From the NCBI RefSeq assembly GCF_004010195.1, contig NC_057757.1:1180033-1244032 (forward strand): DNA of 64,000 nt, in the 5' to 3' direction. Each line of letters starts with the position of its first letter. Within the stretch, counting starts at the first letter, position 1. The stretch comes from Chiloscyllium plagiosum. Lineage: Eukaryota. The position numbers were made by a program, and so were the translations under genes. The notes under the pieces are model-generated. The model ran no database searches, was not told the origin of the DNA, and worked only from the letters and a program-made list of their open reading frames with translations. Below are positions 1 through 64,000 of this stretch, piece after piece.

Positions 1-866
1 GTGAGGGGAATGAGACCCGGAGCAGTTTGAGGGGAATGATACTGGGAACAGTGTGATGGGAATGAGACCCGGAGCAGTGTGAGGGGAGTGAGACCCGGAG
101 CAGAGTGAGGGGAATGAGACCCGGAGCAGTTTGAGGGGAATGATACTGGGAACAGTGTGATGGGAATGAGACCCGGAGCAGTGTGAGGGGAGTGAGACCC
201 GGAGCAGAGTGAGGGGAATGAGACCCGGAGCAAAGTGATGAGAATGAGACCCGGAGCAGTGTGAGGGGAATGAGACCCGGAGCAGTTTGAGGGGAATGAT
301 ACTGGGAACAGTGTGATGGGAATTAGACCCGGAGCAGAGTGAGGGGAATGAGACCCGGAGCAGTGTGAGGGGAGTGAGACCCGGAGCAGAGTGAGGGGAA
401 TGAGACCCGGAGCAGTGTGAGGGGAATGAGACCCGGAGCAGTGTGAGGGGAATGACCTGGAGCAGAGTGAGGGGAGTGAGACCCGGAGCAGTGTGAGGGG
501 AATGACCTGGAGCAGAGTGACGGGAATTATACTGGGATCAGTGCGAGGGGATTGAGACCCGGAGCAGAGTGATGAGAATGAGACCCGGAGCAGTGCGAGG
601 GGAATGAGACCCGGAGCAGAGTAATGGGAATGAGACCCGGAGCAGAGTAATGGGAATGAGACCCGGAGCAGTGTGAGGGGAATGAGACCCGGAGCAGTTT
701 GAGGGGAATGATACTGGGAACAGTGTGATGGGAATGAGACCCGGAGCAGTGTGATGGGAATTAGATCCGGAGCAGTGCGAGGGGAATGAGACCCGGAGCA
801 GAGTAATGGGAATGAGACCCGGAGCAGTGTGAGGGGAATGAGACCCGGAGCAGATTAATGGGAATG
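1..866. repeat. 26-bp minisatellite (GTGAGGGGAATGAGACCCGGAGCAGT)n, open at the window start
   Basis: About 33 tandem units visible directly; ORF 538..921 is only a translation of the repeat. Confidence 0.97.
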
Positions 867-1950
867 CGACCTGCTGAGGAGCAGATTGGAGTCTGGAGCA
901 GAGTGGAACAGCGCCTGGCATGTGTGGTCAGGCTACATGCTGAACTGCTGTCATTTGAAACTCTTTACTGGACTGTAATGTCAATCCTTAATCTATGTTA
1001 TAACTATCTTAATTCTAACTTTTTTTAGGCACTGTATGTAATACTTTTCCTTTTCTTTCCTTTATTCCTCTTTGTATCCAAGATTTGTACCTGAGTGGTT
1101 GTCCCTAAGATGGCTCCATTAGAGGCAACCATTGTAAAAATGTTTCACTGTGTTCCTCTACTTCTGCACACACCACATGTGACAATAAAGGATATTCTAT
1201 TCTTTTGTACCAGATGTTGTACCTGTTCTTAGGACACTGATTCCCCCCACACGCAAAGGCATTCTGTTCTGGCCAAACACTTTTTCTGCTTACACTGCAC
1301 ATTATTTTTCTGCACACTTTACTGAAAGGTTCTGAAACAGGTGTCTTTTTTTTTTCCGAATATGATCCATTGCTGATTTCAGGCAGTCACCCGGAATAGC
1401 CATAAGCCATAATGACCCACGAGGTATTGCATCCATAAATTTATTTTACACTGTTGTATGTGCGAGTAATGAGCAAAATATCGTCACAGTTTCTCCCTCC
1501 TGTGAGTCCACCATTTGTAAATACGATTCACCCCAAGTACCAAGATGTCAGATCAGGGCCACCACGTGACTTGAATTGGACGCCCTGCTCTCCAAAGGGA
1601 GTCAGAAGAATGTCTGGACAGTATTATTCAGAATTTAGACACACCTTTAGAGGAGGCCCCATAGACATAGAGTCTACCCAACAGTTACAATGTACTCATG
1701 ACCTATGAGAACAAGGAATAATATTGCATGGAGGACAGTCACAATGGAGAGCTAGTCACTGAAAGTCCGTTTAATTGGCATTAGCAACAGTCTGAGACAT
1801 GACGGACTACACTGTCAGGACTGGCTCTCACGCCTTCACTGAAAATATATTTAGAAGGAACAAGGGGGCAAAGGCTTTAAATTGGTACGGTGCTGGGTGG
1901 GAGTTTTTGGGGAGTCATTTTTTGCATGATTTTATGCCTAAATCCACGAG

Positions 1951-2266
1951 TTTAGATTAGATTCCCTACAGTGTGGAAACAGGCCCTTCAGCCCAACAAG
2001 CCCATACCGACCCTCTGAAGAATAATTCACAGAGCCATTCCCCTCTGACTAATGCATCTAACACTATGGGCAATTGAGCATGGCCAATTCACCCTAACCT
2101 GCACATCTTTGGACTGTGGGAGGAAACCAGAGCACGCGGAGGAAACCCACGCAGACACGGGGAAAATGTACAAACTCCACACAGACAGTCACCCGAGGTG
2201 GGAATCGAACCTGGGTCCCTGATGCTGTGAGGCAACAGTGCTAACCACTGATCCACCATGCTATCC
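1951..2266 (-). mobile_element. HE1-like V-SINE (tRNA-derived)
   Basis: Reverse complement has a tRNA-like head, the V-domain GTGGGTTTCCTCC and a (TCTAA)n tail. Confidence 0.9.
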
Positions 2267-2989
2267 TAAATCACCTGTTGTTTGATTCAAGATACTAAAT
2301 GAAGACAGAGCAAAGTCAAGAACAGCCTGCTTTACAACACCGTTATATTAGATGAATACTAAGTTCTAACCTGACAATTATATTACTGTAAGCAATTGGG
2401 AAGCTAAAGGAAGACGAAGAAACTGATAAGGAAAGGAAGAGTAGAATATGAATGTAATGTAAATTAGCAAAAACATAAAAATGGACTGGAAAGGCTTCTA
2501 TAAGTATGTAAAAAAAGAAGTATTCAGCTAAAATGTAGGTCTGGTGCAGGCAGAGTCAGAAGAATTGTAATATGGGAATGGAGAAATAGCGGAAAAGTTA
2601 AATTGTTATTTTGTTATGTTTTCACTGAGGAAGACACAAGAAATCTCCCAGAACTAGATATTCAAGTGACTGGGAAGAGTAAGGATTTGAAGGAGATTAG
2701 TAAGAACATTGCACTGGAGAAATTAGTGGGGCGAAAAGATCATATCACTGGACCTGCTAGTGTACATCCCACAGTGTTGAAGGAGGCAGCTACACAGCTA
2801 GTTGTTGCATTTGTGATCATCTTCCCAAATTTCTTAGATTTGGGAATGATCCTTGCAGATTGGAAGAGAACAAACGTCACCCATTACTTGAGAAAGGACT
2901 AAGAAAGAAAACCGGGAACTGCTGATATGTCAGCCTTAAATCAGGAGCAGGGAAAATGCTAGAACCTAACCTTCAGGGCTTTGAAAGTT

Positions 2990-4873
2990 ACAAATTAACC
3001 AGGCAAGATCTAAAGAGAGAGCTAAGAAGAGCCACAAGGAGACATGAGAAGTCGTTGGCAGGTAGGATCAAGGAAAACCCTAAAGCTTTCTGTAGCTATA
3101 TCAGGCATAAAAGAATGGCTAGAGGAAGATGAGGGCCAATCAAGGACAGTGGTGGGAAGTTGTGCGTGGAGTCTGAGGAGACGGGGAAGTGCAAAATGAA
3201 TATTTTCAACAGCATTCACACTGGAAAAAGACAATGTTGTCAAGGAGAATACTGAGTTACAGGCGACGAGACAGATGGGATTGAGGTTCACAAGGAGGTG
3301 GTGTTAGCAATTTTGGGAAGTGCGAAAATAGATAAATAACCCTGGGTCAGATGGGATTTATTCTAGGATTCTCTGGGAAACCAGCTGGGAGATTGCAGAG
3401 CCTTTGGCTTTGATCTTTATGTTGTCATTGTCTACAGGAATAGTGCCAGAAGACTGGAGGATAGCAAATATCTGTTCAAGAAGGGGAGTAGAGACAACTC
3501 TGGTAATTATAGACCAATGAGCCTTACTTAGATTGTGGGTAAAACTTTGGAAAAGGTTATAAGAGATAGGACTTATAATCATCCAGAGAGAAATAAGTTG
3601 AATAGGGATAGTCAACACGGTTTTGTGAAGGGTAGGTCGTGCCTCACAAACCTTATTGAGTTCTTTGAGAAGGTGGCCAAACAGATGGATGAGGGTAAAG
3701 CGGTTGATGTGGTGTATATGGATTTCAGTAAGGTATTTGATAAGGTTCCCCACAGTAGGCTATTGCACAAAATACAGAGGCATAGGATTGAGGGTGATTG
3801 AGCAGTTTGGATCAGAAATTGGCGAGCTGAAAGAAGACAGAGGATGGTGATTGATGGGAAATATTCATCCTGGAGTTCAGTTACTAGGGTACCGCAAGGA
3901 CCTGTTTTGGGGCCACTGCTGTTTGTCATATTTATAAATGACCTGGATGAGGGTGTAGAAGGATGGGCTAATAAATTTGTGGGTGACACTAAGGTTGGTA
4001 GAGTTGTGGATAGTGCTGAAGGATGTTGCAGGTTACAGAGGGAAATAGATAAGCTGCAGAGCTGGGCTGAGAGGTGGCAAATGGAGTTTAATGTGGAAAA
4101 GTGTGAGGTGATTCACTTGGAAGGAGCAACAAGAATAAAGAGTGCTGGGCTAATGGTAAGGTTCTTGGTGGTGTGAATGAGCAGAGAGATCTTGGTGACA
4201 ATATACATAGATCCCTGTAAGTTGCCACCCAGGTTGATAGGTTTGTTAAGAAGGTGTGCGGTGTATTAGCTTTTATTGGTAGAAGGATTGAGTTTCGGAA
4301 CCACGAGGTCATACTGCAGCTGTACAAAAATCTGGTGTGGCCACACTTGGAATATTGCATGCAGTTCTGATCGCTGCATTATAGAAAGGATGTGGAAGCT
4401 TTGGAAAGGGTTCAGTGGAGATTTACCGGGATGTTGCCTGGTGTAGAGGGAAGGTCTTATGAGAAAAGGCTGAGGGACTTGAGGCTGTTTTTGTTAGAGA
4501 AAAGAAGATTGAGAGGTGACTTAATTGAGACATATAAGGTAATCAGAGGGTTAGGTAGGGTGGATAGTGAGAGCCTTTTTCCTTGGATGATGATGGTTAG
4601 CATGAGGGGACATAGCTTTAAATTGACAGGTGATAGATATAGGACAAATGTCAGAGGTAGTTTCTTTACTCAGAGTAGTAGGGACGTGGAATGCACTGCC
4701 TGAAACAGTAGTAGACTTAGCAACTTTCAAGGCATTTAAATGGTCATTGGATAAACATATGGATGAAAATGTAAAGTGTAGGTTAGATGGGCTTCAGATT
4801 GATTCCACACATCAGCACAACATCAATGGCCGAAGGACCTGTACTGTGCTGTAATGTTCTACATTCTGTATCT
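2990..4873 (+). mobile_element. 5'-truncated CR1 (HER1-like) LINE, frameshifted RT
   Basis: QHGFVKGRSCLTNLIEFF, YMDFSKVFDKVPH, VPQGPVLGPLLF, LERVQWRFT; 3' tail GTTCTA-like repeats. Confidence 0.93.
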
Positions 4874-5151
4874 ATCATGCTAAATGGACACTTGGATAAA
4901 AATGATCTGTTGGACATAGTCAAAATGGATTTGCAAATGTAAAATCGCGTTTGACAAATTTGGAATTTTTTGAGGATTTGACTTAAAAAAAAGTGATAAA
5001 CAGTAGTATACCTAGATTTTCAGAAATCTTTTAATAAAGTCCCCCACAGAAAATTAGTTAAACTAAAGCTCATCGGATGACAGATGATGTACTGGCATAG
5101 AATAAGGATTGGCTGACAAACAGAAAACAGAGTAGGAATACATGGGTCTTG

Positions 5152-5410
5152 GCTTGATTTGATTTATTATTGTCACATGTACCTAAGTACGGTGAAAAGT
5201 TTTGTTTTGCGAGCAGTACAGGCAGATCATAGCAAACAGGGACTTACAGATCATAGGGTGCTTAGACAGAGGGAGGCATACAGTGTTACAGCTACACAGG
5301 AGGTGCACAAAGCAAGATCAACGTTAGATTGAAATTAGAGAGGTCCATTCAGCAATCTAATAAGATCAAGGACAAAGCTGTTCTTGAACTTTTTGATGCA
5401 TTTGTTCAAG
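5152..5410 (-). mobile_element. Rex1/Babar-like LINE 3' tail fragment
   Basis: Resembles the 3' end of the element at 62050-63597 (TTTTCAC...GTGACAATAA tail). Confidence 0.55.
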
Positions 5411-5766
5411 TAGTGCTCGGGCCCCAGCTGTTCACAATATATATTCATGACTTGGATGTGGTGACCAATGTTTACAAATGAAACCGAGCTAAACAGCATC
5501 ATGAAGATGATGTGAAGCAGTTTTACAAGTATTTGAAGAGACTTAGTGAGTGGGGAAGTACATGGCAGGTTGCAGCAAACTATTAAGAAGTCCAATGGAA
5601 TGTTTGCCTTTATTGCAAGAGATGTCGAGTATGGGAGTGGTTCAATTCTCTAGAAGCTTGGTTAGACCGCACCTGGAGGACTGTGCAATTCTGGTATGCT
5701 TACCTCAGGAGAGCATTTGTAAAAGAGGGAGTTCGACAGAAACTCACCAGAGCAACATGAAGAATG

Positions 5767-5968
5767 GTGGATGCTGGAGATCTATAATAAAAGTGTAACC
5801 GGTGAAACTCAGTAGATCTGCCAACATCTGTGGAAAGAAAGCAGAGTTAATGTTTCGGGTTCGGTGATTCTTCATCAGAACTGCTTTGAAGAAGAGTCAC
5901 AGGTCTTGAAACATTAACTCTGTTTTCTACGCATTGATGTTGCCAGATCACCTGAGTTCCACCAACAG
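5767..5968. mobile_element. Penelope-derived fold-back element (family B) with degenerate hammerhead motifs
   Basis: Imperfect inverted arms; the minus strand reads CTGATGA...GAAACATT at about 5848-5880. Confidence 0.7.
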
Positions 5969-6195
5969 AATCTGGGTTGTCTCAAAGGCCCAGCAGACTC
6001 ATTCCCAGGATAGTAGGACTGTCCTATAAAGAGAGAGGAGACAAACAAAGCCTGTGTTCTCTTGGGTTTTGAAGAGTGAGAGATGATTTCATTGAAACCT
6101 CCAAAAATGCTTAAAGGGATAGACAGGGTGAATACAGATGTTTCTCCTGATTGGAAAACTTGAGGCATGATTTTTTTTAAAAGAAGGGAGTAGTA

Positions 6196-6335
6196 CAGAG
6201 GAACTACGATTATCTGGAATTCGATTATCCGAATTTTGGATTATCCAGCAAAATCGCTAAACTGTACTATCTGGCATTCGATTATCCGACAAAACACTCC
6301 TTGCCCGTGTCGTTCGGATAATCGAAGTTCCACTG
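6196..6335. mobile_element. Tc1/mariner/pogo-type MITE
   Basis: TIRs CAGAGGAACTACGATTATC / GATAATCGAAGTTCCACTG, TA on both sides, internal CGATTATCC repeats. Confidence 0.85.
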
Positions 6336-6729
6336 TATTTGGGACCAAATGAGGAGAAATGTTATCACTTAGAGTTGTAAATCTTTGGAATTCTCTACTC
6401 TAGGGAGCTGTGGAAGGTCAGTTTTGAGTAGGTTTTTAAAGTTAAGGTTGACAGACTATCGCTTACCAATGGCTTAAAGGGTTATGAAGGTATTATGGGT
6501 AAAAGGCATTGAATAACCATAATCAAACACAATCAGATTGAATAGTGGAGCAGGGCTTTTGCCAGAAACGTCGATTTTCCTGCTCCTCGGATGCTGCCTG
6601 ACCTGCTGTGCTTTTCCAGCACCACTCTAAAATGATAGACCAATCAGTTTAATGTCATTAGTAGGTAAAATAGTGGAATTCCTTCTCAAAGCAGTTCTGA
6701 TGAAGAACGACCTACTTAAGGAATTCCTA

Positions 6730-7042
6730 CTTTTCCCTAGGATGGGGGTGTCCGGAACTAGAGGGCATATATTTAGGGTGAGAGGGGAAAGATATAAAAG
6801 GGACCTAAGGGGCAACTTTTTCACACAGAGGGTGGTGCGTGTATGGACTGAGTTGCCAGAGGAAGTGGTGGAGGCTGGTACATTTGCAACATTTAAATAC
6901 ATCTGGGTATATGAATAGGAAGGGTTTAGAGGGTTATGGGCCAAGTGCTGGCAAATGGGACTAGATTAATTCAGAATATCTGGTCGACATGGATGAGTTG
7001 GACCGAAGGGTCTGTTTCCGTGCTGTACATCTCTATGACTCC
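6730..7042 (+). mobile_element. CR1 3' end fragment
   Basis: RGHIFRVRGERYKRDLRGNFFTQRVVRVW followed by the CR1 3' UTR and CTCTATGACTC tail. Confidence 0.9.
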
Positions 7043-7345
7043 AATAGAACAACATTTAGAAATGAAAAATATAATGAATGTTAAGCAAGGATTTCAAAAG
7101 GAACACTTTTTCCTGACCTTTTGAGGTGTAGGTAAGGGAGAAAAGGGAGGAAAGGAGATGGGATGGCTCTATTGTTTAGGGAGAACATTTCAATGTTGGA
7201 AAAAGAGGATAACTCAGAGGGTTCAAGGACAGAATCAATTTGACAAGAGCTAAGGAAGAAAAAGAGAGCATTTATATTCCTCTGTGAAGTCTATTGATAT
7301 CAACTAGTAGAGGAACAAATCTGCAGGGAAATTGCACAGAATAGT

Positions 7346-7664
7346 GGGCGGCACGGTGGCACAGTGGTTAGCACTGCTGCCTCGCAGCGCCAGAGACCCG
7401 GGTTCAATTCCCGACTCAGGCGACTGACTGTGTGGAGTTTGCACGTTCTCCCCGTGTCTGCGTGGGTTTCCTCCGGGGGCTCCGGTTTCCTCCCACAGTC
7501 CAAAGATGTGCAAGTCAGGTGAATTGGCCATGCTAAATTGCCCATAGTATTAGGTAAAGGGGTAAATGTAGCGGTATGGGTGGGTTACGCTTCGGCGGGT
7601 CGGTGTGGACTTGTTGGGCCGAAGGGCCTGTTTCCACACTGTAAGTAATCTAATCTAATCTAAT
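7346..7664 (+). mobile_element. HE1 V-SINE, young full-length copy
   Basis: GGGCGGCACGGTGGCACAGTGGTTAGC A-box, GGTTCAATTCC B-box, V-domain, (TCTAA)n tail. Confidence 0.95.
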
Positions 7665-7943
7665 ATGCCAACGTTATATAGTTAAAATGAGGCAATTTCA
7701 TTATTCAAATACAGACTGTGATAGTGGTAATTAAAGGGCAAACAATGGGCAAATATTCCTAGTTCGTGTACAGGAGAATTTCCCACAGGAGTATACATCC
7801 AATCCATATCCAGCACGTGTCTAGACCTGGTTCTTGGAAATGAGATAGGCTAAGTAGATCAAGTGTCACAAGGTTTGTGAAGGTTTGTAGCTCAGGTTGA
7901 GGTTTAGGGTGTAGGTTTGCTCGCTGAGCTGTAGGTTTGATAT

Positions 7944-7983
7944 CCAGACGTTTCATTACCTGGCTAGGTAACATCATCAGTGG
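7944..7983 (-). ncRNA. Minimal type-I hammerhead ribozyme motif (intact core)
   Basis: Reverse complement: CCA CTGATGA TGTTACCT-agcc-AGGTAAT GAAAC GTC TGG = stem I, core, stem II, GAAA, GUC cleavage triplet. Confidence 0.85.
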
Positions 7984-8788
7984 CGACCTCCAAGTGAAGC
8001 GGAGCTGTTGTCTCCTGCTTTCTATTTATATCTTTCTCCTGGATGTGGTTCCTGGGGTTTGTGGCGATGTCATTTTTTGTGGCTAGCTGGTGTTCGTGTA
8101 TCCTGGTGGCTAACTTTCTTCCTGTTTGTCCTAGGTAGTGTTTGTGGCAGTCCTTGCATGGAATTTTATAGATGACGTTGGTTTTGTCCATGGGTTGTAC
8201 TGGGTCTTTTAAGTTTGTTAGTTTTTGTTTGAGAGTGTTGGTGGGTTTGTGTGCTACTAGGATTCCGAGGGGTCTCAGTAGTCTGGCTGTCATTTCTGAA
8301 ACTTCTTTGATGTATGGTAAGGTGGTTAGGGTTTCTGGCTGTGTTTTGTCTGCTTGTCATGGTTTGTTCTTGAAGAATCTGGGCACTGTATTTTTTGAGT
8401 ATCCGATCTTCTTGAATACGTTGTATAGGTGGTTCTCCTCTGTTTTTCGAAGTTTGTCTGTGCTGCAGTGTGTGGTGGCTCGTTGGAATAGTGTTCTGAT
8501 ACAGCTTCATTTGTGTGTGTTGGGATGGTTGCTGGTGTAGTTGAGTATTTGGTCAGTGTTTGTCGGTTTTCTGGTTTGTAATTCTCCCTTGTCCTTTCTT
8601 TCTACTGTGACGTCCAGAAATGCACTCCAACCACTACGCCATAAACAAGCACATAGATCTAGATGCCATCTATCAACTCCTCAGAAAACGAACAGGAAAT
8701 GACATCACCACAAACCCCAGGAACCCCATCCAGGAGAAAGTTATAAATAGAAAACAGGAGACAACAGCTTCACTTCACTTGGAGGTCG

Positions 8789-8828
8789 CCACTGATGATG
8801 TTACCTAGCCAGGTAATTAAACGTCTGG
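8789..8828 (+). ncRNA. Hammerhead motif copy with core mutation (GAAA>TAAA at 8818)
   Basis: CCA CTGATGA TGTTACCT agcc AGGTAAT TAAAC GTC TGG. Confidence 0.7.
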
Positions 8829-9390
8829 ATATCAAACCTACAGCTCAGCGAGCAAATCTACACCCTAGATCAAGTGTCAGTTGGGGAACATTTAGGAGAC
8901 AGTGATTATTGTATTGTAAGGTTTAGGATTATAATGTGGAAATACAGTGGTCAATGCGAAATTAGAAACATTCATTGGCAATAGACTGACTTTAATGGGG
9001 CAAGAACAGAGCTGGGCTGGATAGACTGGAATGAAAAGTTGGCGGGATAAACTGTAACTGAGCAATGGACCATCCTCAAAGAGGAAATTATTTGAGTACG
9101 GTTAAAGTATATTCCTTCCAAAGGGAAAGTCAAACAAATCCAAGTTTCCTGAATGACAAAAGGGATAGAAATTGTTGTAGAGAAGAAAATGTTTACTTAT
9201 GATGGGTGTCTAGTAGAAAATATAATTGAGAAATGAGGAATGCAGAAGATTTAAAGGGAGGTGAAAAGGCCTATTACAGAAGCAAAGAGGAATTATGAGA
9301 AAAGACTGGCAGCCAACATAAAGGAGAATGATAAAATCTTCCATAAGCATCATATATAAATATATATGTATATAAAGAAATATTAGGATT

Positions 9391-9756
9391 TTAGCGAGTT
9401 TTGAGAAGATTCGTAGCTCAGGTTGAGGTTCTGGATGTAGGTTTGCTCGCTGAGCTGGAAGGTTCATTTTAGGACACATCCATCTTAGGACAAGCCAAAC
9501 AGAAACATGCATGAGAATTCCTGGAAGCAATGCATTCCAACTGGTTAGACCCCATCTACCACCCCTTGAGAAAATGAACAGGAAATGGCATCACCACAGG
9601 AAATGACATCATCAACCCAAAGAAACCCAAACATATACATAGAAAGCAGGAATCATGTACAGTGTTTCTCCTGAGGCCCGCTTGAGGGTGTTACCTAGTA
9701 GATTGATGAAACGTCTGGCAATGAACCTTCCAGTTCAGCGAGCAAACCTACATCCA
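9391..9756. mobile_element. Penelope fold-back fragment, related to the 7869 family
   Basis: GGATGTAGGTTTGCTCGCTGA ... TCAGCGAGCAAACCTACATCC inverted pair; imperfect TSD AAA(T/G)ATTAGGATT. Confidence 0.8.
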
Positions 9757-10789
9757 AAAGATTAGGATTAATTAGTTATCAAAAAGGGGACATGGGTGAG
9801 GTATTAAATGTATATTTTCTACCTATCTTTACCAAGGAGGTAGATGATCCCTTGGCCATTTTGAAAACTGAGGCAAATCTTATCACTTTGATAAAATTGA
9901 TAAGAATAAGGTTGATACTTAAGTATTATTGGCATTTGAAGTTGACAAGGCATTTGGACCAGATGAAATGCAGCCACAGATATTGAAGGGAGTGAGAATG
10001 GAAATTGCAGGGGCCCAGGCCACAATATTTCAGTTCTTCCTAGACTCAGGAGAGCTTCCAAAAGATCGCAAATCTCAAATATCAAACCCTTCTTCAGAAC
10101 TGATTGTAAGGATAAGCCCAGCAATTATAAGCCAGTCAGTTTAACTTCTCTGTCTGGGAAATTTTTAGAAAGAATTATTCTGGATATAGCTAGTCATTAC
10201 AAATGAAAAGGTGGGTTGATTAGGAAGAGCCAGCAGAGATTTCTAAAATGGAAAAAGCTATTTAACTAACTTACTAAAGTTTTCAGGAGTAGGAAAACCA
10301 AAAGGGACATAGATAAGTTGATGGATAGATAAGTTGATTTCATTCCTGGTGGCATATGAAATTCAATGCAGAGATGAGCAAGGCGATCATTTGGTAGGAG
10401 GAAAATAAACAGAAAATATAAAATAAGGAACATAATTCTGAATAGGGTGCAAGATTAGAGAGACTAGGTACATATGTGCACAGATGATTGAAGGTGGTAG
10501 ATGTAAAGAGCAGTTAAAACAGCACGCAGCCTTTCAAACTTTATTAATAGGGGCTAGAGTATTAGAGCAAGAAGGTGATGCCAAACATGTACAAGACATT
10601 TGTTGGATCTCATTCAGAGCAATGCATATAGTTCTGGGCACCACACTGGATGACGGATGTGAACGCATTGGAGAAACTAGAAAAGAGATTGACATGAATA
10701 GGTCCAGAGATGAGAAACTTTAGTTGAGCATAGACTGGAGAGGTTGGGACAGTTCTCTTTGGAATTATAAAGGCTAATAGAAGGAAGTC

Positions 10790-12490
10790 ATAGAGTTTTA
10801 TAGCATGGAAAGAAACCCATTTGTCCACCATGTTCATGCAAATCAGCAGACATTCATCAATTCCCCACATAACTACACTTTAAGTATCTTGAGAGTGCCT
10901 GCATCTACCACTATGAGTACCACTATCTACAGTGAATTCCCAATACTTACTATCCTCTAGGTGAAACATTTTCTCCTCAGATCCTCTCTAAATGTTCTGC
11001 TCCTGATCATGAAAATCCTCCCACAACCTCCACCCCACCATTATTTCCACCTCGACATGGGGGAAATGTTTCAAACCTTATCTATGACCTTTATAATGTT
11101 GCCCCTCAGCCTTCCTCGCTCTCAGGAAAACAACACCAGCCTAAATAGTTTACCTTCAGAGCGAAAACACTCCAACCCAGGCAACATTCTGATGAATCTC
11201 CTCTGCACCTTTCCTGTGCAGTTTCATTCTCACCACAATGAGCAGAACTGCACACAGTACTCCAGCTGATGCCTAACTAATGTTATATATAGGTCTGTAT
11301 TCACCTCTTTGCTCTTATATTCAATGCCCTGACTAATAAAGGTAAATTTCCCATATGTCTTCTTAACCATCTTACCTACATGCCCTGCTGCTGTCAAAAA
11401 TAAGAGAGTTTACAAACCAAGGTCCCTCTGATCCTCTGTACGCCTCAGGACTGTTTCATTCACGGTGTTAGTCCTCCTAAAATGCATTCCCTCACTTTTC
11501 AGAATTAAATTCCAGTTCCCACTGTTTAGCCCATCTGACAAGCCTTGACTGTGTCATCCCTTGGTGTAAGGGCTTCCTCCTCGATATTTACCACATGACC
11601 AATTTTCAGGCAAATTTACTGATTATACCTCCTACATTCATTTCGAGATCATTTATGTGCACAACAAACAGCCAGAAACCCAACATTGATTCCTGTGAAA
11701 TGCCACTGGACACAAGCTTCCAATTACAAAACACCATTCAACAATTTGATGTCTGCTTCTTGACATCAAAGTCAAAAACAGTGGTGCTGGAAAAGCACAG
11801 CCAGTCAGGAAGTATCCAAGGAGCAGGAGAGTCAACATTTCGAGCATAAGCCTTTCATCAGGAATGCACATCTTTTTCAGCACCACACTTTTTGACTCTG
11901 ATTTCCAGCATCACTTTCTCCTTCCTGACATCAAGCCAATTATGGATCCCATTCATCAAATTACCCTGGATCCCATGGGCTCTTGGCTTCTTAACCAGTT
12001 TGTCATGCAAGACCTTGTCAAAATCCTTACTGACGTCCACGTGGACTACATCAACTGCACTACCTCATCCATATATCTAGCCAGCTCCTCAAAACAATTC
12101 TTAGACATAATCTCTCCCTGACAAAGTCATTCTGACTATCCAAGGTTATTCCTTGTCAAGTGTAGGTTAATTTTGTCAGAATTAATTCCCTCAATTTTTT
12201 TTCTGTCGTTTCCCTACCACTGATGTCGGATTCACTGGCCTGTCGTTTCCTGGTTCATCCCTACCATTTTTCTTGAATAATGACATCATATGAGCTGTCT
12301 TTCAATTCCGTGGCCAGAGACGATTCATGTCAGAGTACTGTAATCTTCTACCTTGCCTCCCACAGAACCCTGGGACACATCATCTGGGCCTGGGAATTTA
12401 TATACCTTTGAGCCACCTAATACTTACACCCTCTCAGTACTAATTTGGTCAAGTATATCATTGTCCGTCTCCCTGATTTCTCTACCTGAC
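10790..12490 (-). mobile_element. Decayed CR1 LINE
   Basis: MDVSKDFDKVLHDKLV...IHNWL; 3' tail near 10790. Confidence 0.75.
11770..11921. mobile_element. Penelope-derived short element (family A), partial fold-back
   Basis: GTGGTGCTGGAAAAGCACAG...CTTTCATCAGG; TSD TTC(T/C)TGACATCAA on both sides. Confidence 0.75.
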
Positions 12491-13064
12491 CTGATCAGAT
12501 AAAAGTTTTCAAAATCATGGAGGGGCTGATGAGATTTGACAGGGAGAAAATCTAAAAGGGTCATCAAGAATGAGAGGGCACAGATTTAAAGTGATTTGCA
12601 AAAGAAGAGAACATAGCATGGGGAGTTTTTTTCCATACAATGATTGGTTTGGGCCTGGAATAATAAATAAATACATAAATATTAATAAATCAATCTTTGA
12701 ATGATCAACCATCACGCATCACCTAGTTCCAATTAAAATAATAAGTTGCATGTACTGTCTGGAAATGTGGTGGAGGCAGTTTTAATGATGCATTTATGAT
12801 GAGTGCAACAGCTGATTGTTTCTATTTAAATAATGTGCAAAGGTATAGGGGAAAGATGGGAGAATAGTGCGAAATAATGATGCTCCTTTAGAGAGCCAAT
12901 CCAGACATGATAGACTGAGTAGCCACCTTTGATGCTGTAATGCAGCTGTGATTCTGCGAATATAATACCCTTTCAATCGTGTTTGCGAAATGTCTGGCAT
13001 GATACCTCCTCCATTGCTGCAAATCACTGCATTCACTCTTTTGAGAGGTCAAGCAGTAATCCCA

Positions 13065-13590
13065 TCTTATCTGTCAGTCAGAAGGTTGTGGGATCAAGTT
13101 CCAGTCCAGGAGTTTGGGCACACAATCACGCCTGATACTTCCAGTATTCTATTGAGGGAGTGCTGTACGATTAAAAGTAGTCTCTTTCAGATGAACCACT
13201 AAAGCAAGACCAAACGTGCTGTCTCAGATCAAGAGAATTCAAATCAGGCCTGCAACTCTGTTTCTCTCTCCACAGATACTGCAAGACTCACTGAGTTTCT
13301 CTAGTACTCCGTTTTAACCCCCATTTGTTCCCTGGGTGGATATAAAAGATCCCATTGTGTTATTGTGTGGAAGAGCAGGATGTTCCTGGTTGGTGTGTTG
13401 CCCAATATCACTGAAATACATTATTTGGTCATTATCACATTGTTGTCTGAGATTTTGTTATGGTCAGATTTGCTGGCACATTTCTTATATGGTAGCAGTG
13501 ACAGCATTCAAATTTTGCGAAAGTTGAACAGATTGATAACCATTTGTATTATACAGTAAAAGACTTTCAGATAGTTGCAAGGGTTTTCTT
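13065..13590 (+). mobile_element. DeuSINE (SacSINE1/AmnSINE1-like), old
   Basis: tRNA-like head, GAGGGAGTGCTG, GTGGATATAAAAGATCCCAT, ATTATTTGGTCATTATCACATTG Deu-domain motifs (from recall). Confidence 0.7.
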
Positions 13591-13605
13591 GTAATTCTAT
13601 AATAT

Positions 13606-13899
13606 AGATTAGATTCCCTACAGTACGGAAACAGGCCCTTCAGCCCAACAAATCCACACCAACCCTCCGAAGAGTAATCCACCCAGACCCATTTCCCTAC
13701 CCAATATTTACCCCTGACTAATGCAATTTAACACGGCCAATCCACCTGACCTGCACATCTTTGGATTATAGGAGGAAACTCACGCAGACACAGGGAGAAT
13801 GTGCAAACTCCACACAGACAGTCACCCGAGATGGGAGTTGAACCTGGGTCCCTGGTGCTGTGAGGAGGTAGTGCTGACCACTGAGCCACCATGCCACCC
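13606..13899 (-). mobile_element. HE1 V-SINE
   Basis: Same head, V-domain and tail as 7346-7664. Confidence 0.9.
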
Positions 13900-16800
13900 C
13901 AAACAAACACAAGCACAAGTTTTCACCGTTTCTTACTGGATCCTTTCCCTGTTTAGAAGCTAATTCAACTCCTGAGAAAGAAACTTTTAAAAAAAAATAT
14001 ACAGACCATAAATTAAACACTCAAAACACAAATAACAAACACTCCACAGGGGCAAAAACACACTGTTTTCTTTGTCCACATCCAATCATTTAGAGATCAA
14101 CCTGAGGACTTCACTACCATCAAGCTAAATAATTAAATTATGTGAACAGTGACAATTAACAGGCACTATCCATCGGGGGCAGGGCAACAGCAACAAAATT
14201 TGAGGAGGGTAGACCGAGAGGGAGAGAAGTCCATTTAAATAAAGTTGGAGAGAAATACACCACAGCTCTCACATGCCCACTTTTCTGTATGGAGTTGGTG
14301 GACACTAAATGCTCCATAAGACCATAAGACACAGGAGCAGAAATTAGGCCATTCAGCCCATCAAGTTTGTTCCACCATTCAAACATAGCTGAAAAGTTTC
14401 TCAACCCTATGCTGCTGCTTTCTCACCATAACCCTTGATCCCTTTTATATTCAAGAACCTATCTATCTCCATCTTAAGTGACCTGGCCTCCACAGTGACC
14501 TGGCCTCCACAGCCTTCTGTGGCAGTGAATCCCATCGATTCCCCGCTCTCTGGCTGAAGACGTTTCTCCTTCTCTCGGTTCTAAAAGGTCTTCCCTTTAC
14601 TCTAAGGCTGTGGCCTCGGGTCCTATTCTCTCCTAACGATGGAAACATCTTCCCAACATCCTCTCTATCCAGGCCATTCAGTATTCTGTATGTTTCATGT
14701 AGATCCTCTCCTCATCATTCTGAACTCTATCGAATATAGACCCAGAGTCCTCAAAAGTTCCTCATATGTTAAGCTTTTCATTCCTGGTACCATTCTCATG
14801 AACCTCCTCTGAACACTCTCCAGGGTCAGTACATCCTTCCTGAGATATGGGGTCCAAAACTGCTCAGAGTACTCCAAATGTGGTCTGACCAGAGCCTTAT
14901 AAAACCACATCCCTGCATTTATATTCAAGTCCTCTCAAAATAAATGCCATCATTGTATTTGTCTTCCTAACTACTGACTCAACCTGCAAGTTCACCTTGA
15001 GAGAATTCTGGACTAGAACCCCCCCCCACCCCAAGTCTCTGCACTTCAGATTTCTGAATTTTCTCCCCATTTCGAAAACAGTCCATACCTCGATTCTTCC
15101 TACCAAAGTGCATGACCTCACACTTTGCCTCGTGTACTCCATCTGCCACTTCTTTGTCCACTCTCCTAATCTGCCAAAATCCTCCTGCAGCCTCCCCGCC
15201 TCCTCAATGCTACCAGTCCCTTTACCTATCTTTGTATCATCCACTAACTTAGCCAGAATGTCCTCAGTTCCTTCAACTAGATCATTATAATGTATAAAGT
15301 AAAAGTGGTCCCAACACTGAGCCTTGCGGAAAACCACTCCTCTCCGGCTGCCATCCTGAGAAGGAACCTTTTTCTCCTCACTCTGTGCTTTCTGTCAGAC
15401 AGCCAAGCTTCTATCCATGCTAGCACCTTGCCTGTAATACCATGGGGCCCTTATCTTGCTCAGTAGCCTCCTGTGCAGCACCTTGTCAAAGGCCTTCTTG
15501 AAGTCCAGATAGATAACATCCATTGGCTCTCTTTGGTCTAACCTGCTCATTGCCACCTCAAAGAATTCTAGCAGATTTGTCAGGTATGACCTCCCCTTGA
15601 TGAAACCATGCTGAGTTTGCCCTGTTTTACCATGTATTCAGAAATCTCATCCTTCACAATGGCTTCCAGGGTCCTCCCCACGACCGAGATTAGGCTATTT
15701 CGCCGATAATTTTCCACCTTTTACTTCACTCTCTTCTTAAACAATGGGTTATGTTAGTGATTTCCAATCCTCTGAGACCCTCCCTGATTGTAGCAATTCC
15801 TGAAAGATCCCCACCAATGCCTTCACTATCTCTTCAGCTACTTCCCTTCAAACTCTGGGATGCAGTCCATCTGGTCCAGGAGATTTATCCATCTTCAGGC
15901 CATTCAGTCTTTCTAGCACCTTCTCCTTGGTGATGGCCACCATACTCAGCTCTGCCCCTACACACTCTTGAATTTTTAGGATATTACTCATGTCTTCCAC
16001 CGTGAAGGCTGACGCAAAGTAATTATTCAGTTCCTCAGCCATTTCTTTATTCCCCACTACTATCTCTCCGGTGTCATTTTCCAGTGGCCTCTCTTTTGCC
16101 CTTTATATATTGAAAGAAATTGTTACAGTCTTCCTTTATATTACTGGCTAGCTTACCCTCATATTTAATCTCCTCCCTCCTTATTTCTTTTTTTTTGTTG
16201 CCCTCTGTTAGTCTTTGTAAACTTCCAAATCCTTTGGTTTCCCATTGCCCTTCACTGCATTATATGCTTTCTCTTTTGCGTTAACGCTGTCCCTGACTTC
16301 CCCGGTCAGCCAGGGTTGCCTCATCCTCCCTGGGCCACGCTTCTTTTGCCTTGGGGTGAAGCTCTGCTGTGTCTCCTGCATTACTCCCATAATCCCCTGC
16401 CGTTGCTGTTCCACTGTCTTTCCTGCTCGGCTCCTCTCCCAATCAGTTCTATCCTCGTGCTTCTGTAGTTGTCTTTATTCAGCTGTAATACCACGACCTC
16501 TGATTCTATCTTCTCTCTCACAAATTGCAGAGTAAATTTGACCATGTTATGATCACTGCTTTCTAAGAGTTCCTTATTAACTCTGCCTCATTGCACAACA
16601 TTAAAGCCAGTGTTGGCCTGTTCCCTAGTGGGCTCCACCACAAGCTGCTCCAAAAAGCCATCTCGTAGACATTTCACAAATTCCTTTTCTCACCATCCCC
16701 TACCAACCTGACTTTCCCAGTCCACCTGGATGTTGAAATCCCCTGTGATCACTGTAACTTTGCCTTTCCTTCACACCCTTTCTATCTCCTGGTGTATCTT

Positions 16801-18415
16801 ACGTCCCAGCTCCTGACTACTCTATGGAGGCCTGTACATAACTCCAACTATGGTTTTTTTCCACCTTTGTCATTCCTCAATTCTACCTGCACAGATTCTA
16901 CACCATCTGAACCTACTTCGTTTTTTACTATTGATATAATTTCATTTTTTATTAATAAAGCGAACCCACCCCCTCTGCCCACCTGCCTATCTTTTCGATA
17001 GGATGTCTATCCTTGAATACTCAGCTCCCAATCCTGATCCCCTTGCAGCCATGTCTCCTTGATGCCCACCATGTCATACCTGCTGATTTCGATCTGCGTC
17101 ACAAGCTCATCTACCTTATTCCTTAGACTGTGTGCATTCAGATATAACACTTTCAATCCTGGATTTACTGTCCCTATTCTCATTATCATTCATTTATTCA
17201 GCGTGCTTGCAGTTTGATTGTTCACCCTTTCCAAACACTCTTTCCTCTTGGTGTCTGTGCTGGAGACTTTAATAACCTCCCCAAGTTCTGCACTCTTACC
17301 TCTTCCTTTAATTTGCATTTTCTAACTTCCTCTATAACTGACCCCTACCCTCCTATTTAGTTTAAAGCCCTATCTGCAGCTCTAGTTATGGGTTTCACTA
17401 GCACTCTGGTCCCAGCAGGTTCCGATGAAGACCATCCTTTCGGAACAAGTCCCTCCTTCCCCAGTACTGGTGCCAATGTCCCATGAATTCAAACCCATTT
17501 CTCTCACACCAATCTTTGAGCCATGCATTTACCTGCTTAATCTTATTGACCCTGTGCCAGTTAGCTCGTGGCTCAGATAGTAATCCATAGATTACTACGT
17601 TTTTAAGGTTCTGATTTTTAATTTAGCTCCTAGCTGTTCATATTCCCCTAGCAGAACCTCTACCCTAGCTTTGTCTATGTTGCTGATACCTACATGGACC
17701 ACTAGATCTTTCCCCTCCCACTTCAAGTTCCTCTGCAGCCCAGATGAAATTTCCGAACCCCAGCACCAGGCAGGCAACACATCCTTCAGTGTCTATGCAT
17801 CTGACTGCACTATTCCCAATTACAACATTTCTCTTCCCCCCCAACTTGAATGGCTCCCTCCACCACAGTGCTGTGGTCAGTTGGCTCATCCTCCCCGCAA
17901 TCCTCATTCCCAACCATACCGGGAGCAAAACTCTTGAACCTGTTGGACAAGGATAAGGGCTGAAGGTCCTGCAACTCTACCTCCTGGATCCTTCTACCTG
18001 CCTCACTCACAGCCACAGCCTGCTGTTCCTGACCAATGGCTGAATTAGAGTTAGTTAGTCTAAGGGGGTGTGACTGTCTCCTGAAACACAGAATCCAGGA
18101 AACTCTTCCCGCTCCTTGATGTGTCTCAATGTTTGAAGCTCAGACTCCAGCTCATCGACTCTGAGCCGGAGGTTTTCCTGCAACATTTACTACAGACATG
18201 GTCACTGGGAACCACAATGGGAACCAACAGCTCCCACATCACGTAGAAACAACACATCACCTGACCCTCCACCCTTACTTTATTTAATTAGTTTGAATTT
18301 TTACAAATTTTTAAACTATTTTTGTATCTCTGTTTTTGTTTATGCAAGTTGTAACCAATAAATAAATTACTGGGATTCAATTTAGCACAGATTCAAATTT
18401 CGCAGACCCCTTATT

Positions 18416-18450
18416 AGCCAATCAAATCACAGTCCTCCTGTGACGTCACC
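18416..18450 (-). promoter_or_regulatory. CRE palindrome GTGACGTCAC plus CCAAT box in the CR1 5' UTR
   Basis: AGCCAATC at about 18416 and GTGACGTCAC at 18440-18449. Confidence 0.45.
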
Positions 18451-18489
18451 TTTTAATTTCCCACTCAGATTCAAATAAAATCACTCACT

Positions 18490-18979
18490 TTCCCAGAATG
18501 CTGTCTGCTTAGTTGCTCTCCTGAAGTGAAGGCCCTAAGTCCACGTGGTAAGCTTTTATACCATTTACCTTCCCAGAATGCTCTCTGCTCAGTTGCTCTC
18601 CTGAAGTGAAGGCCCCAAGTCCATGTGGTAAGCTTTTATACCATTTACCTTCCCAGAATGCTGTCTGCTCAATTGCTCTCCTGAAGTGTAGGCCCCAAGT
18701 CCACGTGGTAAGCTTTTGTACCATTTACCTTCCCAGAATGCTCTCTGCTCAGTTGCTCTCCTGAAGTGTAGGCCCCAAGTCCACGTGGTAAGCTTTTATA
18801 CCATTTACCTTCCCAGAATGCTGTCTGCTCAATTGCTCTCCTGAAGTGTAGGCCCCAAGTCCACGTGGTAAGCTTTTATACCATTTACCTTCCCAGAATG
18901 CTCTCTGCTCAGTTGCTCTCCTGAAGTGAAGGCCCCAAGTCCACGTGGTAAGCTTTTATACCATTTACCTTCCCAGAAT
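18490..18979. repeat. 80-bp tandem monomer array (about 6 copies) in the CR1 5' region
   Basis: CCA(C/T)GTGGTAAGCTTT recurs at 18541, 18621, 18701, 18781, 18861 and 18941. Confidence 0.96.
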
Positions 18980-19599
18980 TTTTTCTGCTCAGCTGCACCC
19001 TTTTTAAGGAGACGTGAGCACAAATCTAGCTATGGAAGAGAGGCAGGCAATAGAGAACTATAACCCTTTTGCAGTCTGGTGCCTGGACCTGTTATGATTT
19101 CTTTTGCCAGGCCTGTAAGGATGTCCTCTAACTTGCCTACACCCCTCCATTCTTCACCAGGTACCCACAGCTCAAGAGCATAGGCCTGTAATGCAGCCAA
19201 AAGAATAGCAGAAAACAAAAAATCAATGAACTAAAAATGGGCTGCAATCACCCACAACTAACGTACATGAGATCCACAGACTCCATAGAACTGCAAATAG
19301 TTCTTCAGTTGAAGAACCTAGCTGTGTTTAAAAATAACAGACCATCATTAAGTCACCCATGTCACTAATTAAAATAACAAGTTGCACGTACTGCCACCAC
19401 AGGCAGGGCAACAATAAAAAAGTGAAGGGTAGGGAAAGAGGGAGTGGATTAAATTAAAATGGAGTTGGATGAATAAATAATGCATTCCAACCTCGACTGT
19501 GCCCACCTCTCTCAAAAGGAGAGCCTACTTAAATTTTTAAAATAAACCTCCACAAAGTCATCCATGTCATCAATTAACCAATTAACAAACTACAAGCAC

Positions 19600-19812
19600 G
19601 AGGCAAAAGTGGGTACTGCAGATACTGGAGATTAGAGCCAAGATCAGAGTGGTGCTGGAAAAGCACAGCAAGGCAGGCAGCATCCGAGGAGCAGGAAGAT
19701 CGATGTTTCGGGCAAAAGCCTGATGAAGGGCTTTTACCCGAAACATCGATTTTTTCCTGCTCCTCAGATGCTGTCTGACCTGCTGTGCTTTTCCAGCACC
19801 ACTCTAATCTTG
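19600..19812. mobile_element. Penelope-derived hairpin element (family A) with hammerhead motif
   Basis: Inverted arms; CTGATGA AGGGCTTTTACCC GAAAC at 19720; 13-bp TSD AAACTACAAGCAC at 19587-19599 and 19813-19825. Confidence 0.88.
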
Positions 19813-20162
19813 AAACTACAAGCACTGCTCACCAAGAGCTGTGCAATAATGACAGAAGTACGGGCAGGGGAGAAGAGAGGGAGGGAACACCATTAATATG
19901 GAGTTGGAAGGGATATAATACACACCAACCCTTCTACTGCTGACCTGTCTATAAAGAAGAGCAAATCTCTATCTTTACAGACTTTCACAAAAATCACCCT
20001 TATCTTTAATTCAGCATTCAAATGAGAGATCGTGTAACAGTAATACAAATAGGGGAGGGTAGGAAGAGAGAGAGGGAATTTAATTAAAATGGATTTGAAG
20101 GAGGAGATAGGAGATTAAAAAAAGCTCTTTTTTTTAATAACCCACCATCAAATCACCCATAC

Positions 20163-22236
20163 AGAGTCTTAGAGATGTACAGCATGGAAACAGGCACTTT
20201 AGTCCAACTCGACCATGTTGACCAGATTTCCTAAATGAATCTAGTCCCACCTGCCAGCACCTGGCCCATATCCCTCTGAACCCTTCCTATTCATATACCC
20301 ATCCAGATGCCTTTTAAATGTTGCAATTGTACCAGCCTCCACCACTTCCTCTGGCAGCTCATTCCATACACGTACCATCCTCTGTGTGAAAAAGTTGCCC
20401 CTAAGGTCCTTTTTATATCTTTCCCCTCTCACACTAAACCTATACCGTCCAGTTCTGGACTCCCCCACCCCAGGGAAAAGGCTTTGTCTATTTATCGTGT
20501 TTTTATAAACCTCTATAAGGTCACTCCTCAGCCTCCGACGCTCCAGGGAAAACAGCCCCAGCCTGTTCAGCCTCTCCCTGTAGCTCAAATCCTCCAACCC
20601 TGGCAACACCCTTGTAAATCGTTTCTGAACCCTTTCAAGTTTCACAATATCTTTTCGATAGGAAGGAGACCAGAACTGTTCACAATATTCCAACAGTGGC
20701 CTAACCAATGTCCTGTACAGCTGCAACATGACCTCCCAACTCCTATACTCAATGTTTTGTCCAATAAAGGAAAGCATACCAAACACCTTCTTCACTATCC
20801 TATCTACCTGTGACTCCACTTTACCCTCTTCGCTGTCCACTACACCTCCAATTTTGGTGTCATCTTCAAACTTACTAACTATACCTCTTAATGTTCACAT
20901 CCAAATCATTTATATAAATGACAAAAAGTAGTGGACCGGCACCGATCCTTGAGGCACACCACTGATCACAGGCCTCCAGTCTGAAAAACAACCCTCTACC
21001 ACCACCCTCTGTCTTCTACCTTTTGAGCCAGTTCTGTATCCAAATGGCTAGTTCTCCCTGTATTCCATGAGATCTAACCTTGCTAATCAGTCTCCCATGG
21101 GGAACCTTGTCGAACGCCTTGCTGAAGTCCACATAGATCACGTCCACTGCTCTGTCCTCATCAATCCTCTTTGTTACTTCTTCAAAAAACTCAATCAAGT
21201 TTGTGAGACATGATTTCCCATGCACAAAGCCATGTTGACTATCCTTAATCAGTCCTTGCCTTTCCAAATACATGTACATCCTGTCCCTCAGGATTCCCTC
21301 CAACGACTTGTCCACCACTGACATCAGGCTCACTGATCTATAGTTCCCTGGCTTGTCCTACCACCTTTCTTTAATAGTGGCATCACGTTAGCCAACCTCC
21401 AGTCTTACAGCACCTCAGCTGTGACTATCGATGATATTAATATCTCCGTAAGGAGCCCAGCAATTATTTCCCTAGCTTCCCACAGAGTTCTAGGGTACAT
21501 CTGATCAGGTCCTGGGGATTTATCCACTTTTATGACTTCCTCCTCTGTAATATGGACGTTTTTTAAGATGTCACCATCTATTTCCCTCCATTATATATCC
21601 TCCGTGTCCTTTTCCACAGTAAATACTGATGCAAAATACTTGTTTAGTATCTCCCCCATCACCTGAGGCTCCACACAAAGGCTGCCTTGCTGATCTTTGA
21701 GTGGCCCTGTTTGCTCCCTAGTTATCCTTTTGTCCTTAATGTATTTGTAAAAACCTTTGGATTCTCCTTAACACTATTTGCCAAAGCTATCTCATATCCC
21801 CGTTTTGCCCTCCTGATTTCCCTCTTAAGTATACTCCTACTGCCTTTACACTCTTCCAAGGATTCACTCGATCCATCCTGTCTATACCTGACATACACTT
21901 CCTTCTTTTTCTTAACCAAACCCTCAATTTCTTTCGTCATCTTTTTCTTAACCAAACCCTCAATTTCTTTCGTCATCCAGCATTCTCTACACCTACCAGC
22001 CTTCCTTTTACCCTAACAGGAATATACTGTCTCTGGATTCTCATTATCTCATTTCTGAAGGCTTCCCATTTTCCAGCCGTCCCTTTTCTGTGAACATCTG
22101 TCCCCAATCAGCTTTTGAAAGTTCTTGCCTAATACCATCAAAATTGGCCTTCCTCCAATTTAGAATTTCAACTTTTGGATTTGGTCTATCCTTTTCCATC
22201 ACTATTTTAAAACAAATAGAATTGTGGTCACTGGCC
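20163..22236 (-). mobile_element. CR1 (HER1-like) LINE, 5'-truncated
   Basis: ORFs 20241..20840 and 21016..21333 (QHGF..DFSKAFDKVPH); internal deletion near 20820 and a 36-bp tandem duplication near 21905-21976. Confidence 0.93.
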
Positions 22237-22696
22237 CCCGAACGAAATGACCAATTTACAGCACTGTTGCCCACCATTGCCCACCTGTTGTGTGACTACA
22301 TTCACATCCATGTGTTCTCGAACAGGACCAGGGCCTCTATGGCCTGCAGTTGGATCTGTTGATGGCTACTTTGACTAGGTCCTGGAAGAGGGACTGTGAC
22401 TTGCAAATACTTTGCTCTTTTACTAAATAAGCCATGACCAAGTCACCCGTGTTTCTAATTGGAGGAATGATTAACCAGCACTGCCCATCAAGCGCAGAGA
22501 GCTTAGTTCAAGTCCTGTGAGCATCACCTGCTCTCAACCAATTCTGGAGCTGTTCTGGTTGACCCCAGTGGTGGTGGCACAAAGCAACTGAAAGATAGAG
22601 AGCAGATGGGACCGGAGTCAATCTGCTACTGGTCCCTCCAGCCTCTCTGTCCAACTCTCTTCCCCGATACTCTCCAATTACAGTTCAGACTGGACA

Positions 22697-22795
22697 CTCC
22701 AGATGAAGGGCTTTTGCCTGAACCGTTGATTCTCCTGCTCCTCAGATGCTGCCTGACCAGCTGTGCTTTTCCAGTGCCACACTCTGGACTCCAGA
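22697..22795. mobile_element. Penelope-derived short element (family A), single arm
   Basis: GATGAAGGGCTTTTGCCTGAA...GATGCTGCCTGACC...CTTTTCCAG. Confidence 0.7.
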
Positions 22796-23034
22796 TTCCC
22801 CAGACTGGCATCTTTCACATTAGCCCCATGTGGTATTCTGGTAGTGTCCCTACCTTTTGAACCAGGAGGACGTGTTCAAATTCCACCTGCTCCAGAGGTG
22901 TGTAATAACATCTCTGAATAGGTTTATCCGAAAAAATAAACTTCTGGTTAACCGTCAAAGGAACCTTTGTTTCTCACACTGACAGTGAAACAGACACTAT
23001 AAGTGGAATTTCTTCCATCCTTTACCAATTTGAC

Positions 23035-23475
23035 AGTTTGAGTTATAAAGAAAGGTTGAATAGGTTGGGCGTTTTTCCACTGTAGCGTAGAAGGTTAATA
23101 GGCGACCTGGTAGAAGTTTATAAAATAATGAGGGGTATAATTAAGTTAATGTTAGTTTGTCTTTTTCCTAGGATGGGAGTTTTCAAGACCAGGAGGCACA
23201 TTTTTAAGGTGAGAGGAGAGAGATTTACAAAAGGTATGAGAGGCAAGTGTTTTACACAGAGAGTGGTTCGCGTGTGGAATGAACTTCCTGAGGAAGTGGT
23301 GGATGCAGTTACAATTACGACGTTTAAAAGACATTTGAGTCGGTACATGAATAGGAAAGGTTTTTGAGGGATATGGGCCAGGAGCAGGCAGGTGGGACTA
23401 GTTTAGTTTGGGATTACGTTCATCGTGGACTGGTTGGAGCAAAGGGTCTGTTTCCATGCTGGATGACTCTATGAC
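23035..23475 (+). mobile_element. CR1 3' fragment
   Basis: FTQRVVRVWNELPEEVV and CR1 3' UTR. Confidence 0.88.
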
Positions 23476-24619
23476 AATGTCAATTTAATTCCCAAATAAT
23501 TCATCAGGGATAAGTTGCAATGGTTCAAGGTGTGCATGATAACAGGTGACAATCATGAAACGGTGGAGCCCAATAGATTAGAGCAAAAGATAAAGCCGAA
23601 ACATTTGCAAGAGTGTTCAACCAGAAGTGTCAGATGAATGATTCATTTTGGCATCTTCCAGAGGTGCCCACCATCACAGATGCCAGTCTTTACCCAGTTT
23701 GATTGATTCCACATTATATTAACAGCTGAAGACACTGGATACGGCAAAGACTATGGGCCCAGACAACATTCTGGCAGTAGTACTGAAGATGTATACCCCA
23801 GAATTTGCCACAGTCCCAGCCAAGTTATTCGAGTACAGCTACCACGCTGGCATCTACTTGACAGTGTGGAAAAGTTCCCAGGCGTGGCGTGTACACAAAG
23901 AGGATAAATCTAGCCTGGCCAATTACTGCTCCATCGATCGACTCTCAGTCATCAGTGAAGTGATGGAAGTTGTCATCAAGAGTGCTATGAAGCAGCACTT
24001 GCTTAGCAACAAATGAACTTACTGGGGCCCAATTTGGGTTCCGCCAAAGCCACACAGCTCTTGACCTTAACACAGCCTTGGATCAAATGTGGACCAAAGG
24101 AGGCGAATGCCTCAGGTAAAGTGAGAATGACCCTGGATGTGAAAGCTGCATTTAGCTGAGTATGGCAATAAAGAAACCCAACAAAACTGGAGTCAATGGG
24201 AATCAGAGGGAAAACTCTCCACTTGTTGGAGTCATATGTGGCAATAAAAGAAGATGGTTGTTGTTGGAGATCAGTCATCTCAGTTCCGGAACATCTCTGC
24301 AGGAGTTCCTCAGGGTAGTGTTCTAGGCCCAACCATCATCAATGACCTTCCCTCCATCACAAGCTCAGAAATAGGGATATTTGTTGATTGTGCAATGTTC
24401 AGCATCATTCATGACTCAAAACAGATTGAGAGAGTTCATGTCCAAATGTAGCAAGACTTGGACTTCAGCTGAAAAATGGCAAATAACATTCGCGTCACAC
24501 AATTGCCAGATAACGGCCATCTCCAGTAAAAGAACTTAACCATTTTCCTTGATACTCAATGATATTACCATCACTAAATTCTTTCCACATTACTAACAGC
24601 CTTGGAGTTACCATTGATC

Positions 24620-24750
24620 AATTCCTGATGAAGAGCTTTTGCCCGAAACATTGATTCTCCTGCTCCTCGGATGCTGCCTGACCTGCTGTGTTTTTCCAGC
24701 ACCACTCTAATCTCGACTCTAATCTCCAGCATCTGCAGTCCTGACTTTCG
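24620..24750. mobile_element. Penelope-derived short element (family A)
   Basis: CCTGATGAAGAGCTTTTGCCCGAAACATTG hammerhead-like start. Confidence 0.8.
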
Positions 24751-25176
24751 CCACAATCTGAACTGTCCTTGCCATATAAGTGCAGTGGTTTCGAGAGCAA
24801 ATCAGAGGCTACAAAATACTGCAGCAGGTAACCTGACATCCCAACGCCTGTCCGTCATCCACTGGTCACAAGTCAGGAGTGTGATGGAATATTCCCCACT
24901 GCCCGGATGAATGCAGCTCCAACAATGCTCAAGAAAGTTGACACCTTGCAGTTCAAAACAACTTGATTGGTGCAACATCTACAAACACCCACTCCCTCCA
25001 CTGATGCTCAGTAGCAGCACTGTGTACCGTCTACAAGATACACAGCAGAAATTGACCAAGGCTCTTTAGACAGCACCTTCCAAGCCCAGAACCATTTCTG
25101 TCTCTTGGGAACACAGGTGCCTGCAAGTTACCCTCCAGGCCACTCATCATCCTGACTTGAAAATATATTGCTATTC

Positions 25177-25338
25177 TTTGCAAGGTTTGTAGCTCAGGTT
25201 GAGGTTTAGGGTGTAGGCTTGCTCACTCAGCTGTAGATTTGATATCCAGGCAGTGGGGAATATTCCATCACACTCCTGATTTGTGACCAGTAGATGATGG
25301 ATATCAAACCTACAGTTCAGCGAGCAAACCTACACCCC
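25177..25338. mobile_element. Penelope terminal-repeat hairpin with a captured 49-nt loop
   Basis: Arms match the 7869 family; 12-bp TSD ATATTGCTATTC at 25165-25176 and 25339-25350. Confidence 0.88.
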
Positions 25339-25809
25339 ATATTGCTATTCCTTCAGTGTCACTGGGTCAAAATTCTGAAACTCTCTCCCTAACAGCAGTG
25401 TGGCTCTACAATGTGCATGCCCTGAAACAAGTCTATGGTTCTGTGATTGAGCCAATTACTCAACAAACTATGGTTGATCTCTGGTTGTAAAATTGTTTGG
25501 CAGGGAATACTTTGTCTGCTTTTATAGTCCTCGTTTAAAAGAATGAGAACAAAATTATCTGTTGCCTGGGCTGACTTTTGAGTTCCTATGCTTGTGGTTA
25601 TTGCTACTTCCTATGTGCTTTTATCGGTCCCCACCATCAATCAACCTAACATTGCTAGTTTCCTGCTGTCACAGCTGTTGCCTAGCGATGATTCATGATA
25701 GTGTGTGTTAAGGCTCCATAACATATGCTAGGCCGGCTGCATTGGGTTCTTTTATTCAAATGAGGCGATGCACCAGCATACTTCCTTTGAGCTAATTGGC
25801 ACTTCATCT

Positions 25810-26120
25810 TTAGATTCCCTACAGTGTGGAAATAGGACCTTCGGCCCAACAAGTCCACACCAACCCTCCAAAGAGTAACCCACCCAGACCTATTTCCCTC
25901 TGACTAAGGCATCTAACACTACGGGCAATTTCCCATGGCCAATCCACCTGATCTGTACATCTTTGGACCGTGGGAGGAAACTAGAGCACCCGGAGGAAAC
26001 CCACACAGACACGGGGAGAATGTGCAAACTCCACACAGACAGTTGCCTGAGGCTGGAATCGAACCCATCTCCCTGGTGCTGTGAGACAGCAGCACTAACC
26101 ACTGAGCCACCATTACGCCC
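25810..26120 (-). mobile_element. HE1 V-SINE
   Basis: Family motifs as above. Confidence 0.9.
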
Positions 26121-26344
26121 TTTAGCAAGACACCCCTTTAGTTGACAAAATCCATTTTTGAAGTGTGAACAACTCTCTCAAGCTGACGGTATCTGTCCTA
26201 GGAATAGCGAGACACCCCCCTTCCATGTCTTTCAGTTCTGCTTTCAACTCTGCAGAATCTCAAAAAGTGAATCTCAAAAGGGAACTTTATAAATTATATT
26301 AATTGTGGTTATATTAACTGAGATTAAAGATGAGGAACCTTCTT

Positions 26345-27060
26345 ATGACCACAGAGTAGGCTTTTACTGTGTATCTAACCTGTGTTCTACCGACCCTAAA
26401 AGTCATGATGTACAGGATTTGGAGATGCCGGTGTTGGACTGGGATGTACAAAGTTAAAAATCACACACCAGGTTATAGTCCAACAGGTTTAATTGATTAG
26501 ATTTTTTTTTGATTAGATTAGATTAGATTACATTACAGTGTGGAAACAGGCCCTTCGGCCCAACAAGTCCACACCGACCCGCCGAAGCGACTAGCTTTCG
26601 GAGCGCCACTCCTTCATCAGGTGATTGTGGAGGAGACAGTGTTGGACTGGGGTCGACAAAGTTAAAAATCACACAACAACAGGTTATAGTCCAATAGGGT
26701 TATTTGGAAGAACTAGCTTTGGAGCACTGCTCCTTCATCAGGTAGCTCAGCATCGCTCTGTAGGCTAGTACTTCCAATAAACCTGTTGGACTATAACCTG
26801 GTGTTGTGTGACTTGTAACTTTACCCTAAGACTGTTTAGCAGGACTGTGTAGAGGGGAGCTTTACTCTGTATCTAAACACTTGCTGTCCTGTCCTGGGAG
26901 TGTTTGATGGGGTCATTGTAGAGGAAACTTTATGCTGTACACGGCTTTACTATTTAACCTGTGCTGCAGCTGCCCTCAGTGTTTGATGGGACAGTAGATA
27001 GGGAGCTATACTCTGTTTCTAAACTGTCTATTATTTGCCCTGGAGATGTGGTGGAACTGT
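26345..27060. repeat. Degenerate about 65-bp minisatellite (GTAGAGGGAGCTTTACTCTGTATCTAAC...GTGTTTGATGGGACA), interrupted by a Penelope-derived insertion
   Basis: Units near 26350, 26848, 26917 and 26994. Confidence 0.7.
26415..26822. mobile_element. Penelope-derived element (family C): two tandem terminal repeats plus one inverted copy, with hammerhead motifs
   Basis: GTGTTGGACTGGG...CAGGTTATAGTCCAA twice, inverted at about 26765-26822; minus strand 26590-26622 reads AC CTGATGA AGGAG-tggcg-CTCC GAAAG CTA GT. Confidence 0.8.
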
Positions 27061-27282
27061 GTTAACAATGAAATTAACCAGACATTGACAAGTTTCTCAA
27101 TGTTTTTATTTAGGGTTAAGAAGAAACCAGAGATGGCTATTAATTATCTGAGCACATATACAGGGATTTGACATTGAAAAGAAGCTGCAGCCTACATGTT
27201 TGACTTTTTTTAATTAAACTGACAGCATGTCATTAATTTTAAGTGGTTTTAGATTTGAAAAATCTAGCCATACGCAGGATCA

Positions 27283-27510
27283 AGGCTTTTTGTGGTGCAA
27301 TGGTTCTGTCCCTAGCTCTGAGTCAGAAGGCTGCTCGAAAAGGTGTGGACTATCTCTGTACAGGTTGATTAGAAAATATCCATATATAGGGATCAGGGAC
27401 TCTTATGGCACAGCAGTAGTGTCCCTTACCTTTGAGCTATGAGGTCCATATTCAAGGTGCACCTGTTCCGAAGGTACGTAATATCACCTCTGAATAGGTT
27501 GATTAAAAAA
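27283..27510 (+). mobile_element. Tandem pair of short tRNA-like SINE units (also at 22825-22930 and 35345-35450)
   Basis: GTGG..CA.TGGTAGTGTCCCTACC..TGAGC...GTTCAA...CACCTG.TCC...ATCTCTGAA.AGGTTGATT motif repeated. Confidence 0.6.
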
Positions 27511-29054
27511 TAGATTTAAAAAAAACACACACACAAATAGAAACTGGGAAAAGTGGGGGTGCAGTGGTAATATCACCGGATCAATGATCCAGGATAATGT
27601 TATGAGACAAGAGTTTGAATCTCACCAAGATAGATGGTGAAATTTGAATTCAATTTAAAAAAGTATACAGGGATCACCCAAGGAATCAGAGGGGTGAGCC
27701 TGAGCAATTCAATAAATTCTTTCCAAAAAAGAGAAAGGTATATCAGTCCTAATTTCAATGTCCACAACTAACTTGGAATCTATTAATGTTGGCAACAGAA
27801 AATGATGCAGATTGGAAATTAAGGGTTCAATTTTATAATCTATTGGTTAACGTCAAGTGAAGTTATTTAGAGAGTTCTTCCACCACAGGGCCATTTTCTC
27901 AACGTGTCTTACCAAACCTACCTCATTGATTACCTAACCCAGCCCAGACGTGAGTGGCACACCCTTCTGTCTGCCATCTCACATTCATTATCTCTACTAC
28001 CTCGCACCAAGGCTCATTCTCTGCCACTCTCACTCTTTTCTGCAACGTCTCGTGCTGCCAGCCCTCACACCCCTGAGCCTCCAACACCACTAACACCGCA
28101 CGCCTTCTGCTAGGCCTACTCACTCATCTGGGTGGTTCAGGTAGCAGCTTTTGTGTAATCCACATTTTTGTTCAGGACCGCCTCACCCACCCAAACTGGG
28201 TATGTTACATGATCTGACCTCGTGTCATACCCATGTAGGACGTTTTCTGTGGTTTTGACACCAAACTTCGTCCCCTGAAGTTAGCTGCCTCTCTCACTTA
28301 GAGAGGACACGTGCCCAGCATTGGCGTTCCTGATGCTGTTTCACCCTCTCACCCAGGTCTGTGAATATCAGATTTAACCTGGTGAGGAGTCTACTCCCCA
28401 TTAGCAAACCTGCTGGAACTTTCTCTCTAGTTATGTGAGGGGTGGTTCTATAATCGAATAGTAACTGGGACAGTTTGGTATCGAGTGAAGCTGTCAGCTA
28501 TTTCTTTAAGCCAGCCTTCAATGTTTGGACTGTCCTTTCTGCCAAACCATTGGACGATAGATGGTTTGGATGCCATTCACCTTTAGAAAATACTCAAAAT
28601 CCCTGCTGGTTATTCACATCCCATTGTCCATGATCAGTATTTCTGGGAGTCTGTGTATCTCAGACAATGCTCGCGGCTTTACAAACATCATCCCTGAGTC
28701 TGACGAACAAACTCTGCACAAATCCAACCATTTTGGGTGGGCATCAACGATGAGCAAGAACATTGAGCCCATGAAAGGACTGGCATAGCTGATGTGTGAC
28801 TGAGTCCAGAATTTATCTAGCCATTCCGCTGCATGTGGGGACATGTTGGTAGTAATTTCTGTCCTTGTTGGCTCTGAGCACTGGCCCACCAACCCAGCTA
28901 TGGTGGCAGCCAATTCTGGCCACCAGGCATAACTCCTTGCCAACATTCTCATTTTGGAAATCTCTCGATGACTTTGGTGGAGTTCAGCCAGTACCTGACA
29001 GCAACCTTTACTTGGGACAATCCCTCTTGTTCACCAAAATAATAGAATAACAGA

Positions 29055-29312
29055 ATCATAGAATCCCTACAGTGTGGAAACAGTCCCTTTGGCCCAACAA
29101 GTCCAAACTGACTCTCTGACGAATAACCCACCCAGATCCATTTCCCGAACCTATTACTCGGCATTTACCCCTAACTAATGCACCTAATCTACACATCCCT
29201 GAACACGATGGGCAATTTAACACGGCCAACTCACTTAACCTACACATCTTTGGATTGTGGGAGGAAACCGGAGCACCCAGAGGAAACCCACGCAGACACG
29301 GGGGAGAATGTG
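29055..29312 (-). mobile_element. HE1 V-SINE, 5'-truncated
   Basis: V-domain and tail. Confidence 0.85.
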
Positions 29313-29701
29313 CTGTCCTATACGATAATCTAGTCGCACTGGTCCAGAAAGGATTGTCTTTTTGTTGTGATGGTTCCTTCACTTTCCAGCCTCCTGATTT
29401 CTGCCTCTACTTTTATATTTATGGCAAATAGCAATCGCAGGTTAGCTTGGCTCCTTTGATAGTCGCTAGTCTTTGCTGAAAATCCTCTGGGTATTGAATT
29501 AGGATTTCACTCAGGCAGCGATTTTCTAATCGAAAAATGTTGAGCGAATCAAGGTAAATCTTTCTCAGCCATTTCCACCCATCAAATTTGAACCTTTTTT
29601 CTACCAACCGTGGTAACTACACCAACCGTTTCTCATAGGAGACCGGAACCGAAGACATACCCTTAATCTGTAACAGTTCCCCAGTATACATTCTTGGTCT
29701 G

Positions 29702-29888
29702 GGAGAAAGTGAGGACTGCAGATGCTGGCGGTCAGAGTCAAAACGTGTGGTGCTGGAAAAGCACAGCATCCGAGGAGCAGGAGGATCGACGTTTTGAGTA
29801 TCAGCTCTTCATCATTCCTGGCACGTTGACTCTCCTGCTCCTCGGATGCTGCCTGACCGGCTCTGCTTTTCCAGCGCCACACTTTTTA
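29702..29888. mobile_element. Penelope-derived hairpin element (family A)
   Basis: GAGAAAGTGAGGACTGCAGATGCTGG arm plus an inverted arm. Confidence 0.8.
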
Positions 29889-30449
29889 AGCACATTCTCA
29901 GTCCGGCCGAGGTCTTGCACAAGCCTAAAGGTTGGAGTCCAGAGTGAATCTTGTTAAAGGCTGGTTCTGCAACCACTGTTCGAGGTGTGACAGTATCGAC
30001 CTCTGGGGGTGGCCATTTAACCGGACACTTAGTTCGATTGGTTCTGATTTGGATGTTGCTAAGCAATTTAACTGATCCAAACCTCAAGTGGGTGGACTTT
30101 CCAGGATGTGCACTCTCCTGGATAATGACCTATGAGTTTTCTTACTGAAGTCAGGCCTCGGAGGATTCCTTTGCTGTGTCAAGTCTACATACCGGCAGTA
30201 ATTACAATGGCTTGACAGCCCGGCTCCTGAAGAACATTTTAGCCACTTGGCCAAGGATCAGTTTTGTTTTTGGGTTTTGCTGTGGGCTGATCTAGAGTTC
30301 CTCTTCTTAGGACATGTTCTACATCAGGCTCTGTGATTTCCTATACTAAAGTGCTGTTCCCCCAGCTCAGTCAGACAGGTGACAGTGTCCACTCCCACTG
30401 GGATACCCTGTAGCTCATATGCTCCACTTGCTGCATTTTCTAATGACAA

Positions 30450-30990
30450 GAGTCACAGAGACATAGGGATGTACAGCACAGAAATGGACTCTTCGGTCCA
30501 ACCCGTCCATGCCGACCAGATATCCCAACCCAATCTAGTCCCACCTGCCAGCACCTGGCCCATATCCCTCCAAATCCTTCCTTTTCATATACCCATCCAA
30601 AGGCCTTTTAAATGTTGCAATTGTACCAGCCTCCTCCACTTCCTCTGGCAGCTCATTCCACACATGTAACACAGTGTGTGTGAAAAAGTTGGCCATTACG
30701 TCCCTTTTATATCTTTTCGCTCTCACTCTAAACCAATGCCCTCTAGTTCTGGACTCCCCCACCCCAGGAAAAACATTTTGCCTGTTTATCCTATTCATGT
30801 CCCTAATGATTTTATAAACCTCTATAAGGTCACCCCTCAGCCTCCGATGCTCCAGGGAAAACAGCCCCAGCCTGTTCAGCCTCTCTCTATAGCTCACAGC
30901 CTACAACCCTGGCAACATCCTTGTAAATCATTTCTGAACCCTTTGAAGTTTCAAACATCCTTTCAGTAGGAAGGAGACCTGAATTACATG
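30450..30990 (-). mobile_element. CR1 3' fragment
   Basis: ORF 30535..30897 RRLRGDLIEVYKI. Confidence 0.92.
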
Positions 30991-31675
30991 CAATTAGACA
31001 AAGCTAGTTGTCCTGTCTGTTTGAAGTCCAGTTGGGCTAGTAGATGCTTTTGCATGGTTACATCATTAATTCTACACACCAAATGGTCTCTCAGTATCTC
31101 GTTCAGGGTTAACCCAAAATCGTATGCCTCTGGTAGTCACAACTTTGTTAATAATACCAATATGGATTCTCCTACTTCTGAAAGTGCCGAATAAAACTGA
31201 TAGCATCACAGAATTAGAGGAGGTTGGGGTTCTAATATTCGTTCAATAAATCCATCAACTCTTGAAAGGTTTTAGGATCTGGTGCTTCAGGGAAAGTTAG
31301 GCTCCTAATAACCAAAAATGCTGCAGGTCCACAAGCAGTCAGAAGAATTACTCATTGCCTTTCCTCTGCCCCAATGTCATTTGCCCGGAAAAAAATAACA
31401 GATTCCCTCCACGTACTGTGCCCAGTCTTTGAGAGCAGGATTGAACAAGTCAAGCTTCCCAAATAAAGGCATGATGCCAGGAATGCTTACCCTAACTCAA
31501 AGACAGCTGCCATGAGTGAATTTTCTTCAGGACCGGAGTGTTTTCTTTCATTGTTACTGAAATAACAGCGCAGAGGCTGGTATCTTGTCACCGAGTCACC
31601 TTTTATTTACATGAGCACACTACATGGACTCTGACCAGCGAGCTCAGAGCAAATCCATGGAGTGAGATGACTTAT

Positions 31676-32030
31676 CATAGAATCCCTACAGTGTGGAAAC
31701 AGGCCATTTGGCCCAACAAGTCCACACCGACCTTCTGAAGAGTAACCCACCCAGACCCATTCCCCTATCCTGTTACTCTACATTTACCACTGAGTAATGC
31801 ACCTAAGCTACACATCCCTGAACACAATGGGGCAATTTAACATGTGCAAATCACCTAAGCTGCACATCTTTGGACTGTGGGAGGAAACCAGAGCACCTGG
31901 AGGAAAGCCACACAGACACGGGGAAAATGTGCAAACTCCACACAGACAGTTGCCTGAGGCTGGAATCAAACCCAGGTCCCTGGCGCTGTGAGGCAGCAGT
32001 GCTAACCACTGAGCTACCATGCAACCCATG
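31676..32030 (-). mobile_element. HE1 V-SINE
   Basis: Family motifs. Confidence 0.9.
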
Positions 32031-33026
32031 CAATCATGACTGATTGAAGACTTTAAGTACCTTTTACCTGCTCCCGTCCCATAAGTCCGTGTACCAGGAG
32101 TTGCAGTCATGCACTGAACCATGCAATCTTCTGCCTGCTTCCATGAACAGTGTTGGTAGCTGCACTAGAGAACTGGGGCTGCTGGAGGGGTACATAAACC
32201 TGCACTCCGTCGCCCGAGTCATTGGTTCATAGGAACAAAGTCACGTCGACGGAGGGTTGGGAAACCTGGAGCGTGCTTGAGATTCTCCTTCCTCACAAGG
32301 GGACACGACGCTACCAAGAGGCATCCAACCAGAGGAGAAATTTCACGCAGCCCACTCAGAGGTCTCCGGTCAACGCACTCAAGAGGTGGCTATGCCTTTC
32401 TCCTCCACCCTCCCTGCCCCCCCCTGACCCTTGGAAGATCAGACTAAGGAGGGTTGAGTTTCCTGTTGCAAGAAAACACTGGGCATATCTGTACAGCCCA
32501 GACATAAAGGCCTATGGGGTCCATAAGACCATAAGACCCTCTAATTCTAAGGCTGTGTCCACGGGTCCTAGTCTCCTCGTTTAACTGAAACAATTTCCTA
32601 GCATCCACCTTTTCCAAGCCATGTATTATTTTGTACGTCTCTATTAAGTCACCCGAACAAACTTCCAATGGCCTCCACTCCTGAGCAGTTTGTTTCCACA
32701 GCAGCTGCGGACCAGGGAGTACACTGAGATGTAGTGGAGGGAGAAAAAGAAGACACCCTATTGAAGGAACTTTGGGAGCACGGGTGACAATGCACTAGAC
32801 ACTATTTATCCCTTTTTAAATAAATATCAGTGCTCTGACCCGGCATTTCCTTATTTCTCTCTCTGTGTAGCCTTAAATGTAACCATTCCAGCATGATACA
32901 TACCTTCATGGCCACACAGGGTGCTACAATTGTAAAGGGGTGCAACAGTGTTTAAAAGGAAGGTGGGTGGGGTTGAATTCAGTAAATTAGGTTTTGAAAC
33001 AGTTTCTACCCTATTGTTGTTAGAAT

Positions 33027-33265
33027 ACTGAATGGACTCACAAACTCTTAACATTCGCCTGTACCTGTGTTTTTGTTTTTGCCGCTGTTTACCTATTACT
33101 TACTTATCTATTACTTACTTATTACTTACTTATCTATTACTTACTTATTACTTACTTATCTATTACTTACTTATTACTTACTTATCTATGCTAGTTAACT
33201 CTATTACTTGCAAGACAAAGCTTTTCACTGTGCCTCGGTACACGGGACAATAAATTCAATTCAAA
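33027..33265 (+). mobile_element. Rex1/Babar-like 3' tail with expanded (TTAC)n microsatellite
   Basis: AAAGCTTTTCACTGTGCCTCGGTACACG..ACAATAAATTCAATTCAA. Confidence 0.65.
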
Positions 33266-33990
33266 ATCATGGGTAGAAAAAGGTTTATTCAGGAGTGGTG
33301 GGGTTAATTCACGAGCATTTGGTTTGTGGAGAAAAATCCAAAATGTCTTTGGTAAGCAGTGATTATCCCTACCTTGGGAAGAGACTGCAATTAGTTTCAT
33401 TGCTTTTTCTGAGTATCTGAATACTCAGTGTGCAGAAAGAAAGGCATTCATTAACTCTGGGGTTAGAGTAAAATTCAGTGAGTCTTGCAGCATTATGAAA
33501 AAGAAATCTGGGAGACGTGGTATATTGCAAAAGAGAGGGGCAGAAGAAGTGGAAAGGTCCAGGTCAGGTTATGGATAGTGATGAAGAAAACAGATAATTT
33601 TTACACTGCGGCAATCAGACTGTTAGGATGCATTGCTCAAGGCTAGTTCTGAAGAAGGGTCACAGGATTCGAAATGTTCTCTCCAGAAATGCTGCCAGAC
33701 TTGCTGAATACCTCCATCAACTTCTGGTCTTGTTTTTTTCGGATCTCCGACACGTGAAGTTATTTGTTTTATTCCTCAAGGTTAACAGGCAGAGCTTATA
33801 TATTCACAGAATCTAAACACCTCGCCCTTTGCGAGCGTAAAACAGACGGTACCGAGGAGCAGATCAAGGCAGATAAAGAGCTCACTGAATGTGGACACAG
33901 TGATATCGATGGACAAGATAAGGCTACATTTTCAAGAGGACCTTGACCAAACTTTGGGTCACTAAACATGCCAGAGACATTTGTACGCCA

Positions 33991-34358
33991 GAATTAGAAT
34001 TAGAACTACAATTAGAATTAGAATCCCTACAGTGTGGAAACAGGCCCTTTGGCCCAACAAGTCCGCACCGACCCTCCAAAGCCACCCAGATCTATTCCCC
34101 TATCTTATTCCTATACATTTACCCCTGACTAATGCACCTAACCCACACATCCCTGAATACAATGGGCAATTTAGCACGGCCAACTCACCCTAACCTGCAC
34201 ATCTTTGGATTGTGGGAGGAAGCTGGAGCACCCGGAGGAAACCCACGCAGACACGGGGAGAGAGAGCAAACTCCACACTGACAGTCGCCCGAGGGTGGAA
34301 TCAAACTCAGGTCCATGGTGCTGTGAGACAGCGGTGCTAACCACTGAGCCACCGTGCC
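33991..34358 (-). mobile_element. HE1 V-SINE
   Basis: Family motifs; (ATTAGA)n tail. Confidence 0.9.
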
Positions 34359-35116
34359 ACAGAAGGGACAGTAAATGGAGGGATGCCCCCATGAAATTGA
34401 AAGAAGAAAAAACCAACAGCAAAAATGATGAAAATGCAAGATGAGGAAAATGATTTGTCAAAACGAGATAAGGATGTAAAGGAAGTACAGAATGAATCCT
34501 GAAGATAGGCTTGGAAGTGAACATGGACCTAGGGAAAGGTCACAGACTGGTGAAAGGAACGCTGACCATACAAGAGGGAGATAGTGTAGTAGCCCAGACT
34601 GAAGCGTGGAGTAGAGATTGTATTTGGACAAGAACAAAAAACCAGGGAACAGACCAAGGTTAGAAGAGACGTTTGAGTTACTAAGCCAAATTCGAAGATA
34701 CGTTGATAAAGGATGCAAAACAGAAATGTTGGAAAGGATTTGGTGTTGACACTGAGGTGCAGGATGGGAAACATGCAGCTTTATATCACAGGTCTGAAGA
34801 GGAGTCATACCAGATTCGAAATGTTGACTCCATTTCCCTATCCACTGAGTCTGCCAGCCCTGCTGAGCTTCTCCTGTTTCTTACAACACCGATAGATGTG
34901 TACAGAAAAGATGTTTGCTGCTGATTCCTTTAGGTTAATATCAGACCAATGGCTTGGGGTTTTGAAGAAAGACTTGGGTGATCAAAATATCAGGGTCAAT
35001 TTTCCTACAGCAGGAGAGCTGTTTTTGAGCTGTTGAAGCAACATATTCCTAGGAATATAAACAAATGATGTAAACTTGCACTGGATCCCTGTACGGGTTG
35101 ATTAAAACTAGGGGTT

Positions 35117-35341
35117 CTGAAATAACTGCACAGAGGTCAGTATCCCATCACAAGTCACCCTTTATTCACTTGTGCACAGTACACTGGCTGGGGCTAGCCA
35201 GCTTGGAGTCAGTCATCTGAACTGAGGAGATTCCAAATTTCCTGTTAATATTGGTTAGCCAGGGCTTTTCTGATTGGCCCAGGTTAATACCCCAATCAAC
35301 AATCTTGTAGTCAACAAGTCAACCTGGTTCCAATCGCGACA
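35117..35341. mobile_element. Solo LTR related to the Gypsy LTR at 31555
   Basis: CTGAAATAAC.GC.CAGAGG...GTATC....CAC.AGTCACC.TTTATT shared with 31557-31608; ends in CA. Confidence 0.6.
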
Positions 35342-36744
35342 GTTACTTGTGGTGCAGTGGTAGTATTTCTACATCTGAGCCAGAACACCTGGGTTTTGGT
35401 TCGACCTTCTCTAGAGGTCAGTCAAAACATCTCTGAACAAGTTGATTTGGAGAAATATTTTTCCTAATCAATCCACCTAATCGACTCCACCGGATATGGA
35501 ATGAGAAAGTTAAGGCTGAGGAAGTCAATAAACTCTCACAATCGAGAAGCTATATCAGTTTTGATTTGAATCTCTCTAAGTGGCTTGCAATCTGTTAACA
35601 GTGAGCTTTACTCCTTCTCAAGCCCCTTTGTATTACTGTGGCAGTGGTGTTTGTGCCATTGAGAGCAGAGATATAGAAATAAAGAGGTAGGAGCATTATC
35701 AAGCCTGTTCTTTGAGTCAGCTGGGCCATTCAATATGATTGCTGCTGACCTGATTGCAGCTTTAATTTCAATTTCATGCCAAAACCCCATTATCCTCAAA
35801 TCTCTTGAACATCAAGAGTATTGATTCAGCCCCCGACTCTCTCTCAGGTTGAGAACTGCAAAGATTACTCTTTGGAGGGTTGGTGTGGAGTTGTTGGGCC
35901 GAAGGGCCCATTTCCACACTGTAGGGAATCTAACCTAATCTAATCTCTCTAGGTGAAGAAGTTCCTCTCCATCTTGTGCCTTCTCATTTTCAATGCCCCT
36001 AGGAGCGATACATCTCCTCAGTATCTATCCTGTCAAGATCCCTCTGAATCTTACATGTATCAGTAAGATCTCCCCTCCTAGAAACTCCAAACATGGACTC
36101 AAGCTTCCTTATAAACCCATCCCTTTATTCCAGGAACTCATGTATTAACTTGACCTGAACTGTTTCCAAATTGTGTGCATTTATCTAATGAGCCATTATC
36201 TAAAAAGACAATAGGCATCTTTCTTCTTTGGAGAGACAGTTGGTTCTGCACAGTTTGAGGGTAATTACTCCACATGAACTATTATATCCACTACAGGAAC
36301 ATGAAAACCTATCCTTAATTAAGGAAGCCATAACTGTATGGAACTGGCCTCACTGATGCCCTGTATAGTTGGAGCAAGACTTCCTTCCTTTTACATTCCA
36401 CCCTCTGTTTTGCAACAACAGACAATCGTTAATTTGTCTTCCAAAGACTAGGCCCCTCCCCTGCCTTGCGGATGCCCTCATTACTGAGCTTTGTGAAGCT
36501 GTGAAATTTCACTTCAAGGCCTTGTGGTGAGGTAAAAGCTGTCAACATTCAAGATGAGTGGAAAATAAAGAATAGCCTTCATACAAAGCCTTTCACCACT
36601 CATAACTACCGAAAGCACTTTCCAACCAGGTTTTGGGTTCCAGAAGTAGGTCTTTATTCAGGAAATGTGGCACCTTGATCTCTCTGTACTGCAGAATTCT
36701 GCAGTCTCTCTGCTTTCCTATCCTTCATCAAAGTGAAGGTGTTG

Positions 36745-37290
36745 ACGGAATGATAATATCACTGGACTAGTAATCCAAAAAGCCAAAGTGAGGACTGCAG
36801 ATGCTGGAGATTAGAGTCGAGAGTGTGGCGCTGGAAAAGCACAGCAGGTCAGGCAGCATCCGAGGAGCAGGAAGAATAATGTTTCAGGCATAAGCCCTTC
36901 ATCCATTTTACCCAAAACGTCAATTCTCCTGCTCCTCAGATGCTGCCTGACCTGCTGTGCTTTTCCAGCACCACACTCTTAACTAGTAATCCAAAACCCC
37001 AGCTAATATCCTGGGAACACAGATTCAAATCTGACCAGGGCAGATGATGAAATTTGATTTCAATTTGAAGAAAATGTGGAAAAAGAGCTGACTGAATGCT
37101 GACCATGTAACTACTATTAATTGTTAGAAAATACAAGATGGTTCACTGCCATTTTGGGAAGGGAACCTGCCATCCTTAGCTGGTCTGGCCTACATATGAT
37201 CCCATAGCCACATCAATAGGGTTGACTCTGAACTGCCCTCTGGACAATAAATGCAAGTCAAGCCAATAACACCCATCTTCTTTGAATAAA
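36745..37290 (+). mobile_element. Second tRNA-derived SINE family (also 27555-27660, 39380-39670 minus, 60870-61240)
   Basis: TCACTGGACTAGTAATCC head, GGTTCACT...GGGAAGG.AA.CTGCCATCCTT..CTGGTCTGGCCTACAT core. Confidence 0.7.
36781..36981. mobile_element. Penelope-derived hairpin element (family A)
   Basis: 15-bp TSD ACTAGTAATCCAAAA at 36766-36780 and 36982-36996. Confidence 0.88.
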
Positions 37291-38267
37291 CTTTCTTGAA
37301 AAATGACATGCTATGTTCAGATTCAAATTTTTACCCACAACTATCTTATCCACATTTCTCTATAAACTCTTTATGACCTTGCTTATTTTTATATCGGTCT
37401 TTGCATCATTATCAAATTTGGCCACAATGCAGTTGGGCCTTTCATGCAGGTCATTAATATAGATTGTACCAGCACAGATCTGTGTGTCACTCCATTAGTT
37501 ATTGCTTGCCAAGTTGAACACTACCTCTTTATCCCTACTCTCTGATACCTGTTAATTAGATAATCCTCTATCGTGGTCCTCTATTACCCTCAAAACCATG
37601 AGTTCTTGTCCGATGTGACAACATTTCATGGGGTACTTTATTCAATACATTTTAGAATTGAAACACACATCTACTGTCTCCCTTTTAGCCACTGACACAC
37701 TATGTTCAAAATAATGGATTGCATCATTTTCCCAAAACAGGTCAAACTATTGGCTAACTGGCCTAAAATTTCCCATTCTTTCTTGAATAGAAGTGTTACG
37801 TATGCAGTTTTCAAATCCACTGTGATCTTCACAGAATCAAGGGAATTAAAGCAGTTTACAATCAATGCATTCACTAACTCTGCAGCCACTCCGTTAAAAT
37901 ATAGGCCATTGGACCAATGGTTTAGTATCAATTTAACGGAATTGAGTTGGCACAGTTCCAAATGCAGTTGATATGGAGCCTCAATGGCATGATATTGAAA
38001 GAGTTGAAATACGTGTCCAAAATGAGACTTTTACCCCCTCACCAACACGTTTACCCCCCTTGCTGGCACAAATCGCTGACAGTAGCCAAGAGTGGAAACC
38101 TCAGCTTATTCTGAGGGCTGTGCAAGATGAAATCGAGGGCAAATGTAGCAGTGAAATGATCACCCAAACTGAGTTGAGAATACACTACAGAACAGAAAAA
38201 GGGATCTTTCTTGCTCCACTCCCCAGCACCAAGAATTGAGTAATATTTACAGGCCTAACTGGAGCTC

Positions 38268-38547
38268 ACAGCGCAGAAAGAGGCTATTTGGCCAATCGAG
38301 TCTGCACTTACCCCCCTGAGGAGTAACCCACCCCCACACCCTATCCCTGTAGCCCTGCATTTACCATGGCTAATCCACCTAGCCTGCATATCTTTGGGCT
38401 GAGGGAGGAAACCGAGCACCTGACCAAAACCCACACAGACACAGAGAGAACATGCAAACTCCACACAGATAGTCACTAAAGGTTGGAATTGGACCCGATT
38501 CCCTGGCGCTGTGATGTGACAGTACTAAGCACTATGCACTGAGCACG
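38268..38547 (-). mobile_element. HE1-related SINE variant
   Basis: V-domain and tRNA-like head. Confidence 0.8.
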
Positions 38548-38869
38548 TTGAACTCTAGAACTAAGGCAGCCACAGTAAAACTGATTTCCTGCCAACTGAG
38601 GTCTTATTCATTTGTGGTTTTCAAATTGCTAATTTTGTTCTTATAACAATCAGCATATTCATCACATCCTCAGGACAGAGTTATCAGTAAATAAAGGCCT
38701 TCCCTTCTTTCAGCTCTACGTGTCAGTTAGGTACATTATTTTCTGAGGCTGAGGTTTGTTCCCTTTATTTACTGGCATTTTGGAACTGTTTTCATGGTCA
38801 AAGAGACAGAAAGCATCCCAACATTGGCAAAAAATAAAGAGGAAATAACGAATGTAATCACTATCACTA

Positions 38870-39303
38870 GTCATAGAGTCATAGACACGTACAGAACAGA
38901 AACAGACCCTTTGGTCCAACCCATCCATGCTGACCAGATATCCCAAACCAATCTAGTCCCACCTGCCAGCACCCGGCCAATATCCCTCCAAACCCTTCCT
39001 ATTCATATACCCATCCAAATGCCTCTTAAATGTTGCAATTGTACCAGCCTCCACCACTTCCTCTGGCAGCTCATTCCATACACGTACTACCCTCTGTGTG
39101 AAAAAGTTGCCCCGTAGGTCTCTTTTATATCTCTCACCCTAAACCTATGCCCTGTAGTTCTGGACTCCCCAACCCCAGGGAAAATACTTTGCCTAATTAC
39201 CCTATCCATGCCCCTCATAATTTTGTAAACCTCTATAAGGTCACCCCTCGGCCTCTGATGCTCCAGGGAAAACAGCCCCAGCCTATTCAGCCTCTTCCTA
39301 TAG
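38870..39303 (-). mobile_element. CR1 3' fragment
   Basis: CR1 3' UTR and ORF2 C-terminus. Confidence 0.9.
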
Positions 39304-39671
39304 TGAAAAAAGTGTCAGGAATATTACTGGTACGAAAGGCTGATAACTTCCCAGGATGTTTTAAAAATTCTTTTACAATATGAGAGCATCGCTGGCTGGG
39401 CAGCATTTATTACTCATCCCCTAATTGCCCAGAGGGCAGTTGAGAGTCAAACACTTTGTTGTGGATTTAGAGTCACATGTAGGCCAGACTTCTTTTCCTA
39501 AAGGGGCATGAGTGAATCAGATGGGTTTTTCTGACAACTAGGCAATGGATTTAAAGTAATCATTAGATTCTTAATTCCAGATATTTATTGAATTCAAATT
39601 CCACCATCTGCCATGGTGGGTTTAGAACCCAGGTGCCCGGAACATTATCTGGGGCCTACGGATTAACAGTC

Positions 39672-40205
39672 CAGAGCCAGGGAGTTGGGTTCAATTCCAG
39701 CCTTTAGTGACTGTCTGTGTGGAGTTTGCATGTTCTCTCTGTGTCTGTGTGGGTTTTGGTCAGGTATTCTGGTGGTCTCCCTCAGCCCAAAGAAGTGCAG
39801 GCTCGGTGGATTAGCCATGGTAAATGCAGGATTACAGGGATTTGATGTGAGGGTGGGTTGCTCTTCGGAGGGTCAAATGGCCTCAACTATACTGGAATTT
39901 AGAATTAGAATCCCTGCAGTGTGGAAACAGGCCCTTCGGCCCAACAAGTCCGCACCAACCATCTGGAGAGCAACCCACACAGACCCCTAACCTATATTTA
40001 CCCCTGACTTAATAACCTACACAATGGGCAATTTAGCATGGCCAATTCACCTAACCTGCATATCTTTGGATTGCGGGAGGTAACCCACGTAGACACGGGG
40101 AGAATATGCAAACTCCACACAGACAGTCACCCGAGGCTAGAATCGAACCCGGGTCCCTGGTGCTGCGAAGCAGCGGTGCTAACCACAGTGCCATCGTGCC
40201 ACCCC
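39672..40205. mobile_element. Two HE1-type SINEs, tail to tail (39672-39895 +, 39900-40205 -)
   Basis: V-domain present in both orientations. Confidence 0.8.
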
Positions 40206-40409
40206 AAGAACTCAATGCATATACACATTGGCTGAATTACTTCCCACTCATTAATCTCCTATTCTCTGCCAGGCCTTCTCAGCTTCAGGGCCTTCCTCTG
40301 CCTTGTGGAACACTGATGCCTTCACTACGGAGAACTGTGAAGCTGTAAAATTTCACTTCAAATGTTTGTGGTAAGGTTAAACCTGTCAACATTCAAGGTT
40401 AGGAAGTGC

Positions 40410-41275
40410 TGCCTTTACACAAAGCCTTTCAGCACCTCAGAACTTCCTAAAACACTCTCCAGCCAGATATTTGATTTTGGAACTCTGTGAGAGAAATGCG
40501 GCAGCCAACATACACACAACGAGCTTCCACATAATGATTGCCAAATAATCTGTTCTCTAACTGATATTAGAGTAGATTCCCTACAGTGTGGAAACAGGCC
40601 CTTCGGCCCAACAAGTCGACACTAAACCTCCGAAGAGTAACCCACCCAGGCCCATTTCCCGCTGACTAATGCATCTAACACTATAGGCAATTTAGCATGG
40701 CCAATTCACCTGACCTGCACATTCTTGGATTGTAGGAGGAAACCAATGCACCCGGAGGAAATCCACGCAGACACAGGGAGAATGTGCAAACTCCACATAT
40801 TGACTGAGGGATAAATATTGTTTTCGGGACAGCAAGAGAACTGCTCTGCTTTTCACTCAGCAGTGACCATAGGCTCTCTTACATCCAGCTATATACTGAT
40901 AACGCTGCCCTGAGGATATGATGAAAATGCTCATTGTTAAAAGAACAAAATTAGCAATTTCAAAATCACAAGTGAATAAGACCTCAGGTGGCAGGAAATC
41001 AATTTTACTGTGGCTGCCTTAGTTCTAGAGTTCAACGTGCTCAGTGCATAGTGCTTAATACTGTCGCATCACAGCGCCAGGGAGTCGGGTTCGATTCCAG
41101 TCTTTGGTGACGGCAAACAGGGCCTTACAGTTCATCCAAAAGGAAGTACCTGCAAGAGCACAGAGCACCCTCAGCATTGCCCAGCGTCTGTCGGCCTGGA
41201 TTTTGTGATTAACTGTCTAAGTGGAACTCAAATTTATAACCTTTTGGTGCAGACGGGAGAGTGCTACCCACTGAA
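40410..41275 (-). mobile_element. DeuSINE interrupted by HE1 (40568-40798) and a 218-bp inverted insertion
   Basis: GAAATGCGGCAGCCAA, TGAGGGATAAATATTG and GAGAGTGCTACCCACTGA motifs. Confidence 0.7.
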
Positions 41276-44200
41276 GAAGTGTTTAGTGAAGTAATGGAAT
41301 TACTTCCATCCATTAGATTAAAAACCAGAGGGGAAAATGAAACAAGCTGAGGGAACAGCAAGCCTAATTGTACCCAGTGTTGCAGTCATTCTTGAAAAGG
41401 AATGGACAATGGTCACGCAGAACAGAAAATTCACCAAACTTCTGTTAGTGGAAACAATGGCCCAACTCCCCCGTGCGTCTGTCGAAGTACGAAAAGGCAG
41501 CCTGTGGTTTTTCGACTGAAGCGCTGCAGTGTATCTTGCAACATCCTGTGATCGAATCTGTGTGACACTGACAGTACAACTCCCAGCCATACTTGGTTTG
41601 AGTGCAAGCCACCACAGGCTACAACCAGCACACAGCCCTCTACAGCAGAGTGCTAGCCAGACCACAATCACAATGAGAAAGGAGGTTGGGGGGGTTGGGG
41701 GGGGGGGGGGGAGAGTGGAGAATGTGCTGATCGCCCCATCTGAGTTCACCTTCGTCTAATGGTATTCCTTCTTAGGCATTGCTCTCTTCCTTCTTGGAGC
41801 ACCATACCGCACGCTTGCTGCAAGTGGTGATTATCTATTGGCTAAGCAAGTCATAAACTATTGTGGGGTGAATCTTAACCAAAGCCTGACTTTCTCTTCT
41901 TTATGCTGTTCCCTTTTATAAGCTGAGGATAAGGGTCCAAAAGCCTTTTCCTTCCTCCACTTCCTGTGAGTGCTGTCTCACCTGCACTCCATCTCAGCTA
42001 CGTTCAAACGACAACACAGAAACTTGTACTCTATCTGGGATCTTTCCTGTCAAATTCTCTCTAATTACATCTCAACCCTTTCACTTAATGGTTATGGAGA
42101 TGCTGAAACTTAGGAAAACTGCTCTTGAGCAAGCAATTAGTTAACTTGGCAAGAGTGTTCATTTTCCAGTTGAGCATTGGAAAGTTTGTCACCATGGAAA
42201 TGAGGGTCAGGTGACCAACTGCAGAACCAAGAGAGTGGGGTGGTGGGCGCCAGGAAGTCACATGATTCGGCCTCCAGGAGTATACCCTGGGCAGACCTGC
42301 CAACCCAATTACATTAGGCACAAAATGGATTTACCCAGAACTTTGGGTGCAGAATGCATAATTTGCAGTGTGCCCACCCCTGTTCAAATTGTGGTTTGAC
42401 AATATTTACCTAATCAGCTCTTCAAAAATGGTTGTGGCATTAGTTCTTGGGCATCTGGCATTGATGTTTTCTTTTCAATCCTGCACACAACAGGAGGGGA
42501 AACAGCACTGCTATGCATAGTGGCCTGCGTTTTCTTAAAAGGCAAGTTCTTTCTCAAATGAAACATGAAGAAAAAGATTGATGCATTAGAAATTCTTGCA
42601 AATTGAACACAAGGCTATATCCAGATCCAGATTTATGGAGCCAATGCTGAGGCATTTACAGTATATATGAATAAGAGATGATGCCATGGTCGCATGGAAG
42701 CATTCTGAGGAAGGGTACTGGATCTATAACATTAACTCTTTTTTTCTCTTCACAGATGCTGCCAGACCTGCTGAGTTTTTCCAGTAATTTCTAGTTTTGC
42801 TCCTCTTTTGAGTTCTTGTTTGCAATCTGTCATAGTAGCCTGAGGAGAAGGACTGAAAGCAATTGCACATCACTTGGTCACGTGCATTGGAGGCTAAAAT
42901 GTAGTCAGGAATAACATGACAAGTCATTGATCTCCAGTGGGTATGAGAAGTGGCACGATGCAAAAATATTTCTCATCCACTACCACATTGTATTAGACAA
43001 TGGACTAAATAACCAGATTTAAAGAGGTTGCATTGCAGTTGTACTGTCGTGTGTGTAGCTGCAGATGCCTGTGTCTAGAAAGGATCTAGAGCTGGAAAGA
43101 GATAGTGTGTTGATTTACCAAGGTAATTCAGGGATGAAATTCCCTGCTTACAAAGAGACAATTAAAAATTGAAAAAGCACAAAATATGGCATTTTGATTC
43201 GTCATGTCTGAGCTGTCACTTTAAAGAGTGACAGTTTGTCCTAACTCCCCCACCCATTCTCCCACGGCCTGCAATTGTTCTCTCCTCTCGAAACATTAAT
43301 TTTGTTCCTCTCTCCACAGATGCTGCCAATCTTTTTGCGTTTCCCCAGCATTGTCTGTTTTTATTTCAGATGTCCAACATTTGCGTTATTTGACTTTGAT
43401 TTTACTCTGTATTAATTTGTTGTTAATGGGATTTTGGAGGGAATACATCTCAAATTTACTGCACTAACACTGTATCCAAAAGTGTTCAGCATCTCCATAA
43501 CCACTAAGTGAAAGAACTTTCTCCCAGTAATTATTCACTTCCCTTTAGAGCCACTGGAACTGCTTTAACTCGAGCAGAGGCGAAAGGAAATTGAACAGCC
43601 GCTTTAAAATGATTAAATTAGGCGAGTGAATAAGAAGTGATTTGTTTATTGTCCCAGATAAGGGATCATCAGTTGGAAATTGCAAGTCAGAGAGGCTGGA
43701 GAAGAGTGGTTAGGGAAGACAGAGAACATAACAACCAGATAAATATTACAAACACGGAGAAGGGAGAGAGCAGGGCAGTACGAATAATCTTAGATTTATT
43801 CAGAACGTTGAAGAGAGCACAGGCATGGACGCATTGACACAGGACTATCTGAGAAGTGACAGGATGGTGGGATTACTTTTAGATTGACACAGAGCCATAA
43901 AGAGATAAATGGTGGTGCCATTAGTTTTATATTAATCCAGGGATATGTGGTAAGTGCATGATAGTTGGATTAATTTGAGATTTATGCAGGGCTGTGAGGA
44001 GTTTGGGACATTGGGATTAATGTTAGATTGATGCAAATCTATCAAAGACATGGCAGCAGGATAGGATACAATCTATGATTAGGCTACAATAATACAGTAT
44101 AGCGCTTCGAAGACAGAATGAGACAGTGTGATTCGGGTTGAACTGAGATGAGACTATGATAAGGGAGAGTCCATGGGTTTAGCCTTGGATTGGCACAAGG

Positions 44201-46297
44201 CTATGAAGAGAGAGAAGTGCAATGGGATTTATGTGAGGATGATACAGAGGTATGGGAAGAGAGCAGAACAATATTTAATCTCTCAATCAGCATTACTAAA
44301 AGAGATTAATTTACTGTTTGAAAGTTCAAAGAATCCTGAGAAGTCATTTGGGTCTTGAAATGTTAATTTTGTTTCTCTCTCCACAGATGCTGCCAAGCTT
44401 GTTGAGTTTCTTCAGCATTGTCTGTTTTTATTTCAGATGTCCAACATTTGCGTTATTTGACTTTGGTTTTACTGCGTATTGACTTGTTCTTAACGAGACC
44501 TTGGAGGGAATACAGCTCAAGTTTACTGCACTAACACTGTAACTAAGTGTTCAATTATGAGGCTAGACTGCATTGTATTATCTTAGCAACAAGTGAATGA
44601 GGAGTGTTGAGATGCTTCTAATATTAAAAGAATTTGATAAGTTGATAATGAGAAACAAACTCCTTTGTTGGGGAAATGAAGAAAATGGGGATATTCTAAT
44701 CACAGCTAAGATATTTGAAGTCAAGCTTTTTGTAAATTGTCGTAGAAATCAGGCATTCTCTCCATCTCTCTCCTCTTGGGATCAGTTGGAGTTTTAAGAC
44801 CTAAGCTTGGTTGTTTTATCATGAACTCTTCTGCCAGTGGTAACTGAGACTTGATTACACTACCAAATCTCTTAGTTTCTATTGTACCATTTAGTTCATA
44901 TTGCCTACCTTCAGTCTCCCTGTCAAAGTTAATAATATTGCACTTGCAATATGGCCTCCTAAGGTCTGCTGCTATCATTGTTGACTACAATAAAGCCAAT
45001 AAAGAGAAATGGCCCAGAGGTGAATAAATGCAGTTGAGATGTAAATCAGCCATGACCTAACTTTATGGAAAAGCAGGCATAGTGAATAGTAACCTTCTTT
45101 TCTCCCTAATGTTCCTAGGACTAATTAGATGTTAGCACGAGACCTTGCTTCCAACTCCTATCTGAAGTAGATAACTCAAAGCAGTATTAAATTATTTGCA
45201 TTTGAGGACATTAATCAATTCTATGCTTACTTAGTTACAAGCAGAGATAGAATATTCCAGCAGAGAAGGTGTCACAGAGCCTTTCGGCCAGGTTACTAGG
45301 GTGATTTCCCCTGCTCCTCTTCAGGTTCTCTCCTCTTCCTGAGGTTTGGATGTACCAGTTACTTCTATTATCAGCAGCAAGGTTTAACTGCTAACATTGG
45401 GATGTTAATTGGTAAGGTCCCAATCTTACTCAAAGTGACTGCCCACAAGTTCACCTCATCAGGGGAATGCCCTGAATGTGACGCAGATCTAGACGTTGTC
45501 TGCCTTTAGAGCTGCTGTCTACTTGTTAAGGGTCACTTGATTCTTCCATTGTTCCAGATGGCATGCACTTTAAGGACAGTTGTACTAACACCAATGAAGC
45601 TGATGCTGCCCTGACTTAGTTTAGTTAATCAGCCAAGTTGAGATGTCAGGATGTGCCAATGTGTACACTACCAGCTGCTTGAAGGCAAAGAGAGAGCTGC
45701 GTCAGCTCAATCCGCATTCAAAACCAGAGGGTACGGCCAGAAATTACTCATTTCTATCACTGACATGGTGCCAACAAGTATTCTAAGCTCAGCTCAGAGG
45801 GAAAATGGGACCTTGGTTCATTTGAAAAGTGGCACTTGTGACAATGCAACTGTCTGATTTTTGTGCTCAGATTTCTGAAGTGAGACTTGAATGCAGAAAC
45901 CAGAGTGCAACCAACTGATTCATGGTTAACAGGCCTGAAAAACTGAAAGGGTAAAGGAGGTGAGGATTTAAGATCCTGGTAAAGTGTTAGCTAAAATAGA
46001 AGCCAATGCATTGATAAGGAAGAGTGCACAGAATAGAATGGAATATCCTTCATTGTCAGAATGATATAATTGCGGTATTGGATGCAATTGTGTTCACAGC
46101 AGTGCTGACAAAGGAAGACTGATCAAATAAGGAAAGAAGGGGAAAGAAAAACTTGTACTTTTAGAGTATCTTTCACTACTTAAGGACCCCTGGAAGCCCT
46201 TCATACTAATAAAACACTTTTGAAACGTGGCCACTGATTTAAAGTAGAAATGGTGATTTGCATAAAGTAAGATCCTGCAAACAGCAATGAAATAATT

Positions 46298-48425
46298 AGA
46301 GTCACAGAGTCATAGAGATGTACAGAACGGAAACAGACCCTTCAGCCCAACCCGTCCATGCCGACCAGATATCCCAACCCAATCTAGGCCCACCTGCCAG
46401 CACCCAGCCCATATCCCTCCAAACTCTTCCTATTCATATACCCATCCAGATGCCTTTTAAATGTTGCAATTGTACCAGCCTCCACCACTTCCTCTGGCAG
46501 CTCATTCCATACACGTACCACCCTCTGTGTGAAAAAGTTGCCCCTTAGGTCTCTTTTATATCTTTCCCCTCTCACCCTAAACCTATGCCCTCTAGTTCTG
46601 GCCTCCCCCACCCCAGGGAAACAATTTGCCTATTTACCCTATCCATGCTCCTCATGATTTTATAAACCTCTATGGGGTCACCCCTCAGCCTCCAACGCTC
46701 CAGGGAAAACAGCCCTAGCCTGTTCAGCCTCTCCCTATAGCTCAAATCTTCCAACCCTGGCAACGTCCTTGTAAATCTTTTCTGAAGCCTTTCAGGTTTC
46801 ACAACACCTTTCCGATAGGAAGGAGACCAGAATTGCACACAATATTCCAACAGTGGCCTAACCAATGTCCTGTACAGCTGCAACATGACCTCTCAACTCC
46901 TGTACTCAATACTCTGACCAATAAAGGAAAGCATACCAAACGCCTTCTTCACTATCATATTTACCTGTGACTCCACTTTCAAGGAACTATGAACCTGCAC
47001 TCCAAGGACTATTTGTTCAGCAACACTCCCTAGGACCTTACCATTAAGTGTGTAAGTCCTGCTAAGATTTGCTTTTCCAAAATGCAGCACCTCGCATTTA
47101 TCTAAATTATACTCCATCTGCCACTTCTCAGCCCATTGGCCCATCTCGTCAGGATCCTGTTATAATCTGAGGTAACCCTCTTCACTGTCCACTACACCAC
47201 CAATTTTGGTGTTATCTGCAAACTTACTAACTATACCTCTTATGCTCACACCCAAATCATTTATATAAATGATGAAAAGTAGTGGACCCAGCCCCGATCC
47301 TTGTGGCACTCCACTGGTCACAGGCCTCCAGTCTGAAAAACAACCCTCCACAACCATCCTCTGTCTTCTACCTTTTGAGCCAGTTCTATATCCAAATGGC
47401 TAGTTCTCCCTGTATTCCATGAGATCTAGGACCATGAGATCTAGGAGAAAGTGAGGACTGCAGATGCTGGAGATCAGAGCTGAAAAATGTGTTGCTGGAA
47501 AAATGCAGCAAGTCAGGCAGCATCCAAGGAGCAGGAGAATTGACGTTTTGGGCATAAGCCCTTCTTCAGGAATTCTTCCTTGAGATCTAACCTTGCTAAC
47601 CAGTCTCCCATGGGGAACCTTGTCGAACACCTTACTGAAGTCCACATAGATCACATCTACCACTCGGCCCTCATCAATCCTCTTTGTTACTTCTTCAAAC
47701 ACTATCAAGTTAGTGAGATATGATTTCCCACGCACAAAGTCATGTTGACTATCTCTAATCAGTCCTTTGCCATTCCAAAAAAATGTACATCCTGTCCCTC
47801 AGGATTCCCTCCAACAACTTGCCCACCACCGACGCCAGGCTCACTGGTCCATTCATTCCTGATGAAGGGCTTTTACCCAAAATGTCAATTTTCCTGCTCC
47901 TCGGATGCTGCCTGACTCTTGTGCTTTTCCAGCAGCACTCTAATCTAGGCTCTGATCTCCATCATCTGCAGTCCTCACTTTTGCCTCACTGGTCTATAGT
48001 TCTCTGGCTTGTCCTTACCGCCTTTCTTAAACAGTGGCACCACATTAGCCAACCTCCAGTCTTCTGGCACCTCACCTGTGACTATCGATGATACGAATAT
48101 CTCAGCAATGTACCCAGCAATCACTTCTCTAGCTTCCCACAGAGCTCTAGGGTACACCTGATCAGGTCCTGGGGATTTATCCACTTCTATGCATTTCAAG
48201 ACATCCAGAATTTACTCCTCTGTAATATGGACATTTTTCAAGATGTCACCATCTATTTCCCCACATTCTATATCTTCCATGTCCTTTTCCACTGTAAATA
48301 CTGATGCAAAATACTCGTTTAGTATCTCTCCCATCTCCTGTGGCTCCACACACAGGCCGCCTTGCTGATCTTTAAGGGGCCTATCCTTTTCCTAGTTACC
48401 CTTTTCTCTTTAATGTATTTGTAAA
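46298..48425 (-). mobile_element. CR1 (HER1-like) LINE inserted in a DeuSINE remnant, carrying two family-A Penelope insertions (47444-47580, 47850-47984)
   Basis: SGVPQGSGLGPLLF, DFSKVFDKVPH, DKSPGPDQVYPR; TSDs TGAGATCTA and CTCACTGGTC. Confidence 0.93.
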
Positions 48426-50907
48426 TTAATGCATTCTTTGTTTTCAGGTTTTGATTGAAGGAGAAATATTAGCTGAGGACACATGGAATATATCCCCTTC
48501 TCTTCCAACAGTGTCACAACATCACTGATCTTTTTTGAGAGTGAATACGGCGTCTAACAGCTCATCCAAAGGACAACACTTTCAATGATACATAATGCGA
48601 CAGAGGAGTGACAGGTTATGTCTGGCAGGCAGAACAAGCTCTTGACTAAAAGCATAATTTGTATTGGATTCACAAATGACAGTTTAGACAGATTTGAGAA
48701 ACTTCCATCAATTCCTTCGAACAAGTCAATGCAATGAAAGGATATTAGGCAACAAAACAAGAGGTGGATGTTTTAATTTTTCATTGCATCATGGGAAACA
48801 GCTTATTTTATTTCTAACACAGTATAGCAAACTATTGGCAAAATGTAGTATTCAAATCCATCAAAGGGCCAACAAAGTGGGCTGAATGACTTCCTGAGGT
48901 ACTGTAGATGTTTTCTAATCAACATGTTCAGAGACGCTCTACATCTGGATTAAGGGACTGAACTCGATTGGGTGGAGGTAGGGACTCTACCACAATGCGA
49001 GAAGAGCCCAGTCCTTCTCTACACTGTTTTTTTCTAAGAGGGCAGAGAATCAATGATTAACTCCTTCTCCTATGAACCAAAAAGAGGTCTACGCAAGTGA
49101 TTAGTTTTAAAACACTGTATTTTTAATACAATGCAGTTTAAATTGTTCAAAATTAGTTTGGAGTTACGGGGCAAGAATCAATTTTGTAAGCAGCACTTTG
49201 TGGAAAGAGTGTAGCAGAGTGTAGGGATAGTGGGTGATGCTGTGACTTACATCTTTGAAAATATTAACCTTTTAACCAGAGGCTGAAGATGACTCAGTCC
49301 TACCTGAACTTCAGGGAGTCCTTCAGACACTCTTCGAAGTCCACAGAGATGGTCATCTTGGCCAGCTGATGTGGGGATAAAGGGGCAATGGCAAAGATCT
49401 TCTGCCTTTAATTGTCCATCTTCTCCAGAGAAAGGCTGCGAGTGTGGGTTCAAGGCGGTTGATCAGTTTCTTGCAAGAGGAAGGGTAGTGTAGGCGGAGC
49501 AAGGCTGGTAACCACATCCTGGAAATACAGAATCAATTTAGTAAAACTGCACAAAACATTTTTGATAGAACAAAGAGAGTGCCATCTACTGAACCTACTG
49601 TGGAAATCAACTAGTCAATGTGGAGTTTACTGCGCCACGATCTAGTCAGTCAACGTCCGTCGTCAAACTCATTTGAGTGAATGATGTCAGTAGTGGAGCT
49701 TGGGGCAGGGTTAACAAGCAGCACCCATTGAGAAGGTACAGCGCAGGTTCGAATCAGTGTAAAAACCCAACTATGTCGTCCCCACCCCAAACAATTCCAT
49801 GGAATGGAGTACTAAAATGCATTTGTCCCATTTATGGGTGTGAGGTGTTGTAATTTGTGACCTACCAGGGCTGATTCCATCAGTGACAGGCAGTGCACAA
49901 ACTTGGTGTGTCCAACTCATTAAGCTAATTGTAGTATGGGGCTGAGAGTTGGTAAGTCTTTTTCGCGGACGGCTGCCTCTGTGCATAACGGGTGCAAATC
50001 ATCACTCTTTGCTCCTTCATCTTCCATCATATTGATGATGAACTTGACCTTTCACCCCAAACACCATTCTCAAGGTGGGACACCTGCAGTCCTCAGATCT
50101 TACAAAGAGGTACCCAGGTTATTTCTAAGAAATGCACTGAGAATAAGCCTATCCCCTGGTCTAATCCCCACTGTTCCTGATATCCGCTGTCCCCGGCTCT
50201 GGTCAGCAGGGACTCCAAACCCAGTTTCAGTGGAGCAGATGAAACTGCGCTAACCTCAATTTGTTCCAATCCCACCCACCATCATGAGAAACGTGAGAGG
50301 ATTTGGGGATTCTTTGCTGCTTCTAGCAATGTAGACGGTCAGTCTCACACTCCTGACATTTGGCTGGCCAGACATGGAGGGGATCTCTTCCTGAATCTGC
50401 CCCTGGCCTCACCATGATAGCTACCTTAAAGGTCCAGACAGAGAGCAGAAAACAGGGGGATTTGACCAAGCTGCCCACCGGCCTGAATTCTGTAACTATC
50501 TCGGTGTTCAATTGTTCAGAGTAACAGCCTGCTGTGCCTGTTTGAGGTTTTCTATGGCTCAGGGACAGCAGATAGAGTGGACAGCATTGTGGATTTAATA
50601 AACAGAATTATAATTTGATAAGTTTTTGAGTTAACTATCATAATTTAGAATATAATGCAGTGGCCCTTTGGAAAGGTTACTTAATTGTTTAAGTTCTTAA
50701 ATATTCCCATGTGATGATTTAATAATTCTTATTAAATTAACTGAAAGGGGAGACTGCACCCTCCATAATTCTAATATGAATTCTGAGACAGAGTGACATT
50801 GGCAGGACAGAGGATGCTAAAACACATGATTATTATAATTGATTCAATTGGGCTGTGTATTCTTTAGAAACTTCCTATTGGTGAGGAAGTGGGTGGGTTG
50901 AGCTGAA

Positions 50908-50913
50908 TATAAG
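50908..50913 (+). promoter_or_regulatory. Candidate TATA box for the ZP3-like gene
   Basis: TATAAG 75 nt upstream of the ATG; an E-box CACATG lies at 50823. Confidence 0.4.
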
Positions 50914-50982
50914 CAGGCTAATTCTAAACAGCATGTTTGCTGGGTTTTTGTATTCAGCAGTGTGTAGGAAGGGTGGTTAGTA

Positions 50983-51345
50983 ATGTGGTCCTTATTTTCC
51001 GTCCTTTTAATTGGAGTAGTTTGTTGTAATCATAGTGAATATTTAACACAGCAAGAGATTCTGAAGGGCAGCTTCAGGGTGACTCCTGACCTCATTCCTA
51101 GTGATTGGGTTCTTGCCTCCATTACAAGTGTTTTCCACTCCTCCTCCTTGCATGCTATTGCTGCTCTGTGTGGGGAGCAGGCATTACTAGTGATAGTCAA
51201 GTTAGACCTACTTGGAACTGGCTACTTAATCCAGGCTGTGGATTTGACTCTTGGGCCTGCAGGGTGCCTGTTCACTTATGTGGATGCAGGGACAAACATT
51301 GTGCTGTTTTACTATCCCCTCCCTGAGTGTGGCACTACTGTAATG
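50983..51345 (+). CDS. zp3: ZP3-like exon 1 (signal peptide, start of ZP-N)
   Basis: MWSLFSVLLIGVVCC...ALCGEQ...DLLGTGYLI...LPECGT; donor ATG|gtaaga. Confidence 0.9.
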
Positions 51346-54300
51346 GTAAGATAGTGGAATTAGATGACCACCAATATCTTGCCTCCTCTTGTTCTTTCCC
51401 TTTTTAGGGGAAGAGCCAGAGGATGACTACTTCCTCTTTGTTTTAATTTTTTTTGATCCTTAACTAAGAAGTTAACAATTACTACTCTTCAGGTAACCAA
51501 GCACCATTTCCTCTACTCCACCCACCTGTACTATATGCTAAAGGAACCCAGGCTGGCTATAGTGAGGACTAGTTCAGACATTGCTCTCATTGAGTGCCAT
51601 TACCCCAGGTAATACTCCCCAGCGCTGTTCTATGTTCTGGTTTTCAGTGTAAACTGGAAGTTGATGGCCTTTTCCTTCTGGTAGGAATGATGATGTCAAT
51701 AGTCAAGCTGTGTGGCCCACCTGGCTCCCCTTCAAATCTCTCTTGAAGAGAAGAGGATTTCTATCATATTCTTTGCGACAGATGAATGGTAAGGCCCACG
51801 ATGCTTGTTCTAAACTATAGCTGGAATTTTAAGCTATGATTGAGTTTAAACTGTGGTAGCTGTAACATCTTTGACTCTTTCATCCACTTTCTAGATAAGT
51901 GGGATGCAGAGCGTGTATCAAATGTCTACTATCTGGGAGAGCTCATCCATATTGAGGCCTCTGTCATGACTATAGACCATGAGCCCTTGAGACTTTATGT
52001 TGATAGCTGTGTGGCGACAGTGACTCCAGACAAGGACTCCACTCCCAGATACCAACTTATTGATTTCAATGGGTGAGGGTATGCACAGTTAGTCTTGGAT
52101 AAAGCTTGTTATTTAGTCTTACTAGTACACTGATGCATTCTGTCTACTTCCTTCCAGTTGCCTGATGGATAGTCACGCTAGTGATTCCTGTTCTTCTTTT
52201 GTGTCTCCAAGAGTTCATCAGGACAAACTCCAGATCAGCCTGTGTGCATTCAGATTCTCCAAGGGAAAGAACTTGGTAAGGTCATCTGAGTTAACACCTC
52301 TGGAGCAACGTACTATTGGGATTGTTCTCCAATTTGAAGTTGAGGGGTTTAATTGAACAGCTCAAAATTCAGGGGTTTGTCGAGCAAGGAGAAACTGTTT
52401 CACTATTCAGAAGTAGAAAGTGAGGACTGTGGGTGCTGGAGATCAGCATTGTGTGTGGTGCTGGGAAAAGCCCAAAAGTCAGGCAGTGTCCGAGGAGCAG
52501 GAGAGTTGACATTTTGGGTATAAGTTCACTATTCTGAAGCCTCTTAACCAAAGGAAACAGATCTGATCAAGAATGGAGTGGCTGAAAAGATGAGCAGCTT
52601 CAACAGTAATTTTCAAAAGCTAATTAGACTAAATTACCTACAGTATGGAAACAGGCCCTTCAGCCCAACAAGTCCACACCAGCTCTCCAAATAGTAACCC
52701 ACCCAGACCCATTCCCCTTCCCTATATTTATCCCTGACTAATGCATCTAACACTATGGGCAATTTAGCATAGTCAATTCACCTGACATCCACACCTTTTG
52801 GATTGTGGGAGGAAACCAGAGCACCTGAAGGAGACCGATGCAGACATGGGGAGAACGTGCAAACTCCACAGTCACCCGAGGCAGGAATTGAACCTGGGTC
52901 CCTGGTGCTGAGGCAACCGTGCTAACTACTGAGACACCATGCCACCCATAGATACTGGAGAGAAAAGTAAACTTACAGGACTTTACCAGTCACACATTCC
53001 TAATGTTAGCTTGCTGCTGAGAGCTGGCGTGGACTTAGTGCTATGAAGCAGTTTTTTTCTGTGCTATGTTAGTCATACTGTTGCTAGATTTGGGGAGACT
53101 TCCTGATTATGCAGATTGCTTGAGTTTAAAGGATCCTGTAATAGAGGGCGGATGGGAGTGTAACTCCACTAACACAAGTGTAGGCAGCATGTAGAGATGA
53201 TTGAGTGCTGATATAGGTGGTTAGAAGGCTTGTCCCAATCTTAAACATTGTAAAATTGCCTTAGCTGTCAGGCCCTCTGTTCAATTTGCATTATGCTACC
53301 TGCAGAGCAGCTTCTCCATTATTAACCACGGGCAGCCCCTCTGGATCTATGAAAATAAAAGTTAAAGCTTCTAACAATGTACTATTAAGGCTGAGTGTCA
53401 GAATGCCATTCATGAAACTCATAAAAATACTAAGTTCAAGAGTTTAATGTTGAAAACTTATTTTTTATTAATAATGTCAAAGTTAACCCTTCCAAGGCTT
53501 CACTAAAAATTTCAAGGCGTGAACTTAGCAGAAGGCAGAGCAAAAGCATTTTTGTAATGACCTCCGCTGTGATAACTTCAGAAAGGTCGCAAGTATCTTT
53601 CTTGAAATTGTAAGAACAGATGGTAATATGTTTCTTAATCAATATCAGATGGCTGGTCAAAGTAGTCCAATAGGGAGTGTTTGCTAAACAGTAATGGATG
53701 TGATTCACCTTTTTCAAAATCCCAGCCCTCTTCTGATCATTTCAGATAAGGATATTGAAACAGACCATGTATGTCCTCCAAAGGTGTTTGTGACAATTGT
53801 GGTTCCCACTCTTCCCATTATAGAAAGGATGTGGAAGCTTTGGAAAGGGTTCAGAGATTTATCAGGATGTTGCCTGATAGGAGGGAAGGCCTCATGAGGA
53901 AAGATTGAGGGACTTGAGGCTGTTTTTGTTAGAGGAAGGTTGAGAGGTGACTCAATTGAGACATAAGATGGAGGGTTGGAAAGGTTGGACAGTGAGAGCC
54001 TTTTTCCTCAGATGGTGATGGCTAGCATGAAGGAACATAGCTTTAAATTGAGCGGTAATAGATAGTCAGAGTAGTAGGGGCGTGGAATGCACTGCCTGCA
54101 ACAGTAGTAGACTCATAACTTTAAGGGCATTTAAACAATTATTGGATAGACATATGGTCAGAATGGAATAGTGTAGGTTAAATGGGCTTCAGATTGGTTC
54201 CACAGGTCGTTGCAACATCAAAGGGACTATACTGCACTAGAATGTTCTATGGTGTTAAGGCCCATGGAATATTGAAAATGGGCTATTTGAATGCAACACT

Positions 54301-57124
54301 AATTTCAAGTGGTCAGGCTGAGTTGTGAGGTTTCACCTGTGAGCCACACCTTGCCTGCTTCCCCCTTTGGCAAAAACGAGAGTGGTATTTTCACCTCCAG
54401 GTTCTGGTCACTATTTTGTCCCCTCCATCTAATTCTGCATGCGTCTGTCCCAAATCATCAATATTTGGGGGGAGGGAGGGATCCCATGCAATGGGAGCCA
54501 TCACGTTTGAGTTGGATGTGTTGTCTAAATTACCACAAACCACTGTTTGGCCACTTACATTTCACTATCAAATACTGAAACATTATTTAAATGTTTCACA
54601 TAGCAAACAAGACCCTTCAAGTTGGCAAGTTAAGCCTCATAATTCTGCATAACTATTGCATAAATGTGTGCTACATATATACCTTCCTCCAGATCATTTA
54701 TGTATAGATAGTCATCTGCAAACTTGCTAATCAGACCAAGATTGGCAGAGTAGCAGCTAGTGAAGGGACTGTCTGAATACAGCAGAACATAGATTGGAGA
54801 GTTGGGTGGAGAAATGGCAGATGGAGTTAAATTTGGGCAAATGAGGTGATGCATTTTGGAAGATCCAATTCAAGAGCGAACTAGACAGAAAAAGTCTGGG
54901 AGGGAGATTATGGAGAGAGATCTGGGTGTTCAGGTCCATTGTTCCCTGGTGGCAACACTCGTCATTAGTAGTCAAAAAGCATATGGCATGCTTTCCTTCC
55001 TTGGACGGGGTATTGAGTACAAGAGTTGGCAGGTCATGTTACAGTTGTATAGGACTTTGGTTTGGCCACATCTGGAATACTGTGTATAATTCTGGTCACT
55101 GTATTCCAAAGCGTCCACCTCCTTTTTGGTGGAGGGTGCAGAGGAGGTTCACCAGGATGTTGCCTGGTATGGAGGGTGCTAGCTATGAAGAGGTTGAGTA
55201 GATTAGATTTCTTTCATTAGAAAGATGGAGTTGGGGGGGGGGGGTGAAATCCTGATTTGAGGTCTACAAAATCATGAGGTATAGGCAGGGTGGATGGCAA
55301 GAAGCTTTTTCCCAGAATGGGGGACTCCATTACTAGGAGAAAGTGAGGTCTGCAGACGCTGGAGATGTGCCCGAAACGTCGAATCTTCTGTTCCCTAGAT
55401 GCTGCCTGACCTGCTGTGCTGTTCCAGCAATAAAGTTTCAGACTCCATTACTAGCATCACATCTTCAAAGTAAGAGGGGAAAATTTAAGGGAGGTATGGT
55501 GGAAATTCTTTAGACATTGCTAATGCAGGTGGGCACGATAGCATCATTCTAATGTATCTAGACAGATACATGAATGGGCAAGGAGCAGAGGGAAACAGAT
55601 CCTTAGAAAATAAGGTGACAAGTTTAGATGAGGATCTGGATTGGTGCAGGGTTGGTGGGCTGAAGGGCCTGTTCTTGTGATGTAATTTTCTTTGCCACTT
55701 AATTGGTTAATAGAACATTTAGCTAGGAGTCCAACCAACAGTGTCTGTCTTGATGTTCAGAGTTTGATACTTGTGTAGTGTTCTTGAGCTTCTGCTACTG
55801 AAGACTCCTGAACTGATTACTTATTGGAGTTTTGTCTTGTAATGTTAGTGACATTGTTGATCCTTTAGATTCATTCATCTACAGCATTCATTTAAACTTC
55901 TGGAGTTAAGTCCAGACCTTGATAGCTTCTCTTCTTTGTTACATTTGGCATTGACTCTGTTCACAATGCAATTTTCCAGGAATTAATCCCTTTGCAGAAG
56001 GAATGTCTGGAGGTAATCTGAATTGTCCATTTGACATGTGGCAGCAGGTTATCAAGCAGTTACCACCTCTCCCCCCATCAGCTTGCTTCCCCTCCCTCAT
56101 CCCACAATGGTTAATTAGCATACTGTCCTTAGGCAATTTCTCCTTGTCCTTTTTTGTCTCTGGAAAGTTTATTTCAGAATGTTATTGCTGATTCTTTTAA
56201 TCTGAATAGTTAATGTTAAGTCTACAGTATCACAGATGGCCTCTGATTTGAGACTTCCATTGCAGATTTTCATCACCTGTAATTTAAAAGTCACTGAGAT
56301 AGATGGAGTACCAGATTCAGTCAACAAAGCTTGTTTCTTCCAAAAACTGGACAACGAGTAAGTGCCTTACCTTTAGCTTCTCTGCAAATTACTGATGGCA
56401 AGCTGAGAAATTTCCCTTTTCTATAGGTGGATGCCTGTTGAGGGATTGAATGAAATTTGTCGATGCTGTGACCATGGGAACTGCAGAGGTAGCAGAAGAA
56501 ATGTTCTCTTTCAGCAGAGAGCAGCTGGTATGTATTCCTGGGGGCAAATTATTTTGCTGGCTTACCTTGCTGTTTCAAGTTAACTTTCACTTGATGGCTG
56601 ATGGTTTAATCTGAGTTGTTGTACCTTTGGTAAGGTTGAGAAGGCATCTCTTATGGATAATAATTGTCACTCTGCATTGCCAAACCTGTCATCCAGCCAA
56701 CTGGCTCCCAACTTCATGTTGGATTGATGAACACTTTAGCATTTCAACTGTTAAATGTCATGTATAAACACTGTTGTTTAGTGTCTCTGTCTCAGGAAGA
56801 CCAACTAAGGAAGGCAGGTGAAATTCAGATGGGACCCTTGGTAATCCTGGCTTCTAGAATGCAAAGAGAAAACCAGAATATATCAAATGGGCAAGGAACT
56901 CCTGAGCACAGTAAGGATCTAGAATCACCTGGCTTACTTGAACCTTCCCTGTATTAAGAGCTAACCAATGATTTTTTTTTTCCCTTTTCCCAGATGGTGT
57001 GGACCTGATGATTGTAGTGGGAGTCGTGGGGGCTGTGGCTCTGCTGCTGTCAGCCTTGGTGGTAGGGGGAGTTGTAATCTGTGGATCTCTGACTATTAAC
57101 AAGCTGGTCAAGCCCTCCATTTAG
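50983..57124 (+). CDS. zp3: Zona pellucida sperm-binding protein 3-like gene, 9 coding exons, 1332 nt / 443 aa
   Basis: join(50983-51345,51493-51608,51685-51788,51895-52072,52158-52275,56266-56357,56427-56527,56782-56910,56994-57124); all introns GT-AG with matching phases and no internal stop; IECHYPR, PTWLPF, DSCVAT, NGCLMD, ITCNLK, NKACFF, ICRCCDHGNC, EHP GPLVIL, C-terminal TM. Confidence 0.93.
51493..51608 (+). CDS. zp3: ZP3-like exon 2
   Basis: VTKHHFLYSTHLYY...IVRT...IECHYP; ttcag / gtaata. Confidence 0.92.
51685..51788 (+). CDS. zp3: ZP3-like exon 3
   Basis: NDDVNSQAVWPTWLPF...YSLRQMN; tag / gtaagg. Confidence 0.92.
51895..52072 (+). CDS. zp3: ZP3-like exon 4
   Basis: WDAERVSNVYYLGELIHIEASV...LYVDSCVAT...IDFN. 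Confidence 0.95.
52158..52275 (+). CDS. zp3: ZP3-like exon 5
   Basis: CLMDSHASDSCSSFVSPR...KLQISLCAFRF; ttccag / gtaagg. Confidence 0.93.
52414..52524. mobile_element. Penelope-derived short element (family A) in zp3 intron 5
   Basis: TSD TTCACTATTC(A/T)GAAG on both sides. Confidence 0.8.
52625..52948 (-). mobile_element. HE1 V-SINE in zp3 intron 5
   Basis: Family motifs. Confidence 0.88.
53815..54250 (+). mobile_element. CR1 3' fragment in zp3 intron 5
   Basis: Closely resembles 4380-4870. Confidence 0.85.
54675..55690 (+). mobile_element. CR1 fragment with inverted 5' piece and a nested Penelope mini-hairpin (55337-55440)
   Basis: LYRTLVWPHLEYCV; TSD GACTCCATTACTAG at 55323-55336 and 55441-55454. 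Confidence 0.85.
56266..56357 (+). CDS. zp3: ZP3-like exon 6
   Basis: IFITCNLKVT...PDSVNKACFF; tgcag / gtaagt. Confidence 0.94.
56427..56527 (+). CDS. zp3: ZP3-like exon 7
   Basis: WMPVEGLNEICRCCDHGNC (ZP3-specific Cys cluster). Confidence 0.94.
56782..56910 (+). CDS. zp3: ZP3-like exon 8 (EHP)
   Basis: VSLSQEDQLRKAGEIQMGPLVIL; acceptor chosen by phase (a nearby cag at 56795 is out of frame). Confidence 0.75.
56994..57124 (+). CDS. zp3: ZP3-like exon 9 (transmembrane segment, stop)
   Basis: Strong polypyrimidine acceptor; LMIVVGVVGAVALLLSALVVGGVVICG; TAG at 57122-57124. Confidence 0.88.
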
Positions 57125-57272
57125 CCCTGGGCTTGAATTAACCTGAGCAAACCAAGACGAAGCAAGTTTCTGCAATGGACGAGCTGTCATAGATATCACT
57201 CACGCTGTATCTGGAATGTCTGACCTCTGCCACTTGTACAAGTGGCAATGTCATTTTAAATGTAAAATGTTA

Positions 57273-57278
57273 ATTAAA
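57273..57278 (+). terminator. Candidate polyadenylation signal ATTAAA for zp3
   Basis: About 150 nt after the stop, followed by T/GT-rich sequence. Confidence 0.5.
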
Positions 57279-57827
57279 TGTTGCTCTTTTTGGAAGACTG
57301 ACAGTTCTTTTGGCCAGTGTAGATGTCATGGGTTGAATGGTCTTTGGTTTCTTCCATGGTTCTGTGGCCTACAGAACATGTACTTTTTTTACTACAACAC
57401 TTGCTGACTGGGTTTTCTTTAACTTGTGCTGAGATAAACTTGGAGATACCATTCAGCGCAAGCTTTTATTCAGTACTTGGAACACAGCACAGATGATGTG
57501 GCTGAAAAATCCCATACAGTCACCGCTTTGTCGATCAGATGCAGAGGAGGAACCAGAACCTGTTTGAGCTCTGAGCTGCTTGCTGCAGTAGACTACCCTG
57601 AAGTGACCATTGCAGGTGCAACTTTACACATTGGTAGCTGGGTAAACTTTGCAGTGGGCTAAATGGTGCAAGTACAAGATATTGTTGGCTGTGCTGCTGC
57701 CTTCTAGGAGCAGGGGTCATCTATTCCAGCCTGATCCACCATTCAATACAATAGTGTCTCATTGTCTTACTCAGCTCCTGCTTTTGGTCCATTCTGTTTA
57801 ATACCTTTTTAAACCTCAGTGATATGA

Positions 57828-58143
57828 TTAGGTTAGGTTCCCTATAGTGTGGAAACAGGCCCATCGGCCCAACAAGTCCACACTGACCAGCCAAAGAGTA
57901 ACCCACGCAGACCCATTTTCTCCTCCTATATATTTACCCCAACTAATGGGGAACTTAGCATGGCCAATTCACCTGGCAAACATATATCTTTGGATTATGG
58001 GAGGAAACTGGAACACCTAGAGGAAACCCATGCAGACACTGGGAGAATGTGCAGTGTTTGCACAGTCATCCAATGTGGGAATTTAAACCTGGGTTCCTGG
58101 TGCTGAGGCAGTAGTGTTAACCACTGAGCCACCATGCTGCCCT
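57828..58143 (-). mobile_element. HE1 V-SINE
   Basis: Family motifs. Confidence 0.85.
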
Positions 58144-58149
58144 CTATCT

Positions 58150-60860
58150 AACCCTTATTGAAAGTAGTGGTTTAGACTCTATTACTCTGATAAAATTTCA
58201 CAGGATCACTATTGGAGAAGAACGTTCTCAATCCTAAATAGCCTGCCCAGATCATTCCACAAAACATTTGCATTTTTGTTGTATGCTGGCTGTGGTTTCA
58301 CCAGGTCCCTGCAGCAAGGTGTCCCTGTTCTTGTATTCCAATCCTCTTGCTAGGAAGGCCAGGAAATCATTCACCTTTTATCCAGTGCTCCTGCATACTT
58401 CCTTTTGGTAATGGTGTACAAGGGTATTCTGGTAGTGTTGCCCTATCTCTTTCCTAATCTGTTGCCATTTTGGAAAATTGCTTTTCTGTGTTGCTGCCAA
58501 AGTGGATAACTGCCCATATGTACACATTATACACCAACTCTGAGTATTTGCTCACTCTCTCAACATGTCTAACTCACACTGAAGCATCTCTGCATCTTGC
58601 TCACAGTTCAACCTTCCATCCAGCTTTGTGTTGGCTGCAAATATGAAAGTATTACCTTTTTTGCTGTTCTCGTCTGGGGGTCCAAGCACCGATCCCTGTT
58701 GTCCCACCTTGTGGCTGGCTCTCATGCAGTAAATGACCTGTTCCCTTCCTGCCAGTTAGTTCTTAACAAACATCAGTATGTTGCCCCCAATCAGTGTTTT
58801 AATTTTAAATGTTGGACACCTGTTTGTGACCTTGTCAAACTCCTGGCAATAAGTAAACTGCATCCACTAGTTTTTCCTCTGACTAACTCTACTAGTTACA
58901 GCCTCTATTTCCAGTGATTTATCAAGCATGATTTCCCTTGTGTACATCCATGCTAATTCTGTCCAATCCTGTCACTTTTCCAACTGCTTCGCTATTAATC
59001 CATTGTAATGGACTCTGGCATTTTCTCTACTGATGGCAGGTTAACCAGCCTATAATTCCCTAACTTTTCTTCCTGCCTTTTTTAAATAGTAGGGTTACAT
59101 TAGCCAACTGTGTAGGTACCGTTATAGAGTCTTGGAGGGTGACCCACTAATGCATCTATTTATTTCTAGGGCCACTCTGGAATGTAGATTCAGGCCCTAA
59201 GAATTTGGCCTTTAATCCCATTACTTTCCCAACCGTTTCTGTACTAACTGATTTCCTTCAGTTCCCCTTTAGATCTAGTATTCAAAATGTTTTGGATGTT
59301 ATTCGTTATAGTCAATCGTACAGCACGAAAACTGACTCTTTGGTCCAACCAGTCCATCCTGACCATAGTCCCACACTAAACTAGTCTCACCAGCCTGCAC
59401 CTGGTCCACATCCCTCCAAACCCTTCCTACTAATGTAATTATCAAGATGTCTCTTAAATGTTGTAACTGTACATGCATCTGGGTGGCACAGTGGTTAGCA
59501 CCGCTGCATCACAGCGCCCAAGACCCGGGTTCAGTTCCCGCCTCAGGCGACTGTCTGTGTGGAGTTTGCACGTTCTCCCCGTGTCTGCGTGGGTTTCCTC
59601 CGGGTGCTCCGGTTTCCTCCCACAGTCCAAAGATGTGCAGGTCAGGTGAATTGGCCAGGCTAAATTGTCCCATAGTGTTAGGTAAGGGGTAAATGTAGGG
59701 GTATGGGTGGGTTGCGCTTCGGCGGGGCGGTGTGGACTTGTTGGGCCGAAGGGCCTGTTTCCACACTGTAAGTAATCTAATCTAATCTGCCATTTCCTCT
59801 GGCACTTAATTCCACACATAAACCACTAGGGGGCATGTTTTCTCCTCATGTCCTTTTTTAAATCTTTCTCTCATTAAATATGCGTCGGAGTCTTGAAATC
59901 CCCCATTCTAGGGAAGTGACACTTGTTCACTTTATATATACATACCTCAAATTTTATAAATGTGTTCTGCTTTGTAAAGATGACAAAATATACTAACTTT
60001 ATTCCCCATCCAACACCAACATGACTTCCACTAACCTCTCTTCCTGTTCACATAAAAAAGCTTCTCTAAGTATGCTCCCTGCAAGCTCTCACTTAGCTGA
60101 TTTTCTTTTCAATCACACCTTCTGTTAAATTCTAAACTGTTCCCAGCCCTCAGGTCTGCTCTCTTTGGCCAATTTGTATGCCCTTTCCTTGGATTAAAGT
60201 GTCCCTAGTTTCCCTTGATGGCTGTGCTATAGCCACCTTCTCTATTTCATATATGCTAAACAGATGACCAATCACTGCAGGTCTACCATGCACTCTAAAC
60301 GTTTGCTGTTGCCCATTTGCCATCATCCCTTAACTAATGATCCCAATCTATCATAAACAGCTTATGCCTCATAATGCACATAGATGTCGTCTCCTGCTTA
60401 GGTTCAGGGCCATTGTCTCAGAATCCACTGTCATAGTCCATGTTAATGAAAGTTTGTGATAATATATCAATCTGTAATGAGCCCTTCAACAAAATTGCTG
60501 ACTATTCCTTTCTCACTGTACAATGTGAAGACTTGTTTTTGAGTTGCTTCCTCAACATATTGGTGCAGAAAAGCATCCAATGCACATGTCAAAAATTTCT
60601 TTTCTATGGCATGCTTTTACTGATTTGATTTGTCTTGATACATTTGTAGATTAAGTCACTCAAATATTACCTTTATTGCTGTGGCTCTAATTAATACCTT
60701 CCCCACCATTGCTCTCACTTTCTGCCCCTTGATGTTTGGAAGCTCTACCCATACAGATTCAACTTCACTGGAGCTAATCTTTTCTCATGACAGTATTAAT
60801 GTCTTTAACCAGCAATGCTATCCCAACTCCTTTCCCTCCTGTTCCTGAAAACCATAGATA
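58150..60860 (-). mobile_element. Very old CR1 remnants
   Basis: Degenerate RT motifs on the minus strand (e.g. ATCAAGCATGATTTCCCTT, CCAGCCTATAATTCCC). Confidence 0.55.
59481..59787 (+). mobile_element. HE1 V-SINE, young
   Basis: Nearly the same as 7346-7664. Confidence 0.95.
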
Positions 60861-62249
60861 TTCAGTTATCCATCTGGTTCACTAATGTTCTTTAGGGAAG
60901 GAAACTGCCATCTTACCTGGAGTCAATAAGGACTGCAAGATGCTGGAAACGAGAGTCAATAGATCTGGAGCTGGAGAAGCGCAGCAGGTCAGACCACATC
61001 AGAGCAAGCATGTTGGGCTGGAACCCTTCATCAGGTCCTGGTGAAGGGTCATTGCCTGTCCTGCTTTGATGCTAATCTGACCTGTGTTTCTGCAGCTCCA
61101 CATCTATTGCCATCCTCCCTGGTCTGGCCAAATGAGACTATACAGCCACTGCAAATGGTTGACTCTTAAGTGCCTGATTTGGGATGGGCAGTAAATATTG
61201 GCCTTGCCATTGACATCCTCATCCTGTGACTAAATAAGAAAGAGTTCCCATTCCTGGTCACCCTATAACCACGACTCTGTAATCCTAACTATATCTTTTT
61301 ATATCCATTTACAAAACTAATTCATTCACTTTATTACAAATGCTCTGTGCATAATGCCTTGACATTTACTCCTGTTCCCATTATTTAGCACTGGCTTGAA
61401 TTATCTGCCGATTACTTTATTTCCCATTCTCGTTATGCAACATGGAAACAGACCCTTCAGTCCAACTTATCCATGCTGACCAAATTTCCCCAACTAGACT
61501 TAGTCCCATATGTCTGTTTGGCTCCTATCCCTTTCCTATTCATGCACCTGTCCAAATGTCTTTCGATGTTGTACATGTACCTGCATCTACCACTTCCTCT
61601 GGCAGTTCGTTTCACATACGGACCCCTGTGTGTGGAAAAAGCTGCCCCCTAAGGTCCCTTTTAAAGTGAATAGTGGACAAGCTTTGGGGTGTCAGGAGGC
61701 AAGTTTCCTCCTGCAGGATTCCTCGCCACAGACCTGCTCTTGAAGCCACTGTATGTGTGGCCAGTTGACTCTGTTTCTGGTTAATGGTAATCTCAGGGTG
61801 GTGTTAGTGGGGAGTTCAGTGATGGTAATACCACTAATTATAAAAAAAATGCAAAAGTTAGATTCTCATTGAAAATGGTATGTGCGGCATGAATCTTATC
61901 TGCCACTTGTAATCCCAGCCCTAGATGTTGTTCAGGTTTTGCAACATTTTTATCATGCGCAGCTTCAGTATCTGAACAGTTGCAAATGGTGCTGAGCATT
62001 GCAATCATCAGCAAACATCCCCCACTTCTGATCATCTCGTGAAGAGAATTGTACTGAGTCACAGTGGAAAGCTTTGCCTTGCAAGCAATACAGGCAGATC
62101 ACATAGTTAAGTAGCATAGATAGGAAATAATAGGTAAACAGTGACAAAAACAAAAACACAAGTAAAAGCGAATGTTAAGAGTTTGAATCCATTCAGTATT
62201 CTAACAACAATAGAGTGGAAACTGTTGCAAAACTGGTTGGTATGTGTGT

Positions 62250-62460
62250 TCAGAGCTGAAAATGTGTTGCTGGAAAAGCGCAGCAGGTCAGGCAGCATCC
62301 AGGGAACAGGAGAATCGACGTTTCGGGCATAAGCCCTTCTTCAGGCTTATGCCCGAAACGTCGATTCTCCTGTTCCCTGGATGCTGCCTGACCTGCTGCG
62401 CTTTTCCAGCAACACATTTTCAGCTCTGATCTCCAGCATCTGCAGACCTCACTTTCTCCT
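62250..62460. mobile_element. Penelope-derived perfect hairpin (family A)
   Basis: 86-bp perfect inverted arms 62250-62335 / 62344-62429; GTGTGTTCAG duplicated at the flanks. Confidence 0.92.
62314..62345 (-). ncRNA. Minimal hammerhead core motif
   Basis: Reverse complement C CTGAAGA AGGGC-ttat-GCCC GAAAC GTC GAT; stem I weak. Confidence 0.65.
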
Positions 62461-64000
62461 GGTGTGTGTGTTCAGGCTTCTGTACCTTCTCCCCGATGGT
62501 AGAGGTTGTAGAAAAACATTGCCAGGGTGGGATGGATCTTTGAGAATGCTGGCGGCCTTTCCTTGACAGTGGGCCTGGTAGATGGATTCTATAGATGGGA
62601 GGTTGGCCTTTGTGATTGTCCGGGCCGAGTTCACCGTTCTCTGTAACCGTCTCCGATCTCGAATGGTGCAGTTGCCATCCCAGGTAGTGATAGATCTAGA
62701 CCGAATGCTCTCTGCTGCACCCATAAAAATTGGCAAGGGTGTTTGCCGTCATGCCAAATTTCCTCAGCTGCCTGAGGAAGAAGAGACATTGTTGGGCCTT
62801 TGTAATCAGTGCGTTCACATGAGTCCAAGAAAGCTTGTTGTGGATGACCATTCCCAGGAGCTTGACACTCTCCACTCATTCCATCTTTGTGCTGTTAATG
62901 TGTAGGGGGGCATGAGTAACATCCAGCTAAAAGTCAATAATGAGTTCCTTGATTTTGCCAGCATTGAGAGTTAGGTTGTTCTCAGTGCACCATTTTTCCA
63001 GGTCTTCCACTTCCGGCTATAGTCCGTTTCGTCACCATTTGAGATTTGACCTATTATGGTAGTGTCATCAGCGAACTAGTAAATGGCATTAGTCTGGTAT
63101 TTGGCGATGCGGTTGGGGTATACAGTGAGTACAGTAGGGGGCTGAATACGCACTCTTGGGGGGGGCTCCAGTGTTGAGTGTTGGTGAGGATGAAATATTG
63201 TCCCCAATCTTCACTGACTGTGGCCTATGGGTCAGGTAACTGAGGATCCAGTTGCAGAGAGTGGGGCTTAGTCCGAGATCACTAAGTTTAGTAATCTGTC
63301 TCGAGGGGACAATAGTGTTGAAGGCTGAACTGTAGTCAATGAGTAGGATTCTTATGTAGCTGGGTGTCAAGATGTTCTAGGGAGGAGAGAAGGGCCAGTG
63401 ATTATGGCATCTGATTTGGATCTTTTGGTCCAATAGGCAAATTGGAGTGGGTCAATTGCAGTTGATTAATGCCATGACTGGCCTTTCAAAGTACTTCATG
63501 ACCATGGAAGTTAGGGCCACTGGGCGGTAGTCATTGAGACATGCTGCATGAGCCTTCTTAGGCCCAGGGATGATGTTGGCCCCCTTAAAACAGGTAGGTC
63601 GTTGATGAAGCAGCTGAAGAAGGTTGGGCCCAGAATGCTTATCTGAGGATCTCTTACAGATTCCTCTGGAAACTGAGATGACTGATCTCCAACAATCACT
63701 ATCCTCTTCCTTTGTTTTAGGTATGACTCCATCCAGAGTTTCACCCTGATTCACATTGACTCTCTAGTTTTGTTAGGCCTCCAGATTGCCATACCCTGGT
63801 CAAAAGTTGTCTTGATGTCAAAGCAGTTACTGTCATATCACTTCTGGAGTTCAGCTGTTTAGTCTGTTTGAATCAAAGCTGTAATAAGAGTATGTGCTGA
63901 ATGGCCCTGGTGGAACCATAATGAGCACCTAAGAGGAAGTTGTTACTGAGCAAGTGCTGCTTGATAGCAATGTTAATTATCCTTTCCATCCCTTCACAGT

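Follow-up and report, generated by a model that had tools for sequence, protein, structure and literature searches.

Penelope-like 3′ ends in a shark genome window: 5′ boundaries at the hammerhead and head-to-head arms

The sequence analysed here is a 64,000-nt window of the shark Chiloscyllium plagiosum (NC_057757.1, 1,180,033-1,244,032), and coordinates below are window positions. A sequence-only reading of this DNA had listed some 20 short insertions in four families. Indeed, blastn and nhmmer found the expected family sequence at 22 of 22 listed sites, nhmmer added two B-like copies at 13254 and 34790, and there is an additional stub near 6690. The 24 elements (Table 1) occupy ~4.6 kb, or 7% of the window; each of the 22 listed sites proves to be the 3′ end of a Penelope-like element (PLE). 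The nhmmer profiles of families A and B each match the other's copies, so these two are homologous and there are three lineages, not four. Target-site duplications (TSDs) proved as common as claimed: flanking direct repeats scoring at least 10 gave TSDs of 10-18 bp at 11 of 22 elements, versus 2.3% of 300 random position pairs. The description of the set as fold-backs holds for the 11 two-armed elements; 12 others are single arms, and the one at 60925 has only a 12-nt inverted stub.

Table 1. Elements and their parts in the window. Arm positions (-/+) are nucleotides relative to the predicted hammerhead cut site.
Feature	Coordinates	Strand	Details
Family B two-armed	5767-5963	.	tailed arm (-) from about -35/-40; tail-less arm (+) from about -27
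Family A single arm	6552-6630	+	start in stem II (-21); tail-less end
Family D parent	7869-8865	.	tailed arm (-) 7869-8621: ORF fragment, pLTR, hammerhead, tail
Family D parent, inverted tail-less arm	8621-8866	+	14-bp TSD at 7855-7868 and 8866-8879
Broken ORF fragment, family D parent	8078-8623	-	RT C-terminus/thumb and first half of GIY-YIG
Family D minimal type-I hammerhead	7944-7983	-	core from 7980; predicted cut between 7947 and 7946
Family D two-armed	9391-9756	.	tailed arm from about -1 to +5; tail-less arm from -245, inside ORF end; 13-bp TSD
Family A two-armed	11770-11916	.	tail-less arm from -32; tailed arm from about +36/+43; 18-bp TSD, 2 mismatches
B-like single arm, newly found	13254-13306	+	best alignment from +1; ambiguous, second reference gives -32
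Family A two-armed	19600-19812	.	junction -19/-29, 2-nt microhomology; 13-bp TSD
Family A single arm	22698-22813	+	from -30
Family A unit-length single arm	24621-24752	+	-32 to +100
Family D two-armed	25177-25338	.	both arms end at -1 to +5 of cut; 12-bp TSD
Bridge between D25177 arms	25244-25301		58-nt inverted copy of host DNA 24851-24908
Family C	26415-26822	.	two direct ~124-nt hammerhead units (-) and inverted tail-less arm (+)
SINE fragment inserted in family C element	26497-26590		
Family A two-armed	29702-29886	.	-27 / -5
Family B single arm	33637-33766	+	
B-like single arm, newly found	34790-34881	+	from about -29
Family A two-armed	36781-36981	.	-26 / -16; 15-bp TSD
Family B single arm	42698-42800	+	
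Family B single arm	43286-43403	+	from about -12
Family B single arm	44329-44451	+	
Family A unit-length single arm	47443-47575	-	-32/-34 to +100; TSD abuts 5′ end
Family A unit-length single arm	47855-47985	+	-32 to +100; 10-bp TSD
Family A single arm	52414-52524	-	from about -17; 15-bp TSD
Family A two-armed, non-overlapping arms	55337-55440	.	tail alone (+67 to +99) and -13 to about +62; 14-bp TSD
Divergent A-like arm	60929-61047	-	from -29; 12-nt inverted stub
Family A two-armed	62250-62460	.	junction -29/-19; arms about 96% complementary; 16-bp TSD

All 11 two-armed elements (values tabulated by hand) have head-to-head arms, one tailed and one tail-less, with the two termini 31-43 nt apart. 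Element 3′ ends are two known tail termini, 78-100 nt 3′ of the cut. Loose contig ends at 7869, 7874 and 7905, whose AT-rich flanks are heterogeneous, among the loose ends listed (18 of 838, from 9,868 and 9,342 contigs), indicate that tailed and tail-less termini also occur outside the window; of the contig joints, 15 of 19 rows were examined. Passages of PMC3846280 and PMC8557442 describe canonical EN+ PLE insertions (Penelope/Poseidon) as a pLTR with an adjacent inverted 5′-truncated copy, a 30-40 bp tail on one end and a TSD. The shark elements have the same inverted copy and one-arm tail (11/11, 31-43 nt), the TSDs, one partial tandem and, in family D, an RT with a C-terminal GIY-YIG domain and no visible zinc-finger linker. 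Unlike canonical insertions, most copies here are 100-210 bp long, and those of family A meet a hard 5′ wall where the hammerhead begins, at its first nucleotide; TSDs are 10-18 bp, compared with 8-10 bp in the rotifer EN+ PLE examples given in those passages. The elements are no new class; the inverted-copy-plus-tail anatomy of PLEs is already in print in sections of PMC3846280, PMC8557442 and PMC4209133.

The motif said to be shared by all families is a minimal type-I hammerhead (core CUGANGA/GAAA, bulge before stem II, palindromic helix III, short stem I). It is intact at C26620 and D7980 and recognizable in A and B at the family level; in single copies it is mostly decayed, the full core pattern being kept in 8 of 23 arms examined. 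The proposed PLE origin and the hammerhead at family level are both supported. A strict structural descriptor matched those two sites and nothing in 60 shuffles, whereas an Rfam scan at E≤5 returned no hammerhead family. Below threshold, Rfam gave only miRNA models on hairpins and one tmRNA fragment. The bare CTGANGA..GAAA pattern, with 24 matches against a shuffle mean of 11.1 and maximum of 24, is only about twofold over shuffles and was therefore not used as evidence. A consensus stem-loop 3′ of the A hammerhead has a two-sided change in 1 of 20 pairs, and thus no covariation support. Scans with the A/B motif gave 0 loci in a viral collection and 81 in a metagenome collection, none homologous outside the motif. 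The bulged nucleotide before stem II, the G10.1-C11.1 pair (in A-C) and the palindromic helix III are also features of the metazoan PLE hammerheads in PMC4209133, parts of which already note opposite-strand motif pairs 100-700 bp apart and single motifs as probable truncated PLEs; those parts do not name cartilaginous fishes or map breakpoints. The claim that the motif sits at the fold-back point stands for 10 of 11 two-armed elements, where the junction is in or beside the hammerhead (D7869 is the exception), but in A, B and C the junction lies upstream of the cut.

In family A, 17 of 19 arms start 5-32 nt upstream of the cut (-32 to -5), none past -32 and none within 4 nt of the cut; the breakpoints are non-random at the hammerhead (binomial p 1e-7 to 2e-11), so that the predicted clustering is real, though not at the cut. 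This wall comes from 19 arms of 13 insertions in one window and is compatible with read-through of up to about 16%. Beyond -32 the flanks have 23% identity over 15 pairs, the same as random. The CUGANGA/stem II/GAAA part, which is lost upon cleavage, is retained at the 5′ ends of A and of most B and C. As the A ends lie upstream of the cut, cleaved RNA could not have been the template. The family A RNA would instead begin exactly where the hammerhead does (about -32), and with such a start, cDNA primed at the 5′-proximal tail would run off after about 130 nt. This putative start is suggested by the wall together with an initiator-like motif.

Alternatively, A and B might be a self-propagating, non-autonomous ~130-nt unit, SINE-like and PLE-dependent, that has a promoter of its own inside the unit, is transcribed starting with its first nucleotide and moves in trans. 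Four A arms with different internal variants do start exactly at -32 without upstream sequence, and 13 insertions in 64 kb are without ORF trace, as the sequence-only reading's 'little or no coding sequence' would have it. Tblastn with the family D protein found no autonomous RT-EN parent for A, B or C within the window, and translation-based protein and HMMER searches with short queries found no coding parent or promoter for them. Sections of other reports describe an internal promoter in D. virilis Penelope (PMC2377424) and putative non-autonomous Chlamys PLEs (PMC8557442). However, run-off at the 5′ end of a full-length mRNA yields an identical product, protein searches with short queries are weak, and one window cannot prove the absence of a parent, and we hold such a unit to be somewhat unlikely. 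It shares the insertion step with the explanation preferred below and differs in the source RNA. The sole HMMER match considered as a family A parent, P0022, is an unrelated repeat-rich protein.

It is also unlikely, to a slightly greater degree, that the RT stalls within the folded hammerhead, or at a template-pairing hammerhead dimer, so that cDNAs end in the 5′ half regardless of where the RNA starts. Thirteen of the 17 clustered A ends are inside the motif (-30 to -5) and not at -32, and a -29/-19 junction recurs in 19600 and 62250, as stalling would have it. Nevertheless, stalling should leak, but 0/17 go beyond -32, and in family D, where stem II is longer (7 bp), most contig depth continues through it.

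The two arms differ in extent: the tail-less arm is nested in the tailed arm in 6 of 11 two-armed elements and extends further 5′ in the other 5. Arms overlap in sequence in 10 of 11, and at 55337 they do not. The five whose tail-less arm reaches further 5′ are beyond simple cDNA snap-back, which points to both target strands serving as primers in these fold-backs. Copies of the 3′ end would be inserted into AT-rich sites, likely by the element's own RT/GIY-YIG protein, as had been suggested earlier. The endonuclease would nick both target strands, 10-18 bp apart, and each nick would prime a cDNA, one at the tail end and the other at a site 31-43 nt upstream. Both cDNAs would extend toward the 5′ end of the RNA, and short microhomology or a bridge copied from a local template would then link them head-to-head; success on one strand only would leave a single arm. 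In L1 twin priming, the opposite target strand supplies a second primer that gives rise to an inverted 5′ segment, and microhomology joins the two parts. The element at 55337 has the non-overlapping geometry of that process. Unlike it, overlapping arms in 10/11 call for a second template or for copying the same one twice, and both arms begin at fixed internal RNA sites. Snap-back self-priming of a single cDNA, or of an antisense template as proposed in part of PMC3846280, would suit the six nested arms, and microhomologies at stem II junctions could prime a hairpin; but a snapped-back arm must lie inside the first strand, while in 5/11 the further-5′ arm is the tail-less one and the arms of 55337 do not overlap. 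Overall, we hold an origin of this kind to be very unlikely.

Family D has the claimed coding parent at 7869, with an RT C-terminus and a GIY-YIG domain. Its ORF fragment has two in-frame stops and an internal deletion of the ORF end, and matches P0001, which carries PF00078 and PF26215, at 91% over 185 aa. The Pfam GIY-YIG match (E 0.0055) is under the curated cut-off, half of the domain having been lost by deletion; the ORF end was recovered in inverted arms. RT and, C-terminal to it, GIY-YIG share a single ORF, as in EN+ PLEs. The window lacks the RT core, and no zinc-finger linker of the kind that marks Neptune and Nematis is visible in the translation. Family D is also where 'little or no coding' fails, since D9391 retains some 38 codons from the end of the ORF. 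Starting at the D hammerhead core, 36 codons remain open through the tail; Pfam on the read-through D fragment gave a weak DUF match only.

Summed contig depth in two DNA runs (X1 and X10), which is not copy number, was at 8002/8113/8276 still 79/64/33% (X1) and 71/62/29% (X10) of that at 7942. Depth thus continues past the cut into the ORF, and family D would be an ordinary, broad 5′-truncation series, the outcome named beforehand as counting against ribozyme-defined ends. A pile-up at the TATA/initiator-predicted start near 8000 was rejected, depth being nearly flat from 7962 to 8029, and run-off is therefore not evident in D. Across 7942-7949 depth falls by 10.5% (X1) and 9.9% (X10), but in X10 it falls a further 14% in the next interval, so the step at the cut is not specific. 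Three of six D arms end near the cut, at -1 to +5 (25177 left and right, 9391 left), although at D25177 the bridging insert shares microhomology with the arms, which blurs their ends. A minority of D ends may be set by cleavage, and as a minor route for this family it is a reasonable possibility, if not the expected one. As the general determinant of unit ends, the model of the sequence-only reading, it is highly improbable: beyond the D arms and the depth step, only the B-like arm at 13254 may start at +1, whereas arms starting at the cut number 0/19 in A, 0/3 in C and at most 1/8 in B, and 3′ ends are tail termini. There was no RNA-end pile-up among 582 reads of a single-cell polyA library, a weak test, and in the relevant part of PMC11167929 cleavage was dispensable, with no reads ending at the cut.

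The elements resemble non-LTR retrozymes (PMC7229834; bioRxiv 10.64898/2026.07.22.740005) in being non-coding and pLTR-related, with a type-I hammerhead and larger TSDs; retrozymes come from PLE pLTRs and are present in one cartilaginous fish (bioRxiv 10.64898/2026.07.22.740005). Least credible of all, however, is that they are such units, self-cleaved from tandems to circles and re-inserted by rolling-circle RT: retrozymes form head-to-tail arrays, while 23 of 24 elements here are single or head-to-head with units ending at the PLE tail, the one direct dimer (C26415, two ~124-nt units each starting at the hammerhead) lacks a core G in its second unit, no A arm of 19 starts at the cut, and six A flanks have no tail sequence upstream of -32, as multi-round copying of a circle would leave, which argues against a circular template for A.

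The closest functional parallel is the Anolis carolinensis Poseidon (PAc) protein, which, according to the main text of PMC11167929, extends both strands, starts RT from two internal sites bounding the tail and does not need ribozyme cleavage. The shark copies likewise have two termini, AT-rich flanks and uncleaved RNA as the apparent template; the family D open frame starts at the core/stem II, as in PAc, and the distance from the cut to the 3′ ends is 78-100 nt, compared with 85-92 nt in PAc (calculated with start sites at +111-118 and a cut at +26). PAc was tested in vitro, whereas the shark copies are known here from sequence alone, and that main text has no analysis of head-to-head copies or 5′-end clustering. 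The observed parts of the best explanation are the anatomy, the TSDs, the two discrete 3′ termini, the family D coding parent and the 5′-end positions. Taken together, we consider it probable that the copies are PLE 3′ ends (hammerhead and tail), likely inserted by their own RT/GIY-YIG protein with priming on both strands, that the inner ends of A-C lie upstream of the cut, likely at the start of the template RNA, and that the ribozyme stays mostly uncleaved. Literature searches, whose scope lay outside subscription papers and Repbase/Dfam, found nothing on these shark families, hammerhead 5′-end clustering or PLE twin priming; nor did they turn up the hard family A wall at the ribozyme's first nucleotide or the 5/11 fold-backs beyond snap-back.

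What the PLE hammerhead does, and how the inverted arm and tail arise, are described as open questions in parts of PMC8557442 and PMC11167929. With 24 copies in 64 kb, many with TSDs, the shark assembly constitutes a very large natural junction set, in which one can count how many 5′ ends fall at the RNA start, at the cut or within the fold, and how many arm pairs require independent priming. The answers within the window (A ends upstream of the cut, independent priming needed in 5/11) agree with the single in vitro study and speak against ends that are set by the ribozyme. A bolder, speculative and rather doubtful version is that A/B is a very abundant 'Penelope SINE' (hammerhead, stem-loop and tail, ~130 nt), a non-autonomous PLE partner whose transcript would begin with the first nucleotide of the ribozyme; a PLE protein dimer would insert it, priming both target strands from two RNAs, perhaps paired via the palindromic helix III, with the ribozyme a structural or boundary element rather than a cutter. 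If this is true, shark genomes would hold junctions enough to settle how the inverted repeats and tails of PLEs are formed.

We recovered all 22 sites named by the sequence-only reading with blastn and family profiles, together with two extra B-like arms (an arm being one copy of the hammerhead and 3′ end), giving 24 elements that occupy about 7% of the window, which is animal DNA with many SINE and LINE relics. The dense population of short end-copies of Penelope-like elements (PLEs) is real, and its anatomy is already known: paired hammerhead motifs 100–700 bp apart on opposite strands have been reported, and single motifs regarded as probable truncated PLEs (both in PMC4209133). The proposed fold-back shape applies to 11 of the 24 elements, which are two-armed and head-to-head, but 12 are single arms and the element at 60925 has a 12-nt inverted stub. 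The division into four separate families did not fully stand; A and B are one lineage, since the A profile matches B copies and vice versa. TSDs were borne out, with flanking direct repeats (score ≥10) at 11 of 22 elements versus 2.3% of 300 random pairs; the repeats are 10–18 bp long and 64% AT, versus 57% window-wide.

The hammerhead motif claimed as common to the families is clear when each family is taken as a whole, but most individual copies of it have decayed, the core pattern being kept in 8 of 23 arms. A strict structural descriptor found two hammerheads in the window versus none in 60 shuffles, the bare motif was enriched only twofold, and an Rfam search of the window did not report a hammerhead.

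Positions were numbered in the sense orientation of the hammerhead, with the first base after NUH at the predicted cut as +1; in family A the 5′ strand of stem I begins at −32. The 19 family A arms (the divergent 60925 arm counted in) start at −32 (four arms), −30, −29 (three), −27, −26, −21, −19 (two), −17, −16, −13, −5, +36 and +67, two of these starts having been adjusted by hand (52414 from −24 to −17, where the alignment entered the TSD, and 19600 from −18 to −19). Thus 17 of 19 lie within −32 to −5, and none lies within 4 nt of the cut. Breakpoints of family A do cluster at the hammerhead, as had been put forward for checking (binomial p = 2e-11 against a constant stopping rate, and 1e-7 once the first 40 nt of every arm are discounted, arms from one insertion not being independent). 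Because the reference sequences end at −32, the wall there rests on upstream flanks and TSDs: the flanks upstream of −32 have a mean identity of 23% (15 pairs of 6 flanks), and in 47444 and 47850 the TSD lies 2–5 nt from the arm start. Six of eight family B arms start at −27 to −40, with one at −12 and one, ambiguous, at +1; family C arms start at −18 to about −33.

The same reading had proposed retrozyme-like units with ends set by ribozyme cleavage. Cleavage is not what sets the 5′ ends of families A–C, because cleaved RNA begins at +1, without CUGANGA, stem II and GAAA, and so cannot template the part that these copies retain; the retrozyme-like, cleavage-defined reading is not supported for them. 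Our best guess is that family A stops at −32 because its RNA starts there. The transcript may be full-length, in which case cDNA begun at its 5′ tail copy would run off at the RNA start, or family A may stand alone as a 130-nt unit carrying an internal promoter, as D. virilis Penelope does (PMC2377424). Stalling of the RT within the fold is a rival explanation for where family A cDNAs end. That the A/B lineage is a self-propagating non-autonomous unit seems unlikely. Weak searches found no parent element for A, B or C.

In all 11 two-armed elements, the 3′ end of one arm is 31–43 nt longer (arm-end values were tabulated by hand). This extra segment is the published PLE 'tail' (PMC3846280 and PMC8557442), which has been linked to two internal RT start sites (PMC11167929). 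Independent priming of both target strands at two start sites, each strand priming its own cDNA from one of two RNA start sites, would account for 11 of 11 fold-backs. This proposal resembles L1 twin priming. It agrees with the Anolis protein, which extends both strands in vitro and is a predicted dimer (PMC11167929). A snap-back origin explains fewer than all 11: it must keep the second arm inside the first cDNA, so nested arms are expected, but in five of 11 elements (9391, 11770, 19600, 55337 and 62250) the tail-less arm extends beyond the tailed arm on the 5′ side, and the two arms of 55337 do not overlap. Another route put forward for PLE inverted copies is self-priming on an antisense template (PMC3846280).

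Family D is an ordinary PLE. The coding sequence of its D7869 copy, interrupted by two stops and an internal deletion, covers the RT C-terminus and half of a GIY-YIG domain and is 91% identical over 185 aa to the database protein P0001. A Chiloscyllium punctatum protein matches the family D protein at 95% identity over 93 aa, the next-best matches being from other carpet sharks, so the DNA is likely from a genome of bamboo-shark type. Both the 7869 and the 9391 inverted arms begin in the terminal part of the ORF (at −205 for 7869 and −245 for 9391). In D7869 a frame of 36 codons stays open from the core of the hammerhead across the tail, similarly to Anolis Poseidon, in which the ORF starts at stem II (PMC11167929). 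Separately, P0008, annotated as a MAP3K7 isoform of C. punctatum, includes a family-D-like PLE EN region, which is either an exonisation or a gene-model artefact.

In family D, cleavage-set ends fared better: three of six arms end at −1 to +5, but two 25177 ends are blurred by bridge microhomology. Between the two arms of D25177 lies a 58-nt spacer, a locally templated bridge: it matches host DNA some 300 bp upstream in inverted orientation at 93% identity, and each of its joints shows microhomology. We compared 7860–8340 with two DNA runs, X1 and X10 (9,868 and 9,342 contigs), and two RNA runs (582 and 0 reads). Relative to 7942, depth was 79% at 8002, 64% at 8113 and 33% at 8276 in X1, and 71%, 62% and 29% in X10, summed contig depth not being copy number and alignments also ending by subfamily divergence (for example at 7931). 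In neither run did depth drop sharply at the cut or around 8000, where a start is predicted; it fell 10.5% and 9.9% across 7942–7949 in the two runs, and 14% in the following interval in X10. Among the 18 of 838 loose-end rows listed, loose contig ends at 7869, 7874 and 7905, with heterogeneous AT-rich flanks, correspond to the tailed and tail-less termini. The five opposite-strand joints among those listed are scattered, three near the hammerhead and two in the ORF. No RNA-end pile-up was seen over the region among the 582 reads, a weak test in a single-cell polyA library. A minor cleavage-defined route may operate in family D.

Coordinates of features in and around the short PLE copies
Position	Strand	Feature
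1–972; 18402–19041		Tandem arrays, periods 26 bp and 80 bp
6682–6707		27-nt stub, 96% identical to 5′ end of B5767 arm, without downstream family sequence, amid short direct and inverted repeats
8004–8030; 8742–8779	−; +	Family D pLTR TATA-like word and, ~29 nt later, an initiator-like word; pair ~20 nt upstream of hammerhead core, no contig-depth step there
13254; 34790		Extra B-like arms
19700–19740; 62325–62365		Two family A insertions, different internal variants, same −29/−19 head-to-head junction, 2-nt microhomology
25244–25301		D25177 spacer
24851–24908		Host DNA matching the spacer
26497–26590		SINE fragment with short-repeat tail, few bases past predicted cut of intact family C hammerhead
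28614–29030	−	138-aa frame resembling, by eye, a decayed LTR-retrotransposon integrase fragment
42730–42765; 43290–43325; 44355–44390		Family B pyrimidine tract, CAG, then ATG just past cut; tract and CAG resemble a 3′ splice site; in several copies of A and B the same ATG frame is uninterrupted across the tail
47415–47444		A47444 TSD, partly doubled on tail side (extra duplication 15 nt)

A search of the open-access literature returned no paper on families A–D, on a 5′ wall at the hammerhead or on twin priming in PLEs; the supplements of bioRxiv 10.64898/2026.07.22.740005 may list the cartilaginous-fish families, and Fig. S2 of PMC11167929 bears on genomic ends. What these copies add to known PLE anatomy, and what can be tested, is the family A 5′ wall and the geometry of the arms.
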